A DNA stretch of 64,000 nucleotides from an uncultured cyanobacterium (lineage in GTDB: Bacteria > Cyanobacteriota > Cyanobacteriia > Phormidesmidales > Phormidesmidaceae), in assembly GCA_963793265.1 (NCBI GenBank), contig CAWBZI010000002.1:640001-704000 (forward strand). Direction: 5' to 3'. The notes beneath the pieces were generated by a model. The model ran no database searches. It had not been told where the DNA came from and was given only the letters and a program-made list of their open reading frames with translations. Each line of letters opens with the position of its first letter. The stretch's first letter is position 1. Shown here in pieces: positions 1-64,000 of this stretch. Made by a program: the position numbers and the translations under genes.

Positions 1-169
1 ATATAGTTTTGCGATCGCGACTATCATCATCCTCAATAAGCTGCTCTAGCTCCGCCAGCACATCCTCACCATAGGTCACCCGAAACTTCTCTAGCTCCTT
101 TTGGCCCTGTAGCGGCAGCAGGTCTAAATTAACGTAAGCCCTTTGAAATTCCTCAAGCCGAGTAGCCAT
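1..169 (-). CDS. N-terminal part of a probable cyanobacterial P-loop ATP-binding protein (runs off the window start)
   Basis: Hand translation from ATG at 169: MATRLEEFQRAYVNLDLLPLQGQKELEKFRVTYGEDVLAELEQLIEDDDSRDRKTI, open to the edge; resembles N-termini of cyanobacterial ATPases that precede a Walker A motif. Confidence 0.6.
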   Translation of the reverse strand, partial: MATRLEEFQRAYVNLDLLPLQGQKELEKFRVTYGEDVLAELEQLIEDDDSRDRKTI

Positions 170-257
170 AGTCAGTAAACGTAAAGGGTCAGATTTCGAG
201 CGGCACTGTGAATGAAAACGATAATTGGAATATTGCTAAATCCTACTGTATTGCGTT

Positions 258-3200
258 CTATTGCGCTGATAGCCCCGCTTCAATTTCGCCTTCAGCTTCG
301 TGCGCGATCGCCCGCAACCCATCCACCATTTCCTCACTTGCCCCTTCCCACAGTCCCCGCTGATTAGCCTCTAACAATCGCTCCGCCATGTCTCGCAGCG
401 CCCAAGGATTCGATTTTTCAACAAACTCTCGCACCTCAGAATCAAACACATAGGCATTCGCAACACCTTCGTACATATGGTTTTCTACACAGTGCGTTGT
501 GGCATCGTAAGCAAACAGGTAATCAACCGTTGCAGACATCTCAAAAGCGCCCTTATAGCCGTGTCGCATTACGCCTTCGATCCATTTGGGATTAACCACA
601 CGAGAGCGGTAGACTCGGGCGATTTCAGCCTTTAGCGATCGCACCCTCGGCCTCTCAGGCACCGCATTATCGCCAAAGTAAGTCACAGGCGCTTCCCCCT
701 TTTGCGACTTCACCGCCGCCGTCAGCCCGCCTTGGAACTGATAATAGTCATCAGAATCAAGCAAATCATGCTCGCGATTGTCTTGGTTTTGCAACACAAT
801 TTGCATTTGAGCTAGGCGCTGATTAAACGCTTCAGGGGCGCTGTGTCCGTTCGCCTGGCCGGTATAGGCGTAGCCGCTCCAATTGATATAGGCGCGAGCC
901 AAGTCTTCATCACTCTCCCAGTTTTGGGCTTCGATTAACCCTTGCAAACCTGCGCCATAAGCACCGGGTTTAGAGCCAAAGACTCGATAGCGCGATCGCT
1001 CCAAACTCTGCTGATCACTAAGTCCTTCCTTTTTCCAGTAGTGGTAATCCTTCTGCACTTGCCCCGCGAGTGGATTGTCTTCTGCTGATTCATCTAACGC
1101 TGAAACTGCGTTGACCGCCTGATCAAACAGAGAGATTAAATTGGGAAACGCATCGCGGAAGAATCCAGAAACGCGCAAAGTGACATCTACGCGAGGACGA
1201 CCTAACAAAGAGATAGGCAAGATTTCAAAATCCACTACCCGCCGACTAGGGCCGTCCCATACGGGACGGACGCCCAGTAAGGCTAAGGCTTCTGAGATAT
1301 CATCGCCGCCTGTGCGCATCGCCGCAGTTCCCCACATTGAGAGGCCCAGCGTACGGGGATATTCGCCGTTCTCTTGGGTGTAGTTTTCGACGACGATTTC
1401 GGCGGCTTTTCGCCCGACATCCCAGGCGCTTTCGGTGGGAATGGCGCGGATGTCTACGGAGTAGAAGTTGCGGCCTGTCGGGAGAACTTCGGGGCGGTTG
1501 CGGGTAGGTGCGCCTGAGGGGCCGCTGGGAACGTAATCACCATTTAATCCGTTTAGTAGATTTTGAACTTCATCGGTTGTGCGGCGGAGGTTGGGCAGTA
1601 AGAGACGATTAATCCAGTTTAATACCGGCTGGACTGCGGCAGAAGGTGCAGATTCTAGAGTTTCTCTTACCATCGCTTGAACGAGATATTGAGCGTGAGC
1701 TTCAATTTTTTCTACAATGTCGCCAGTCGTACGGCAGTCTTTGAGATGCGGCTGGTTTGTAGAATAGGGCTCTGATAGGTCTGTGGCGAGCGGGTCGAAG
1801 TCCAGGTTCCAGTCTTGGGCGATCGCCCGGCTCAGGCCCATGTGTTCTGAGTTAGGATGACGCGCGATCGCGACCACCAGATCTACAAGCTGCCTTCCTG
1901 TTGGGCACTGTCCGTATATGTGTAAACCATCTCGAATTTGAGCTTCCTTTAGCTCGCAGAGATAGCCGTCGATTTGAGGAAGCCAGGTTTGTAGAGTATC
2001 TGAGCTTTCTACGGGGGAAAGGTTCAAATCCTGTTGAAGCTGGGTGCTTTTGAGCAGCGCAACAATTTTGTTCGCGATTAAAGGTAGGCGCGTCGGGTCT
2101 AAATTTTGAGCTTCGTAGTACTCATCAACCAGGCTCTCTAGCTGCTGTAAGGGGCCGTAGAGTTCAGCGCGGGTCATTGGAGGCGTGAGGTGATCGAGAA
2201 TGACGGCTTGCGATCGCCTTTTTGCCTGTGCCCCTTCGCCTGGATCATTCACAATAAACGGATAAAAGTGCGGCATTGGGCCAAAAGCGGCCTCTGGATA
2301 GCACTCATTCGATAGCGCAATACCCTTGCCCGGTAGCCATTCCAAATTGCCATGCTTACCAACATGAACCATCGCATCAGCTTCAAAATGGTGGCGGAGC
2401 CAGTGATAAAACCCTAAGTAGGCGTGAGTAGGCTCTAAATCTGGGGCGTGATAGTTCAAGCTTGGATCAATGTCGTAGCCTCGGCTCGGCTGAATGCCTA
2501 CAAACACATTGCCAAACTGAACGCCGGGGATAGGCATTGCTGTCGCAGATTCCGACTGCGCGGCAGGTGAAAAACGCTGCCACTCTTCAATTGCAGTTCC
2601 CCACCTTTTCGACACGCCCGACTGTACTAAATTCGGAAGCGTTTCAAAAAACTGCTGATAGTCTGTCTCGCTGAGCGTTTGAGCGCTTGGCTTTAGACCA
2701 TAGCCTTCAGGATCGTTGGTGATGCCATCAGTCAGTTGCGACATCAGGTCATCGCCCGTTTCAGGTAGCGAGCTAAGGGTATAGCCTGCCTGCTGCAAAG
2801 CCTTGAGGATTTGCAGGCAGCTTGCAGGGGTATCGAGGCCAACACCGTTCGCAATACGGCCATCGCGGTTAGGGTAGTTGGCTAAAATAAGCGCGATTTT
2901 GCGGTCTTCGACAGGCGTGTGCTTGAGGTGAATCCAGCGGGCAGCTAGGTCAGCGACAAAATCGACGCGATCGCCCACCGGCTCATAGAGCACCACATCC
3001 GTTTGCAACTGACCGCTATCACCCTCTTTCTGCGTCGCCTTAAAAGACACCGTTCGCGTGATGATGCGACCATCAACTTCAGGCAGCGCCACATTCATCG
3101 CAATATCCCGTGGCGTTAAGCCCTGAGGATGACTTTGCCAGTGTTCTAAGGCGCTGCCGCTACAGATGGCCTGAAGCACGGGGACGTTTAGCGATCGCCA

Positions 3201-4358
3201 CAGGTTGAATTTTTCTCTGTGCTGAGTAGCGCCTTTAGCAGATTGAGCGATCGCATCGTTCAGACTCGTAATAGCAAAGCTAGTGGTGTTGATCAACAAA
3301 TCAATCGGCGGACTGTCTTGAGCTTGGCCCAGGTCTTGATTCTGGCCCAGACAGTAGCGCAATAGCGCCTGCTGAATATCAGCATCTTTGAGAGACGACA
3401 CGTAAATAGGCAGCGCCTGCAAACCGCGCTGATGCAAAGCAGCTGATATAGCGTCAATAACTTTAGTATTTCCTGCCAAATAGTGTGCTCTGTAAAAGAG
3501 AACGCCGACTACAGATTTTTTTGGCGTATTTTCAATCGATTCAGCAAACCCTTCATCGTTAGTTAGATGACTCTGAGATCCGCTTAATATTTGTTCATTA
3601 AATGGGGCATTAAAAGTTCCCTTTCTTAATGTTTTGAACAGAATGTTTGGGTTAATAAACGTTTTGTTTTCAATCTCACTTTTAGCCGTTGTTTGTAGTG
3701 ATGAATTCTCTGCCAGAACGGAATCTATAGAAGGTCTTAAATTCTGATTTGAATAGCTAATCAAAGTGTCATTTGATAGGCTAGTCAGAGGCGTTTCAAA
3801 GATCTTCGCTGAAGTATAAATACCTACCTTAGGAATGGTCTGAGGGGGCAGCGGATGATACTGAGTTGAAAGCGTGCGATCGCTGGCATACAGCAGCCCG
3901 TTAACCCAGTTGATAACGCCCCCTTCATTGAAATATTGCCAGAGCTGATTGACCACAGACAGCGGCACTGTAGAGTGACTCATTAAGTCTAAATCTGGGC
4001 GATCGTCGCCCGGAATAACTACCAGCGCTGCGCCTGTTTCAGCCACCAGCGCCTTAACAACCTCTAGCCCGTAGGCCCAGTAGGCCCTACCGCCTAGCAC
4101 GCGCAAGATAATCAGTCGAGCGTGGCGTAGTACTGCTTCAGCATAAGTATCAATACTGAGCTGTTGCTGAAGCTGAAGCAGGTTGACACAGCGGATATCA
4201 CTGAAGCTTTTAGGAAGCTTAGCCGCCGCTTGGTTAAGCGCTGAAATATCGGTATCTGCAGCCGTCAAAATAATAATTGGAGCAGGCGTTTGTTCAATAA
4301 AAACGACACCTTCTACGCCGCTGTTCCATCCGCCTGGAGTGGCTGCTAAACGATGCAT
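258..4358 (-). CDS. cobN: cobaltochelatase subunit CobN
   Basis: MHRLAATPGGW start, GKHGNLEWLPGK, PTGRNFYSVD, RVVNPKWIEG motifs; start placed at ATG 4358. Confidence 0.97.
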   Translation of the reverse strand: MHRLAATPGGWNSGVEGVVFIEQTPAPIIILTAADTDISALNQAAAKLPKSFSDIRCVNLLQLQQQLSIDTYAEAVLRHARLIILRVLGGRAYWAYGLEVVKALVAETGAALVVIPGDDRPDLDLMSHSTVPLSVVNQLWQYFNEGGVINWVNGLLYASDRTLSTQYHPLPPQTIPKVGIYTSAKIFETPLTSLSNDTLISYSNQNLRPSIDSVLAENSSLQTTAKSEIENKTFINPNILFKTLRKGTFNAPFNEQILSGSQSHLTNDEGFAESIENTPKKSVVGVLFYRAHYLAGNTKVIDAISAALHQRGLQALPIYVSSLKDADIQQALLRYCLGQNQDLGQAQDSPPIDLLINTTSFAITSLNDAIAQSAKGATQHREKFNLWRSLNVPVLQAICSGSALEHWQSHPQGLTPRDIAMNVALPEVDGRIITRTVSFKATQKEGDSGQLQTDVVLYEPVGDRVDFVADLAARWIHLKHTPVEDRKIALILANYPNRDGRIANGVGLDTPASCLQILKALQQAGYTLSSLPETGDDLMSQLTDGITNDPEGYGLKPSAQTLSETDYQQFFETLPNLVQSGVSKRWGTAIEEWQRFSPAAQSESATAMPIPGVQFGNVFVGIQPSRGYDIDPSLNYHAPDLEPTHAYLGFYHWLRHHFEADAMVHVGKHGNLEWLPGKGIALSNECYPEAAFGPMPHFYPFIVNDPGEGAQAKRRSQAVILDHLTPPMTRAELYGPLQQLESLVDEYYEAQNLDPTRLPLIANKIVALLKSTQLQQDLNLSPVESSDTLQTWLPQIDGYLCELKEAQIRDGLHIYGQCPTGRQLVDLVVAIARHPNSEHMGLSRAIAQDWNLDFDPLATDLSEPYSTNQPHLKDCRTTGDIVEKIEAHAQYLVQAMVRETLESAPSAAVQPVLNWINRLLLPNLRRTTDEVQNLLNGLNGDYVPSGPSGAPTRNRPEVLPTGRNFYSVDIRAIPTESAWDVGRKAAEIVVENYTQENGEYPRTLGLSMWGTAAMRTGGDDISEALALLGVRPVWDGPSRRVVDFEILPISLLGRPRVDVTLRVSGFFRDAFPNLISLFDQAVNAVSALDESAEDNPLAGQVQKDYHYWKKEGLSDQQSLERSRYRVFGSKPGAYGAGLQGLIEAQNWESDEDLARAYINWSGYAYTGQANGHSAPEAFNQRLAQMQIVLQNQDNREHDLLDSDDYYQFQGGLTAAVKSQKGEAPVTYFGDNAVPERPRVRSLKAEIARVYRSRVVNPKWIEGVMRHGYKGAFEMSATVDYLFAYDATTHCVENHMYEGVANAYVFDSEVREFVEKSNPWALRDMAERLLEANQRGLWEGASEEMVDGLRAIAHEAEGEIEAGLSAQ

Positions 4359-4540
4359 AAATACCTGAAATATAAAAGAACTATTGGGATAATTGCGAAT
4401 GCGCAAAACCGGACGTTAGGATGCAGACGAAGCAGTACTCAAAGCCCACAATAATTATGTTCTAAAGGTGAGCTTTGAATAGATCTGACGAGCGGTCGCG
4501 ATCGCTAATCTATCAGCACTAATTCTGTCATAACGCATTA

Positions 4541-4612
4541 TCCAAAACGCTAAGTCCAAAACGCTAAGTCCAAAACGCTAAGTCCAAAACGCTAAGTCCA
4601 AAACGCTAAGTC
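4541..4612. repeat. tandem repeat, 5 perfect copies of TCCAAAACGCTAAG (14 bp)
   Basis: Read directly; lies between divergent cobN and cikA. Confidence 0.97.
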
Positions 4613-4762
4613 GAGTCCAGGTATTTTTTCTCCGGCTACCTAAACACCACCTTGCGTACCATCACACCATTGAGTATCCCAGACAACACGCTTAGTCCGC
4701 GCGAATCTATGAACGCGAGGCCATAGCCAACTTACATTTTTCCTTCTTTTGTACCCTCAAGA

Positions 4763-7297
4763 ATGCAAACTTCTGAACACCTCATTGCCTATCAAACGGT
4801 TTCTCTTTCAGCCTATGAGCGGCTGAGAGAAACCTTGACACAGCAGAAGCATGTGTTTGAGTCGGTTCTCACAGAACGGGACGCCAGAATTAGTCCATTA
4901 GGCATAGCAAGCTTTGTGCTGATGCGATCGCCTACGCTGAACGTGTTACTCACAGCATCCCCCATTGCGGCACCGTCGCTGGTTACTCAAGCAGCTTCCT
5001 TGACAGCAGCGAGAATGGAGCATCATCCTTTGGCCAGCAAACACGCTCGGTTCCAGGGAAAGGATCGTGAGCAGGTTTTTGAGTCAGCTGAAAGCGCGGG
5101 GAAAGAGTACAGAGTTGGGCTGACGTTTGATAACAGAGCGATCGCAGTATTCATCAATCGTTTGAGAGCCCTACAACCAGTGCAGCAGCTCACACCATCT
5201 TCCGCTCATCAGAACGATGTTCAAAACATTCAAAACAACATTCAGCTTGATATTCACGATGATGGCCACAGCAATGCAACCGATGATAAAAAGCTCATCG
5301 CGCAAAAAGCCTTCGTCTTGACGTGGGCCAAAAGCCTAGCCACATCGCCTGAAGGCGACACTCAGCCAACCAAATCTACGCTCGACAATCAGCTACAGCA
5401 GAGTCTCCTGCTCGATCAGGTGATTACCCGCATCCGCCATAGCCTAGATCTCTCCGCGATTTTGGAAACGACCGTCGCCCAGGTCAGGGAATTTTTATCA
5501 GCCGATCGGCTAGTGCTTTATCAGTTTGATCAGTTTGAGTTTACTGACGATCTTCAGCCGTCAGATGGTCAGGACGCAAGCACCGATTTTACTAGCCCTC
5601 AAGCAATAAATAACCTCTCAGCAGCGGCTGTTATTGAGCAGGAAATGAGGGCTCAACGGCTTGCCAGAGCAGCCACTCAGTCACCTGATGATCAGACATC
5701 AAGCCGTCAGCACGGCCAGTCAGTATTAGGCCAGTACGCACACTCAGGACACGTCACCTACGAGGCGCGAGTATCTGCAGAGATTCCTTCAGTCCTGCAT
5801 ATAGCAGAAGAAGAATGCTTTGAACCTTCTTTACCTATGCGCACCCGGTACCTAATGGGACAGCCGATTGCGATTGATGATGTAGAAAAGCAGTATGCAA
5901 AGGTTCCTTGTCTGCTGACTTTTTTACAGCAAGCCAAAGTAAAGTCAAAAATTATTGCCCCTATTCTTGTCAAAGATCGGCTTTGGGGGCTGCTGATTGC
6001 GCATCAGTGCCAAGATTACCGGCACTGGGAAGAAACTGAGGCGACGTTTTTACAGCATATTGCTGAGCACCTAGCTGTTGCTATTAGCCAGGCTTCGCTG
6101 TATCAACAGCTTCGCCAGCAGACCGTTAGCTTAGAAAGCTGCGTCATCGAGCGTACGCAAAGCCTGCATGACGCGCTAATGGCCGCAGAATCAGCCAATA
6201 TCACTAAAGGCGAGTTTCTTTCGACGATGAGCCATGAGCTGAGAACGCCACTTACTTACATTATCGGGATGTCAGCAACACTATTGCGCTGGTCGTTTGG
6301 CGATCTTAACGAGCGTCAGCGCAGCTATCTAAAAACGATCAACCAAAGCGGCGAACAACTGCTCGAAATCATCAACAATATTCTTGAGTTTGCCAGCGTC
6401 GAGTCTGGGCGATCGCTCCTCGACTTCAGCGAGCTTTCGCTGAGCCAGCTTACCAATAGCGTCATCGCCCAGCATCAGGACATGGCCGAAAAGCAAGACG
6501 TGACGTTGACCTTGCACTCCAAGCTTAGAGCCGTAGACGACCGCTTCGTTGCCGATCCTAAACGCCTGCAGCAGATTCTCTCTAATTTGCTACACAATGC
6601 CATCAAATTTACTGGCGGCGGCGGTCAGGTCAACGTACACGCATGGCGAGAAGCACAGACGACCGTTTTTCAAATTAAAGACACAGGCATTGGTATTCCT
6701 GAATCGCAGCAAGACGTACTGTTTGAAAAGTTTAAGCAGCTAGAGTCTCCTTTTCAGCGGCAGTACTCAGGAACCGGACTGGGCTTAGCGATGACAAAGC
6801 GCCTAGTAGAACTGCACGGCGGCACGATTCAAATCAAATCGAAAGTAGGTGCAGGATCTACGTTCACGGTACGGTTGCCGGTACAGCAAAAGCCTGCGCA
6901 CTCACCGCACTATCAGGTGCCTTCGACGCTTAGAGAAGGGCCTGAGCGCGTGATTTTGCTAGAGAAAGATGAGAATAATGCTGCGATCGCCTGCGAAATG
7001 CTAACCGCTGCTGGATACGAAGTCATTTGGCTAGTCGAATCAGATCGGCTGGCCGGACAACTTGAGCTACTACAGCCCATTATGCTGATCGCCGATCTGT
7101 CTTTATTAGATCCCAAAGTCAGCGATATCAAAGAAATTCAGCACTCCATCACATCACTCAATGCAAAAGTGCTGGCGCTTTCTGCTCATCAAGAGCTGCT
7201 GCCTTCGGCCATGGCCCACCATGACGTGCTGCGTAAGCCCATCGATCCTAAAGCGCTATTAGCCAAAGTACGACAGCTCATGCAACCGGTTGCATAA
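4763..7297 (+). CDS. cikA: circadian input kinase CikA-like (GAF, histidine kinase, pseudo-receiver)
   Basis: GAF (QVITRIRHSLDL), H-box MSHELRTPLT, LLRWSFG, N/G boxes (NAIKFT, DTGIGI, GTGLGL), C-terminal degenerate receiver. Confidence 0.85.
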   Translation: MQTSEHLIAYQTVSLSAYERLRETLTQQKHVFESVLTERDARISPLGIASFVLMRSPTLNVLLTASPIAAPSLVTQAASLTAARMEHHPLASKHARFQGKDREQVFESAESAGKEYRVGLTFDNRAIAVFINRLRALQPVQQLTPSSAHQNDVQNIQNNIQLDIHDDGHSNATDDKKLIAQKAFVLTWAKSLATSPEGDTQPTKSTLDNQLQQSLLLDQVITRIRHSLDLSAILETTVAQVREFLSADRLVLYQFDQFEFTDDLQPSDGQDASTDFTSPQAINNLSAAAVIEQEMRAQRLARAATQSPDDQTSSRQHGQSVLGQYAHSGHVTYEARVSAEIPSVLHIAEEECFEPSLPMRTRYLMGQPIAIDDVEKQYAKVPCLLTFLQQAKVKSKIIAPILVKDRLWGLLIAHQCQDYRHWEETEATFLQHIAEHLAVAISQASLYQQLRQQTVSLESCVIERTQSLHDALMAAESANITKGEFLSTMSHELRTPLTYIIGMSATLLRWSFGDLNERQRSYLKTINQSGEQLLEIINNILEFASVESGRSLLDFSELSLSQLTNSVIAQHQDMAEKQDVTLTLHSKLRAVDDRFVADPKRLQQILSNLLHNAIKFTGGGGQVNVHAWREAQTTVFQIKDTGIGIPESQQDVLFEKFKQLESPFQRQYSGTGLGLAMTKRLVELHGGTIQIKSKVGAGSTFTVRLPVQQKPAHSPHYQVPSTLREGPERVILLEKDENNAAIACEMLTAAGYEVIWLVESDRLAGQLELLQPIMLIADLSLLDPKVSDIKEIQHSITSLNAKVLALSAHQELLPSAMAHHDVLRKPIDPKALLAKVRQLMQPVA

Positions 7298-7628
7298 GGC
7301 ATTTGAAAATAAATACGTCTCAAGTGGATGCGTGTTATCACTTAGGATTGAGTAGCAAAAGTGAGTTTTGTATTTTTAGACACATTTTCAGGAATGGCTA
7401 TACGGGTTTCTTAATCAATCAAGTAATCTTGAATTAGGAATACTTATCAACACATATAGCTTCCGGGATGCATCAGTATTTCGGGGTACATTACCTCAAA
7501 TACCTTAATCGTGTTGAGTGAAAAAGGTCTGCTGAGCGCTAAAAAGGTAGCCGCTGAGTCTACAAGACCTGATTTTGTCCGGTATAAATACTTAGTTCAG
7601 TTTCTCACACCCCCTATTTACACTCTGT

Positions 7629-8285
7629 ATGAAGCGACTTTCTTCTTTCATGCTACGTTGGTCTTTGCCTTTACTAAAGCGCCAGAACAAGCGTTTTTCG
7701 TACGGCGGGTTGCTGCTAGCAGGTAGCCTCATGTTTGCAGGACTCAGCGAAGTAGCCCCCCAAGCCTTGCGGCAGGCAGCAACAGCGCTGCCAGATACTC
7801 AGATTGCAAGAAGTAGTGAGCCCTGGCAAATTGCTTCTTTTCCGGTAGAAGGGTTCCAGGCTTATACCTCTCCGTTTGGCTATCGTTCATCGGGCTTTCA
7901 TTACGGCCTGGATATTGCTGCGCCAACGGGTAGCTACATTCGTAGCTGGTGGGAAGGACAGGTCGTCGAAGTCTCTGACGATAGCGCCTGTGGAACCTCT
8001 GTAGTGGTTGAATCAGGCGATTGGATGCATGTGTACTGTCATATGCAAGGCTATGTGACCACCGACCGGGGTCGTAAGGTGTTTGTAGACAGCAGGGGCG
8101 GTCTGCGGATTGCTGAAGGGCAAGAGATTGGCACGGGCGATCGCATTGGCAGAGTCGGCATGACGGGGCGCACCACAGGCCCTCACCTCCACTGGGGAAT
8201 GCGCTATCAGGGTGACTGGGTTGATCCTGGCCTGGTGCTTCAGGCCATGGCTGACGGTCAGCGTCGCGCGTCTTTGCCCCGCTAG
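7629..8285 (+). CDS. M23 family metallopeptidase
   Basis: HYGLDIAAP and TTGPHLHWG zinc motifs. Confidence 0.92.
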   Translation: MKRLSSFMLRWSLPLLKRQNKRFSYGGLLLAGSLMFAGLSEVAPQALRQAATALPDTQIARSSEPWQIASFPVEGFQAYTSPFGYRSSGFHYGLDIAAPTGSYIRSWWEGQVVEVSDDSACGTSVVVESGDWMHVYCHMQGYVTTDRGRKVFVDSRGGLRIAEGQEIGTGDRIGRVGMTGRTTGPHLHWGMRYQGDWVDPGLVLQAMADGQRRASLPR

Positions 8286-8318
8286 AGAATAGACGGCTTG
8301 TGCAGTTTACTTTCACAG

Positions 8319-8357
8319 CAAAAGCCCTGAGTGGATATATCCGCTCAGGGCTTTTTG
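8319..8357. terminator. bidirectional intrinsic terminator
   Basis: aaaagccctgagtgga-tata-tccgctcagggcttttt between convergent M23 and ftsH genes. Confidence 0.85.
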
Positions 8358-8402
8358 TTAGTCTTGCTTCCGATCAGATGTACGTCTTCAATCCTAGCGA
8401 GG

Positions 8403-10493
8403 TTAGGAGGCGGGAGCCTTTGGCCTTGCAATCGTAGTCAGAACCTTTTCAGGCAGTTGAGTGTACTCGCTCACGATGCCGCGAAACTCTTCACCGTCAA
8501 TCGTCTCTTTCTCAATCAGCGTATCGACCAGCCGATCGACCAGCGAGCGGTTGCTGCGAATGATCTCAATGGCTTTATCCAGGCTCTCTTGCGCGATCGC
8601 CCGCACCTTCTCATCAATCTTAGTGGCCAGCTCATCAGAATATTCATGACCGCCGCCCATCAAGTTACTCTGACCGAGGAAAGGCTGTGAGTTTTCACTT
8701 TCTAGCGCAAACGATCCTAGCTCAGTCATGCCAAACCGGGTCACCATCTGCCGAGCAATCCGGCTAACCTGCTCAATGTCGCTGCTAGCCCCAACCGTCA
8801 CTTCATCATGACCAAAAATCACTTCTTCAGCCGCACGACCGCCTAGCGCCACCACTAGCTGATCAACAATCTCACCATACGAAACCAGGCCATCGTCTAC
8901 CTGTTCTTCTTTAGGTAAGAAGCTGGCAAAGCCACCCACCCCACCAGAGCGTGGAATAATCGTGACTTTGTTCAGCGGATTAGCGTGTTTGCACAGCGTC
9001 GCAGTCAGCGCATGGCCGACTTCGTGATAGGCCACCAGTCGCTTTTTCTTGCTGTCTAGCAAAGGCGTCAGGCTCAGGCCCATCGTGAGGCGATCAATCG
9101 CGTCGTTCACTTCGAGCATGGTGACGGCATCTTTGCGACGGCGAGCGGTGAGAATGGCTGCTTCGTTGAGCAGGTTAGCAAGCTGAGCACCTGAGAAGCC
9201 GGGGGTGCGGCGGGCGATCGCCTCCATTTTCACACCGTCCTCAATCTTCTTATCGCGCGCGTGCACCTGCAAAATGCCCAGACGACCTTTGTACCCAGGC
9301 AAATCAACCGATACCTGACGGTCAAATCTGCCGGGCCGCAGCAGCGCCGAGTCCAAAACATCAGGACGGTTCGTCGCCGCGATAATGATAATGCCGCTAT
9401 TGCCTTCAAAACCATCCATTTCAGTCAGGAGCTGGTTAAGCGTTTGCTCGCGCTCATCATTACCGCCGCCAATGCCCGTACCGCGCTGACGACCTACCGC
9501 ATCAATCTCATCAATAAAGACGATACAAGGCGCGCTTTCTTTCGCTTTTTTGAACAGGTCACGGACGCGAGAAGCGCCCACACCGACAAACATCTCAACG
9601 AATTCTGAACCCGAAATGCTAAAGAAAGGCGTACCGGCTTCACCTGCGATCGCCTTGGCCAAAAGCGTCTTACCCGTTCCAGGCGGCCCTACCAGCAGCA
9701 CACCTTTAGGAATTCTGGCCCCAATCGCCGTAAAGCGCTCTGGATTTTTCAAAAAGGTCACCACTTCTTGCAGCTCCTCTTTAGCCTCATCAATCCCGGC
9801 TACATCATCAAACATCACGCCCGTTTTTGCTTCCATCTGAAAGCGAGCCTTGGACTTACCGAAGCTCATCGCCCCGCCGCCCGATCCGGCTGACTTGCGC
9901 AACAGCATCAGCATGGCAAAAATCACCAGCACAGCGATAAAAGCCGTGGTCGCGAAGCTAGTAATAGCGCTGTTATCGGCATTGCGAGCGGCTTCCCACT
10001 CGACGTTATTCGCCTGCAAACGCTCCTGCAAATCCAGGTTCTTATCGTTTGCAAATATCTCAACGCGGCGCGGGTCAGCGTCCGGCGGGTCATTCCTTAG
10101 CCTTACGCTGGCAACACCGTTGAGCTGATCGAGCGAAACCTCTTTTACTTCGCCGTTGTCAATCTTTTCGAGCAGTTGGCTGTAGGTAAGTTCGTCCTCT
10201 TCGCCGTCTTCTGCCGCTTCACCATCTAGCGTCGCTGCGGGTGGGGTTTGCTGCTCAACCTCAGTAACATTTGGGGTGTCGGCATCTTGAGCGATCGCAG
10301 GTGATAAGGCCATCAGTCCACCATGACCTAGCAGCAGCGTTACCGCCAAAGTGCTCGCAGAAAGTGCGCCTAGCCTGGCGCGAAGGGAATACCGTTTCGA
10401 GCGCCTATTCTGGCACTTAGCCATGCGGGTTTGAGCGCGCCGATACGTCCGGTTAGTCGCGGACTGGTCTTTCTGAAAAGAAGGTTTGGTCAT
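8403..10493 (-). CDS. ftsH: ATP-dependent zinc metalloprotease FtsH
   Basis: Walker A GPPGTGKT, Walker [27 protein letters not shown] zinc motif, TM segments. Confidence 0.97.
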
Positions 10494-10707
10494 CGAGCTG
10501 ATAGGTTAAAGGCCACTGCCATCACGTTGATATCCGATTAGTCTAACCCCATAGCCCAATAACTAACCGCTCAAAGACAGAACTCCATAAACTTAAGATG
10601 AAATTTCAGGAAATATACGCAGAGTTTGCCGCTAAGTCGCTGCCGACAATGGAGGGTATCTATATATTTCAGTCTTAATTTTTAAGTTTTGATGGAGCGC
10701 TGACGCT

Positions 10708-11649
10708 ATGGCTGCAACCTCTTTTAGTATCGCGATCGCTACTTACAACCGCCTCGACTTACTCAAGCGCGCCATCCAGTCGGCTCTCGATCAAACCGTC
10801 AGCGCCGAGGTGATTGTGGTCGATAATGCCTCGACCGATGGGACTCAGGCTTATGTGGAGGCGCTAGGCGATCGCGTCATATATGTGCGCAACAGCTCGA
10901 ACCTAAACCATGCGGGCGCGGTGAATGCAGGCGTAGAAGCGGCCAGTGGCGAGTGGATTAAGCTGGTGGATGACGATGATTATTTGGCGGCAGATTGTAT
11001 TGAACGGATGGGGGATGCGATCGCCCTACGCCCCCAGGCCGTAATCTGCTCCTGCCAAGCCGCCCAAGTCAATGCCGAAGGCACCGAACTAAGCCGCACC
11101 CCGACCACTGGCCCCGGCAAAATCTTTTACATTCCCCAAGCCGATATCCACTACGGCATGTTGTTAGAAGTCGTTCCTTTCGGCACTCCCATTCAGGTCG
11201 CCGTCCGCCGCGACGCCTTTCTCAAATCCGGCGGCTGGGACTTATCGATGACAAGCTGCGACGACATCGACTCCTGGATTCGCGTTGCAGAGCACGGCGA
11301 TGCCCTCTTTATCAATCAGTGCTTGGCCTATCGCACCGTATGGCCCGGCGGCTACGACCAAAAGATCGCCCTACCGCAGCGCCTATCCACCAACTTACTG
11401 ATGAAAGAGCGCATCTACCCGCGCGTGAACGCCAAGCACAAAGCCAACCTGCCGCAGCTCTCCACTATTAATAAGTATCTACATTTGCACTGGGCAATCG
11501 TGGCGCTTAAACGCAAGCAGCTTGCGACTACGGCATCCCTCGGCTTTCCAGCCGCGTTTTCTGTACCGGCATGGCAGCTCTTGCAGCAAGCCATCGCCTT
11601 TAGAAAGCAAAAAGCTCAGGCCCCTATTGAAAAAACAGCTTTAGCCTGA
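10708..11649 (+). CDS. glycosyltransferase family 2
   Basis: IATYNR, VVDNASTDGT, DDDD motif. Confidence 0.92.
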   Translation: MAATSFSIAIATYNRLDLLKRAIQSALDQTVSAEVIVVDNASTDGTQAYVEALGDRVIYVRNSSNLNHAGAVNAGVEAASGEWIKLVDDDDYLAADCIERMGDAIALRPQAVICSCQAAQVNAEGTELSRTPTTGPGKIFYIPQADIHYGMLLEVVPFGTPIQVAVRRDAFLKSGGWDLSMTSCDDIDSWIRVAEHGDALFINQCLAYRTVWPGGYDQKIALPQRLSTNLLMKERIYPRVNAKHKANLPQLSTINKYLHLHWAIVALKRKQLATTASLGFPAAFSVPAWQLLQQAIAFRKQKAQAPIEKTALA

Positions 11650-11704
11650 GCCAGCGAGTGCGCTATACTAGCTTGGCTGAATACGTACTTTAGTTGGAGA
11701 AATA

Positions 11705-12313
11705 ATGTCTCGATATAGAGGTCCTCGCCTAAGAGTGGTGCGCCGCTTGGGCGACCTGCCGGGTTTAACCCGCAAATCGGCTCGGAAAGCGTATCCCCCT
11801 GGACAGCATGGTCAGGCTCGTAAAAAGAAGTCTGAGTACTGCATTCGTCTAGAAGAGAAGCAAAAGCTTCGTTACAACTATGGTGTTACCGAGCGCCAGC
11901 TTCTCCGCTACGTGAAAAAAGCACGTCGCGCGAGTGGTTCTACAGGACAAGTGATTTTGCAACAGCTAGAGATGCGGCTGGATAATACCTGCTTCCGCTT
12001 AGGCATGGGGCCAACCATCCCGGCTGCTCGTCAGGTTGTAAATCACGGTCACATCACGGTCAATGGCCGTGTGGTTAGCATTCCTAGCTATCAGTGCCGT
12101 CCGGGTGATGTAATTGGGGTACGCGGCAAAGATGCTTCTAAAAAGCTGGTAGAAGGCAACCTGGAGTTTCCAGGGTTGGCTAACATTCCAGCACACTTGA
12201 CCTTTGATAAAGGCAAGCTAGAAGCAACGGTCAATGGCGTCATCGAGCGCGAATGGATTGCACTGAACATCAACGAACTGTTGGTGGTTGAGTACTACTC
12301 ACGACAGGCTTAA
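11705..12313 (+). CDS. rpsD: 30S ribosomal protein S4
   Basis: [10 protein letters not shown] start, [17 protein letters not shown]. Confidence 0.99.
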
Positions 12314-12394
12314 GCTATTGGCATATCGTTACATCGCTTAGCTGCGACATCTGAAATTAGACTGATGTCTTCGGGACACCTTCTTTTTCTACTA

Positions 12395-12426
12395 AAAGCC
12401 TCTTAGTCTTCGGATTAAGAGGCTTT
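12395..12426. terminator. intrinsic terminator after rpsD
   Basis: aaagcctcttagtc-ttcg-gattaagaggcttt hairpin with cUUCGg loop. Confidence 0.85.
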
Positions 12427-12446
12427 GACATTAATAGATACAGCTT

Positions 12447-12740
12447 CTAGCTGACTTCTTGGAGATATTTTCGCTTCAGAGACGCTGCAAAATCTCTAAC
12501 TTCTGCTAAGCCCTCCTCCGGCAAATTACCTAGAAGTTCAGCTACTTCAGTCTGAATCAGCGTTCCGTCAAGCTTTATATCAGCTCTTTCTAGCGTCAAT
12601 ACATGAGGGGGCTCTATAAATTCGACCTCGAAGCCCTGTCCACCCTTATAGCAGTGAACTACCGCACCTCTATCTCCTTTATATAGGCCAAACTTCGTAA
12701 GGTCACGAGTTAGAACAACAACATCATGTTCGTTAATCAT
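12447..12740 (-). CDS. DUF4926-like protein with a C-terminal DUF2281-like helical segment (putative antitoxin)
   Basis: EHDVVVLTRDL...GDRGAVVHCY...FEVEF, then LPEEGLAEVRDFAASLKRKY; 4-nt overlap with upstream gene. Confidence 0.7.
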   Translation of the reverse strand: MINEHDVVVLTRDLTKFGLYKGDRGAVVHCYKGGQGFEVEFIEPPHVLTLERADIKLDGTLIQTEVAELLGNLPEEGLAEVRDFAASLKRKYLQEVS

Positions 12741-13099
12741 AGGATGGTATCTTCAACTTTACGTTTCTTGTAAGGGCGAGCAGTAACTAGGCGAGGAGCG
12801 ACTTTTCCAGTATCGATAATCCAGACTGTCAGTATGGTAACGGTTTTTCCAGTTGGCGTTGATATGGAACCAATAATGACGTGCTTCAACCCGTACACTG
12901 TTTCAACAACTTCTTGTACGGATGACGTTCTAGCAATGTGAAGAAGTTCATCTTCTAAAAGCTTTAAGTTCGTCTCGCTAAAACCCAGCGATCTAAAGAA
13001 CTTTGCTTTGGCTCCACCAACAGGATGCGTTTTGAGCAATAAATACCCTGTGAGCTTGCTGGGCTGAATAAAAGCGCTCGTGCGGTTGGGAAGCAGCAA
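12737..13099 (-). CDS. DUF6883-like protein (putative toxin)
   Basis: KLTGYLL..HPVGGAKAKFFRSLGF...TVWII...PRLVTARP pattern. Confidence 0.7.
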   Translation of the reverse strand: MLLPNRTSAFIQPSKLTGYLLLKTHPVGGAKAKFFRSLGFSETNLKLLEDELLHIARTSSVQEVVETVYGLKHVIIGSISTPTGKTVTILTVWIIDTGKVAPRLVTARPYKKRKVEDTIL

Positions 13100-13157
13100 T
13101 TAATATCCTTCAGCACTCTCGGCTTTCTGCATCCTATCTACCTAACTGTTAGCCTGT

Positions 13158-14189
13158 CTAGCCCCCAATTTGAGACATCGTGCGGCTGTAGGATCCGGTA
13201 ACGCCAGATTCGCGCATTTTGAAGTTGATATCAGGCTTCTCGCCTACTAGAGCGCCTACCCGTTTTCGCAAGGTGGCCAGCGGAATGCCAGAACGTAAAC
13301 TGGAGCGTAGATCTATCTGGCCGGTTTCGTTGAGGAGGCAGGGTCTTAGAAGGCCATCGGCAGAGAGGCGCATTCGGTTGCATCTATCGCAAAAGCATTC
13401 TGACATTTGGCTAATAAAACCTAATGTTCCTTTTGCGCCGGGAATTTGAAAGACATCAGCCGGGCCATTGCCTTTCACGCTGCCGTCTGTAATTCCCCAG
13501 CGCTGGTTAATTTGTGCGCGGATAGATTCACTATCTACCCAGCCTTTGCTGCCGAATAGATCGCTGTTGCCGATGGGCATGAATTCGATAAACCGGACGT
13601 GCCATTCTTGCTCAAGCGTGAGTGCGGCCAAGTCAAGGACTTCGTGATCATTGATGCCGGGAATGACAACTACGTTCAGCTTAAGAGGAGAGAATCCGAC
13701 TGTGTGGGCAGCTTGGATGCCGCGCCAAACTTCGTGCCAACGAGACTGGTTTTTGCCGCCGACGATTTTTTGAAAGGTGTTGGGGTTCAGAGAATCTAGG
13801 CTGATGTTGATGCGTCGTAAGCCTGCGTCGTAGAGCGGCTGGGCAAGTTTTTCTAGGCGGAAGCCGTTGGTGGTGATAGCGAGGTCTTGGGTTTGCCGGA
13901 GATGGGCGATCGCATCCACCAGCTCCACAATGCCCGGCCTCAGCAAAGGCTCTCCGCCCGTCAGCCGAAAGCGCGTAAACCCCAAAGGAATAAACACTTC
14001 TTTAAGCAGCGTCAAAATCTCATCATGCGTCAGCCAGTGCTCTTTAAGCGCATACTCAAGATCTGCGCCTTCGGGCATACAGTACACGCATTGAAAGTTA
14101 CAGCGGTCGATCAGACTGATGCGTAGATAGTCAATGCGATTTGATGCGGGTGGAACGTTGGCGTTTTTGACACCTAGAAAGGTATTCAT
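13158..14189 (-). CDS. moaA: GTP 3',8-cyclase MoaA
   Basis: Radical [12 protein letters not shown]-terminal [15 protein letters not shown] end. Confidence 0.97.
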
Positions 14190-14335
14190 AGTTTGTAAAA
14201 CTCCTTCTTCCCATACTCCTTCATTCGGAAAGAAATGGCACAGCAGAAAGTATTTTGAGGCAAAACTGAAGGGCTAAAACCGATAGGCAGTAAAGTAAAA
14301 TTGGCACTATGAGCTGTACGTAGCGGAGGCAATTG

Positions 14336-14599
14336 ATGGAATCTTTGAGTGCAAGCGAGGCTAGCGCTAACTTATTTGGATTGGTTGAGCAAGTCAACAA
14401 GGATCATTTGCCTAGAAGGATTATGAGTCAGAACGGCAATGCTGTTTTGCTCTCACAATCGGACTGGGATAGTTTGCAAGAAACGCTTTATCTACAGTCT
14501 ATTCCCGGTTTTGTTCAGTCGGTGAAAGAGATCGACGAGGCAGACGACTGGGTGTCAAAAGCAGAATTTCTGAGGGCGTTAGATGGTGTGGACGATTGA
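14336..14599 (+). CDS. Phd/YefM family antitoxin
   Basis: NAVLLSQSDWDSLQETLYLQSIPG; overlaps the downstream toxin gene. Confidence 0.9.
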   Translation: MESLSASEASANLFGLVEQVNKDHLPRRIMSQNGNAVLLSQSDWDSLQETLYLQSIPGFVQSVKEIDEADDWVSKAEFLRALDGVDD

Positions 14600-14840
14600 G
14601 TTTAGCCGAAAGGCTCTCAAAGACGCCAAAAAGGTCAGAGCTGCTAATTTAGATCGGAACTTGAGACAGCTATTGGAGGAGCTTGAGCAAGACCCATACG
14701 CGCCGCCTTACGAAAAACTATCTGGCAATCTCAAAGGATATTATTCAAGGCGAATCAATATAAAGCACCGCTTAGTTTACAAGGTAGATGACGCTGATAA
14801 ATCCATTCGAGTGATCTCTGTGTGGTCGCATTATGAGTGA
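14583..14840 (+). CDS. Txe/YoeB family mRNA interferase toxin
   Basis: PYEKLSGNLKGYYSRRINIKHRLVY...WSHYE. Confidence 0.93.
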   Translation: MVWTIEFSRKALKDAKKVRAANLDRNLRQLLEELEQDPYAPPYEKLSGNLKGYYSRRINIKHRLVYKVDDADKSIRVISVWSHYE

Positions 14841-15942
14841 AATTTCTTCTACACCTCAAAGCGGATACACATTACCTGTATTTGCCTGTGCAGGTGCGAT
14901 CGCTGCCCTCCGCCTCCTTTCAAAAAACCAATCCCAAACCACCGTCACCCTCAACCTCATCACCCCCGCCCAAACTGCCGACATCTCCATTGAGCAGTCT
15001 GCTCTCCTCCCTGACGCTTCAGCCCTCGCCATCACTCGCAGCGATCCCGGTGACAACTTAGATCTCACACGCCACACGCCGATCTGGTCTATCGTAAGCT
15101 GGGCCAGCGCCGATCAAACTGAGCAAGTTCTATTAGAAGGCGGGGAAGGGATTGGACAACACGCTGACGGCCCAGCCATCTATGCCTACGCGCGGCAGCT
15201 TTTGCAAACGAACCTGGCAAAAGAGTTAAGTGCCGATCAAAAAATTAAAGTAACTATTATTTTGCCAGCCGGACGACAGCTTGCACTGCGCACGTCCAAC
15301 GCGGCATTTGGCGTAGTAGATGGTTTGTCGCTACTCGGCACTAGCGGTATCGCGCAGCCGCTTAGCGCCCCTGGTCAGCTAGAAGCTTATAGACAAACGC
15401 TCAGGGAAAAAGCAGCTAAGTTTGACGATTTAGTTTTTTGCTTGGGTGAGAACGGGCTGGATCTGGCACTGAAGCAGGGGATAGCGGCAGAGAAAAGGTT
15501 GAAAACGGCTAACTGGATTGGGCCTTTGCTTGTAGAAGCTGGGCTACTAGGCGTACGCTCAATTTTGCTCTTTGGCTATCACGGCAAGCTGGTTAAGCTA
15601 GCGGGCGGGATTTTTCATACGCATCATCATGTCGCGGATGGGCGGCAGGAGATTATGGCGGCTTGCTGCGTGCAGGCGGGGATGGAGAGTGCGATCGCTC
15701 AAAAAATCCTTGCTGCAGGCACCACCGAAGCCGGGCTGGAGATCTTGAGAAAGTTGGATCTTCAGCAGGGGAGCCAGTGGGTAGAACAAGTGTATAAAAT
15801 TATCGCTGAGCGAATCGATTATCGCTCGCAGGCTTACATTCAAACCCACGGCGGGCCGAAGGTTCAAGTCGGCAGCGTGCTATTCGACCGGCAGCGTCGG
15901 ATCGTTGTAAAAAGTGAAATGGGCGCAAAACTGCTGGCTTAA
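14833..15942 (+). CDS. cbiD: cobalt-precorrin-5B C1-methyltransferase CbiD
   Basis: SGYTLPVFA, DPGDNLDLT, RTSNAAFGVVDGLSLLGT, GKLVKLAGGIFHTH. Confidence 0.95.
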   Translation: MSEISSTPQSGYTLPVFACAGAIAALRLLSKNQSQTTVTLNLITPAQTADISIEQSALLPDASALAITRSDPGDNLDLTRHTPIWSIVSWASADQTEQVLLEGGEGIGQHADGPAIYAYARQLLQTNLAKELSADQKIKVTIILPAGRQLALRTSNAAFGVVDGLSLLGTSGIAQPLSAPGQLEAYRQTLREKAAKFDDLVFCLGENGLDLALKQGIAAEKRLKTANWIGPLLVEAGLLGVRSILLFGYHGKLVKLAGGIFHTHHHVADGRQEIMAACCVQAGMESAIAQKILAAGTTEAGLEILRKLDLQQGSQWVEQVYKIIAERIDYRSQAYIQTHGGPKVQVGSVLFDRQRRIVVKSEMGAKLLA

Positions 15943-16081
15943 GTTTGCAACTGGTTTGCTACTGTAATTAAAAGCAAATTGGCGATAACACTTAGCGTAG
16001 CAACGTTTGCATAGCAACGTTCTGCCTTCAAAAAGTCTTATCTCAGCCTCAAAAACCCCACCTCAAAACACAGGATTGATT

Positions 16082-17701
16082 GTGGCTTCTCAAACCCAAA
16101 CCTCACAACATCAAGTCGCCAGCTCAGCATCTACTACCGCGCTAAACCGCCAGATGATAGCCATTCTAGACTTTGGCTCTCAATACTCTGAACTCATCGC
16201 CAGGCGGGTTCGCGAAACCGAAGTGTACTCAGAAGTTCTTTCCTATCGCACCACCGCCGAACAACTGCGCCAGCTCAACCCCAAAGGCATCATCCTCTCC
16301 GGCGGGCCAAACTCGGTATACGATTCAAACGCGCCCATCTGCGATCCTGAGATTTGGAACTTAGGCATTCCTGTCCTCGGCGTTTGCTACGGAATGCAGC
16401 TTATGGTTCAGCAGCTCGGCGGTCAGGTGGAGCAGGCAGAACGCGGTGAATATGGCAAAGCTGCCCTGCAAGTTGATTTAGCTGAAGGTCTATTGACCGA
16501 AGTTATTAACGACTCGACAATGTGGATGAGCCACGGCGATTCGGTGACGCAGTTGCCCGATGGTTTTGAGGTGTTAGCGCATACTGAAAATACGCCCCAA
16601 GCTGCGATCGCTCACCCTTCAAAACACTTCTACGGCGTCCAGTTCCACCCCGAGGTCGTCCACTCTACCGGCGGCAGCGCCCTGATTCGCAACTTTGTCT
16701 ACAACATTTGCCAGTGCCAGCCCACCTGGACAACCGAGGCTTTTGTTGAAGAATCTATTCGCGAAGTTCGTGCCAAAGTTGGCAAAGAGCGCGTACTGCT
16801 CGCCCTATCTGGTGGCGTGGACTCTTCTACACTTGCTTTCTTACTTCACAAAGCTATTGGCGATCAGCTCACCTGCATGTTTATCGATCAGGGCTTTATG
16901 CGTAAGCGCGAGCCTGAGCGGCTAATTGAAATATTCAAAAATAAATTCCATATCAAAGTGGAATATATTAATGCGCGCGATCGCTTCTTAGCCAAAGTAA
17001 AAGGCGTCACCGATCCCGAAGAGAAGCGCAAAATCATCGGTCACGAATTCATCCGCGTATTTGAAGAAGAGTCTGCGCGGCTCGGCCCCTTTGATTACCT
17101 AGCGCAAGGCACACTGTATCCTGACGTGATTGAATCGGCTGATACTAACGTCGATCCTCAAACGGGTGAGCGCGTTGCCGTCAAAATTAAGAGCCATCAC
17201 AATGTCGGCGGACTGCCTAAAGATCTGCGGTTTAAGCTAATTGAGCCTTTACGAAAGCTCTTTAAAGACGAAGTGCGCAAAGTGGGCACAGCCGTGGATC
17301 TGCCCGACGATATTGTGCGTCGCCATCCGTTTCCTGGCCCTGGTTTGGCCATTCGGATTCTGGGTGAAGTCACGCCCGAGCGGCTGCATATTTTACGAGA
17401 GGCCGACTATATCATTCGCCAAGAGATTCGCCGCAGTGATAAATACCATGACTTCTGGCAAGCCTTTGGCGTCTTGCTCCCGGTTCGTAGCGTCGGGGTT
17501 ATGGGCGATCAGCGCACCTACGCCTACCCGATTGTGCTTCGACTGGTGAGCAGCGAAGATGGCATGACCGCCGACTGGTCGCGCGCGCCCTATGAGCTGC
17601 TAGAAAGCATCTCGAATCGTGTTGTCAATGAAGTTGAAGGCGTGAACCGAGTGGTCTACGATATTACGTCTAAACCGCCTGGCACCATTGAATGGGAATA
17701 G
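16082..17701 (+). CDS. guaA: GMP synthase (glutamine-hydrolysing)
   Basis: [37 protein letters not shown]; start codon uncertain (GTG 16082). Confidence 0.98.
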
Positions 17702-17878
17702 ACAAGTCGGCATAGCGGTAACTTTTCTGTCTATGGTCGGTAGCCGCCGCTTTGAGTTTGCGGCACAATACAGGCTATAGACTGTTGGCCATAGACTGTG
17801 AATCACAAAGCAGTTTACGCCCACACTCTCCCGAATAAAACTCTCCTTAACCTTTGTCTGGAAAATATCTGTAGCGTC

Positions 17879-18286
17879 ATGAACACCGACACAATTGTTG
17901 AACTATTACAAAAAGGCTATCGCGTGACTTTGGGCGCAGCGTCTTCTGCCGTGGAAGCGGTACAAGATCCGCAGAGAGCCGCCGATGAATTTTCAGCTGT
18001 AGGCACAGACTTCAATCGTCTTGCGGACAAGCTAGAAGTGCGAGGAGCGCTTACTGAGAAAGAAGCCCGTGACTTTATGGAAGGCGTGGTTAGCCAAATG
18101 CCCGAGCCCTTCCGCAGCGTCTCTTCTACATTCGTACAAGACACAACGCCCAAAGAGCCCCGAACGGTCACCACAGTGGCGACGCCTGTAATTGATTCTG
18201 GCCTAAAAGCAGAAGTTGAGTCTTTGACGGCTGAGCTGATTGCGATGCGTAAAGAAATTGATGAGCTTCGTCAGAAAGACAGCTAG
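17879..18286 (+). CDS. conserved cyanobacterial hypothetical coiled-coil protein
   Basis: LLQKGYRVTLGA...RGALTEKEAR; ORF track 17798..18286, ATG at 17879. Confidence 0.75.
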   Translation: MNTDTIVELLQKGYRVTLGAASSAVEAVQDPQRAADEFSAVGTDFNRLADKLEVRGALTEKEARDFMEGVVSQMPEPFRSVSSTFVQDTTPKEPRTVTTVATPVIDSGLKAEVESLTAELIAMRKEIDELRQKDS

Positions 18287-18320
18287 GTCAAGTTCGCTGG
18301 ACTTTTGGAGAATCAAAAGG

Positions 18321-18348
18321 AGGTGTCTGCAAATGTAGGCACCTTTTT
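18321..18348 (+). terminator. intrinsic terminator
   Basis: aggtgtctgc-aaat-gtaggcacct followed by a T tract. Confidence 0.7.
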
Positions 18349-18472
18349 CGTTGAGTCCTTTCTCAAAAGAGCTTGATGCTACTGTAAAGGCAGATTCGAG
18401 AAACGAAGAAGAAACAGATATTTGGATCGCCCATGTATTCTCCTCAGTCGCCCCTATCTGCAGAGCCTCAGC

Positions 18473-18529
18473 CCTGAAAAATTGCCTGAAAAGCTGCGAT
18501 CGCTAGGCATCAATCCAGACGAGCTATAA
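18473..18529 (+). pseudogene. remnant resembling the C-terminal tail of Uma2-family genes
   Basis: Translates PEKLPEKLRSLGINPDEL* with no recognisable body upstream. Confidence 0.5.
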
Positions 18530-18531
18530 AA

Positions 18532-19203
18532 CTAGGGATCAGCAGGCTCGATAGGAGATGAACCCGCAGGCGGCGCAGTTGGCGTCGGGGAAATAGGCGG
18601 CAGACCGTTCGGAGCGGTGAGCTGGCCGCCAGACGGTGCTGAAGGAACATTGAGGCCACCATCGCTAGGCAGTGGCGCGGTTTGACCAGGCGTATTTTGG
18701 CCCGGTGTAATCTGTACGCCCTGAGAGCGCAAAACGTCTTCTAGGCTCTGGCCGCCTTGCGTCGGATCGAGAGAGGCGTCATTAGGCAGGGTTGCTAAGG
18801 CTACGCGATCACCCCCAACTGAGCGCAGCAAATCGAGCACTTTCACCACGTCCTCATAGCGCGCGCTGCGAGAGGCATACAGCACAATTGTGCCGTTGGG
18901 TGCGATTTGCTTGTGCTGCACCAGTACGTCGTAAAGCAGGCCGAGCGGCACCGCACTTTTGTCTACATATACCTGGCCCGCACTGTCTACGCTGACATAG
19001 AGACGATCGCGACTATTGCCTTCAACGGGTGAGCTATTGGTGACTGCTGGTAGATCGAGTGCGATCGCCTGCTGCCGGGTCAGCCCTACTGCCGCCAAAA
19101 TAAAGAATGTCAGAATACAAAAAATCACATCAATCATCGGCAGAATTTCAATCTGCACGTCTGACTGGCGATTATCGTCGAGATCTAATTTCATAGCGGC
19201 CAA
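18532..19203 (-). CDS. exbD: biopolymer transporter ExbD/TolR
   Basis: EILPMIDVIFCILTFFIL TM motif; Pro-rich C-terminal tail. Confidence 0.9.
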   Translation of the reverse strand: MAAMKLDLDDNRQSDVQIEILPMIDVIFCILTFFILAAVGLTRQQAIALDLPAVTNSSPVEGNSRDRLYVSVDSAGQVYVDKSAVPLGLLYDVLVQHKQIAPNGTIVLYASRSARYEDVVKVLDLLRSVGGDRVALATLPNDASLDPTQGGQSLEDVLRSQGVQITPGQNTPGQTAPLPSDGGLNVPSAPSGGQLTAPNGLPPISPTPTAPPAGSSPIEPADP

Positions 19204-19243
19204 AATAGGGATGAGAGAGATCGATCAGGAGATATTAGTAGCG

Positions 19244-19975
19244 CTAGAAAACGGTAGGCGTGCCTTCTTCCTGCGGTAAAGGCGTATCTATCGTCGGAGA
19301 TGGCGGCGCATTGACGAGGTTTTCACTCAGCAGGCTAGGCTTACCGTCTGTATAGGCCCAAGCCTGACGATATAACAGCTCTAACTCGTTGCCCGAAAGC
19401 TGAAACATCTTGGCCTGACCAAATACAAAGCCCTGAAACAAGCGGTAAAAAGCTAAGCTCACAATCGCAATTACCAGACCCGCAGCGGTACTAATGAGCG
19501 CCTCGCCAATGCCCAAAGCAGTCCCGGCAGTCGCATCGCCTACGCCTAGATCGTTGAGGTTAATCGAGCCGAGCGAGTTGATCAAACCCACAACCGTTCC
19601 AAGCAAACCGAGCAAAGGGGAAAGGGCAATCACCGCTTCTAAAACCTTCTCGCCCCGGCGCATAATCGCCAGCTCTTCGTTAGCCGAAGTTTCTAGCGCC
19701 AGGCGAAACACCTCTGGGTCTTGGTCTTTGAGCTTGAGAGCACCTAACAAAAAGCGACCCATCGGTAGCCGACTGGCGCGCTGAGCAATTTGGGTTGCCG
19801 CTGACCATTCGCGCCGCGCTGCTTCTAGTACGCGCCCAGATACCTCACGCTCTCGGGTCAAAATTCTAGACCAAAACCAAATTCTTTCCATAATGGTGCC
19901 AAGTGCCAAAATAGATAGAAACAGCAGCGGCCACATTGCAATGCCGCCCTGCTGAAAGAGTTGCGAGATGTTCAC
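19244..19975 (-). CDS. exbB: MotA/TolQ/ExbB proton channel
   Basis: SPLLGLLGTVVGLI, GIGEALISTAAGL. Confidence 0.92.
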   Translation of the reverse strand: MNISQLFQQGGIAMWPLLFLSILALGTIMERIWFWSRILTREREVSGRVLEAARREWSAATQIAQRASRLPMGRFLLGALKLKDQDPEVFRLALETSANEELAIMRRGEKVLEAVIALSPLLGLLGTVVGLINSLGSINLNDLGVGDATAGTALGIGEALISTAAGLVIAIVSLAFYRLFQGFVFGQAKMFQLSGNELELLYRQAWAYTDGKPSLLSENLVNAPPSPTIDTPLPQEEGTPTVF

Positions 19976-20185
19976 GAGCTACCTTCTCCTAACCGCCAAA
20001 ACACACCCTTCATTCATGGACTCTTTAAAGAGCCATAAAAAGTTTACGGGGTGCCGTATATTTTCTGAACCAGTGTAGTGCATATAGGGCTAACGCCCTC
20101 TACCTCATGTGCACTTTTTACGGCGGTTTATCGCATTAACAGTGCGAAATCCAGGTAATTTTAAGGCGTAATACTAGGCGTGATA

Positions 20186-21376
20186 CTAAGGCAGCATGTC
20201 TAGAATTTCGTTAGCAGCGCGATCGCACACCCCAACCGCACCCATCGCCGCTCTCATCTGCGCATAACCAGCTAACATCTGCTGCCGCTTACCCTCATTG
20301 GTCAAAAGCTCCAAAGCCGCACGGCTAATCTTCTCAGGCGTAGCATCCCACTGCAACAGTTCAGGCACAATCGGCTGATTTTCCATGAGGTTCACAGGCG
20401 ATACGTAGTCACCGGTAAATCGCACGATGTACTTAGCAATAAAACCTGTGAGGTTGCTCAACCGGTAGGTCACTACTTGAGGGACATTCATCAGGGCAAC
20501 TTCTAAGTTTGCGGTGCCTGACTTGTTGATGACTAAATCGGCAGCGGCGATCGCCGTTTGCCCCTTGCTCTTATCTAACAGTCTCGCATTCAGCCCATAT
20601 TCATCAACAGCTTCAGCAATCAGCTCTTTAAAGTCTGGTAGCGAAACTGGCACCAAGAATTTCACGTCCTGTTCCTGCTGAATTTTGCTTGCCGCCTCAA
20701 ACATTCTCGGCATGATGTACTTTAGCTCCTGCTGCCTGGAAGCAGGCAAAAGCGTCACAATCTGCTCATTAGCGTCAATCTGTAGCGCCGCGCGAGCCTC
20801 TGCTTTAGCCATCGGCTCGGCCAAAATATCTACCAGCGGATGACCAACCCAGCGCACGTTCGCCCCAGCTTTCTCATAGTACTTCGCCTCTTCTGGAAAA
20901 ATCGCTAGCAGCTTATCGCTGACATCTAGAATGTTTTGCGTGTCGGTCTTAGTCGAAAAAACCCACTGCTGCGGCGCGATGTAGTAGGCAATCGGCACCT
21001 CGGGCATATGCTTGCGCATAAACTTACCAACCGGAATATTCGGCCCCATATAGTCCAGCAGCACTAGCAAATCAGGTGGGTTATCTAACAGGTATTGATT
21101 AACCTGCTTTTGAGCCTCGCGCCCCTTTTTGTACATAGGCAGCGCTTCTAACAAACCAATGGCACTGAGCCTAACCGTATCTACCAAAATTTTAGCGCCC
21201 GCTTCTTCCATGCAGTGTCCGCCCACACCCAGTACAGAGAGGTTCAAACCCCGCTTTTGGGCCTGCCGGTAGAGCGCGTGAGTCAGCAGTCCGCCCTGCA
21301 AATCGCCAGAGACTTCGCCCGTATGAATAAATATCTGAGTTGCTTTTTCGGTCTTGTTTTCGGTTGAGACGCCCAT
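20186..21376 (-). CDS. lpxB: lipid-A-disaccharide synthase
   Basis: GEVSGDLQG, VGHPL, LPASRQQE, KSGTANLE; lpx cluster context. Confidence 0.96.
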   Translation of the reverse strand: MGVSTENKTEKATQIFIHTGEVSGDLQGGLLTHALYRQAQKRGLNLSVLGVGGHCMEEAGAKILVDTVRLSAIGLLEALPMYKKGREAQKQVNQYLLDNPPDLLVLLDYMGPNIPVGKFMRKHMPEVPIAYYIAPQQWVFSTKTDTQNILDVSDKLLAIFPEEAKYYEKAGANVRWVGHPLVDILAEPMAKAEARAALQIDANEQIVTLLPASRQQELKYIMPRMFEAASKIQQEQDVKFLVPVSLPDFKELIAEAVDEYGLNARLLDKSKGQTAIAAADLVINKSGTANLEVALMNVPQVVTYRLSNLTGFIAKYIVRFTGDYVSPVNLMENQPIVPELLQWDATPEKISRAALELLTNEGKRQQMLAGYAQMRAAMGAVGVCDRAANEILDMLP

Positions 21377-22299
21377 TACTTCTTTCGTCCTGGCACTGGC
21401 CCTCGCCGCCCTTTCTCATGAGCAGACGCCTGCAAAAACTCGTACAGATACCGCACGTGCACGTTGTCAGCCATCGCCTCTAGCTTGCTAATCGCCTCTT
21501 CGAGCGTTAGCCCTGCTCGATAGAGAATGCGAAAGGCCTCTCTCAATTCCTTATACACCTGCCCGCCGCCCTCTTGAGCGATACCCGAGCGGCGCAGCAG
21601 CACTTGATTGAGCCCGCGTACTCTAGAAGGATTGCCCTCGACCATCGTGTAGGGCGGTACGTCGCGCTCAATCCGGCTCATGCCGCCGACCATGGCATAG
21701 CGGCCGATGTGCACAAACTGGTGTACGCCGACTAGGCCGCTGAGCCTGGCGTGAGACTCGATTTCGACATGGCCTGCGAGGGCAACTGAGTTGGCAATGA
21801 TGACCCGATCGGCGATCGCACAGTTATGGGCCACATGCGCGTACGCCATAATCAAATTGTGGTTGCCCAGCCGCGTCACCTCACCGAGCCGCGTCGGCCG
21901 GTTGATGGTGACGCACTCGCGAATGGCGTTATCGTCACCAATTTCAACCAGGCTCATAGACCCGTCATACTTGAGATCTTGAGGTTCTAGGCCGATCGCG
22001 GCATGAGGGAAAATGCGGTTGCGATCGCCAATTTTAGTAAAGCCATCAATCACCGCATGAGCGCCAATACTGGTATCTGCGCCCACCGTCACCTTTTCGC
22101 CGATGACCGCGTAGGGGCCGATCGTAGCGCTAGGATGCACCTGAGCGCCGCTGTGAATCACAGCCGTCGGATGAATGAGAGTAGTAGTCAAAGCCGTGCC
22201 TCCAGCAGAGCCGCCGAATAATGAGGGCCCATAGCTGGGCATGTGAGCTGTCTGATGATTTGCCTTGTAAGCTGTCTGTGGCTGATTATTTTTAAGCAT
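21376..22299 (-). CDS. lpxA: UDP-N-acetylglucosamine O-acyltransferase
   Basis: Hexapeptide repeats, PQDLKY, HVAHNC, VHQFVHIG. Confidence 0.96.
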   Translation of the reverse strand: MLKNNQPQTAYKANHQTAHMPSYGPSLFGGSAGGTALTTTLIHPTAVIHSGAQVHPSATIGPYAVIGEKVTVGADTSIGAHAVIDGFTKIGDRNRIFPHAAIGLEPQDLKYDGSMSLVEIGDDNAIRECVTINRPTRLGEVTRLGNHNLIMAYAHVAHNCAIADRVIIANSVALAGHVEIESHARLSGLVGVHQFVHIGRYAMVGGMSRIERDVPPYTMVEGNPSRVRGLNQVLLRRSGIAQEGGGQVYKELREAFRILYRAGLTLEEAISKLEAMADNVHVRYLYEFLQASAHEKGRRGPVPGRKK

Positions 22300-22321
22300 A
22301 CAAATGGCATAGGGTGACCTT

Positions 22322-22903
22322 TTAATCCACCACCGAAAACATCAAAATGCCTTCGCAGGCCAGGTGTCCATCCACCGTCGCCCGAGACTTCATTTTGCCA
22401 AAGCGTAACGCTTTAATGGTCACTAGCTCAGTCGTAATTACCAGCTGATCACCTGGCACCACAGGTCGCCTGAATTTTACTTTGTCAATACCTGCGAACA
22501 CGCACAGCCGACCGTCTACACCCGGCACCTGGCTTAGCACAATGCCGCCGACCTGGGCCATCGCCTCAACAATCAGCACTCCTGGCATAATAGGCCGACC
22601 TGGAAAGTGGCCCTGAAAGTGTGGCTCATTAAACGAAACGTTTTTAATCCCAACGGCCTTCTCGCCAGCTACATACTCAATAATCCGATCTACCAGGGCA
22701 AAGGGATAGCGGTGCGGCAAAAGCTGTTGAATTTCTTCGAGCGTGTAGGTGACTTTGGTCACCTCAGCACTGTCTGTAGTGCTGTCTGTAACGCTGTCTA
22801 CAGCGCCTGTTGAAGCTGTTTTCTCGGCGGTACCTTTCTCTGTAGAAGTTGCAGGAGCAACGCTTTTTGAAGATGCGGTGGAAGCGGGAGCACGGGTCGG
22901 CAT
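22322..22903 (-). CDS. fabZ: 3-hydroxyacyl-ACP dehydratase
   Basis: [33 protein letters not shown]. Confidence 0.97.
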
Positions 22904-22980
22904 AAAAGTTAAGTCGTAGCGGCGCGGGGTCAGCGTTGTACAAAACCCTTTCCGATTTTGCCATTAGACGGTGCTTGACG

Positions 22981-23886
22981 CTACGAAGAAGTCGAAATTA
23001 GCTTTTTAGCGAGCGCTACGTGCAGCGCATGGCTAGCTTTGTAGGCAACATAATGAGCTGTTGGAATATCGCCCAGTAGGCTCAAATCACCAATTAAATC
23101 AAGCAGCTTGTGCCGCGCGGGTTCATTATCAAAGCGCAGCGGTGGATTTAGCCAGCCCTGCTCGCCGCAGACGAGAGCGTTTTCTAGGCTACCGCCTTTG
23201 ATCAGCCCTTGAGCCCGCAGATAGTCAATTTGGTGCGCTAGGCCGAACGTGCGAGCAGGCGCAATATCTACTGCAAAACTATCAGCCATATTGCCTTTTG
23301 CGCCTTCATTAGCAGCAGACCAGCTATGCCACTGGTTACCAATCGCGGCCAGATCGAAGTCAATACCGTAGGTAAAGCGCAGCTCGCTACTAGGGAAAGC
23401 GGTGACTAGCGCGTCTTCAGACTGTACGGAGATTGGCTGAGTTACGGCTAAAGGCGTTTGCCTGGAAGCTGACTGAGGCTGCGTGCCGGTAGCGGCGATC
23501 GCTACCATCCATTCCTTAGCCGAACCGTCCAACAGCGGCAGCTCTGGCCCATCTATCTCAATTCGCACATTATCAACGCCCGTAGCCACCAGGGCCGAAA
23601 GCAAATGCTCTACCGTCCTTACCTGCGCCTCGCCTACGCCTAGCTCAGTGGAAAGCTGCGTCTTGATCACGTTCGCAATCTCTGCGGCAATTTGCGGGCT
23701 ACCGGCTAGATCGGTACGGACAAAATATCGCCCTTCGCCGGGCTCAGCAGGCCGCAAGCGTACGGTGGTTTGCGCGCCTAAGTGCAGCCCAACGCCACTA
23801 GCGATCGCCTCACCAGCTAAGGTGTGCTGCACCGCACCTTTGCCCGCTGAGGCTTCAGGCGCATTAACTAATAAAGCGTCTGCCAT
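22981..23886 (-). CDS. lpxC: UDP-3-O-acyl-GlcNAc deacetylase
   Basis: [24 protein letters not shown]. Confidence 0.97.
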
Positions 23887-26366
23887 TAGAACCGTTCTCC
23901 AAAGCCAAAGTGAAAGCGACTGCCCTCTTCACTCAAACCATAGTCTAATCGTAGTGCGCCCAGCGGTGTTTGCACTCGAACACCCGCACCATAGCCGAAG
24001 CCACTGCCGTCCTTACCGCGATCGCCCGCTGGGTCGCCCGGCACGTTATCACCTGTGCCCAAGTCAGTACCGTAGTCTGCAAACAGTGCGCCATTCAAAA
24101 ACTCAGTAAATAGCGGAAAGCGATACTCTGCCGTTGCGAGCACAAACGATGTACCTGCGCCAACTTCGCCCTCTTCAAAGCCACGAACTGAATTACCACC
24201 GCCCAGCGGAAAAGCCTCATAGGGTGGAATTTCACCAATTGCCGTACCACCTTGCAAATTAAAGGCAAGCGTTTCACCGCGATCCGAATTGAAGAAGTTG
24301 ACCGGCACATACTGACTATAGCTAGCAGTCAGTTTGTTGTAGAAAATGCTGCCGCTACCAACGGGCACCGACTGCTCTGTCCCCAAACGAAGTAAACTAC
24401 CGCTGGTTGGCGCTAGCGCATTGTTTCGTCTATCTAGTACCGCACCAAACTGCACCGTGAACAAATCATCTCGCCCGCTAGAGCTAGCCGTCAGCGGATT
24501 GCCTGCCGCATCAACTGCGTTCACATCACCGTCAGAATCTAGTACAGCAACGCGCTCATACTGCGTTCCTAAAGACAGCGACAAGCCATTGTCTAGCGGG
24601 CGAGAGAAGCTAATACCCGTACCCAAGCGGTTGATTCTGGGCGTATCGCCCGCATCCAAATCGTCGGGGTTATCAGGATCAGGCAGGTCAATTTCTGTAT
24701 CGCCACCATCAAAAATTAGCGAGGTTGAGCGGCGGTTGAATAAGCTTGTGGTGTAGGAGGTTCGGTAGGGATCGCCTGCAATCCAAGGATCAGTGAAGCC
24801 AATGTCGAACAGAAAGTCGCCTCGGGTGGTGACGCGGCCTTCAGTTCTGAGCTTTTGGTTGTTGCCGCCAAAGTTGTCTTCGTTATAGCTAAGCTGACCA
24901 AACAAATCGCCGCGTAAGTTAAAGCCCAAAGATGCACCGATAGAGCCCGTGTCGCGTTCAGCGACGCTGACAATTAGCTTTACCTTACGCGGGTCTTCGT
25001 CACCGGGGTCAAACGAAAGCCGAATATCTTCAAAAATGCCTAAGCCAAAGGCATTACCCACATCTCTTTGAATATCTTGTTCTCTAAACACGTCGCCTGG
25101 CTCAGTTTCAAACTCACGAGTGACAATAAAGTCGCGGGTTTTACCCCCGATCGGATCGCCATCTTCATCAGTGGTATTACCATCAGGGTCAATAAAGCGC
25201 ACCTCAATCGACTCAATTTCACCTTCTGCGACAATCAGCGTCACTTCACCGTCCTCAGAAATCTGCGGTGCAGCCGTCACCTGAGCGAGCACATAGCCAT
25301 TTTCTTGATACCAGTCATTCAAGTCCAGCACGGCATCTTGAAAATTGCGCAGGTTCAAAGTTTCGTTATACTGATCGCCAAAAATCTCATCGATTGTCTC
25401 GTCGGTAAGCACCTGACGATTGCGTACGTCTACATTGGTCAATACCGGGTTAGGTTCTACAAAGTAGGTGACCTTCACACCCAGAGGCGTATCTTCAGGC
25501 TCAGCGCGGACGTTTGAGAAAAAGCCGGTGCTAAAAATGCTGTTGATGTCCGTTTGAAGCTGAGTGCGCGTCGTGGTTCTACCGGGCACGGTGCCGACCG
25601 AGCGATATACCGCGTCAATGAGTTCGTCGGTCAGAGGTCGCTCGTTGCTCGAAACGACATCGACTTCAGAGACTAAAACGCGAGTTTCGGCAGGCGCTTC
25701 GCTTTCCTCTGTATCGGGCGCTTGACCAGGTGCCTGATTGGGCGCTTGATTGGGCGTATCGCTATCAGGCACCGGAATCGCGTTATTTGGAACAGAAGGC
25801 GTAGGCGGCTGTTCTATTTGAATATCGACTTCGCCGTCATCTGGATTGATCTCGTCGCCAAACTCTTCTTCAAGCTCGTCGTCTATTGGCCCTTCATTCA
25901 CATCTGGGTTGAGCGGATCGTCAAGCAGAACGTCGTCTGTCGAGTCATCATCATTGGCCTCGATTCCTGAGTCTTCGTCGGTATCATCAATTTGAATTTC
26001 AATATCTGGCTCCTGCCGCCTTTCTATCTGTCGGTCAGCAGGCGGCACTGGCAGCACAGGGTTACCCACAGGCGAGCTTTCTGCCTGCGCGGTCTGAACG
26101 GGCTCAAGCGCGGTTGCTGGCGGTTGCTTAGAGGCACCTTGGAGCAGCCTGGATAAAGACACCGTAGGCTCTAGATGCTGCTCCACCATCGGCTCTAAGC
26201 GAGTCCCTTCTGAAGCGGGTGCTGCTTGAGCGAGATGAAGCGTGGCTTCATCTGTATGAGATATATTAGAGGTGCTAGCGGCCTCAGAAGATTCAGCCGC
26301 TTGGCTTGGTAAACCTGCGATCGCAACCAAACTACAGCAGGCCAACAGAGCCGGGGAAACACGCAT
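23886..26366 (-). CDS. bamA: BamA/Omp85 outer membrane protein
   Basis: Signal peptide, acidic Pro-rich N-terminus, POTRA region, SVRGF motif, C-terminal FGFGERF. Confidence 0.93.
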
Positions 26367-26625
26367 AACCAGTAAATCCTTTATTAAGTCCACTTCCTCA
26401 CCACACCTTCGTCATGCACTTTCGCGCGCTATCACGGAGTTTTGCACCTCAAGGTGCGCCTATCCGAGGCCAAAACAGCCTGGAATAGATTAATTTCAAT
26501 CGATACTACCGCACTGCTGAGCGCACCATGAAAATTCACTGTGCCAGAACTGAAGCCTGCACTTGCGTATTGAAAATTAGCTCAACTCAGTAGCTTTTTG
26601 GCTAGGCACGTATACAAGGCTACCG

Positions 26626-27372
26626 TTATTTTTCCGTAAGCTGGCTCAATATCCGATCAAGCACGGCCTGATAGCCTGCGGCCACGTCGCCCAAATCTTG
26701 CCGAAAGCGATCCTTGTCCATCACTCGTTTGCGCTCGTCAGCTTCAGTCGCATCCCATAGGCGACAGGTGTCGGGGCTAATTTCATCGGCGAGCAGTAGG
26801 GTGCCTTGCTGATCGACACCGAACTCTAGTTTGAAGTCAACGAGCGTAATATCGCAGCTTGCAAAGAACTCACTGAGTACGCTGTTCACCGTTTGGGCTT
26901 TGCTGACGAGCTGATCGAGCTGTTCGGCGGGGGCAATATTCATGGCAAAGATGCGATCGCGCGTCAGCAGTGGATCGCCCAAATCATCATTCTTGTAGTA
27001 AAACTCCACCAGGGACGGTTCCAGCTTTGTCCCTAGCGCAATCCCCGTTTGCTTACAAAGGCTACCGGCAGCGATATTGCGCACCACGACTTCTAGCGGC
27101 ACGATATCGACACGCTTTACGCGCATCGTGCGATCGCCAGTCGTTTCTAACAGATGAGTCGCAACCCCCTTTCTCTCTAACAGCCTGTATAAGTGCGTCG
27201 TCACCTTGCAGTTAATCACACCCTTATTTACAATCTGCCCTTTCTTCTGCGCATTAAAGGCCGTTGCATCATCCTTAAAGTAGGTCACTAAAACCTCTGG
27301 ATCATCTGTGGCGTAGATGATTTTGGCCTTGCCTTCGTACAGCTTGCGGTCTTCTTGTAAGGCGTCAGTCAT
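26626..27372 (-). CDS. purC: SAICAR synthetase
   Basis: LYEGKAK, VDFKLEFG, ADEISPDTCRLWD, DKDRFR; start at ATG 27372. Confidence 0.97.
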   Translation of the reverse strand: MTDALQEDRKLYEGKAKIIYATDDPEVLVTYFKDDATAFNAQKKGQIVNKGVINCKVTTHLYRLLERKGVATHLLETTGDRTMRVKRVDIVPLEVVVRNIAAGSLCKQTGIALGTKLEPSLVEFYYKNDDLGDPLLTRDRIFAMNIAPAEQLDQLVSKAQTVNSVLSEFFASCDITLVDFKLEFGVDQQGTLLLADEISPDTCRLWDATEADERKRVMDKDRFRQDLGDVAAGYQAVLDRILSQLTEK

Positions 27373-27652
27373 GGGGCAGCTAAAAATAAATGAGAGCAAC
27401 CTGCCCATTATTACGGCAAACCACGGCAACAACACAACTTTCGTGATGTCACTTGCAAAAACGCTCTTCGCACAAGTGACTAGGCGAACAGTCAGTCCAT
27501 AATTTCTTTCGTGGTTAGCGTAACTTTTTGAGCAAAGGGAGGCACAGGTAGCGGCGCTACAGTTCCTCACGAGTCGAAGGCGGTTGTCGAGGCCGACATA
27601 AAAGAAAAATTCCTCATGCTCGCATTCATAGCTTTGATGATGTTGCGAGTGA

Positions 27653-27955
27653 TTAAGCGACCTTTTGGTCGGCGCTGGTGAACTTCATGCCAATGCCCAT
27701 TGCCCGCAATACACAGAGCAGACTCGACAGTGTTGGATTACCATCTCCTGAGAGCATCTTGTACATACTTTGTCGATTGAGATCAGTGATGTTAGCGAGT
27801 ACACCTATGCCACCATGTGCTTCAGCAACATTCCTCAATGCCAATAAAAACTCATCTGTAGATTTCTCTTCAATCGCCGCTGAAAGGTACTCAGCAGCTA
27901 TTTCTGGATCTTGCAACTGTTCAAACAAAAATTCGCTGTAGTTCTTAGTTGACAT
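27653..27955 (-). CDS. addiction module antidote protein (HI1420-like HTH)
   Basis: AAEYLSAAIEE...FLLALRNVAEAHGG...RQSMYKMLSGDGNPTLSSL. Confidence 0.9.
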   Translation of the reverse strand: MSTKNYSEFLFEQLQDPEIAAEYLSAAIEEKSTDEFLLALRNVAEAHGGIGVLANITDLNRQSMYKMLSGDGNPTLSSLLCVLRAMGIGMKFTSADQKVA

Positions 27956-28281
27956 TTTCTTGATACTCCTTCTAGTATTGGTGAGCGATAACAATATCTT
28001 TTTTCTGAGAACTTTTGTCTCCGGCACTCAAGAGGATAACTAGCTGCTCGTTAGCAATTCCAAAGTAAACACGATAGCCAGGGCCGCACTGAACACGCAG
28101 CTCATAGACGCCATTACCAACACTGCGACAGTTGCCAAAGTTCCCGAGTCGAACGCGGTCAATTCGCTGAAGAATTCGAGCGATCGCACGTTATGTCTTT
28201 GAGATTTTGAAGCCAGTCCTCAAAAGGAATTTTGCCTTCTAGCGTTTCGTAACTCTCAACAGTTCTTAGTACAGCATCCAT
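27945..28281 (-). pseudogene. RelE-like addiction module killer (HI1419-like), frameshifted with a premature stop
   Basis: MDAVLRTVESYETLEGKIPFEDWLQNLKDI / +1 shift near 28191 / RAIARILQRIDRVRLGNFGNCRSVGNGVYELRVQCGPGYRVYF...HQY*KEY; TAG at 27972-27974. Confidence 0.88.
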
Positions 28282-28316
28282 AGCAACAGTGTCGCATGAA
28301 TACGACACTGTTGCTA
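28281..28316. promoter_or_regulatory. 14-bp perfect inverted repeat, probable TA operator
   Basis: TAGCAACAGTGTCG-catgaata-CGACACTGTTGCTA abutting the toxin ATG. Confidence 0.65.
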
Positions 28317-28367
28317 AGAGTTTGATTGTGTAAGCGATGGTCTTTTAACTAAAACGTTCCTCACCGC

Positions 28368-30971
28368 TTACTTCGTCGTCATCACATGTACACCATCCCA
28401 GTCAGCAGCGAGCGGGCGCTGAATATATTCCTGTGCCCGTTCCAAATGCAGGGAAACCGCTAAGTCGTCAGGCCGCATGGCTAAGGCTGCGTCAAAGCAG
28501 GAAATAGCAAGGTGGAAGGATTTAGCTTTGTAGGCTTCGCGGCCTTGGGTGTAAAGATCTAGGAAATTTTCGGTGTCTGAAGAGAGCGGGTGGGCGCGAT
28601 CGCCTATCAGCTCATAAATTTTCACCGGCTTCAGTTTCCCTTTCACCCGAATCAAATCCAGCTCGCGCACCCAAATCTTGTCATGGCAAAGCTCATACGT
28701 ATGCTCGCTGAGCACAATATCACAGCCGTACTGCTTGGTAATACTCTCTAGCCGAGCGCTCAAGTTCACCCCATCGCCAATCACGGTATAGTCCATTTTG
28801 CGCTGAGAGCCAATATTTCCTGATACCACTTCTCCCGAGCTAAGACCAATCCCAATTCGCAGCTCAGGCTGTCCTTTTTCGCGACGATCGCGGTTGAACA
28901 CCACTAGACGCTGCCGCATATCCAGCGCCGACTTCACCCCCGACCAGGCATGGTTACTCAATGGCAGCGGCGCGCCAAACACCGCCATCAGCGCATCGCC
29001 AATAAACTTGTCCAACGTGCCTTCACAGTGAAACACCGACTCCACCATCGTCTCGAAATATTCATTCAGCATAGACACCACATCCGAAGCCTCTAGCGCC
29101 TCGGTCAAGGTGGTATAGCCGCGAATATCAGAAAACAGCACTGTCACATCCTTACGCTCACCCACCATCAGCACGTCTTCACCTAAAGCCATCACCCGCT
29201 CAGCCACACTCGGCGTCATATACCGATACAGCGTCGTCTTCATCCGCTTCTCCTGACTAATATCTTCCAATACCACCAGGCCCCCACGCACACCCCCATT
29301 CGGATCGCTCAACGGACTTACCGTTAGGTTAATACTTCGGTTCCAACCCATCACCGACTCAGGCGCGTATAGCCGATCGCCCGAGCCCCATAGCAAATAC
29401 TCATCGCCATCTGGCACTACTAGCACACACTGCTCAGGCATCGAACGTCTGCTATATTCAGCCACCTGCACTTCAGCCGGATAGCTCAGCGCGGTCGAAG
29501 CGACAGTTACCGTCAAAGACTGCTCGGGTACATAGTGACGCGCCCCGCTTTGCAGACTATCCTCTAGTCGAAATCTCAGTTGCTCTAAAGGCAGCACATC
29601 CCAAAGGCACCGACCGAGCAAAGCTTCATGCCAAAGGCGGCCGACAACGCCGTTTATACGCTGCTCTGCATCCTCATTGACACCCGGCCCCAAATCAGTA
29701 AAGTCCCCAGTTGGACAGCCTAACAGCTTCAGCGCAGCCTCGTTAATGGTGACAATTCGCCCGGCCATATCGGTTGAAATTACGGCATCAGAAAGACTCT
29801 CTAAAATGTCTTTTTGGTATTGTTTTTCTAACGAAATCTCTTGGAATAGCTGAGCGTTTTCTAACGCAATACCGGCTTGCGTATTAAACGCTCGCATGAA
29901 AGATTCGTCTAGCTGCGTAAACTGCCCCTGCACTTTGTTAATGAGCTGGCTTACGCCAATCAGCTTGCCGCCAGAGTTAAACACGGGCATACACAAAATA
30001 TTGCGTGTTCGATAGCCTGTCTTCAAGTCAGATGATACGTCGAAGCGCGCGTCGCGATAGGCATCTAAAATGTTCAGCGTCTCGGCAGTGGTGGCTACAT
30101 GTCCCACAATTCCTTTATCAGCAGGCAGTCGCAAATTAATCAGCCGACCACCATCAGCGCTTTGCACCTGCGACCACAGCTCGTTTTTGGCCTCGTCTAT
30201 TAGCCAAAGGGTACTTCTGTCGGCCTGCATCAGATTACGCGCAGCGGCCATCACCGATTGCAGCGTCACGGTTAAGTTCAGGCTTTGCTCCATTGAAGAG
30301 ATGGCTTTGAGCAGTGCGGCTACGCCTTTTTGGTTACGCGCGGCCCGGTAAAAAGACTGGCAGCTTTCGAGTAAAACACCGATAGAGGGTGCGAACCTGG
30401 CAAAGCGGGCTTCGTCATCAGCCGAGAAGGGAGCGGTGCCGACTTTGTTGAGGAGCTGAGCGATCGCAACCACCCTTTGCTCACTATCCACCACCGGCAT
30501 ACACAAAATATTGCGTGTCCGATAGCCGGTCTGCCGGTCTGTAGCATCGCTAAACCGCGAGTCTGCATAGGCATCAGGAATATTAAGCACCTGCCCTGTT
30601 GTTGCCACAAAACCAGCGATCCCTTTATTCAACGGCAGCCTAATTTCCAGTCCGCCTGTGCCACCTGTGCCCTGTGCCACCTTACTCCACAGCTCCTGCC
30701 GGTCTTCATCCACTACAAAGATCGTCGTACGATCTGCCTGCAAAATCTGACCTATTTTGAGCGTAAACGTCTCTAACAGCTCATCTAGCATTGGCTCTAG
30801 CGACTGATTATTGATTAAGTCAATCACCTTGAGAAATTGCTTAAAATCGCGAGTTGTTCGCTCTAGAAAGTGAATGAAATCAGGAATCGAGAGATCTTCA
30901 ACCCGCTCAGCCAAACGGCCATGGTTTTGCTGAGAAAGGGCCGAGAAAACACTGCTTGTTGACTGAGCCAT
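28368..30971 (-). CDS. GAF-GAF-PAS class III adenylate cyclase (CyaB-like)
   Basis: Two GAFs (TGYRTRNILCMP, NK motif), PAS (ISTDMAGRIVTIN), catalytic FSDIRGYT, DKFIGD, YTVIGDGVNLSARLE. Confidence 0.93.
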   Translation of the reverse strand: MAQSTSSVFSALSQQNHGRLAERVEDLSIPDFIHFLERTTRDFKQFLKVIDLINNQSLEPMLDELLETFTLKIGQILQADRTTIFVVDEDRQELWSKVAQGTGGTGGLEIRLPLNKGIAGFVATTGQVLNIPDAYADSRFSDATDRQTGYRTRNILCMPVVDSEQRVVAIAQLLNKVGTAPFSADDEARFARFAPSIGVLLESCQSFYRAARNQKGVAALLKAISSMEQSLNLTVTLQSVMAAARNLMQADRSTLWLIDEAKNELWSQVQSADGGRLINLRLPADKGIVGHVATTAETLNILDAYRDARFDVSSDLKTGYRTRNILCMPVFNSGGKLIGVSQLINKVQGQFTQLDESFMRAFNTQAGIALENAQLFQEISLEKQYQKDILESLSDAVISTDMAGRIVTINEAALKLLGCPTGDFTDLGPGVNEDAEQRINGVVGRLWHEALLGRCLWDVLPLEQLRFRLEDSLQSGARHYVPEQSLTVTVASTALSYPAEVQVAEYSRRSMPEQCVLVVPDGDEYLLWGSGDRLYAPESVMGWNRSINLTVSPLSDPNGGVRGGLVVLEDISQEKRMKTTLYRYMTPSVAERVMALGEDVLMVGERKDVTVLFSDIRGYTTLTEALEASDVVSMLNEYFETMVESVFHCEGTLDKFIGDALMAVFGAPLPLSNHAWSGVKSALDMRQRLVVFNRDRREKGQPELRIGIGLSSGEVVSGNIGSQRKMDYTVIGDGVNLSARLESITKQYGCDIVLSEHTYELCHDKIWVRELDLIRVKGKLKPVKIYELIGDRAHPLSSDTENFLDLYTQGREAYKAKSFHLAISCFDAALAMRPDDLAVSLHLERAQEYIQRPLAADWDGVHVMTTK

Positions 30972-31170
30972 GATTGCTATTTTTAACCGAAGAGGGTAGG
31001 CACCACATCAAGTATTCCCGTTAAGTCCAGCTCGCTTTCCTTTCAGCTCAAGCGATTGTAGGGACATTGGGATCTAGATACTCGGTTATAAAACTGGCAT
31101 TATCTTTGCGTAATTCTTGTCCCGTCAGCTGATGATATTTTAGAAACCGTTGCTCTTAAGAGATAATGCT

Positions 31171-32055
31171 ATGCGTCTTGCTTTTATCAAACGATCTGTT
31201 CCTGTGCTGGTAGCTGTTGCGATCGCAGGCTGTAATTCTGCGCCTGAAAGCACGACCGTAGATTCTGTTGATACTAACAGTACAACTGATACAACAGAAA
31301 TAGACAAAGACTCGAAGGTAGAGGGTGATCGCGCTCAAAAGCCTACAGAGCAGCCTAAGAGCACTCCAAAGTACGTTTCTCCCTCGCTACAGCCCGGCAC
31401 ATACTGCTACGAAACTAGCGATGAGATTGAAGATATTTCGGTGCGATTGGTGGTTGATAGTAGCGATCGCATCACCGGAAACGTACAAGGCACCATCCAC
31501 AACGAAGAAGCCGGTTACTACACAAGCTATCGCCAGGCAGTAACCGGCACTATCGACGGCAGCAACCTCAATGTAGATATTGCAACCTGGATTGAATACG
31601 ACAAGCAAAACGCTCAGGAAACTTGGAGCGCCAGTCCGACAGCACTCACGATGAGAGATGACACGCTTGCTAAAGCGAGCTGTGAGAAGGTGAGCAAAGT
31701 CTTTCAGAACGAAAATGGCTTGGAGGCTAAAGACTTAACACAGAGCGCTAATAATGTGCGAACAGAACAGGTTTACTTTTCTCAAGGAAAGAGTGGAACG
31801 ACGGTGAGCAATGCTGTGGTGAGGGGCGATCGCGATGTGTACGTGCTCACGGCTCAGGGCGGTCAACAGATGGATCTCTCTATCACTTCGCTAGAAGACA
31901 ACGCCGTATTTGATGTTATTGATCCTAGCGGTATTATTTTAGGAACAGAGATGACGAAAGAGACTGTGTTTTTGCCGCATACGGGAGACTATGAAATTAT
32001 TGTGGGTGGGACGAGAGGAAATGCGACTTATGAACTGGCGATCGCGATAGACTAG
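31171..32055 (+). CDS. lipoprotein with a C-terminal PPC-like beta domain
   Basis: Lipobox AIAGC; C-terminal RDVYVLTAQGGQQM...LPHTGDYEIIVG. Confidence 0.75.
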   Translation: MRLAFIKRSVPVLVAVAIAGCNSAPESTTVDSVDTNSTTDTTEIDKDSKVEGDRAQKPTEQPKSTPKYVSPSLQPGTYCYETSDEIEDISVRLVVDSSDRITGNVQGTIHNEEAGYYTSYRQAVTGTIDGSNLNVDIATWIEYDKQNAQETWSASPTALTMRDDTLAKASCEKVSKVFQNENGLEAKDLTQSANNVRTEQVYFSQGKSGTTVSNAVVRGDRDVYVLTAQGGQQMDLSITSLEDNAVFDVIDPSGIILGTEMTKETVFLPHTGDYEIIVGGTRGNATYELAIAID

Positions 32056-32101
32056 CCAAATCAACAATGTTCTATCACCATCAACAACCTATCAACAAAC
32101 C

Positions 32102-32126
32102 GTAGGGGCGTAAGGCTTTACGCCCT
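32102..32126 (+). repeat. REP-like GTAG-headed palindrome
   Basis: GTAG-GGGCGTAA-ggct-TTACGCCC-T between convergent genes. Confidence 0.6.
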
Positions 32127-32153
32127 CCGGCCCTCCGGGGCAATAATCCGCGC

Positions 32154-32666
32154 CTACACACCAACCAACTCCGTATAGCCCTGAATATTCTCAGGCTCAA
32201 ACTGTCGCAATACCCGAGTAGCCTCACGAATTAGATCTTCAGTGCCCTCAACAATAATCAAGTACTTCCCTTCATTCAAACGATTGCGATAGGGTAGCGC
32301 ATCACCACTACCTACGGTTAAACCAACGCCACCACCCACTAGGTAAGCACCCAAACCGCCCGAGGCCGCACCTAAAATACCGCCAAAAATATGACTGCCC
32401 AAATCACCAATCGGCAGCACATTAATTCCGGTCAGCACGTTAAACGCATAGCCCGCCACAAAGCCAAACGGCACCAGCCAATAGGCCAGCCGACTTGCGC
32501 CCTTCTCAGCCTGCTTATTCGGGTTGATCAGGCCATATTCGTCAGCGCTCTTGAAGCCTCGCCCCAAAATATCAATGCGATCCTTATCAACGCCTTCTTT
32601 CTCCAACGCAGTATAAGCTGCCTCAGCCTGCATTCTAGTCGGTAGCACTGCCACTAAGTAACTCAT
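32154..32666 (-). CDS. conserved cyanobacterial membrane protein
   Basis: 170-aa ORF with a Gly-rich TM hairpin, ALPYRNRLNEGKYLIIV. Confidence 0.8.
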   Translation of the reverse strand: MSYLVAVLPTRMQAEAAYTALEKEGVDKDRIDILGRGFKSADEYGLINPNKQAEKGASRLAYWLVPFGFVAGYAFNVLTGINVLPIGDLGSHIFGGILGAASGGLGAYLVGGGVGLTVGSGDALPYRNRLNEGKYLIIVEGTEDLIREATRVLRQFEPENIQGYTELVGV

Positions 32667-32797
32667 ATAATTTTCTCCGAATTTGTTTAACGTGGTACCT
32701 TTTATCGTAAGTAAGGTACGCAGCGTTCAACCTCTTGCTAGAGAATGGTTTCGTAAAGTGAAGTCAGCATGAACATTATTACGCGGAAGCTTACGCT

Positions 32798-33125
32798 TCA
32801 GTTGGTTTTTTCCACAACGGCATATTGTCCTTTAGTTGGCATAGCTAGAGCCTCTAAAATATCAGAAGCTAGTGGTCGCAGGTCAGCGAGTCGATTGGAT
32901 GGTACATGCAAAACTACAATAAAAAGAGAAAGTTCTCTCAAATTCTGTTGAAATGGCAAACTTCTATCAACCGTTATAAAAGCGTCGAATTCAACTTCCG
33001 CCAACAATAGAAGCTGTCCGTCCTTGACCCCCAGCCCAGCCCATTTGCGGAACTGTTTTAACCTCGTGGTTGTTAAGGCATTTTGAAAATCTGCGATCGA
33101 TGCATTCATCTAAAAGAATTCTCAT
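32798..33125 (-). pseudogene. DUF5615/VapC45-like PIN toxin, frameshifted
   Basis: MRILLDECIDRRFSKCLNNHEVKTVPQMGWAG from ATG 33125, extra base in the G5 run (33028-33032), resumes VKDGQLLLLAEVEFDAFITVDRSL. Confidence 0.85.
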
Positions 33126-33126
33126 A

Positions 33127-33345
33127 CTAAGCAGCTTTCTCAACCAGCTGCCTACTTACTTCTTCTAAAAGCTCAATCACCTGATGCTTTGTTACCGTCG
33201 GAAATCCATCTAAAAAGTCATCAATTGACTCTCCTGCTTTTATATAATCCAAAAGAGTCTGAATAGGTACTCTTGTGCCCATAAAAACGGGTGTGCCGCT
33301 CATGACTTCTGAAGATACGCTAACTACAGATTCTTGCTTATTCAT
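33127..33345 (-). CDS. DUF433 antitoxin
   Basis: EVMSGTPVFMGTRVPIQTLLDYIKAGESIDDFLDGFPTV. Confidence 0.92.
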   Translation of the reverse strand: MNKQESVVSVSSEVMSGTPVFMGTRVPIQTLLDYIKAGESIDDFLDGFPTVTKHQVIELLEEVSRQLVEKAA

Positions 33346-33378
33346 ACGTCTCCATAATGTGCGTACCAACCGTTAAAC

Positions 33379-34143
33379 TCATTTAATCATTTTACCGCTT
33401 TCTTTCAAAACAGTATCTACGACATCCAACATAAACTCAATAAATATGGTGCTACTAGCAGCTCTATCAGCATCTCCTAAAACCTGATAGTAGCGTCTCT
33501 GCCGATCTTCAATTACGCTTTCAATAGGCAAAAGGTAAAACAGCTCGTTCCAGTTCCCTAAAATCAAAGTCTGCCAGAGCCGACCCATCCTACCGTTGCC
33601 ATCCATAAAAGGATGGATAAACTCAAATTCATAGTGAAACACACAGCTCTTGATTAGGGGATGATCCTCTGCATTTTTCACCCAGTTCAGCAAATCTGTC
33701 ATCAAAACCGGTACTCTCTTAGCAGGTGGAGCCATATGAACAACCTGCTCGCCCTTTTGAATTCCCACACCGCCCTTCCGAAACTTCCCAGCATCTACCA
33801 AAATACCTGCCATTAAATACCGATGGGCCGTTAGCAAGTCTTCAACACTGACGGGATTCAAATTCGGCAAAACTTCGTAAGCTCGAATAGCCCCATGAAC
33901 TTCCTGAATCTCTCTCGGCTGACCCAGCACTCGCTTACCCTCAATAATAGCAGTCACCTGCTCCAGCGATAGCGTGTTGCCTTCAATCGCAAGCGTACTT
34001 TGAATCGTTTGAATCTGATTTTGTTTGCGTAGCTGCGGTGAGGATGTGAAGCTTTGGCTGTTAAGTCGTCCAACCTGCTCGGAGATAGAGCTGATAAGGT
34101 TGATAATTTTTGGACTGATATCGAAAGGCGGCTGATATGACAT
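33379..34143 (-). CDS. Fic family protein
   Basis: HPFMDGNGRMGR Fic motif; STLAIEGN inhibitory-helix motif. Confidence 0.93.
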   Translation of the reverse strand: MSYQPPFDISPKIINLISSISEQVGRLNSQSFTSSPQLRKQNQIQTIQSTLAIEGNTLSLEQVTAIIEGKRVLGQPREIQEVHGAIRAYEVLPNLNPVSVEDLLTAHRYLMAGILVDAGKFRKGGVGIQKGEQVVHMAPPAKRVPVLMTDLLNWVKNAEDHPLIKSCVFHYEFEFIHPFMDGNGRMGRLWQTLILGNWNELFYLLPIESVIEDRQRRYYQVLGDADRAASSTIFIEFMLDVVDTVLKESGKMIK

Positions 34144-34239
34144 TACAAGATCATGTCGAAAATATGACGCACTTTGTTCTTCGCTCAAAATAGAGTTCAA
34201 CGTTTTTGATGTTAGTTCTCATCACTAAGCGCTGTTTCA

Positions 34240-35808
34240 TTACATACTGCTATCTTCAGACTTTTCAGGCTTGAGTAAGGGAAAGGCGATCGCATCCCTT
34301 ATACTCGCAGAATCCGTCAGCACCATCACCAATCGATCAATCCCAATCCCCATGCCCACAGTCGGTGGCATCCCATACTCTAGCGCCGTAATAAAGTCCT
34401 CATCAACGCTGTGGGCCTCCAAGTCCCCCGCCTCTTTCTTCGCCGCCTGTAATTCCAATCGCTCTCTTTGATCCACCGGATCGGTTAGCTCTGAAAAGCC
34501 GTTTGCCGTTTCGCGTCCAACAATAAACAATTCAAACCTCTCAACCAAGCCAGGCTTACTGCGGTGAGGCTTAGATAGCGGAGAAATCTCGATTGGATAG
34601 TCAATCACAAAAGTTGGCTGAATTAAAGTCTCTTCTACTTTTTGCTCAAACGCCTCATTCAGCACGTGCCCTACACTCTCGCAGCCGTCCACATCGCCAA
34701 CACCTGCATCCTTTGCAGCTTTCTTCGCCTCAGCCAAATCATCGAACTGACTAAAGTCAACGCCCGTTTTCTCTTTCACCGCCTCGTGCATGGTAATTCT
34801 CTTCCAAGGCTGTGCAAAGCTAATCTCCTCACCCTGATAAGTGAGCGTTTTGCTACCAGCAACTTCATCGGCAATCTGTTCAATCATGTTCTCAGTCAGC
34901 GCCATCATGTCGTTATAGTCGCCGTAAGCCTGATACATTTCAATCGTCGTAAACTCAGGGTTGTGCCGGGTAGAAATACCCTCGTTACGGAACACGCGGC
35001 CCAGCTCAAACACCTTTTCAAAGCCGCCTACTACCATCCGCTTTAGATGCAGCTCGGTTGCAATCCGTAAATACAGCTCCATATCTAGCGTATTGTGATA
35101 GGTCACAAAGGGCCGCGCCTCTGCGCCACCCGGCTCTGATTGCAGCACAGGCGTCTCTATTTCTAAGTAGCCCAGCTCATCTAAATGGCGGCGGATAGCA
35201 GCCGTGATCTTAGCCCGCTTGCGAAAGGTTTCACGGACTTCAGGATTGACGATTAGATCTACATAGCGCTGACGGTAGCGCTTAGCCACATCTGTAAGGC
35301 CGTGGAACTTATCAGGCAGCGGCAGCAGTGACTTTGTAAGCATGGCGTACTGCTTCACTTTTACCGACAGCTCGCCTTTATCAGTACGCTTAATCGTGCC
35401 GCGCGCACCAATAATATCGCCTGCATCCGTAAGCTGCTTAAGATGGTTGAAAGCCTGTTCGTCAGCTTCGCCCATTTCAGCTTGAATGGTCTTTTTCTCT
35501 AGATAGAGTTGAATGGTGCCGGTTTCGTCTTGCAGCGTGAAAAAAGCCAGCTTGCCGAACACGCGCCGCGCCATGATGCGCCCGGCAATAGAGACTTCAA
35601 AATCTTCTTCTGCGCCCGCTTCAAGTTCTGCAAACTTAGCCTGCAATTCAGACACCGGATGCGTTACGTCCCAGGTATAGGCGTAAGGCGTGAGGCCCGC
35701 TTGTTTCAACTCTTCTACCTTTGTCAGGCGAGTGGCGCGGATGCCTTCTAGGCCGGAATCGCTGCTGTCGTTAGGGGTAGGGGAGTTAGCGGACTTATCT
35801 GATGCCAT
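34240..35808 (-). CDS. lysS: lysine--tRNA ligase (class II)
   Basis: [33 protein letters not shown]. Confidence 0.98.
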
Positions 35809-35900
35809 TGGCTGAAACGATGGGGGTTTATTTGCAAGTCCCCATTGTATCGGTACAGGGCTTATCGGCACAGGGCCAGAACTACTACGCCCAGATATAC

Positions 35901-36521
35901 CTATTTGGAATCGCTCAAGACACCGTTTAGGAAAATGTCGGCTAGCGTTTCGGCCATTTCTCTCATGTCGTTAGGAGAGCTGGCTTCGTCGGCCATGGTG
36001 GACTGGCTGAAGCCTGAGACGGTGAACATGCCAAGGAAGATGCGGGCGACGACGCGGGGGTTCATTTTGCGGTATTCGCCTCTGTCCATTGCGGTTTGGA
36101 AGAAGGCTTCGGTGACATCGGTCATTTTGTCGATCACCTCAAGTTGGATGCGATCGCGCAACTCTGGATGAAACTGCGCTTCCATAAAGCACACCCGCAG
36201 CATATCCGTATTCGCATTTAAGCTCAGCATCCGCTTACGCATCACCTGCGCGACCGCCTTATAGCTCGCCATCTCACTTAGCTCAGTGAGCAAATCAGTC
36301 AAAATTTCCATCCAGCCACGCGTAGCAACTTCCACCAAAATCGCCTTCTTATTTTCAAAATGACGAAACAAAGTGCCTTCAGCAACACCAGCCGCCTCTG
36401 CCAGTTCGCGCGTCGTTGTACCGCCATAGCCACGCTTAGCAAACAGCTTCTCTGCCGCTTTCAAAATACGGTTCTGTGTCTCTTCTTCCTTCGACACGGT
36501 CTTTTGTTTGTAAAGCTGCAT
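35901..36521 (-). CDS. TetR/AcrR family regulator
   Basis: [26 protein letters not shown]. Confidence 0.93.
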
Positions 36522-36818
36522 GGTTAAACCGATCTTGTGCTGGCATCATCTTTCACCCTACCGCTATTTTTCATTGATGGAGATTAAAACAAGTAGGGGA
36601 GTTCACAAAATAATATTGTTTCCCTCCCTCTTTTGTAGGATATGACGTGACATTTTCTCGCTATGCACCATATATACCTGTAAGGCAGCAGTTCAAGAAG
36701 TGACACATCACTTAACACATGTCCGGCCAGGATGCCGACAGCATAGAAGAAAGAGTTGGGAACCTTACGGAACATGCTGCCTAGCGATGAAAACTAAGCA
36801 GGGAAAGTAGGGAAATAA

Positions 36819-38402
36819 ATGGGAGAAATGACAAGGGTGATGAATCGAAATACGGCGACTTGGTTTAATCCATTTGGCGAAGCTGACTGCGAATCAGAAG
36901 TAAAGCTGCTTAAAGAAGACTACAGTCGCTACTTTTTTTATCACACCCGGTTCAATAACCTGGCGCTTGATCCTAACGTATTTTTGATCATAGGCAGACG
37001 CGGCTCTGGTAAAACGGCGCTCTCTCAGTTTTTCTCCTTTCAAAAGCAGATGAGCGGGGCGATCGCAATTGATGTAGACGAACCCGCTGCCTTTGAAAAA
37101 GTTCTCGAAGACATCACCCTCAAAGCACCTCATGCCCGCGAAGTCGCCATTCCTCGTATTGCCACCATCTGGCACTTGGTCGTGTGGTCAGTGATCTTCC
37201 GCGAGCTAGAACACCTCGACCCGCGCATTCGCGCCGCCTGCATTTTTGGCACTCGCGAAGGCAAGCTGTCTACCTTTGTTCGCCACTGCCTTAAGGCCCT
37301 ACTCGACCGACTTGTGCAAAGTGACGACGATTTGCTCGACGAACTCGAAGACATCTTCGCGGATAGTCGCATACGCGCAGGCATGGCCGCTGTGCTTGAA
37401 ATTGCCAAAACCCGGCCTGTCATCATCGCCTTCGACACGCTGGAAAACTACGCCGTCCACGACCCCACCATGATGCGGGCCACCGCCGCGCTGATCAAAT
37501 GCGGCTCCGAATTTAACCGCGACTTCGCCCACCAGGGCGTACATATCAAAATTTTCGCTATGGCCGAAGTTTTTCCTCACCTCAAGGAAGAAATTATCCT
37601 TAACCCGCTCAAATCGGTACGCAACGAGGTGCACATGCACTGGCGACCCAAAGACTTGATGCGACTCATTAGCTGGCGCTTTTATAACTATCTTCAAGCG
37701 ATGGACATGCTGCTACCCGAGTCGCGCACGATTGACTGGGATAGCTCTACCGACGTGCTCGAAAAAATGTGGTATCCGTACTTTGGTCAAACGCTGCGCA
37801 ACGAGCAGGGCCTGCCAGAGAGAACCTTTCCCTATGTGCTCAGACACACGCAAATGCGGCCCCGGCAGCTCATTGTGCTGTGCAACGCGATCGCCCGCCG
37901 CGCCATCGAGAAGAAAACCTTTCCGCAGTTCCATCCCAACACTATCGTCAGCGCCGTTCAGCACCGCCAAAACTCCCTGGCCGAAGAAGTCATCAACTCC
38001 TATAGCTCCGTCTACCCCAAAGTAGGCCGCATTCTAGAGGCGCTCTCCGGCATTCCGATGATCTTCAAAGGCAACGAACTCGACAGGCGCGCGCCGCTAA
38101 CCGCTTCCGAATGGAGCGGTGAATACTCTCCGCATGGCTTCAGGCAGCTTGTTAGCGAACTGGGTGTGATTGGTCGCGTTCGTCACCTCAATCCCGAAGC
38201 AGGCTACGCCGAAGCAGACTTTGAATACAGCACTGAAAGCCGCCTGCCACTGCTTTCAAATAACACCTGTGCGGTTCACCCCATGTTCTACCGCAAGCTC
38301 AGCGTTCAATACGAAGATCGGGTTCGGGTGTACCCCTTCCCCGACCACGAAGACTTCAAGCCCTGGCGCATGGACAAATCAGGCCGCCCCATTTCCATTT
38401 AA
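36819..38402 (+). CDS. P-loop ATPase, Sll1717-like family
   Basis: Walker A GRRGSGKT, Walker B-like IIAFDTLE, RHTQMRPRQLI motif, C-terminal ELGVIG helix. Confidence 0.75.
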   Translation: MGEMTRVMNRNTATWFNPFGEADCESEVKLLKEDYSRYFFYHTRFNNLALDPNVFLIIGRRGSGKTALSQFFSFQKQMSGAIAIDVDEPAAFEKVLEDITLKAPHAREVAIPRIATIWHLVVWSVIFRELEHLDPRIRAACIFGTREGKLSTFVRHCLKALLDRLVQSDDDLLDELEDIFADSRIRAGMAAVLEIAKTRPVIIAFDTLENYAVHDPTMMRATAALIKCGSEFNRDFAHQGVHIKIFAMAEVFPHLKEEIILNPLKSVRNEVHMHWRPKDLMRLISWRFYNYLQAMDMLLPESRTIDWDSSTDVLEKMWYPYFGQTLRNEQGLPERTFPYVLRHTQMRPRQLIVLCNAIARRAIEKKTFPQFHPNTIVSAVQHRQNSLAEEVINSYSSVYPKVGRILEALSGIPMIFKGNELDRRAPLTASEWSGEYSPHGFRQLVSELGVIGRVRHLNPEAGYAEADFEYSTESRLPLLSNNTCAVHPMFYRKLSVQYEDRVRVYPFPDHEDFKPWRMDKSGRPISI

Positions 38403-38452
38403 GACAGATCCTCCACTAGGATCTCAATGAGCAGCCGCTAATATTCAAGGCT

Positions 38453-38617
38453 ATGTCTATTGTCATTCTCCTCATTACCATCTGGGTTGCCTACGTGCTC
38501 TCAGTAGCCGCAGATGCCTTCCCTAACATTTTATGGGGCTGGATACACCTGCCTGCCTGGCTACTTTGGCTACCTTTGATCGCCTTATTTGCCTGGTGCA
38601 TGGACGATGAGCCATAG
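38453..38617 (+). CDS. small (54 aa) two-helix membrane protein, absent from the ORF track
   Basis: MSIVILLITIWVAYVLSVAADAFPNILWGWIHLPAWLLWLPLIALFAWCMDDEP*. Confidence 0.7.
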   Translation: MSIVILLITIWVAYVLSVAADAFPNILWGWIHLPAWLLWLPLIALFAWCMDDEP

Positions 38618-38760
38618 CCTTTTCGACCAAAAGCGTACTGTTACAGACATTTTCGCTTAGTATGAAGCTGAGATGAAGATAAGTTCATAATTTATCCGTT
38701 TTGAGAGAGATGGGTAAGGTGGATTTTAAAGCAAGTTCTTTTCGGCACATACATTTCCTC

Positions 38761-39129
38761 ATGAGCAAAAGTCACCTTTTTGAGCACCCTATCACTGAGC
38801 CTGACTTCGATTGGCAGCAGCTCAAACAGCTCGCGGGTGAAGACGCTACTTTTGAAGTTGAACTATTAGAGATGTTTTTGAGCGATGCTGAAAGCAGCTT
38901 GAAGCGGTTGGAGCAGGCGCTCGCAGCTCATAGCATTCAAACCATAGAAGACACCGCTCATTCTTTGCGAGGGGCGAGCGCTAATGTGGGTGCGATCGCC
39001 CTTGCCCGCAGCGTCCGTCGGCTCGAACAAACGGCCCGTAGCGGTCATTTAACGGAAGCTCAAACGCTGCTTCAGGAAATTGACCGGCATTGCCAAAAGG
39101 TACGGGCCTATCTGCACTCAAGACGCTAA
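38761..39129 (+). CDS. stand-alone Hpt (histidine phosphotransfer) protein
   Basis: AHSLRGASANVGA Hpt signature. Confidence 0.92.
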   Translation: MSKSHLFEHPITEPDFDWQQLKQLAGEDATFEVELLEMFLSDAESSLKRLEQALAAHSIQTIEDTAHSLRGASANVGAIALARSVRRLEQTARSGHLTEAQTLLQEIDRHCQKVRAYLHSRR

Positions 39130-39217
39130 AGGCACACAGCACTCATTGGCCTACTTCCAGTAACGATTTACACTGAACTTTTCTTTTGATGGTTGCCTTA
39201 ATTCAGCCAAACTGTAA

Positions 39218-39610
<393 letters not shown>

Positions 39611-39619
39611 AGCGCAGTC

Positions 39620-40339
39620 CTAAAACAGCGTTCCTAGCCAGAAGCAAACCGCCGCTGTACCGAGTGGAACGCTGAGGTTATCAATGCCGTACTTGGAGGC
39701 CGATTCTAGGGCAGCCGCGATCGCTGCCCCAATGCCCGCAGTCATCCAGGTTGCCATCACCGGCCCCTGCATCCAAAGCAAAATGCTGGCGCACACCACA
39801 TAGCTAACGACAAACATCGTCAGGCTACCTTCCCAGCTTTTTTTCTCACCCCAAATTTGGTACGGGTGCTGACCAAACCGCTGACCTACTAGCGCCGCTA
39901 AACCATCGCCCCAGGTCATCGTTAAGATACCAATCGCAGCATACTGCGGCTGCTGTATGGGCCAAAAGCAAATAATGAGGACGCCAATGCTCACCGCATA
40001 AAAAAAAGTGCCCAGGCTTTTGCGACCCACGCTGTTGATGCCCGGCAGCAGAGGAAAGCGATAGGAAAGTAACGCCACACTGCTAAAGAGAATAGACGCG
40101 GCAATTCCAGCCCAAGCAGGCACCGAGAGCCACCAGGCAATTAAAATCACGTGACCTGCGCCAATGTGGACAACCTTGCGCGTAATTTCGGGGCCATAGC
40201 CCAGCCGTCGCAAAGCTTCTGACGCGCCGCCGATGATGGCGAGCCAGGTTAAAACGATCGCGCTTTGGAGGAGTAAAAGAGGCAATTGTGAGGGCGGCTG
40301 ATGATTTTTTAGCAGGGGTGCGGGGTATCGCCCAGACAC
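39620..40339 (-). CDS. phytol/dolichol kinase family membrane protein
   Basis: RKVVHIGAG, WGDGLAALVG, KKSWEGS, GIDNLSVP. Confidence 0.9.
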   Translation of the reverse strand: MSGRYPAPLLKNHQPPSQLPLLLLQSAIVLTWLAIIGGASEALRRLGYGPEITRKVVHIGAGHVILIAWWLSVPAWAGIAASILFSSVALLSYRFPLLPGINSVGRKSLGTFFYAVSIGVLIICFWPIQQPQYAAIGILTMTWGDGLAALVGQRFGQHPYQIWGEKKSWEGSLTMFVVSYVVCASILLWMQGPVMATWMTAGIGAAIAAALESASKYGIDNLSVPLGTAAVCFWLGTLF

Positions 40340-40389
40340 TTTGACTGCTATCTTGATGTAGAAATTACTGACTTAACTATAGAGCACGC

Positions 40390-41118
40390 ATGGGTAAACC
40401 CTATCAGCGAGTACTGCTAAAACTTAGCGGTGAAGCCCTCATGGGTGATCTGGCCTACGGCATCGATCCGGGCATTGTTGACGCGATCGCCCAGGAAATA
40501 TCGGGCGTCGTCTCAGAAGGCATTGAGCTGGCCATCGTCGTGGGCGGCGGCAACATCTTTCGGGGCGTCAAAGGAGCTTCGGCAGGCATGGACAGAGCCA
40601 CCGCCGACTACATCGGCATGATTGCTACCATCATGAACGCCATGACCCTGCAAGATGCCCTAGAGCGCATCAATGTGCCCACGCGCGTACAAACGGCCAT
40701 CTCTATGCAGGAGCTAGCCGAGCCCTACATTCGCCGCCGCGCCATTCGCCACCTCGAAAAAGGCAGAGTCGTCATCTTCGGCGGCGGCTCAGGCAATCCC
40801 TTCTTCACCACCGACACCACCGCGGCCCTAAGAGCCGCTGAAATTAGCGCCGAAGTGCTCTTCAAGGCCACCAAGGTAGATGGTGTGTACGATAGCGATC
40901 CGGCAACCAATCCTGACGCCAGGCGCTTTAACTCGCTCACCTATAGCCACGTTTTGGCAAAAGATCTTAAAGTAATGGACAGCACCGCCATTGCGCTGTG
41001 CAAAGATAACAACATTCCAATCATGGTGTTTAACCTCTCAATGAGAGGGAATATCAACCGCGCCATGATGGGTGAACCTATTGGAACCATTGTGGGAGAG
41101 TCCTGTGAAGTTAGCTGA
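40390..41118 (+). CDS. pyrH: UMP kinase
   Basis: [26 protein letters not shown]. Confidence 0.98.
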
Positions 41119-41662
41119 TTTAGGCGAAGTTGAAGCCGCGATGCAAAAAGCCGTTGAGTCTACTCAGCGCTCATTCAACACGATTCGCACCGGGCGGGCA
41201 AGCACATCGCTACTAGACCGGATTATGGTGGACTATTACGGCTCGCCAACGAGCCTGAAGTCGCTAGCCAACATCACTACGCCCGACGCGAGTACGCTGA
41301 TGATTCAGGCATTCGATCCTGGCTCAGTGCAGCTCATCGAAAAGGCCATCTCTATGTCTGATGTGGGCCTCGTGCCCAACAGTGACGGTACGCTAATTAG
41401 GCTCAATATTCCACCGCTCACGACCGAGCGCCGTCAGGAATTTGTCAAAATGGCCGGGAAATATGCCGAAGAAGGCCGGGTGTCGGTGCGCAACGTGCGT
41501 CGCGATGGCATTGACTTGGCCAAAAGCTTAGAAAAAGACGGTGATATTTCTGAAGACGAGTCTCGCGATATGCAAGACGAGGTTCAAAAGCTCACAGACA
41601 AATATACAAAGGCAATCGATCAGTCATTAGCCGATAAAGAGAAGGCCATTCAAACGGTCTAG
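41105..41662 (+). CDS. frr: ribosome recycling factor
   Basis: [22 protein letters not shown]; follows pyrH. Confidence 0.97.
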
Positions 41663-41671
41663 GCAAGCAGT

Positions 41672-42799
41672 ATGTTTGATTGCATCATTGTGGGCGGTGG
41701 CCCGGCAGGTAGCTCAGCGGCCTATCACTTAGCCAAAGCTGGGCGGGACGTTTTACTGCTAGAAAAAGCAGCGCTGCCTCGATACAAGCCCTGTAGCGGA
41801 GCCGTTTCGCCTAGCGTAGCCGACTGGTTCGATTTTGACTTTACGCCTGCTATTGACAGCAAAATCAGCAACGTTCGCTATACCTGGAAGCTAGGTGATG
41901 CCGTTGATGCGCGGCTCGAAACAGAACCTATTTGGAGCGTTCGCAGAGACGTTTTCGACCAGTTTTTAATCGATCAGGCGAAGGCGAAAGGTGCGCAGGT
42001 AAAAGATAAAACGGCTGTAACTGGTATTGAATTTAGGGGCGACTGCTGGCAGATTAACACTGCTAACGAAACCCTATCAGCGCGCTACATTGTCGCTGCT
42101 GACGGTGCAAAAGGCCCGATGGCCGACTGGCTCGGATTTAGATCGCATAAGGTGCGTGAAGCGGGTGCTCTAGAAATTGCAACGCCTGAGCCCGTGAAAG
42201 AGGGCGCTTTTAGCTTTGAATTTGGCCTGGCTAAAAACGGCTGTCTCTGGAGCTTTCCGAAGCAGCAGGGCTACTCGATTGGCATCAGCAGCTTTGTCGG
42301 CAAATCACTCAAGGATCTTAAAACGCCTTTGAGCCAGTACGCGCCCGAGTTTGGTGCGAGCTTTGAGCAGGGGACGCTGCACACTCATCCGCTGAAGCTG
42401 TGGGACGGAAACTGCGAGCTGCATCGCGATCGCGCCCTTTTGGCCGGGGAAGCCGCTGCCATCGTCGATCCACTCACAGCAGAAGGCATTCGCCCAGCGA
42501 TGTATAGCGGCATGATGTCCGCACAGGCAATCGATAAAGCCCTAGCAGGCGACAGCGAGGCGCTAGCAGGCTACAGCAAAATTATTCATGAGAGCTGGGG
42601 CGCTGATATGCAGTGGGCTCAGCGTATTGCTAGCGTGTTCTTTCGGGTGCCAAAAGTGGGCTACCGAGTGGGGATAAAACGGCCCACGGCGACCAAGCGA
42701 TTAGGTCAAATACTCGCGGGCGAAGTTAGCTACGCCGATATTGCAAACCGGGTGATAAAGCGGCTGAGTACGAGCTTCATTCCCGGTATGGGCAAGTGA
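41672..42799 (+). CDS. geranylgeranyl reductase family FAD oxidoreductase
   Basis: GGGPAGS, PRYKPC, DPLTAEGIRPA. Confidence 0.9.
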   Translation: MFDCIIVGGGPAGSSAAYHLAKAGRDVLLLEKAALPRYKPCSGAVSPSVADWFDFDFTPAIDSKISNVRYTWKLGDAVDARLETEPIWSVRRDVFDQFLIDQAKAKGAQVKDKTAVTGIEFRGDCWQINTANETLSARYIVAADGAKGPMADWLGFRSHKVREAGALEIATPEPVKEGAFSFEFGLAKNGCLWSFPKQQGYSIGISSFVGKSLKDLKTPLSQYAPEFGASFEQGTLHTHPLKLWDGNCELHRDRALLAGEAAAIVDPLTAEGIRPAMYSGMMSAQAIDKALAGDSEALAGYSKIIHESWGADMQWAQRIASVFFRVPKVGYRVGIKRPTATKRLGQILAGEVSYADIANRVIKRLSTSFIPGMGK

Positions 42800-42816
42800 T
42801 ATTCGGCTAACGATAC

Positions 42817-43071
42817 CTACAGATTTTGCGGTGAATCAGGAGCCACTTCAAGCCCTTGCGTACGCTTCACCATAAACTGATCGGTAATGAGATCGTCTAG
42901 CCCATCAAGCGAGACGCCCATGTCATCGCCTGCCTTAGAAAGTGCTGACTGAAAGCCACTAATGTCTGAGCCGTAGCCGCATAGGCGCGCAGCCTCTTCG
43001 GGCCCCTGCTGTGCATTCGCTTTAGCACAGTCAATCAGAGCGATACCGGTCAGTGGTTGAGACGCTGCCAT
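42817..43071 (-). CDS. conserved cyanobacterial hypothetical protein
   Basis: LIDCAKANA...CGYG...EVAPDS; 84 aa. Confidence 0.75.
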   Translation of the reverse strand: MAASQPLTGIALIDCAKANAQQGPEEAARLCGYGSDISGFQSALSKAGDDMGVSLDGLDDLITDQFMVKRTQGLEVAPDSPQNL

Positions 43072-43374
43072 TTGAATCCTTATTTCTTTTTATCAGGAGC
43101 ACCATAGCCGCTACGAGTGCAGTTTTTGCTGTGCCTGAAGAATGAAATTAGACGAAACGAGCCTTGCCTTGCGGACGAAAGTGCGATCGCTTCTAAACGC
43201 TCACCCCATTCGCAGCTAACGCCTTAGATCCTAGCATTTTCGCGGAACAGAACACTTCAACTTTTGTTGTTGACCTTTTGATAATGGGTACCTTGTAACC
43301 GACTTCTGAGTGCCTCAAGGTGTTGCTTTTAGCGGCCTCACATAAAAGGCATTATCATCGCAAAACTGATCAAC

Positions 43375-45369
43375 ATGAGACTTAGGCGGCTGGCGCGAAG
43401 CATTGCAATTTTAGGCATCTTGAGCGGCGGGTCTACCGCGTTTAGTCCTAAGGGAATGGCGAAAGCCAATGCTGCGACACTGCCGCCCGCAGAAATGCAG
43501 CTAGGCGTATCGCTAGCACAATTACTCGCAACCTTGCCGCCAAAAACACCTTCAGCCGTAAGTTTTTCGGCTGAAGAAGAATCTGCTGCGCAGCCTGAGA
43601 TTAGGATCGAAATCACACAAAGTCCTGTTGCACCTGCTGAGTCTGATGAACTTGAGGTTGATGAGCCGCAGACATTAGAGAATGAGCAACAGACATTGAC
43701 TGCGCCTTTGCTAAACAGCAGCGCTTTGCAGGAAGCAGACACCGCTAGTTCAGACGAATTCATTGACATTTTGGTTAGTCAAAACTCGCCAGCTAGCGAA
43801 TTATCAGAGCCAGAAAGTGAGCTGTTCCCTGCGCAACCAGAGCAAGCGCCTGTGCTTCCTGAAGCGCCAGCCGTGACGCCTGAGCCAGCCGCGCCTAGCA
43901 CTCCTCCTAGCAGCAACAGTCAAGTCGAAATCAACGATATTCAAGTTGTGGGCAGCAGCGTTTTTAGCGATCGCGATTTCTCTAGCATCCTTTCCAACTA
44001 CGAAGGCCGCGAACTCAGCCTGCGCGATCTCCGTCAGGTCGCAGACGATATCACCCAGCTCTATTTAGAATCTGGCTACATCACCTCTAGAGCCGTGCTA
44101 AGCGAGCAAACGATTGTAGACGGCGTGGTTAAAGTTCGCGTGATTGAAGGCGAGTTAGAAAACATTCAGGTAGAAGGCACTAGGCGACTGACAGGATATG
44201 TGCGCGATCGCGTCAATCTTGCCAACCGCAAGCCGCTCAACCAGGTGGATCTAGAATCTCAGCTCCAGCTTCTTCGCGCCGATCCACTCATCGAACGCGT
44301 AGAAGCTAGCCTTCGTGCGGGCACAGGTGAAGGCCAAAGCCGGTTAATTGTGCGGGTGCTCGAAGCCAACACGCTCTCGGGCAGGCTTGCCTTTGACACC
44401 AACTCGCCGCCCAGCGTCGGGATTGCGCGAATGGGCATAGAGACAAACTACAACAATCCCTTGGGCTTAGGCGATCGCCTCGCGCTCTCCGCCTTTCGCA
44501 GCACCGCAGGCGGCTCAAACACCTACAGCGTCAACTACACCGTGCCACTCAATGCCATGAACGGCACCTTGCAAGCGCGCTATCTGCCCAGCTCATTCGA
44601 GCTAATTGCTGAAGAACTACAGACCCTCGGCATTGAAGGATCTTCAGACACTTACGAGTTAACCTACCGGCAGCCCGTCATTCGCAAACCCAACGAAGAA
44701 CTCGCATTCTCTTTGGGCTTTCGTCATCGCACCGGAGAGACTTTGGTAAGCGATGTGGTAATTGATTCAACCCGTACGAGCGTCCTTCAGTTTGGTCAGG
44801 ACTATTTGAAGCGCGATCGCTCTGGGGCTTGGGGGGTGCGATCACAGTTCAACCTTGGCACGGGTTTCCTAGACGCCACCGACCGCGATGATGAAGCTGA
44901 CGGCCAGTTCATAAGCTGGCTTGGCCAGTTTCAGCGCGCTCAGGTCATCAACCGTGACAACCTTTTACTCGTGCAGGGAAGCGTCCAGTTTTCGGTAGAC
45001 TCACTTCTCGGCGCAGACCAGTTCATCATCGGTGGCCCCACTTCTGTACGCGGCTACAACCAAAACGCTCGCTTTGGCGACAACGGTTTTCGCGCCTCGA
45101 TCGAAGATCGCATCACCGTTTTGCATAACGAAGACGGTTCAGCAGCCGTTCAAATCGCGCCTTTTTTAGATGGTGCGGGCGTATGGAATCGCGGCGCAAA
45201 CACCAGCGATCAAAGATTTTTGCTAGGCACTGGCGTTAGTTTCATCACTAACTTAGTCGAGAACGTGCAGGCCCGCTTAGACGTAGGCATTCCTTTAATC
45301 GAACTGAGCGAACCAGGCGACAGCTCCAAAGATATATTCCTCTATTTCAATATGGACTATCGCTTTTAG
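43375..45369 (+). CDS. ShlB/FhaC/HecB (TpsB) outer-membrane secretion protein
   Basis: POTRA ITQLYLESGYITSRA...VIEG, VRGY motif, C-terminal YRF. Confidence 0.9.
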   Translation: MRLRRLARSIAILGILSGGSTAFSPKGMAKANAATLPPAEMQLGVSLAQLLATLPPKTPSAVSFSAEEESAAQPEIRIEITQSPVAPAESDELEVDEPQTLENEQQTLTAPLLNSSALQEADTASSDEFIDILVSQNSPASELSEPESELFPAQPEQAPVLPEAPAVTPEPAAPSTPPSSNSQVEINDIQVVGSSVFSDRDFSSILSNYEGRELSLRDLRQVADDITQLYLESGYITSRAVLSEQTIVDGVVKVRVIEGELENIQVEGTRRLTGYVRDRVNLANRKPLNQVDLESQLQLLRADPLIERVEASLRAGTGEGQSRLIVRVLEANTLSGRLAFDTNSPPSVGIARMGIETNYNNPLGLGDRLALSAFRSTAGGSNTYSVNYTVPLNAMNGTLQARYLPSSFELIAEELQTLGIEGSSDTYELTYRQPVIRKPNEELAFSLGFRHRTGETLVSDVVIDSTRTSVLQFGQDYLKRDRSGAWGVRSQFNLGTGFLDATDRDDEADGQFISWLGQFQRAQVINRDNLLLVQGSVQFSVDSLLGADQFIIGGPTSVRGYNQNARFGDNGFRASIEDRITVLHNEDGSAAVQIAPFLDGAGVWNRGANTSDQRFLLGTGVSFITNLVENVQARLDVGIPLIELSEPGDSSKDIFLYFNMDYRF

Positions 45370-45456
45370 GCGATAGCTGAGTGCTTGAAAGCATATAAGT
45401 TATACAAGTGGGAGAGTAAACTATACGCTTAAGCTACGTTTCTTCCTTCGGCTCGT

Positions 45457-46113
45457 ATGTCTCCCATTGAAGTTTTCGACGCAGGTGGCGTTGTTATGTG
45501 GCCACTGCTGCTATTTTTAATATGCATCATTGCAGTCGTGATTGAGCGGAGCTTGTTTTGGTATCGCGTCAAAAGGAAAGAGCGCCAGATCGTTAAGGAC
45601 ATCTTGCAGATCTATCGCATTAATCCACCCGCCGTATTTGCGCGGCTAAAGCAGTCGATTGATCTACCTATCTCTAGGATTTTCTTAGAAGCATTGGAGC
45701 TAGAAAATGCCTCCCAAAACCAGTTTCGCCTGGCATTAGAAAGTGCTTCTCAAGCTGAGCTGCCTTTGCTTAAACGATTTAATACGGTCTTTGAGACGGT
45801 TGTTGCGATCGCACCTCTGCTAGGACTACTCGGCACTATCTTAGGATTGATTCGCTCCTTTGCCTCGCTAGATATCGGTGGATTGAATGGCCGCAACACA
45901 GGTCAAATTACGGGCGGTATCAGTGAAGCCTTGGTTTCAACGGCTGCCGGTATGATTGTGGCGATCGTAGCGCTGCTGTTTGCAAACTTGTTTCGCGGAT
46001 TTTATAGGCGGGAGTTAGCGCTGATACAAGAGTACGGCGGACAGCTAGAAATATTGTACGAATGGCACTGTAAAGCCCTACAAGAGGAGCCTGACCATGC
46101 GAATCCACGATAG
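45457..46113 (+). CDS. exbB: MotA/TolQ/ExbB proton channel
   Basis: APLLGLLGTILGLI, GISEALVSTAAG. Confidence 0.92.
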   Translation: MSPIEVFDAGGVVMWPLLLFLICIIAVVIERSLFWYRVKRKERQIVKDILQIYRINPPAVFARLKQSIDLPISRIFLEALELENASQNQFRLALESASQAELPLLKRFNTVFETVVAIAPLLGLLGTILGLIRSFASLDIGGLNGRNTGQITGGISEALVSTAAGMIVAIVALLFANLFRGFYRRELALIQEYGGQLEILYEWHCKALQEEPDHANPR

Positions 46114-46522
46114 TGAAGCAGAAGAGCCGCTGTCGATCAACATTCTGCCAATGATCGATGTCATCTTTGCAATCCTGGCATTCTTTATTATTTCAACCTT
46201 GTTTCTAACCCGCGCGGAAGGGTTTCCTGTAGATTTGCCCAGTGCCGAAACTGCTCAGCCCCAGCAGGAAGCATTCATCACCGTTACGATTGAGAACAAC
46301 GGAAATATCTCTATCGACAAACAGCCTGTTGATTTGGACGAGTTAACAAAAACCGTTCAAGATCAAGTAGAAGAAGGACAGGAAGTCTTAGTGACCGTGC
46401 AGGCCGATGAGTCAATTGACTACGGCAGAGTCGTTGCCGTGATGGATAAACTGCGCAGGGTAGAAGGCGCAGACTTAGGCATTGCAACTCAAAGGCCGAC
46501 TCAAAGCGAGCCCTCTGAATAG
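46097..46522 (+). CDS. exbD: biopolymer transporter ExbD
   Basis: NILPMIDVIFAILAFFII, ADESIDYGRVVAVMD. Confidence 0.93.
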   Translation: MRIHDSEAEEPLSINILPMIDVIFAILAFFIISTLFLTRAEGFPVDLPSAETAQPQQEAFITVTIENNGNISIDKQPVDLDELTKTVQDQVEEGQEVLVTVQADESIDYGRVVAVMDKLRRVEGADLGIATQRPTQSEPSE

Positions 46523-46530
46523 AGCAAAAG

Positions 46531-48054
46531 CTATTCTACAGTCGGCGCAAGCTCTGGGCCTTCGGGCACGGGTTCAGGATCTGGCGCGACAAATTCTGGT
46601 TCAAATGTCTCTGGCGCGACTGGTGGCGCAATAGGTTCTATAGGTTCTAGCTCAACTGGCACTACAGGTTCTGGCACTACAGGTTCTGGCACTACAGGTT
46701 CTATTTCAACTGGCGCGATAGGTTCTAGCTCGACTGGTGGCAGCGGGGATGTCTCAGACTCTAGCTCAACCGGCTCTGATTCAACCGGCTCTAGCTCAAC
46801 TGGCTCTAGCTCAACTGGCTCTGGTGTAGTCTCTACAGGTTCCAGTGCGGTTTCTGGCTCTGTTTCTGGCGCTTGTGGTTCACTATCAAAATCAGGGGCA
46901 GGCGATGCGGGCTGAGTGATAGGTGATTGTTCTGTTTGAACGGGTGCTGAGGTATTAGCGCTGTTGTTGCGAGAAGAGTCAGTGTTTATTTGAAAATCGA
47001 CAGATATACTGCCACTTTGTCCGGCTGTGTTAAACGCAAACGAAAGAGCGGCCTCTATTGCCGCTTGATCGGCAGTTGCATCGCCGCTTGAACGCTCTAT
47101 TCTGGCATCAAAAACATCGCCATTTTCGTCATATTCCACCCTGACAGAAGGCTCTACCCTAGCACCGCTATTTGCCACATTGTTCAATAGCGCAGTTGGA
47201 TTACAACGTCGGCAGCTAATGGGCTCTCTCCTAGCGATAGAAAGACCTGATCCTAAGGACGAGGCACCAGGATCGCCTGAGCCGGATTCCGTAGCACTGA
47301 TGGGTTGATTAGTCGCAGAACTACCCGTCGCGGCGATGCTTGAGTCTTGGGCGTTGTTGTTACTGCCAGTCGCAGGAGAACTATTCTCAGGACTCAGCAC
47401 AGCCGCCGTTTGAATCGGAGCAGATGCAGGCGGCTCAGATGCAGGCGACTCAGATACAGGCGATGCAGATTCGAGCGACTCGGATAATACGGGCTCAGAG
47501 GTAGCCACCTCATCAGATGCGTTCGGCTCGTTTTCTATCAGCCTGTCTGCTTCTTCTTGCTCAAGTTCACTATCATTTTGTTCACTAGATTCACTAGGTT
47601 CAGCATCATTGATAGACTCTGACGACTCGCTTTCTTCTACCTCATTGCCAGGATTACTATCTTCTGGGCTACCGCTCAGACTATCAACTGGCGGCGGCGC
47701 GATAGGCTCACTAAATTGAGGCGATGGTGCAGGGGCAACAGCAGTAATAGGTGCGATCGCCTCAGCAGGTGCGAGTGCTGAGGCGATCGCAGATGGCTCA
47801 GCTTGATTCACAAAGTCAAACACCTCTTCTGGCGGCGAAACCTCTTCAACCACTTCTCCCTGTGAATCCAACTCTCCAAACACAGATATAGAGATTCGCG
47901 TAGATACCTCAGGCGTACCCGGCAGCAAAAACATCAGCAGGGGCAGCAGTCCTAAGGGCGCACCAATAGCAATAGATAGGCCGACAAGCAGCCGTTTCTT
48001 TGCGATCACATTCTCTCTGACATGTTGAGCTTGGCAAGTAGCAGAAAGACTCAT
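46531..48054 (-). CDS. TonB family energy transducer with long Pro/Glu/Ser-rich linkers
   Basis: N-terminal TM, TonB-C-like segment (VEYDENGDV...RSSGDATADQAAIEAA); adjacent to exbBD. Confidence 0.75.
   Translation of the reverse strand: MSLSATCQAQHVRENVIAKKRLLVGLSIAIGAPLGLLPLLMFLLPGTPEVSTRISISVFGELDSQGEVVEEVSPPEEVFDFVNQAEPSAIASALAPAEAIAPITAVAPAPSPQFSEPIAPPPVDSLSGSPEDSNPGNEVEESESSESINDAEPSESSEQNDSELEQEEADRLIENEPNASDEVATSEPVLSESLESASPVSESPASEPPASAPIQTAAVLSPENSSPATGSNNNAQDSSIAATGSSATNQPISATESGSGDPGASSLGSGLSIARREPISCRRCNPTALLNNVANSGARVEPSVRVEYDENGDVFDARIERSSGDATADQAAIEAALSFAFNTAGQSGSISVDFQINTDSSRNNSANTSAPVQTEQSPITQPASPAPDFDSEPQAPETEPETALEPVETTPEPVELEPVELEPVESEPVELESETSPLPPVELEPIAPVEIEPVVPEPVVPEPVVPVELEPIEPIAPPVAPETFEPEFVAPDPEPVPEGPELAPTVE
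46630..46825. repeat. intragenic 15-bp tandem repeats (PVVPE x3; PVELE/PVESE x4)
   Basis: ctggcactacaggtt and ctctagctcaac(t/c)gg units read directly. Confidence 0.9.
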
Positions 48055-48188
48055 AGAGAAATTGGTCGTAGAAAATCACAATCGGAATCCGGCGGATGGC
48101 AATGCATATAGAACTTTAGAGTGTATTCTATCGTTTGCATCCAAAGTGTCTAAACCTTTTCTTATTGTCTCTAGACTATTCCAAAATA

Positions 48189-48221
48189 AACGCCGCCATG
48201 CTAGTACTAGCAGGCGGCGTT
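48189..48221. terminator. hairpin, probable terminator of the MAPEG gene
   Basis: aacgccgcc...tgctagtactagca...ggcggcgtt. Confidence 0.65.
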
Positions 48222-48250
48222 CTTGGCTGTGCTATTCAATCCATCGCAAT

Positions 48251-48643
48251 TTAAGCCACGATTCGCCAAACGATAACGCCGACGCCAATAATAGAACCGA
48301 AGTAGGCGAGCGATCGCACCAAACTAATCCCGGCATAGTAAGCCGCACCGTGCAAAACGCGACAGACCAGAATCGCGATCGCTGCCTTGGCCGTTACCGC
48401 ATCAGCCTGACCAGTAATCTGTGCAATCAAAATCACCGCCGCAATCATCGCCAAGTTATCGTGATGATTGCGCTGTGCCCGATCAGCCCGGCCTACCCAA
48501 GGCGCGCCGTCCACTGCCTTTTCACGATTGCTTGCAGCCCATTCAATCCCGGCATCTGCTACCCGACCAAAAGCCGGAATATGGTTCAACGGGATTGACC
48601 ATAGCGCCAAAAGTAGCAAGCAAATTAAATCAGTCGTCATCAC
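48251..48643 (-). CDS. MAPEG family membrane protein
   Basis: RADRAQRNHHDNL, RVLHGAAYYAG. Confidence 0.88.
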   Translation of the reverse strand: MMTTDLICLLLLALWSIPLNHIPAFGRVADAGIEWAASNREKAVDGAPWVGRADRAQRNHHDNLAMIAAVILIAQITGQADAVTAKAAIAILVCRVLHGAAYYAGISLVRSLAYFGSIIGVGVIVWRIVA

Positions 48644-48719
48644 GAATCCTTTAGCAACGCATTAAGCCAGCAGCGTTCCCGATAGAATCGCAGACAGGCC
48701 CCTCTAATCATCACCTGTA

Positions 48720-51251
48720 ATGGACGCTGCGACGCAAGCAACCTGGCTACAAACGCATACTATTTTTCGCGATCTGCCCGAAGCACTGGTGCAGGCGATC
48801 GCCCCCTGCCTCACCGAAATCTCCTTCGCCGCTAACCGCCGCCTTATTCTCGAAGACACCGAACCCGACGCGCTATATATCTTAAAATCTGGCAAATTAG
48901 AGAGCTATCGTACGCGCCGTACGAGCGCCGCACAGGTGAAGACGCTAGAGCCAGGGAGCATTTTGCATTTGCGATCGCTCCTCCTCAACGAAGCCGTTAC
49001 GCAAACCATTGTCTCGCTTACAGACTGCACGCTATGGCGTCTAGACAAAGCCAGATTTCAGCAGCTTGCCGAAGAATTTCCCGAACTCAACCAGCAGTTT
49101 TCTCGGCTGCTCGCTAGCGCCTTAGAAGAGGTTTCAGAACAGCTCGCCCGCCAGCAAGAGAGGCAGCAGGCACTACGGCCTTATCTGGTGAGCCGCGTTA
49201 AGCGTGGGGTCGTGGGCAGCAGTCGGTATGCGATTCGTTTGCGTAAGAACATTCGGGAGGCGACGAGTCTTGAAGCTAAAAACGGGAGGCGATCGCCTCT
49301 ACTCATATCAGGCGAGCCTGGCCTCCAAAAAGACAATCTAGCCGCCCTCATTCACTTTGGCTCCAGCAACAAAGCTGAGCCGATGATACAGCTCAACTGC
49401 GAAAGACTCAGAGCCCAAGATCTCTTTGGGAAAGGAGATCAGCCAGGACTCCTTGAATGGCTAGGCGGCGGTACGCTGCTACTCAACAACATACAGGATC
49501 TTGATGACTCTCTCGAAGCATCTGTTTTAGAACTGATACAGACTGGAAAATATCGTCCGATTGCGCGTGAGGGAAAAGCACCTTTACCAACAAGAGATTC
49601 TTCGGCTTGGATTTTGATGGTGTCTGAAAAGTCAATGCCAAAATTCATTCGGTGTGCCAACCAACAGATCAAAGTGCCCCCGCTACGCGTTCGTAAAGCC
49701 GACATAGAAGCGCAGGTGAACTACTACGCGCAGCTATTGTGCAAGCAGCAGGGACTCTGCAAAAAACAGCTTACACCCGAAGCCCTCAGAAGACTACAAA
49801 GCTATGACTTTCCAGGCAACCTCACTGAGCTAGAAAGCATGGTGAAAAGGGCGGTCACCCAGTCAGGTGACAGCAGCGTCCTTACCGAAGACGTATTTTG
49901 GGCCGTCGAAAAACAAAGCCGCCGGTTTCGCTTCAATCTACTTCAGGGCTATCCAAAACTACGACAGTTTTTATTAAGCCCGTGGTGGCCCGACCGCATC
50001 AACTACGGGTTCACCCTTTGGTTCTACCCCATCGTGGTCGCCATTTTGATGTGGGGGCCGCAAACGCGCGACCAAAACTTCGCGCTCAACTTCTTTTGGG
50101 CCTGGTGGTGGCCGCTCATTCTGTTGAGCTTCCCTTTTGTCGGACGGCTCTGGTGCGCTGTTTGTCCTTTTATGATCTACGGTGAAGTCGCGCAGTTTCT
50201 CTCGCTGAAAATCTGGCCGCGTCAGCTCAAAGGGTGGCCTCGCGACTGGGCCGAGCGCTGGGGCGGCTGGATTCTATACGGCGGTTTCGCCCTGATTCTC
50301 CTTTGGGAGGAGCTGTGGAATCTAGAAAATACCGCTTATCTCTCCGGCTGGCTATTGTTAATTATTACCGCTGGCGCTGTTATCTGTTCTGTTCTATTCG
50401 AGCGTCGGTTCTGGTGCCGCTATCTCTGCCCGATTGGCGGTATGAACGGCCTGTTTGCCAAACTCTCAATGGTAGAGCTAAGGGCTCAGCAGGGCATTTG
50501 TTCTGCAAGCTGCAACACCTATCACTGCTACAAAGGTGGGCCTGCTGAAGGCATCGGCCAGGCCACTAACGGCTGTCCGATATACTCTCATCCCGCTCAG
50601 CTCACCGATAATCGTAACTGCGTACTGTGCATGACCTGTGCCAAAGCCTGTCCGCACCAGTCAGTAGAGCTGAACTTGCGTCCACCGGGCATAGAGCTGT
50701 GGACGAGTCACAAGGGAACAGGCTATGAGGTGGCGCTATTACTGTTGCTTTTAGGCGCAGTATTTTTGCATCGACTGCCGCAACTCACGACTTTGGTGTT
50801 AGGAGATGCGAGTGTGCTAGATGAGTTTTGGGGACATGTGATCGCTGCTATCATTGCTTTGTTTTTGCCGGGTGCGATCGCCCTTCTCATCAACCAGCTA
50901 CGCATCCAACTCCAAGGCACCGGCTCCAAACGCACCTTCCTACAGCTTGCCTACGGCTACCTTCCACTCTTGCTCTTCGCCAGCCTGGCCCACTATTTAC
51001 TACTGGGCCTCTCCGAAGCCGGACAGATAATCCCTGTATTCGCAGCGACTTCAGGGCTCGTACTACCAAACATCAACCTAGTCGCACACCCAGCCGTCAT
51101 TGCATTTTTACAGGGTACGGCCTTAATTTTTGGCGCATTGCTAAGCATCATTCTCACTCAAAAAATTGCACGACAGCCCTGGTTAAAGCTCATGCCGCAG
51201 CATGGATTCACACTAGGGGTAAGCGTCATTCTTTGGCAGCTAATACTCTAA
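48720..51251 (+). CDS. cNMP-binding / sigma54-activator-like AAA+ / membrane 4Fe-4S fusion protein
   Basis: N-terminal CRP-like domain; VPPLRVRKADI and YDFPGNLTEL; GRLWCAVCP, CRYLCP, CVLCMTCAKACP. Confidence 0.88.
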   Translation: MDAATQATWLQTHTIFRDLPEALVQAIAPCLTEISFAANRRLILEDTEPDALYILKSGKLESYRTRRTSAAQVKTLEPGSILHLRSLLLNEAVTQTIVSLTDCTLWRLDKARFQQLAEEFPELNQQFSRLLASALEEVSEQLARQQERQQALRPYLVSRVKRGVVGSSRYAIRLRKNIREATSLEAKNGRRSPLLISGEPGLQKDNLAALIHFGSSNKAEPMIQLNCERLRAQDLFGKGDQPGLLEWLGGGTLLLNNIQDLDDSLEASVLELIQTGKYRPIAREGKAPLPTRDSSAWILMVSEKSMPKFIRCANQQIKVPPLRVRKADIEAQVNYYAQLLCKQQGLCKKQLTPEALRRLQSYDFPGNLTELESMVKRAVTQSGDSSVLTEDVFWAVEKQSRRFRFNLLQGYPKLRQFLLSPWWPDRINYGFTLWFYPIVVAILMWGPQTRDQNFALNFFWAWWWPLILLSFPFVGRLWCAVCPFMIYGEVAQFLSLKIWPRQLKGWPRDWAERWGGWILYGGFALILLWEELWNLENTAYLSGWLLLIITAGAVICSVLFERRFWCRYLCPIGGMNGLFAKLSMVELRAQQGICSASCNTYHCYKGGPAEGIGQATNGCPIYSHPAQLTDNRNCVLCMTCAKACPHQSVELNLRPPGIELWTSHKGTGYEVALLLLLLGAVFLHRLPQLTTLVLGDASVLDEFWGHVIAAIIALFLPGAIALLINQLRIQLQGTGSKRTFLQLAYGYLPLLLFASLAHYLLLGLSEAGQIIPVFAATSGLVLPNINLVAHPAVIAFLQGTALIFGALLSIILTQKIARQPWLKLMPQHGFTLGVSVILWQLIL

Positions 51252-51469
51252 TCAACCGCCTCAAAAGATTCAACTTCCAGCACTGGCCCCACCATCGCCA
51301 TCGTCATCACATCCTCGCGCACCTTACCTGTTATCGAAACCTTCTGCCCTTCTGTATCCAAAGCCTCAGCCTTAGACCCATACAGTTCGTAGGTTTGTCC
51401 ATCATCGCCCGACAAGGCCCAAGTTCCGGTGCCCATGTCCATCCAAGTAATCGTGCCAGTCACCGTCAT
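51248..51469 (-). CDS. small OB-fold-like hypothetical protein
   Basis: GTWALSGDDGQTYEL...MTMAMVGPVLEV. Confidence 0.75.
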   Translation of the reverse strand: MTVTGTITWMDMGTGTWALSGDDGQTYELYGSKAEALDTEGQKVSITGKVREDVMTMAMVGPVLEVESFEAVD

Positions 51470-51509
51470 GGATTAAGTTCTCTGTAATTTTTGACCATTA
51501 AACCAAAAA

Positions 51510-51551
51510 ATCAGCGGCAACGCTTCTATTAAAAGGAGCACTGCCGCTGAT
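51510..51551. terminator. hairpin terminator downstream of the S8 protease
   Basis: atcagcggca...tgccgctgat with an adjacent A tract (T tract on minus strand). Confidence 0.65.
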
Positions 51552-51570
51552 CTATCACTTAGCTGTTGCT

Positions 51571-53349
51571 TTAAGTAGGCTCAGTAATCGTCTTCAGTCC
51601 CAAATAAGCAATCAACAGGCTCAAAGCTGCGTTCACCGCCAAAAATAGCTGCGACCAAAGCCCCGAACTCATCCAGGCAACATGCGGATAAAAGAAGACG
51701 CTGACACCTAAAGTAGCCGTTACGCCAATAGCTGCGCCGATGGTGACCCAGCCCAAGCGAGGGTGACTGAGCAAAAAGGCCAGCATCAAAAAGGGAATGA
51801 GCGCGCTAGCCGTCACCGGATTAAGCTTGGCAGAATGGGTAAGCACACTGCCAATTTCAGGCAAAGAGCTGCCGAGCAATCTCAGCGGCCAGTGAGGCAA
51901 ATCGAACAGGTGTAAAGGCGGTAGCAAGAATAAACCGACGCTGCCAAGTACCGCGCCCAGCCAATAGTCACCATTCCAACGATAGTGATCTGCGACCTTG
52001 CTCATCAACCAGGTCAGCGCCATCACTGCGCTCCAAAGAATAGCAATCTTTTTCCAAGGAATTGTTTGCCAGTTGTACCAAATGCGGCTGTTCAACGGGT
52101 TGACCACACCTAAGCCAAACGCAAACGGCCACTTCCCTTTACGGGCCAGCTTCACCGCCGCCGCTGCATCTAATCGGCCAGCACCAAAAAAGTTGCGGTC
52201 ATCGCCAGGCACCTTTACCGAGGATTTCTGCAAGGTCGCCCAAATCTGATCGGGCTTCTTCACACCCGCTGCTTTTACAGCCGCCGCCACGCCAGCCACA
52301 TGAGGCGCTGCCATGCTAGTACCCTGAAAATACTTAAAGGCCGACTGCTTCGTTTGGCGGTCGATAGTCTCTTGCAAAATACCACCTGCTTCACCTTCGC
52401 GCGTATTGCCACCAGGCGCAGAAATATCAACGCCCGCACCGTAGTTAGAATAAGGCGCTTTTGCATCTTTAGAATCAGTTGCAGCCACGCCCATCACGTG
52501 ACTATATCTAGCCGGGTAAGAGGCCGCATTCTGGCCCGCATTACCTGCCGCCGCAATTATCGTGACGCCTTTGCCATAGGCATAATCAACCGCATCTTGC
52601 ATGAGCTGAGACTTACCGCCGCCGCCCAGGCTCATATTGATCACGTCAGCACCGTTATCCGCTGCAAACCGAATCGCCTCGGCAATATCAGCCGTCGTAC
52701 CGCCGCCCTGCGCGCTGAGCACCTTCAGCGGCATAATCTTAGCTTCGTAAGCCACGCCTGCTACGCCATAACGATTATTTGTAGACTGAGCAATGGTACC
52801 TGCAACGTGAGTGCCGTGACCATTGTCATCATCAGCCTTTTCGCGGTCGTTTACAAAGTCGTAGCCGGGCACGAACTCCGTATTGCTTAAATCCTTAACC
52901 TGCGTCACGCCCGTGTCAATCACGGCGACAGTAACGCCTTTACCTCGGCTCACTTTCCAGGCTTCTTCAGCGTTGATGCTCTTTAGATTCCACTGCTTGG
53001 CATAGTCAGGATCGTTAGGGCCGCCGAAAAAGGTGCTGTAGATGTAGTTAGGCTCTACGAATTCTAAAAACTCAGATAGCTCGGATTGGCGGAAGCGCTC
53101 AATGGTGGCGCGATCACCCTTCGCCACATAAACATGATCTTCGGTTGAAAACTTACTGTTCGGCGTCAGCTCTAACCCAAACTTTTTCGCCGCCACCTCT
53201 ACCTGCGCAACTGCCGCAGGATTGTCTCTAAAGTCAAGAACAATTGAATCAAAATTTCCTGTTCTTGCGAGGCTACCGCTAAACTTGAAAATGCCCACTA
53301 TCCCGGCAATTAAAAGTCCTATAAAGAACAGGGGTACAAGACGCCGCAT
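51571..53349 (-). CDS. S8 subtilisin-family serine protease with a C-terminal membrane domain
   Basis: Catalytic triad motifs VIDTG, HGTHVAGT, GTSMAAPHVAG. Confidence 0.95.
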   Translation of the reverse strand: MRRLVPLFFIGLLIAGIVGIFKFSGSLARTGNFDSIVLDFRDNPAAVAQVEVAAKKFGLELTPNSKFSTEDHVYVAKGDRATIERFRQSELSEFLEFVEPNYIYSTFFGGPNDPDYAKQWNLKSINAEEAWKVSRGKGVTVAVIDTGVTQVKDLSNTEFVPGYDFVNDREKADDDNGHGTHVAGTIAQSTNNRYGVAGVAYEAKIMPLKVLSAQGGGTTADIAEAIRFAADNGADVINMSLGGGGKSQLMQDAVDYAYGKGVTIIAAAGNAGQNAASYPARYSHVMGVAATDSKDAKAPYSNYGAGVDISAPGGNTREGEAGGILQETIDRQTKQSAFKYFQGTSMAAPHVAGVAAAVKAAGVKKPDQIWATLQKSSVKVPGDDRNFFGAGRLDAAAAVKLARKGKWPFAFGLGVVNPLNSRIWYNWQTIPWKKIAILWSAVMALTWLMSKVADHYRWNGDYWLGAVLGSVGLFLLPPLHLFDLPHWPLRLLGSSLPEIGSVLTHSAKLNPVTASALIPFLMLAFLLSHPRLGWVTIGAAIGVTATLGVSVFFYPHVAWMSSGLWSQLFLAVNAALSLLIAYLGLKTITEPT

Positions 53350-53478
53350 AAAGTCTCCGAAAGAGTAAAGTTTAGAAAAAGCTGAAGCTAAAAAAATCTG
53401 AAGGACACTAGCCACTCTTATAGAGTAGTTACTGCAAGCCTTCAATCACAGATGTTGGATTTACGGACGGACAGTAAG

Positions 53479-53934
53479 ATGAAACAACAAAACTTATTAC
53501 GACAAGCTCGAATAACAGTTCAGTTAACCAGCGTCGCTTTTTTACTCGTCGGCAGCATTATGTTAGGAAGCTGCACACCCTCTACTACTGATACGACTGA
53601 CACACCCATTTCATCATCCGAACCTGCGACTCAGCCAGAGGTTCCGGTTCCACCGACAGCCGCCCCCATTGGAGAAGCTGAACTACCCGCTGAGGTAGAG
53701 GCAAGTGTTCTTCAAGACATCGCAACTACAGACAATGTTCCAGCCGAAGAACTACAAATTACGAATGCTCGCCCTGAAGCCTGGCCCGATGGCTGCTTAG
53801 GATTAGGTGGTTCCGATGAGATTTGCACCTTTGCAATCGTAGACGGGTGGGAAGTTGCCGTTGAGCGTGGGGAAGAGCAGTGGGTGTATCGGACGAACAG
53901 TGATGGGAGTGTGGTAAGAAGAGCGATCGCCTAA
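53479..53934 (+). CDS. hypothetical lipoprotein
   Basis: Lipobox LGSC; WPDGCLGL...C...GW...WVYRT. Confidence 0.75.
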   Translation: MKQQNLLRQARITVQLTSVAFLLVGSIMLGSCTPSTTDTTDTPISSSEPATQPEVPVPPTAAPIGEAELPAEVEASVLQDIATTDNVPAEELQITNARPEAWPDGCLGLGGSDEICTFAIVDGWEVAVERGEEQWVYRTNSDGSVVRRAIA

Positions 53935-53950
53935 CAAGCAAAGTCAAACC

Positions 53951-55105
53951 TCACAAATTGGCCTTCAGTAAGTCACAAACATGCTGTGCCGTTGCAGGCG
54001 CTAGCAGCACTCCATTGCGATAGTGGCCCGTTGCCAGCAACACATTATTCGTGTCACCTAGCGGCTTAATTACAGGAGCCGGTTGGCCGACTGGGCGAGG
54101 GCGAATGCCGCTCCAGGTTTTAAGAACTTTGGCTTGAGCTAAAGCGCTCACAAAGCTTTCAGCACCTTGCCGCAAGTTCGCAAGACCTTCGGCTTCGGCT
54201 TCTAGTTTGTCCATATCAGCCCAGTCATCAGGCGGAAACTCCACCGTTGCGCCTATCCAATAGCGCCCTTTGCCTAGCGGGACAAACTGAATGTCGTGAC
54301 CATTAACCACTGGCTGAAAGTTTTCTTTCCCTAACACTTCGGGCAAAGCAACTTCCATGGCCTGACCAAGCACTGGCATTAGTTCTAAGGGTTCGTTTAC
54401 AAACCGCGTCAGCACCGCCGAGCCCAATCCTGCTGATAGCACAACCCAATCAGCCTCAAAATCACCCCGACTTGTTTGCAAAGCTGAACATCGCTGCTCA
54501 GACACTTCTATTTGAATAACATCAGCGTCATCGTAAAACTTGACGCCATTTTCTCTCGCCGCAGCGATCAAAGCACGAGTGAGTTCTACCGGGTGCACCT
54601 GTGCGTCAGCGGGCGAATAAATCGCTGCTTTCACAGTAGAATTATCTTCTGATTTAGTATCGCCCAAGACTTCTAGTTCAGTGTCGCCCAAGCTGATGTG
54701 CGGACAGCGGTCTTTCAGTTCATTCAGCGTCCAAATCTCTAACGGCCAGCCCTGCGCTTTTCGCTTTTCTCGCAACGTTTCCCACCGAGGCAGCTTACTC
54801 TCGTCGTAGCACAGGCTGACAATGCCCTGCGAGTTAAAAGGCACTGAGTAGCCTTGCTCTGATAGCTCTGCGATTAACGACCCGTAGCGTCGAATGCTCG
54901 CCTCTCGCAGCCGCCAGGTTCTTCCTTTCACTTTTCCACTAATCGCGCCCATCAGCACACCTAATGCTGCGCCCGTCGATCCTTGAGCAGGCGGCTGGCG
55001 GTCGAGAACAACAATCTCTGCGGAGAGCTGTCGGCTCAGCTCGTAAGCGGTTAGCGCACCCACAATACCGCAGCCAACAACAACAATTTTGGGCTTTGTA
55101 TTCAT
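53951..55105 (-). CDS. FAD-dependent oxidoreductase (DAO/glycine oxidase-like)
   Basis: GCGIVG, WSGIRPRP, GHYRNGVLLAP. Confidence 0.9.
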   Translation of the reverse strand: MNTKPKIVVVGCGIVGALTAYELSRQLSAEIVVLDRQPPAQGSTGAALGVLMGAISGKVKGRTWRLREASIRRYGSLIAELSEQGYSVPFNSQGIVSLCYDESKLPRWETLREKRKAQGWPLEIWTLNELKDRCPHISLGDTELEVLGDTKSEDNSTVKAAIYSPADAQVHPVELTRALIAAARENGVKFYDDADVIQIEVSEQRCSALQTSRGDFEADWVVLSAGLGSAVLTRFVNEPLELMPVLGQAMEVALPEVLGKENFQPVVNGHDIQFVPLGKGRYWIGATVEFPPDDWADMDKLEAEAEGLANLRQGAESFVSALAQAKVLKTWSGIRPRPVGQPAPVIKPLGDTNNVLLATGHYRNGVLLAPATAQHVCDLLKANL

Positions 55106-55169
55106 AAAAAAAACAGCAGAGAACGGAACACCATTCTCTGCTTTATAAAAGATCTAACAGTCTAAAAAC

Positions 55170-55793
55170 CTAGCCGTTCTCACCTTTATCTATCGCATCG
55201 GGTGCTTCACTAGGGGCAGCGGGCTCCTCATCGATCATCACAGGGGCGCGAACCATGTCTTCAGGCTCAGCGCGAATGGCTTCAGGATCAGGAATGCTAG
55301 TGGTCATATCGTATACGCTGGGCTCCTCAAACTCTTCTGCCTTTTTGCGAGCGTCTTCAGGTACAACGCTTAAAAAGGTGTCAAAGTCATCAACAAACTC
55401 GCGATACTGGAAAATAGCGTCATTGTAATTACGCTCTTGAGAAGCTTCATCCAAATTTTGCAGGTGCGCCAGCATTTCTTCAGTCATGGCCTTGGCCTTG
55501 GGCTGATCGTCAGGCAATAGCTGATTGGTCAGGCGCGTTAGCTCTGAGCGAATTTGGCCGAGTGGGCCGTGTGTAAAGTTGTCTACATTGACCCAGTTAT
55601 CTTTTTCAATGTAGTTGGCTAGCTCGGGCAGTCTTTCGCGAGCAATTTCAACGCGGTTGACGTAGTTTTGAAGCTGAGAAATTTTCTCAGGGGTGTAGGT
55701 CGGGGCGACAGCTTCGGGGGCGCTGCCGCAGCTCACTAAGAAAGTGGCGATCGCAGCTATCAAAACCCCGACTACTGCTCTGTATCGTCTCAT
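55170..55793 (-). CDS. psbQ: photosystem II lipoprotein PsbQ (CyanoQ)
   Basis: Lipobox LVSC, PTYTPE, HGPLGQIR, LLPDDQ. Confidence 0.9.
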   Translation of the reverse strand: MRRYRAVVGVLIAAIATFLVSCGSAPEAVAPTYTPEKISQLQNYVNRVEIARERLPELANYIEKDNWVNVDNFTHGPLGQIRSELTRLTNQLLPDDQPKAKAMTEEMLAHLQNLDEASQERNYNDAIFQYREFVDDFDTFLSVVPEDARKKAEEFEEPSVYDMTTSIPDPEAIRAEPEDMVRAPVMIDEEPAAPSEAPDAIDKGENG

Positions 55794-55887
55794 GGAAGAA
55801 CCTCACGTTTCGTTATAAAGATTGCGGGATCTAGTGTAAATCACGCTGCCGCCAGATCAAACGTCCCAAAGGCCATAGACAATTGCG

Positions 55888-57018
55888 CTAGGTTCGCCAT
55901 AGGGCATCAGCCATCCGACAGACGTCGCGCATTTGAGGGCCGTCGTGAACGCGAAGAATATCAGCACCGTGGGCGATCGCACAGTCCAAAGTCGCCGCCG
56001 TGCCCCACACCCGATCCTTCGCCTCTGGCTGATTCAGTAGCCTGCCAATAAAGCTTTTACGCGAAGTGCCCACCAAAATCGGACATCCCAGCGCCTTCAG
56101 CTTTTCTAGCTCACGCAAAATCGTAATATTCTGCGCCCCTGTTTTCGCAAAGCCAATCCCTGGATCAATTGCAATCTTTTTAGGATCAACGCCCGCTTCA
56201 ACCGCCTTATCCGCCTGCGCTGCTAAAAAATTAACCAGCTCTCCCATCAAATCGTCATAGTCCGTCATTTGCTGCATCGTCTCAGGCGTACCGCGCAGGT
56301 GCATGAGCATCACAAACGCATCGAACTCAGCCGATACCTTGAGAATATCGGGCTCGTAGGTGCCGCCTGAAATGTCGTTGATGATGTCTGCGCCTGCTTC
56401 AAGCGCAGCGCGGGCAACTTCTGCGCGGGTGGTATCTACTGAAATCGGAATGTCTCGTAGCCAGTCATGCGATGAGCTGCGGATGGCTTTGATGATGGGG
56501 ATGACGCGATCGCACTCCTCGCTTAAAGTCGTCGGCTTCGAGCCTGGCCTAGCAGACTGGCCCCCAATATCCAAAATATCCATCTTGGCTTCTACTAACG
56601 CCTTCGCCTGAGCCAGCGCTGTTTCTACCGTATTGAACTCGCCGCCGTCACTGAAACTATCGGGCGTTACGTTCAATACGCCCATCAAATAAGAGCGATC
56701 GCCCCACGCAAACCGATGATCGCGAATCTGCCAGGGCGCTACTGCCGAACCCGCCTTTGCGATAGCCGCTTCCTTTTGGCCTTCTTCAATGAACAGTCGT
56801 GCCAGGCGATCGTAAGTGCCAGGGCCTAAGTATTCAGGGTGCGATCGCCCCCGACCGAACACCCATACCGGCACCCACCCCCGCTCAGACCTTTCTAAAA
56901 TACGAATATCTTTGAACCAGCTCTTCAGCGACGACTTCATAGAATTCGCCTTTTCCAGCGCATCCGTCCACCGTTCATATCCCTGCTCAAAGCCAGGTGT
57001 CACAACCTTAAAAGTCAT
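55888..57018 (-). CDS. folP: dihydropteroate synthase with an extra N-terminal domain
   Basis: MGVLNVTPDSFSDGG, DPGIGFAK, SRKSFIG, RVHD. Confidence 0.95.
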   Translation of the reverse strand: MTFKVVTPGFEQGYERWTDALEKANSMKSSLKSWFKDIRILERSERGWVPVWVFGRGRSHPEYLGPGTYDRLARLFIEEGQKEAAIAKAGSAVAPWQIRDHRFAWGDRSYLMGVLNVTPDSFSDGGEFNTVETALAQAKALVEAKMDILDIGGQSARPGSKPTTLSEECDRVIPIIKAIRSSSHDWLRDIPISVDTTRAEVARAALEAGADIINDISGGTYEPDILKVSAEFDAFVMLMHLRGTPETMQQMTDYDDLMGELVNFLAAQADKAVEAGVDPKKIAIDPGIGFAKTGAQNITILRELEKLKALGCPILVGTSRKSFIGRLLNQPEAKDRVWGTAATLDCAIAHGADILRVHDGPQMRDVCRMADALWRT

Positions 57019-57088
57019 GGATTTCTGTCCATATCCCACATACACAAGACCTTACTTATACACCGCTCAAGACCGTTAAAAGTGCAAA

Positions 57089-57448
57089 CTATTCGCGCTC
57101 ATACAGCACCTTTCCTTCCCGTAAAAGCTGCGCGATAAATGGTCGATGCTTACACCGCGACAGCTCTTCAGGTGTGTAGACAATGGCATCTACCGAACGA
57201 GGGGAATCTATTAGTAAGTTTAAGACCTCGCCAATCCTATCTATCGGGCGAATATCGCACTGCCAGAGCATGAACAGGTCTATATCCGACCGGCGGGTTG
57301 CCTCTCCGCGAGCCCAAGAACCGAACAGGATGATTTTCTCTGGCTCAAACTTTGCTCGCAGCCATTCAGTCGCTTCATTCAGCCACGGCTGAATAGTTTC
57401 TATATCTTGAGTTTTGACTGGTCTAAAAACCCTATCAACTTTTGTCAT
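57089..57448 (-). CDS. minimal nucleotidyltransferase (MNT)
   Basis: LFGSWARGEATRRSDIDL, REGKVLYE. Confidence 0.9.
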   Translation of the reverse strand: MTKVDRVFRPVKTQDIETIQPWLNEATEWLRAKFEPEKIILFGSWARGEATRRSDIDLFMLWQCDIRPIDRIGEVLNLLIDSPRSVDAIVYTPEELSRCKHRPFIAQLLREGKVLYERE

Positions 57449-57603
57449 CGCACTTCGTTCCGACTGCCTTGAAGAATCTCACAGCATAATGCTCAAGCAA
57501 AGTTCCATTACATAAACAAGAACCATAAACCATAAGATTTCACTCATAATAAGAGAGCAAGGTCAATAAAATCTGTTTCTCTATTCGTACAGGCCGCATC
57601 CTT

Positions 57604-58449
57604 ATGCTCGAACTTCACAGCCATACCACCTGCTCTGATGGCAGACTGACACCTGCTGAGCTAGTCGAGTTTGCGGCTACACAAGGCGTCAAGGCTTTGG
57701 CCATTACCGATCATGACACGATGGCGGGCTGGGAGGAGGCGATCGCAACCGCCACTCCCTTAAATCTAGAAATCATCCCTGGCTTAGAGCTAAGCACCGT
57801 CTATAACGGACGCTCTATGCACATTTTGGGCTTCTACCCTGACCAAGAAAAACTACGCGAGCCCCTTCAAGAGCGGGTAGAAGGCCGCAAACGTCGTGCC
57901 CGTAAAATGGGTGAAAAGCTCGCGGCACTTGGCTACCCTATTGAGCTGCCCGACATGCCCGGCGCAATGGCCCCCGGTCGTCCTCATATCGCTAGCGCCC
58001 TTAAAAAAGCAGGCCACGTCAACTCCCACAACGAAGCCTTCGATCGCTTCTTAAAAGACGATGGCCCTGCCTACGTTCCCTACGAAAAGTTCACCGCGCA
58101 GCAGGGTATTGAACTTTTGCTAAGCTGCGGTGCGGTGCCAGTATGGGCACATCCTTTCATCTTTCGCGGTGGTACCGTCGAAACCGTTTTACCCGAGCTG
58201 GTCGAAGCCGGGCTGATGGGTATAGAGGTATATCATCCCACTCATAGCGCTAGCCAAACCCGAAAACTAGAAGAATATTGCGCAGAGTATGGTCTACTCA
58301 TGACTGGCGGCAGTGACTATCACGGCCCTAAAAGAGAGAAAAATCGCGATTTTTGCGATCTTAATGATCTAAACGTTTCGCTTAACCTTTTGCCACCTAT
58401 AAAAGCAGCCGCAGCCGCACTAAAAACGACGCCAAAACGCGGCCTATAG
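57604..58449 (+). CDS. PHP domain phosphoesterase
   Basis: LHSHTTCSDG, AITDHD, PGRPH, TGGSDYHG. Confidence 0.93.
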   Translation: MLELHSHTTCSDGRLTPAELVEFAATQGVKALAITDHDTMAGWEEAIATATPLNLEIIPGLELSTVYNGRSMHILGFYPDQEKLREPLQERVEGRKRRARKMGEKLAALGYPIELPDMPGAMAPGRPHIASALKKAGHVNSHNEAFDRFLKDDGPAYVPYEKFTAQQGIELLLSCGAVPVWAHPFIFRGGTVETVLPELVEAGLMGIEVYHPTHSASQTRKLEEYCAEYGLLMTGGSDYHGPKREKNRDFCDLNDLNVSLNLLPPIKAAAAALKTTPKRGL

Positions 58450-58690
58450 ACGGTAAGATAGTTTTGTACACGAGTACGTACACCAAAACAAGTCTTCATA
58501 CAGGCACTTTTTTAGGCTAAAACATCGCTAATTTAACGTAGTCGAATTCCTTTTAGGATGTTCTCGGCTACGTAGCTCAACTTAGGGGTCAGCTCAAAAC
58601 GCTTGGGAACGTTAAAAATATTCATATAGACGCTTGACCTAGCTCGAAGGGTTACTCAGACCCCCAAAGGCTGCTCAAACTTTTCAACCT

Positions 58691-59323
58691 GTGACTACTT
58701 TCTCTCCTTCTATTTTTTCGCCTGCTAAGCGATTATCTCAGAAAATTATTCCTCAAAGGTTTGTAGCGCCTCAGGCCGGGCGCGGCATGTTAATCGTCAT
58801 CGATGCCAACGTCGAGCATGGCGACGCGCTGGCAGCCGGAGCTATTCGAGGATCTAGGCTACTCATGCTCGATAGTGAGCGAGACGCAATCGGCCAAATC
58901 ACTCAAGAGGTTCATCGTTTTCCAGGCAAGTTTAAGAGCCTGCATATCGTCACTCACGGCTCCCCAGGCTGCCTTCACTTCAGCAGCGGCGACCTTGACC
59001 TAAGCAATCTCCATACCTACGCCGCCGAAATTGAATCCTGGTTTAGCTACCAACCAATCCGCAGAGGCTCTGATATCAGAGTCCAGTCTGTCGAAAGTTC
59101 GCTCTCGCTCTATGCCTGTAGTTTGGCAATGGGGGATGTTGGTGAAGAGTTTATAGAGAAGCTACAGTTCCTTAGCGGCGTCAGCGTTCATGCCTCGCAG
59201 GGCAAAGTCGGTAGCACCGCGCTTGATGGTAGCTGGCAGCTAGAGGTAGCGCATCCTTTTCCACGCCAGGTCAGCTTTCCATTCACCGAAGATCTGCTAG
59301 ACACTTACGAGGCAGTTGCGTAG
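58691..59323 (+). CDS. stand-alone DUF4347-like domain protein
   Basis: LHIVTHGSPGCL, LYACSLA...GEEFIEKL, GSWQLE. Confidence 0.8.
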   Translation: MTTFSPSIFSPAKRLSQKIIPQRFVAPQAGRGMLIVIDANVEHGDALAAGAIRGSRLLMLDSERDAIGQITQEVHRFPGKFKSLHIVTHGSPGCLHFSSGDLDLSNLHTYAAEIESWFSYQPIRRGSDIRVQSVESSLSLYACSLAMGDVGEEFIEKLQFLSGVSVHASQGKVGSTALDGSWQLEVAHPFPRQVSFPFTEDLLDTYEAVA

Positions 59324-59368
59324 AAGATGTAAGCAGTTTAGAAAGACTCTAAAAACAAATAAGAACGC

Positions 59369-59406
59369 AAGAAGCGGACGGTAGACATGTCTACCGTCCG
59401 CTTCTT
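59369..59406. terminator. perfect 38-bp palindrome, probable bidirectional terminator
   Basis: aagaagcggacggtagaca|tgtctaccgtccgcttctt between convergent genes. Confidence 0.8.
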
Positions 59407-59442
59407 TATAACTCAATTAATCGAAGCTCGAAACAACCTGCT

Positions 59443-60651
59443 CTAGCTGGCTGCCAGGTAACCGTTGACAGAAGCCTTGCGGCGACGCAGGTGCTTAAGC
59501 GCTTGCTGCTCTAACTGGCGAACACGCTCACGGCTAATGCCCATGCGCTGACCGACCTTAGCCAGCGAGAGTGGCGTACCGTCACCCAGACCAAATCGCA
59601 GGTTGATGACTTCTTGCTGCTGAGGCGTTAGCTCTGAGAGCATTCTGAAGATATCCTGACGCAAAGACTGCTGAACTGTGTAGTCTTCAGGAGAAGCACC
59701 GTCATCTTCTAGTAAGTCTTGCAGTTCGGTGTCTTGGTTGTCGCCAATGCGTACGTCTAGAGAAATCGGCTGGCGAGAAATCGAAAGATACTCACGCACC
59801 TGCTTGGGCTCTAGCTCTAGCTCAGCGCCAATTTCAGTGGCGTTGGGGCTGCGACCCAGCTTTTGAGAAAGCTCACGCTGAACGCGCTTGATTTTGTTGA
59901 GCTTTTCGGTGATGTGAATCGGGAGACGAATGGTGCGCGCCTGCTGAGCGATCGCCCGAGTAATCGCCTGACGAATCCACCAGTAAGCATAGGTCGAGAA
60001 CTTATAGCCCTTCATCGGGTCAAACTTCTCTACGCCGCGCTCAAGCCCTAGCGTACCTTCTTGAATGAGGTCTAAAAACTCCAGGTTGCGCTTTTGATAT
60101 TTCTTGGCAACCGCGACCACCAGGCGCAAATTAGCCTCAATCATCTTACGCTTAGACCGCTGCCCGCGACGCAAGTGGTTGTCTAGTTCAGCCTCAGTCA
60201 TGTTTGCTGCTACGGCCCACTCGGCGCGAGAAATTTCAGGCTTCTCAGCACCCTCATCTGAACCGTCTTCTGAGCCATCAGGCAAATCAGCCTCAAGCGA
60301 CGCTTTGATTTCGAGCAGCGCCATGAGCTTCTGAACCTGCTTACCTAGCACGATTTCATCTTCGTGACTAAGTAGAGGAACGCGGCCAATCTCATGCAGA
60401 TAAGCCCGCACGGCGTCTGTCGTATAAACAGGTCTAGCCTTGCGCTTAGTCGTTTTCTTCTTTTTAGTCGCGGCCTTAGTTGCCGTCTTGTCTGCTGTTT
60501 TGGTTGCTGTCTTTGCCACTGTTTTTGCTGCTGTTTTTTTAGTGCTTACTGCTTTAGCTTTTGCCGCCTTCTTATCGCTAGTTTTTGCTGCCTCAGCACC
60601 CTTCGCGACTTCGCGGGCTTCTGTAGTGCCGGACTGTGATGTAGTTGCCAT
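59443..60651 (-). CDS. group 2 RNA polymerase sigma-70 factor (SigB-like)
   Basis: YLHEIGRVPLL, ANLRLVVAVAKKY, FSTYAYWWIRQAITRA, SRERVRQLE. Confidence 0.93.
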   Translation of the reverse strand: MATTSQSGTTEAREVAKGAEAAKTSDKKAAKAKAVSTKKTAAKTVAKTATKTADKTATKAATKKKKTTKRKARPVYTTDAVRAYLHEIGRVPLLSHEDEIVLGKQVQKLMALLEIKASLEADLPDGSEDGSDEGAEKPEISRAEWAVAANMTEAELDNHLRRGQRSKRKMIEANLRLVVAVAKKYQKRNLEFLDLIQEGTLGLERGVEKFDPMKGYKFSTYAYWWIRQAITRAIAQQARTIRLPIHITEKLNKIKRVQRELSQKLGRSPNATEIGAELELEPKQVREYLSISRQPISLDVRIGDNQDTELQDLLEDDGASPEDYTVQQSLRQDIFRMLSELTPQQQEVINLRFGLGDGTPLSLAKVGQRMGISRERVRQLEQQALKHLRRRKASVNGYLAAS

Positions 60652-61325
60652 GGGTGTTTGGGCCTCCGCCGAAAAATTCTTTTTGAAATCGAATGACGCT
60701 AATATCTTCTCAACTCGGAATCATTATGAGTTCATATTAGCATGATGCGATACCTCTAGCTGCTGTAATTGGGTATAAGCCGATGGACTTAACTGAAATG
60801 TGAAAGTCGGATAAACTGAAAGGGAGATAGAATAGGCGTGATAGGAAGCGTTGGTTCAATCTCTGGTTTATCTAAGCACGACAGCTACAAAGATCCTTGA
60901 GAGGTCGTTGAGCAGTAGATTAGAACCTGCTTAGAGGCTCGCCTTTCAGTATGATTAACAACTTTTATATTGTGTCAAATAGCGCACGTGCTATCAGTGG
61001 TGGTTGCCCATCGTGATGACCGTACCTAGCCGCACAGTCGTTGACTCACTCAGGCTCATACCCCTTCCCAACAGCATCATAGAGATGCTTCGGGTAAGAC
61101 ACATCTGTCAGCAGGCTTACTTCTATCACTACCCTAAGCGCTAGCCGACGCCAGAAGTAACAACAGATTCGCAGCTTGGGTATCTACTAAACGCGAAACT
61201 TACCTAAAGTGACGTTGAGAGACTGTCTTTTATCCACTGTTTGCCAGTGGCGTTAAACGCTTGAGCCTTAGTCTCTTAACAGTCAGATGCATGTAACAGT
61301 CAAATTCACGATTAGCAAAGGCGTC

Positions 61326-61341
61326 TGTAAGATTAGCTACA
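61326..61341. promoter_or_regulatory. candidate NtcA box
   Basis: TGTA-AGATTAGC-TACA matches GTA-N8-TAC, upstream of the sigma gene. Confidence 0.45.
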
Positions 61342-61387
61342 GTAATGCTATCTAGCGATAGACGCTACTGGGTGTAGGCCGCTATGT

Positions 61388-61415
61388 AAATAGGCACAGT
61401 CAAATAGGCACAGTC
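61388..61415. repeat. 14-bp direct duplication AAATAGGCACAGTC x2
   Basis: Read directly. Confidence 0.9.
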
Positions 61416-61779
61416 CCGAGCAGAGGTATCAGAATCGCTCGCAGGCGCTCGCAGAAACGACACATGTAGAGTAGAAGACTCATCAACTCCTTAAAAAGTT
61501 CTTTTTTCCAAGAAACTTTTTTCAATTTACTGATGCAAACTGTATCAGATTGTCAGAGAAGATAGATATTCGCGAACAATTTCTTTATTGATTAGTCTCT
61601 TATCGCTGGCTATGTTGCACCATATCTATAGTTACTACAGATAACAAAGGTGTGTAAAAAGAGAGACTCTTAGCTGTGTAAATGCGGACACTAGCGCAGA
61701 ATTTCTGTCTTAATGTATCGGAGGTTCGTGCGTGAAGTTTCGACGGTTCAATAGTAGCGTTTGCGCAGTGAGGGGGCAC

Positions 61780-63504
61780 TTAGCGGATGCGGTAAAACCA
61801 TTTGGCTTGGTTGGGTGCTAGTTTTTGAGAGAAAACGCGATAGCATTGGCTTAATCCTGTCAACAACATTTGAAAGGGTATTGGGGAGATGGCCATTGAG
61901 CCTTCAATCCAGCGATCGCGAGTCGCCGCAGATTCAGCCTTAGCGCCCTGTATCAATCGCTTGGCAAACGCAGGCAGTTCCCATAGACGAATGGGCCTGG
62001 CGATCGCTCGATTTTTCATCGCCTGCTCATCCTGCTGCTCCTTCATATGTAGTGCTGCTTGCAAAGCTACCAGTGATCGCACATCCGCAGGCTTTGGATT
62101 GGCTAGAAACTTAACCGCGTTACGTATGGCATAGCGCTTGAGCATATCGAGGTGATGCTTGAGCGCAGGCGATCGCCCAAAAACAGCGGCGTAGTCCAGC
62201 AGTATCTCTCGATAGCTGATGAGTTCGTCCGCACTTGCAGCCGATAGGAACAACGACAATATCTGACGGTATTCAAATAGATAGACCATTCCCTCCGGTA
62301 GCTTAGAAGGGCTCATAGGGGCTTCTAAATAGGCCAGATACATTTGCCGTTGGTAGCTCACAGTCTGAGGCTGTTCGATTAGATTTAGTAGGCCGAAGTG
62401 AAGACCTTGAGACATATCAGTAATCGGCCAGTCCAGACGCCAGTCTATACCAACTGATGCTGAGAGGACTTGGCTACGATCGCTTTTCAACTCACCATCG
62501 GGTTGGTGATGAGGTATAGCAGCAGCGGGCTGAAGCGTCGGCAGCGCCTGAGAATCTGATTGTTGCCAGGCCCAAGCGATGTTTTGAGCGATCGCGAGCA
62601 GTCCTGAGTCTACAAAGTAAAGCTGCTGAACGCCTTCCTGCTGAGCCGTTGTCAGCACCCAGGCGACATAGCCTACGAGAAGAGGAGCAATCACGTCTGC
62701 GGCTAATGTGGCCCGCTCGCGGCTTTGAGCACCAAAGTCGTGCCGTAGCCTGACTGAACGACTAAGGCCGATAAGATGCGATCGCACCCAGTTATTACCG
62801 ACTAGCTCCGAACGAAAGCCCGTTTCGTACCGATTTGGCGCGCCTTGAGTAAAAAAGGTTGTTTGTACGCCTAGCCGCTGCGCGCCGCGAATGTCGGCGT
62901 AGATACTATCACCTGTGTGATGAAGCTGGTTTAGCTCCAGGCCGTGCTCGTCGCAGGCATAGGCAAACAGTCGTCCGCTCCCTTTGCTCAAGCCCGTATC
63001 AGAAGAAACGTACACGCTATCTTCACCATTTGTAAACCCGTGCTCTATCAGCATTTGACGAATCACAGAGCCCGGTAGGTACATATCGGAAATGAATATA
63101 ATTTGGTGGCCCTGCAATCGCAGCCGCCTGACACGGCGCTGGGTGTTCACAATCGGACTCACTGCTGATAGCTCCACCTCTATTTCTTCGGCTGCTGCTT
63201 GGGCTGGGCTGATGCCGTAGGGCTGCAAGCTCGGTGCGAGGGTTTGGTAGATTTCGGTCAGGGTGATGTCGTCGCGGGTGGAGCGATCGCGCGTGGAGCG
63301 TTCGGCCCCGATTCGCGATCGCGCTAACGCCTTGGCAGTGGTTTCTAGCGCTTGAGTAGATAGCCCTTTACCCGTCAGCAGTTTTGTAAACAACAGCTCA
63401 AACAGATCGGCAGGCTGCGCGCAATAGCGCGTGATGCAGGTGTCGAATACGTCGAAGGAGAACGTTTTGGGCTTAGATTGCTTAGCAGAGAGTGAGCTGG
63501 GCAC
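61780..63504 (-). CDS. HAD-superfamily hydrolase (type often found near polysaccharide loci)
   Basis: FDVFDTCITR, ISDMYL, KGSGRLF, HTGDSIYADI. Confidence 0.85.
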   Translation of the reverse strand: MPSSLSAKQSKPKTFSFDVFDTCITRYCAQPADLFELLFTKLLTGKGLSTQALETTAKALARSRIGAERSTRDRSTRDDITLTEIYQTLAPSLQPYGISPAQAAAEEIEVELSAVSPIVNTQRRVRRLRLQGHQIIFISDMYLPGSVIRQMLIEHGFTNGEDSVYVSSDTGLSKGSGRLFAYACDEHGLELNQLHHTGDSIYADIRGAQRLGVQTTFFTQGAPNRYETGFRSELVGNNWVRSHLIGLSRSVRLRHDFGAQSRERATLAADVIAPLLVGYVAWVLTTAQQEGVQQLYFVDSGLLAIAQNIAWAWQQSDSQALPTLQPAAAIPHHQPDGELKSDRSQVLSASVGIDWRLDWPITDMSQGLHFGLLNLIEQPQTVSYQRQMYLAYLEAPMSPSKLPEGMVYLFEYRQILSLFLSAASADELISYREILLDYAAVFGRSPALKHHLDMLKRYAIRNAVKFLANPKPADVRSLVALQAALHMKEQQDEQAMKNRAIARPIRLWELPAFAKRLIQGAKAESAATRDRWIEGSMAISPIPFQMLLTGLSQCYRVFSQKLAPNQAKWFYRIR

Positions 63505-63793
63505 GGGTGATTGTACCGGCTTTGAATCACAAAAGCAGGATAGAAGGATTAAACCAGATACAGCGGTTAAAGCCTAAGACCAGGAAGAATATCTTTCCAG
63601 GCAATAGAGGCAGGTGCTGAGCCAGGGAGAAAGCCTCGTAGCTGAGAGATGATCTTAAAGCGGGCGATCGCACTGACCACCGCGCGAATTTGCCAAAGTC
63701 CCCGGTCTTTTCTAGGTTGAGCGATCGCCGCAACAGGCACCGTCAGATAGTAGTCACACTGGTTACACAGCCATAAAACGTGCGACTGCTTGC

Positions 63794-64000
63794 TCAACAC
63801 ATCTCGAAAGACTCATTGTTTCGTTCTGCAGCCTCACAGGCTTGAATTGCATTGGTAAGATCGTCTTTGAGTCGGGCTAAGGGAAACGCATAGGCTGAAG
63901 AAATTTCTGAATTGGCGGCGATCGCTTCTACAACCCTATCTAGGTAATCTCGGGCAGTTTGCAAATTAGGCGACATAGACAAAAGCATCATAAACAACAA
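63794..64000 (-). CDS. hypothetical protein, possibly partial at the window end
   Basis: Open helical ORF in the track; no recognised motif. Confidence 0.45.
   Translation of the reverse strand: MLFMMLLSMSPNLQTARDYLDRVVEAIAANSEISSAYAFPLARLKDDLTNAIQACEAAERNNESFEMC

Follow-up and report, generated by a model that had tools for sequence, protein, structure and literature searches.

DNA is enriched in G over C before HIP1 sites and in C over G after them in this cyanobacterial genome, and the local flip of GC skew at HIP1 is confirmed as real. HIP1 (GCGATCGC) is an abundant, methylated palindrome of 8 bp which, to our knowledge, has gone thirty years without a known function. The window, which is the whole stretch of 64,000 nt analysed here (1..64000), contains 88 HIP1 sites against 2.0 expected, each catalogued as a point around which G-rich DNA gives way locally to C-rich DNA. 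By symmetry, the switch reads alike on the plus and the minus strand. Sites in this genome have a median spacing of 585 nt, and the approximately 6,900 centres amount to one per 820 bp; 6,886 sites could be scored genome-wide and 87 in the window. Literature searches found no published description of the skew in HIP1 flanks.

Asymmetry was calculated for the genome as G-C over -60..-10 minus G-C over +10..+60. On average over the 6,886 sites, G exceeds C and T exceeds A in the preceding flank, and the following flank mirrors this. GC skew before and after the site is +0.42 and -0.42 at 1-3 nt, +0.19 and -0.20 at 10-18 nt, +0.13 and -0.14 at 31-45 nt, +0.07 and -0.09 at 61-90 nt, and +0.03 and -0.04 at 121-180 nt, while AT skew has the opposite sign to GC skew at the same sites (n=6,886). 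The original prediction, made from a few sites, thus holds in the average over all sites. It also holds against control palindromes: asymmetry is 7.83±0.10 at HIP1 and averages -0.13 (sd 1.19) for those palindromic octamers, 142 out of 256, that occur at n>=30. Asymmetry is positive at 81.9% of HIP1 sites and at 45.5% of 7,095 random positions, the shift per site is unimodally distributed, and it is present on each of the seven contigs (6.65 to 8.32). The skew decays with distance on a short scale of about 55-65 nt and a long one of about 800-900 nt. All G/T-rich k-mers are polar around HIP1 (for example, GGGG/CCCC 4.55 and GGTG/CACC 3.27), and among the k-mers tested no single motif carries the skew; the signal is diffuse.

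Within the window, asymmetry was scored over 1..45 nt on each side of HIP1. It is above zero at 77 of 87 sites, zero at three and below zero at seven, with a mean of 9.71±0.81; random positions in the window have a mean of -0.09, and 45% of them are above zero. The hand counts behind the original prediction were exact at both sites for which they were given. Over 36 nt, HIP1 at 11017-11024 (with flanks, 10972..11069) is preceded by G14/C3 and followed by C17/G7 (asymmetry 25), and over 45 nt HIP1 at 13906-13913 (13861..13958) is preceded by G20/C6 and followed by C21/G8 (asymmetry 27). Domain matches agree with the gene labels, as the former lies in a plus-strand GT2 gene (10708-11649; Glycos_transf_2, E=2.1e-30) and the latter in a minus-strand MoaA-type gene (13158-14189; Radical_SAM and Mob_synth_C). 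Six further sites had been described as alike, which is correct for five: 36150-36157 (36105..36202; G12/C10 before, C15/G9 after; asymmetry 8, a weak example), 49289-49296 (49244..49341; G15/C7, C14/G8; 14), 50874-50881 (50829..50926; G14/C8, C20/G6; 20), 55973-55980 (55928..56025; G15/C11, C22/G8; 18) and 57739-57746 (57694..57791; G17/C10, C15/G6; 16). The sixth, at 14896-14903 (14851..14948) in a plus-strand CbiD gene, is C-rich after the site (C21/G3) but has G9/C12 before it (asymmetry 15); the skew there is in the 3' flank only. Selection bias, raised as a possibility from the outset, did operate in that the eight named sites form the upper tail (mean 17.9), but it is not what causes the pattern, as the remaining 79 scorable window sites average 8.89±0.82 with 87% above zero. 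The counter-example at 18496..18503 has an asymmetry of -8 and is one of the seven reversed sites; the others start at 24018, 28180, 31219, 37059, 40483 and 44813 (asymmetry -9, -3, -2, -2, -1 and -9, respectively).

The skew is anchored on the full HIP1 octamer and is strand-polar. Variant octamers were scored only where the nearest true HIP1 was over 200 nt away. Asymmetry is 0.01±0.41 (n=264) for CGATCG lacking the outer G and C, 0.01±0.34 (n=435) for GCGATCG when the next letter is not C, and -0.62 for GATC alone, and nine of the twelve one-letter variants lie within 1.3 standard errors of zero. The commonest one-letter variant, GTGATCGC, which is a C>T product of HIP1, has an asymmetry of 5.95±0.38 (n=491). 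Another transition product, GCAATCGC, has 2.32±0.57, and the C>A transversion GAGATCGC has 2.07±0.60. We read GTGATCGC and GCAATCGC as decayed HIP1 sites that still bear the imprint. In a near-identical metagenome strain, the HIP1 site at 8593..8600 reads GCGATCAC through a G>A change at 8599 (run X1, one contig, depth 10.3), which is C>T at the second HIP1 letter on the opposite strand.

The polarity is also independent of gene orientation, frame and protein context. Skew at 4-fold sites is 0.60 at 1-9 nt from HIP1, 0.46 at 10-30 nt, 0.35 at 31-60 nt, 0.25 at 61-100 nt, 0.146 at 101-200 nt, 0.083 at 201-400 nt and 0.056 beyond 400 nt. At 10-30 nt it is 0.452 on the sense and 0.463 on the antisense strand, and the flip is seen in genes on both strands, in every frame and in intergenic DNA, which bears out the original prediction that genes of either orientation share it. 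Restricting the measure to third positions and splitting it by strand, as had been proposed, places the strongest skew at 4-fold silent sites, blind to orientation; codon positions 1 and 2 have 0.089 and 0.060 at 10-30 nt, and third positions have 5-8 times as much. On the 5'-flank strand, 2-fold sites have a C/(C+T) of 0.32, down from 0.48, and a G/(A+G) of 0.65, up from 0.53, a shift of C>T and A>G. The changes at 4-fold sites (10-30 nt) are -0.093 for C, -0.037 for A, +0.147 for G and -0.016 for T. Thus, the 5'-flank strand loses C and A. At 4-fold sites the same strand also gains purine (G). Plain cytosine deamination would be insufficient, because T does not increase at 4-fold sites, where C turns mainly into G. 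Outside ORFs the skew at 10-30 nt is 0.139, compared with 0.458 at 4-fold sites, so that the amplitude in non-coding DNA is about 30% (about a third) of that at 4-fold sites; a coding or non-coding position of the nearest HIP1 makes no difference to this, and stretches of at least 300 nt free of ORFs give the same result. Similar amplitudes would be expected under a purely neutral mutational equilibrium, and the weak non-coding imprint counts against the mutational reading given below.

Orthologous places were compared between this genome and one of the same genus, G007, at 73% DNA identity. Where HIP1 was present in one genome and differed by at least two letters in the other (n=87, pooled), asymmetry was 6.40±0.76 with HIP1 and 0.72±0.87 at the aligned place. 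Thus, skew at orthologous places tracks the presence of HIP1 and not the gene. The two genomes have 89 of 143 sites in common, and these shared, older sites have higher asymmetry (10.46±0.91 and 8.31±0.83 in the two genomes) than unshared sites (7.56±1.01 and 4.31±0.96). Identity to G007 at 4-fold sites, which are near saturation, is flat with distance from HIP1 (0.38-0.44) and gives no sign of a raised rate near HIP1. The footprint is lineage-specific. Polarity is strong in each of the 12 other genomes of the genus and, among 159 cyanobacterial genomes, highest in this one; most of the others are weaker with the same sign, and some are without polarity. The HIP1-rich genomes G017 (-0.53±0.58, n=164), G016 and G131 lack the footprint, which indicates that the process is not intrinsic to HIP1.

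Action at the level of DNA, and an imprint that has accumulated like a footprint, are supported by inference from the strength at third positions, the 2-fold C>T and A>G shifts, the persistence at decayed sites and the stronger imprint at old sites. HIP1 may be the start point of a strand-polar DNA transaction. We give a probability of about one half to the reading that the complement is removed 5'->3' from HIP1, exposing the strand that runs 5'->3' towards it. A nick or double-strand break would occur at HIP1, and the complement would be degraded 5'->3' outward; because of this removal, the strand running towards HIP1 would be single-stranded, or serve as template, more often than its complement. 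The exposed strand would lose C and A, and the resynthesised complement would copy the changes. Over evolution, G>C and T>A would build up before HIP1, with the mirror image after it, as a mutational imprint in weakly constrained positions, and the end result would be a sawtooth between adjacent sites. The original prediction of a strand-polarised process that HIP1 seeds and that leaves a mutational footprint is therefore borne out by observation for the anchoring, the polarity and the independence of genes, and by inference for the accumulated DNA-level footprint; a mutational origin and a break, nick or resection step belong to the proposed reading.

This reading resembles several known systems. 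First, at human meiotic double-strand-break hotspots, the available text of Hinch 2023 (PMC7615360) reports that the strand left single-stranded after 5'->3' resection, the forward strand left of the break, carries C>N and A>N, and explains the asymmetry by resection and single-strand damage. As described there, both cases have a mirror-image asymmetry about a sequence-defined centre, and the strand ending 3' at the centre, with C>N and A>N there, loses C and A here. However, the human data (PMC7615360) are de novo mutations over 1-2 kb around actual breaks at a PRDM9 motif, whereas ours are standing base composition with a main scale of about 60 nt and a tail of about 900 nt around an 8-bp methylated palindrome, where the break would be putative. 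In addition, the centres here number about 6,900 in a bacterium. Secondly, in a model by Elhai (Life 2015, PMC4390886), mismatch repair is directed by G-mC and a MutH analogue acts at HIP1. That model likewise makes HIP1 an entry point of strand excision, and it predicts an influence up to about 1 kb and about one site per kb, both of which match here. However, as far as its available text goes, it accounts for the origin of HIP1 and predicts no skew, and neither "skew" nor "asymmetr" occurs in that text (PMC4390886). Matches to RecJ_OB, MutS_V and MutL_C indicate RecJ, MutS and MutL in this genome, in agreement with the model for the latter two, but MutH was not found in it, and repair of the E. 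coli type excises both ways whereas the footprint has one polarity. Vsr was found in none of 13 genomes.

Third, HIP1 resembles Chi with RecBCD/AddAB, in that Chi, too, is an octamer found more often than expected and promotes homologous recombination, and the single-stranded tail loaded with RecA extends 5' from the site on the Chi-bearing strand, which is the polarity here. However, HIP1 is palindromic and methylated, RecC was found in none of 13 cyanobacterial genomes, and no nuclease of AddAB size was found in this genome, where the open frames with PD-(D/E)XK matches are only 284, 199 and 241 aa long. We know of no compositional footprint around Chi sites. Lastly, in replication-linked skew and vertebrate mitochondrial gradients, G>C and T>A mark the strand that is longer single-stranded, and in vertebrate mitochondrial DNA C>T and A>G increase with the time of single-strand exposure; the same two transitions shift at 2-fold sites here. 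Replication-linked skew, however, has one origin and one terminus rather than thousands of local switches, the HIP1 effect is independent of regional skew, and its 4-fold amplitude of 0.46-0.60 far exceeds the regional skew in this genome, which has 5th-95th percentiles of -0.08 to +0.08. Three nuclease candidates adjoining C5-methyltransferases were not found in G007, which carries the footprint.

Fixation bias, in place of mutation bias, could produce the same polarity and anchoring. Recombination started at HIP1, between chromosome copies or with transforming DNA, would form heteroduplex with a fixed strand make-up on each side, and mismatch correction biased by base and strand, a kind of biased gene conversion that is strand-specific, would enrich the 5'-flank strand in G. 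At 10-30 nt from HIP1, 4-fold sites have a GC content of about 0.59 instead of about 0.54, an increase like that at recombination hotspots with GC-biased conversion; 4-fold divergence is not higher near HIP1, and the weaker non-genic imprint would fit if heteroduplex forms poorly in indel-rich intergenic DNA. We nevertheless consider this explanation unlikely. The 2-fold C>T and A>G shifts on one strand are a classic signature of single-strand damage, we know of no repair bias that favours G on one defined strand, and C·C mismatches are poorly repaired, from which a simple argument predicts the opposite sign. In its favour, and in favour of the reading by strand removal as well, HIP1 stimulates homologous integration: methylated HIP1 in homology arms gave more than 100-fold more transformation in Synechococcus PCC 7002, and the site was termed "reminiscent of a Chi site", in the available text of Kamoku & Nielsen (bioRxiv 10.1101/2024.09.10.611283).

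The same role in transformation and recombination (available text of bioRxiv 10.1101/2024.09.10.611283) would suit direct selection, under which a G/T-rich strand ending 3' beside HIP1 works better, in RecA loading or pairing as at Chi or in DNA uptake, and the skew is adaptive. The conservation of sites at 73% DNA identity and the variation of amplitude between site classes agree with this, and RecA prefers GT-rich DNA. Selection would, however, have to maintain a smooth gradient over about 1 kb at thousands of silent sites per genome with no discrete motif involved, and the imprint survives at decayed sites, is weakest where coding constraint is least and is missing from HIP1-rich model lineages, so that we regard direct selection as improbable. 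We have equally little expectation of fork pausing at a protein bound to HIP1, in which the lagging-strand template before the block would be single-stranded and damaged, and forks from both sides would give the mirror image. The flip has the sign expected of a replication terminus in miniature (G>C, then C>G), and tens of nt to about 1 kb may be the scale of lagging-strand template gaps, but a one-sided imprint is expected where forks are mostly one-directional. Across all quintiles of regional skew both sides are equal (before the site minus regional, +0.13 to +0.17; after, -0.14 to -0.16), which weighs against pausing without deciding the matter, as regional skew reflects fork direction only weakly. 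The first 1-3 flanking bases (skew 0.42) may partly be extended recognition sequence, and the octamer itself has a G-rich left half and a C-rich right half, but an artefact or by-product (an extended consensus, a mobile element or hairpin carrying HIP1, codon or protein context, or chance HIP1 at a junction of G-rich and C-rich DNA) is refuted, with hardly any probability left to it, by the reach of hundreds of nt, flank pairing no higher than marginal base frequencies give and lower at ±1-3 (0.193 against 0.267 at ±1), unimodality, sameness across frames, gene strands and intergenic DNA, the absence of skew at orthologous places without HIP1, and the lack of signal at 7-of-8 matches (the three variants named above excepted) and at G-rich/C-rich control palindromes. 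The skew in HIP1 flanks has the appearance of a scar, left by a process that acts on DNA in one direction with HIP1 as its starting point.

The octamer GCGATCGC, highly iterated palindrome 1 (HIP1), occurs 88 times in the window, where 2.0 copies are expected and the largest number among 100 shuffles was 6, and 6,888 times in the 5.68 Mb of the genome. The original prediction had noticed by eye, at eight named sites, that the strand is G-rich before HIP1 and C-rich after it, and had proposed a strand-polarised process. Both of its hand counts (sites 13906 and 11017) were exact on recount, and its gene labels were correct, site 11017 lying in a plus-strand GT2 gene and site 13906 in a minus-strand MoaA-type gene. 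Five of the six further named sites showed the pattern as described; the sixth, 14896, is skewed on its 3' side only. Selection by eye had been admitted as a possible bias, and the named sites do belong to the upper tail, but the other 79 scorable sites of the window have an average asymmetry of 8.89±0.82 (scored over 1-45 nt) and 87% of them are positive. The asymmetry is reversed at 7 window sites.

HIP1 is its own reverse complement, as can be read directly from the sequence. Thus any non-zero mean profile is necessarily antisymmetric, and the real question is whether the profile differs from zero. Over 6,886 sites of the genome, plus-strand GC skew before and after HIP1 was +0.42/-0.42 at 1-3 nt, +0.13/-0.14 at 31-45 nt and +0.03/-0.04 at 121-180 nt; the profile has a 3-nt period, and T exceeds A before the site while A exceeds T after it. 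An asymmetry score was calculated for each site as G-C over positions -60 to -10 minus G-C over +10 to +60. This score is 7.83±0.10 for HIP1 and has a mean of -0.13 (sd 1.19) for the 142 control palindromic octamers with at least 30 copies. The second-largest asymmetry among well-populated palindromic octamers belongs to ATCGCGAT (4.47±0.44, n=298) and may reflect overlapping or tandem HIP1 copies. The footprint is similar across all seven contigs. The per-site shift is unimodal, with 81.9% of HIP1 sites positive vs 45.5% of 7,095 random positions, and in a survey of k-mer polarity in this genome all G/T-rich k-mers were polar and no individual k-mer accounted for the flank skew, which rules out a repeated element or a single polar motif as the cause. 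A hairpin or extended palindrome is ruled out because mirrored flank positions pair no more often than marginal base frequencies give. Immediately beside the octamer, at ±1-3, complementarity of mirrored bases is below the frequency expectation (0.193 vs 0.267 at ±1), so the HIP1 palindrome is not extended; G before and C after HIP1 are each favoured despite this deficit of complementary pairs.

The original prediction also held that the flip is independent of gene orientation. Genes were called crudely, as the longest non-overlapping ORFs of at least 100 codons (4,536 ORFs, ~85% of the genome), and the flip was seen in plus-strand and minus-strand genes, in all three frames, in intergenic DNA (n=558) and at gene borders. 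Third codon positions, which the prediction had named for its check, agree: in gene sense their skew goes from +0.64 to -0.50 across HIP1 at 1-9 nt (n=4,688) and is still +0.14/-0.09 at 101-150 nt, and the change at positions 1 and 2 is smaller by a factor of 5-8. On the strand that has HIP1 at its 3' side, skew at 4-fold sites is 0.60 at 1-9 nt, 0.46 at 10-30, 0.35 at 31-60, 0.25 at 61-100, 0.146 at 101-200, 0.083 at 201-400 and 0.056 beyond 400 nt, and it is equal for sense and antisense strands. A two-exponential fit of the decay gives lengths of ~55-65 nt and ~800-900 nt. The median HIP1 spacing is 585 nt, and thus the genome carries a skew sawtooth. Positions outside ORFs have a skew of 0.139 at 10-30 nt, ~30% of the 4-fold value, under every partition tried; compared with silent sites, intergenic DNA may be under stronger constraint or be renewed more quickly, or else part of the force may be a fixation bias that is more effective in coding DNA. 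Added to the skew is a local GC peak, G+C at 4-fold sites being ~0.54 far from HIP1 and ~0.59 at 10-30 nt.

According to the summary of Xu et al. (2018) given in PMC13756078, HIP1 positions are conserved among related genomes. The same is found here: when 261.6 kb of G007, a genome of the same genus, were aligned onto this genome (117 blocks), 89 of the 143 alignable sites were also HIP1 in G007, at an overall DNA identity of 73%. Shared sites have an asymmetry of 10.46±0.91 in this genome and 8.31±0.83 in G007. Sites unique to one genome, where the other is at least two letters off (n=87, pooled), have 6.40±0.76 where HIP1 is present and 0.72±0.87 at the aligned place. Thus a given gene position is skewed only where HIP1 is present, and older sites carry more skew. 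Identity at 4-fold sites between the two genomes is flat at 0.38-0.44 with distance from HIP1, a level near saturation and so uninformative on rate. Coding context is ruled out as the cause by the presence of the footprint in all frames, on both strands and at intergenic sites, together with its absence at orthologous places without HIP1.

Sub-motifs and variants were scored only at sites more than 200 nt away from a true HIP1. The hexamer CGATCG without the outer G and C has an asymmetry of 0.01±0.41, the 7-mer GCGATCG with a next letter other than C has 0.01±0.34, and GATC alone has -0.62; the methylation sub-motifs CGATCG and GATC, at neither of which a footprint is found, are therefore ruled out as drivers. 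G-rich and C-rich control palindromes at the same remove likewise had no asymmetry. Nine of the 12 one-letter variants of HIP1 lie within 1.3 standard errors of zero. The three polar ones are GTGATCGC (5.95±0.38, n=491), GCAATCGC (2.32±0.57) and GAGATCGC (2.07±0.60); the third is a C>A transversion, and the other two derive from HIP1 by a transition. A C>T change at the first C of CGATCG yields GTGATCGC (reverse complement GCGATCAC). Away from true sites, no other one-letter variant comes near its 491 copies (99-288 for the others), and where an orthologous place differs from HIP1 by a single letter, GTGATCGC is again the most frequent state (4 of 10 and 4 of 6 cases). It also occurs once among the 40 of 185 differences listed from metagenome contigs of near-identical strains: in one such strain, HIP1 at window positions 8593-8600 reads GCGATCAC, with a change at 8599. 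We read GTGATCGC and like sites as probable decayed HIP1 copies that retain the imprint. The abundance of GTGATCGC would fit a 5-methylcytosine at the first C of CGATCG, as Elhai's G-mC variant requires, and its surplus would fit a deamination hotspot at that methylated base without Vsr-type repair.

The footprint is real, large, anchored at HIP1 and strand-polar, and it is extreme in this genus and weaker but widespread elsewhere. By direct asymmetry, G007 scores 6.49±0.43 (n=294). Among genomes of other families, a clear footprint is also found in G058 (6.74±1.20, n=66), G208 (11.69±2.10, n=16), G114 (3.47±0.96, n=55) and G406 (3.00±1.01, n=42). It is weak or unclear in G018, G019, G020 and G022, and none was found in G017 (-0.53±0.58, n=164), G016 (-1.32±0.88, n=65) and G131 (-1.13±1.09, n=60). 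For a wider survey, forward matches of GGGG-gap(1-30)-HIP1 were divided by those of CCCC-gap(1-30)-HIP1 in 401 sampled genomes of the phylum, 159 of which had at least 200 matches. The median ratio in these 159 is 1.68; it exceeds 1 at z>3.3 in 114 and falls below 1 at z<-3.3 in three, all of one genus. The highest value, 6.98, is that of this genome and the runner-up has 3.65. Ratios are 2.5-6.6 in the 12 other genomes of its genus, and 1.46 and 1.68 in two other genera of its family. The three reversed genomes (G131, G164 and G202, family f16) have ratios of 0.61-0.64; the direct skew of G131 over 60 kb, -1.13±1.09, is not significantly negative. In the HIP1-poor family f2, the two genomes with enough matches give 1.28 and 0.79, and all 16 pooled give 623 vs 743 matches. 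Metagenome contigs around MoaA relatives provide an independent sample, in which the asymmetry is 7.70±0.76 at an identity of at least 80% (118 sites, 8 loci), 3.20±0.52 at 74-79%, 2.51±0.37 at 70-73% and 0.29±0.68 at 60-69%. The closest strains from the metagenome search had at best 91% protein identity. At window positions 11700-12320, the rpsD region, the conserved ribosomal protein S4 gene gathers high-depth metagenome contigs with many differences; these are presumably from other organisms, and neither the depth nor the variants of this region represent this strain.

The direction of the base changes bears on the cause. On the strand running 5' to 3' towards HIP1 (the 5'-flank strand), 4-fold sites at 10-30 nt differ from those beyond 400 nt by +0.147 for G, -0.093 for C, -0.037 for A and -0.016 for T. 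At 2-fold sites, where transitions are the only silent change, C/(C+T) is 0.32 near HIP1 vs 0.48 far from it, and G/(A+G) is 0.65 vs 0.53. A one-sided loss of C and A is the expected effect of hydrolytic deamination on single-stranded DNA. Should the exposed or template strand be the one 5' of HIP1 on both sides, its complement must be removed 5' to 3' from HIP1, after a nick or break. Removal in the 3' to 5' direction would reverse the sign, and a Chi-like site that is palindromic would produce the polarity seen here. At human break hotspots, according to Hinch et al. (2023, PMC7615360), the resected strand, which left of the break is the forward strand, bears C>N and A>N changes. The likeness to that mutagenesis lies in the mirror-image asymmetry and in the loss of C and A on the strand that ends 3' at the centre, as seen here in base composition. 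Strand removal 5' to 3' beginning at HIP1, with the other strand exposed, is the likeliest reading, with a probability of about one half.

Deamination by itself does not account for the additional flow from pyrimidine to purine, which is mostly C to G. The main rival to strand removal is a strand-specific conversion bias that follows recombination initiated at HIP1, which we regard as improbable. Another rival, pausing of the replication fork at HIP1, is weakened: replication-linked GC skew takes its sign from the direction of replication, whereas the HIP1 footprint adds symmetrically to the regional skew in each of five quintiles, and no one-sided footprints were seen in regions of this genome with strong regional skew. 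A block to transcription is ruled out because both flanks are affected whichever strand bears the gene.

Methyl-directed mismatch repair (E. coli Dam/MutH; Elhai's G-mC variant) requires MutS, MutL and a site-specific nicking endonuclease, MutH or an analogue; here MutS_V matches a 926-aa frame (E=1.1e-83), plus a second match, and MutL_C a 590-aa frame (E=8.8e-18), but no MutH (PF02976) was found in this genome, the E. coli control being detected, and an unrecognised analogue may exist. Mismatch repair can excise in either direction from the nick, whereas the HIP1 footprint has a single polarity in every site class; excision equal in both directions would cancel the footprint, so from its sign bidirectional excision is not indicated. 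RecJ is present. Very-short-patch repair requires the Vsr endonuclease (PF03852), which was found in none of 13 cyanobacterial genomes including this one, with controls matching. In the Chi systems the site is recognised by a helicase-nuclease (RecC of RecBCD or AddB of AddAB), and no such counterpart was found here: RecC (PF04257) has no match in the 13 genomes, and no PD-(D/E)XK protein of AddAB size was found in this genome, PDDEXK_1 matching only frames of up to 285 aa in this genome and G007; frames of 866-1116 aa occur in G149, G208, G114, G406 and G131. Chi also differs in being an asymmetric site with one reading orientation, HIP1 being a palindrome. At Chi the single-stranded tail is on the site-bearing strand, on the 5' side, and the polarity of the composition shift at HIP1 would fit such a tail. 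Vsr, MutH and RecC, none of which was found, are set aside as candidates.

Seven C5-methyltransferase loci are present in this genome. Beside the seven C5-METHYLTRANSFERASE loci lie an HNH protein and ORFs of 264, 261 and 188 aa without a Pfam match. Three of these, the HNH protein and the ORFs of 261 and 264 aa, were sought in G007, G058, G208 and two genomes of the same family, G282 and G362. None was found in G007, in which the footprint is present, and outside G007 HNH-domain matches were only weak. These three candidate nucleases are strain-specific and are ruled out as the cause. At L075 (contig C4, 88034-99084) an intact SinI-type restriction endonuclease gene adjoins a C5-methyltransferase with a Pfam match divided between two frames, and at L074 (contig C1, 804848-816017) a SmaI-type restriction gene, broken in two, adjoins a methyltransferase frame that is interrupted by two stops; both look like decaying restriction-modification systems. 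A loss of deaminated-base repair, judged by two enzymes, is not supported as the reason why lineages differ: each of the 13 genomes has UDG, and Endonuclease V (PF04493), which removes deaminated adenine and is present in 7 of the 13, does not track the footprint. For example, it was found in strong-footprint G058 and G208 and in G282 and G362, and was not found in this genome, in G007 or in footprint-free G017, G131 and G087. Among the nucleases beside C5-methyltransferases, UDG and Endonuclease V, no gene-content correlate of the footprint was found.

HIP1 has been without an accepted function since the 1990s, and the 2026 Genome Biol Evol paper (PMC13756078) calls that function 'only beginning to be elucidated'. 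Skew of the flanks is not described in the available parts of Elhai 2015, Xu 2018 and that paper, nor was it found among open-access and bioRxiv texts; conserved extensions of the motif are the only flank feature sought in what is available of Elhai 2015. The footprint is the first sequence-level sign of a directional event beginning at HIP1. It gives a polarity, the 5'-flank strand behaving as exposed or template and so implying 5' to 3' removal of its complement, and a length scale of ~60 nt plus a tail of ~1 kb. Its amplitude varies more than ten-fold among lineages and can be read from any genome, so that a regression against gene content could point to the enzyme; in addition, footprint-bearing and footprint-free strains can be compared at the bench. 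For annotation and evolution, it matters that in genomes of this kind local GC skew, the choice among synonymous codons and even part of the amino-acid usage vary with how far away the nearest HIP1 lies; codon positions 1 and 2 shift by 0.06-0.09 near the site. As a tentative and rather doubtful extension, HIP1 may be a programmed, methylation-gated entry site for a nick or break, the bacterial counterpart of a meiotic hotspot motif, at which 5' to 3' resection about once per kb in polyploid cyanobacteria would feed recombination, both among the copies of the chromosome and with DNA entering the cell, and leave the silent-site sawtooth as its accumulated scar. If so, the amplitude would record how the activity of this pathway differs from lineage to lineage, with an extreme in this genus and silence in those of G017 and G131.
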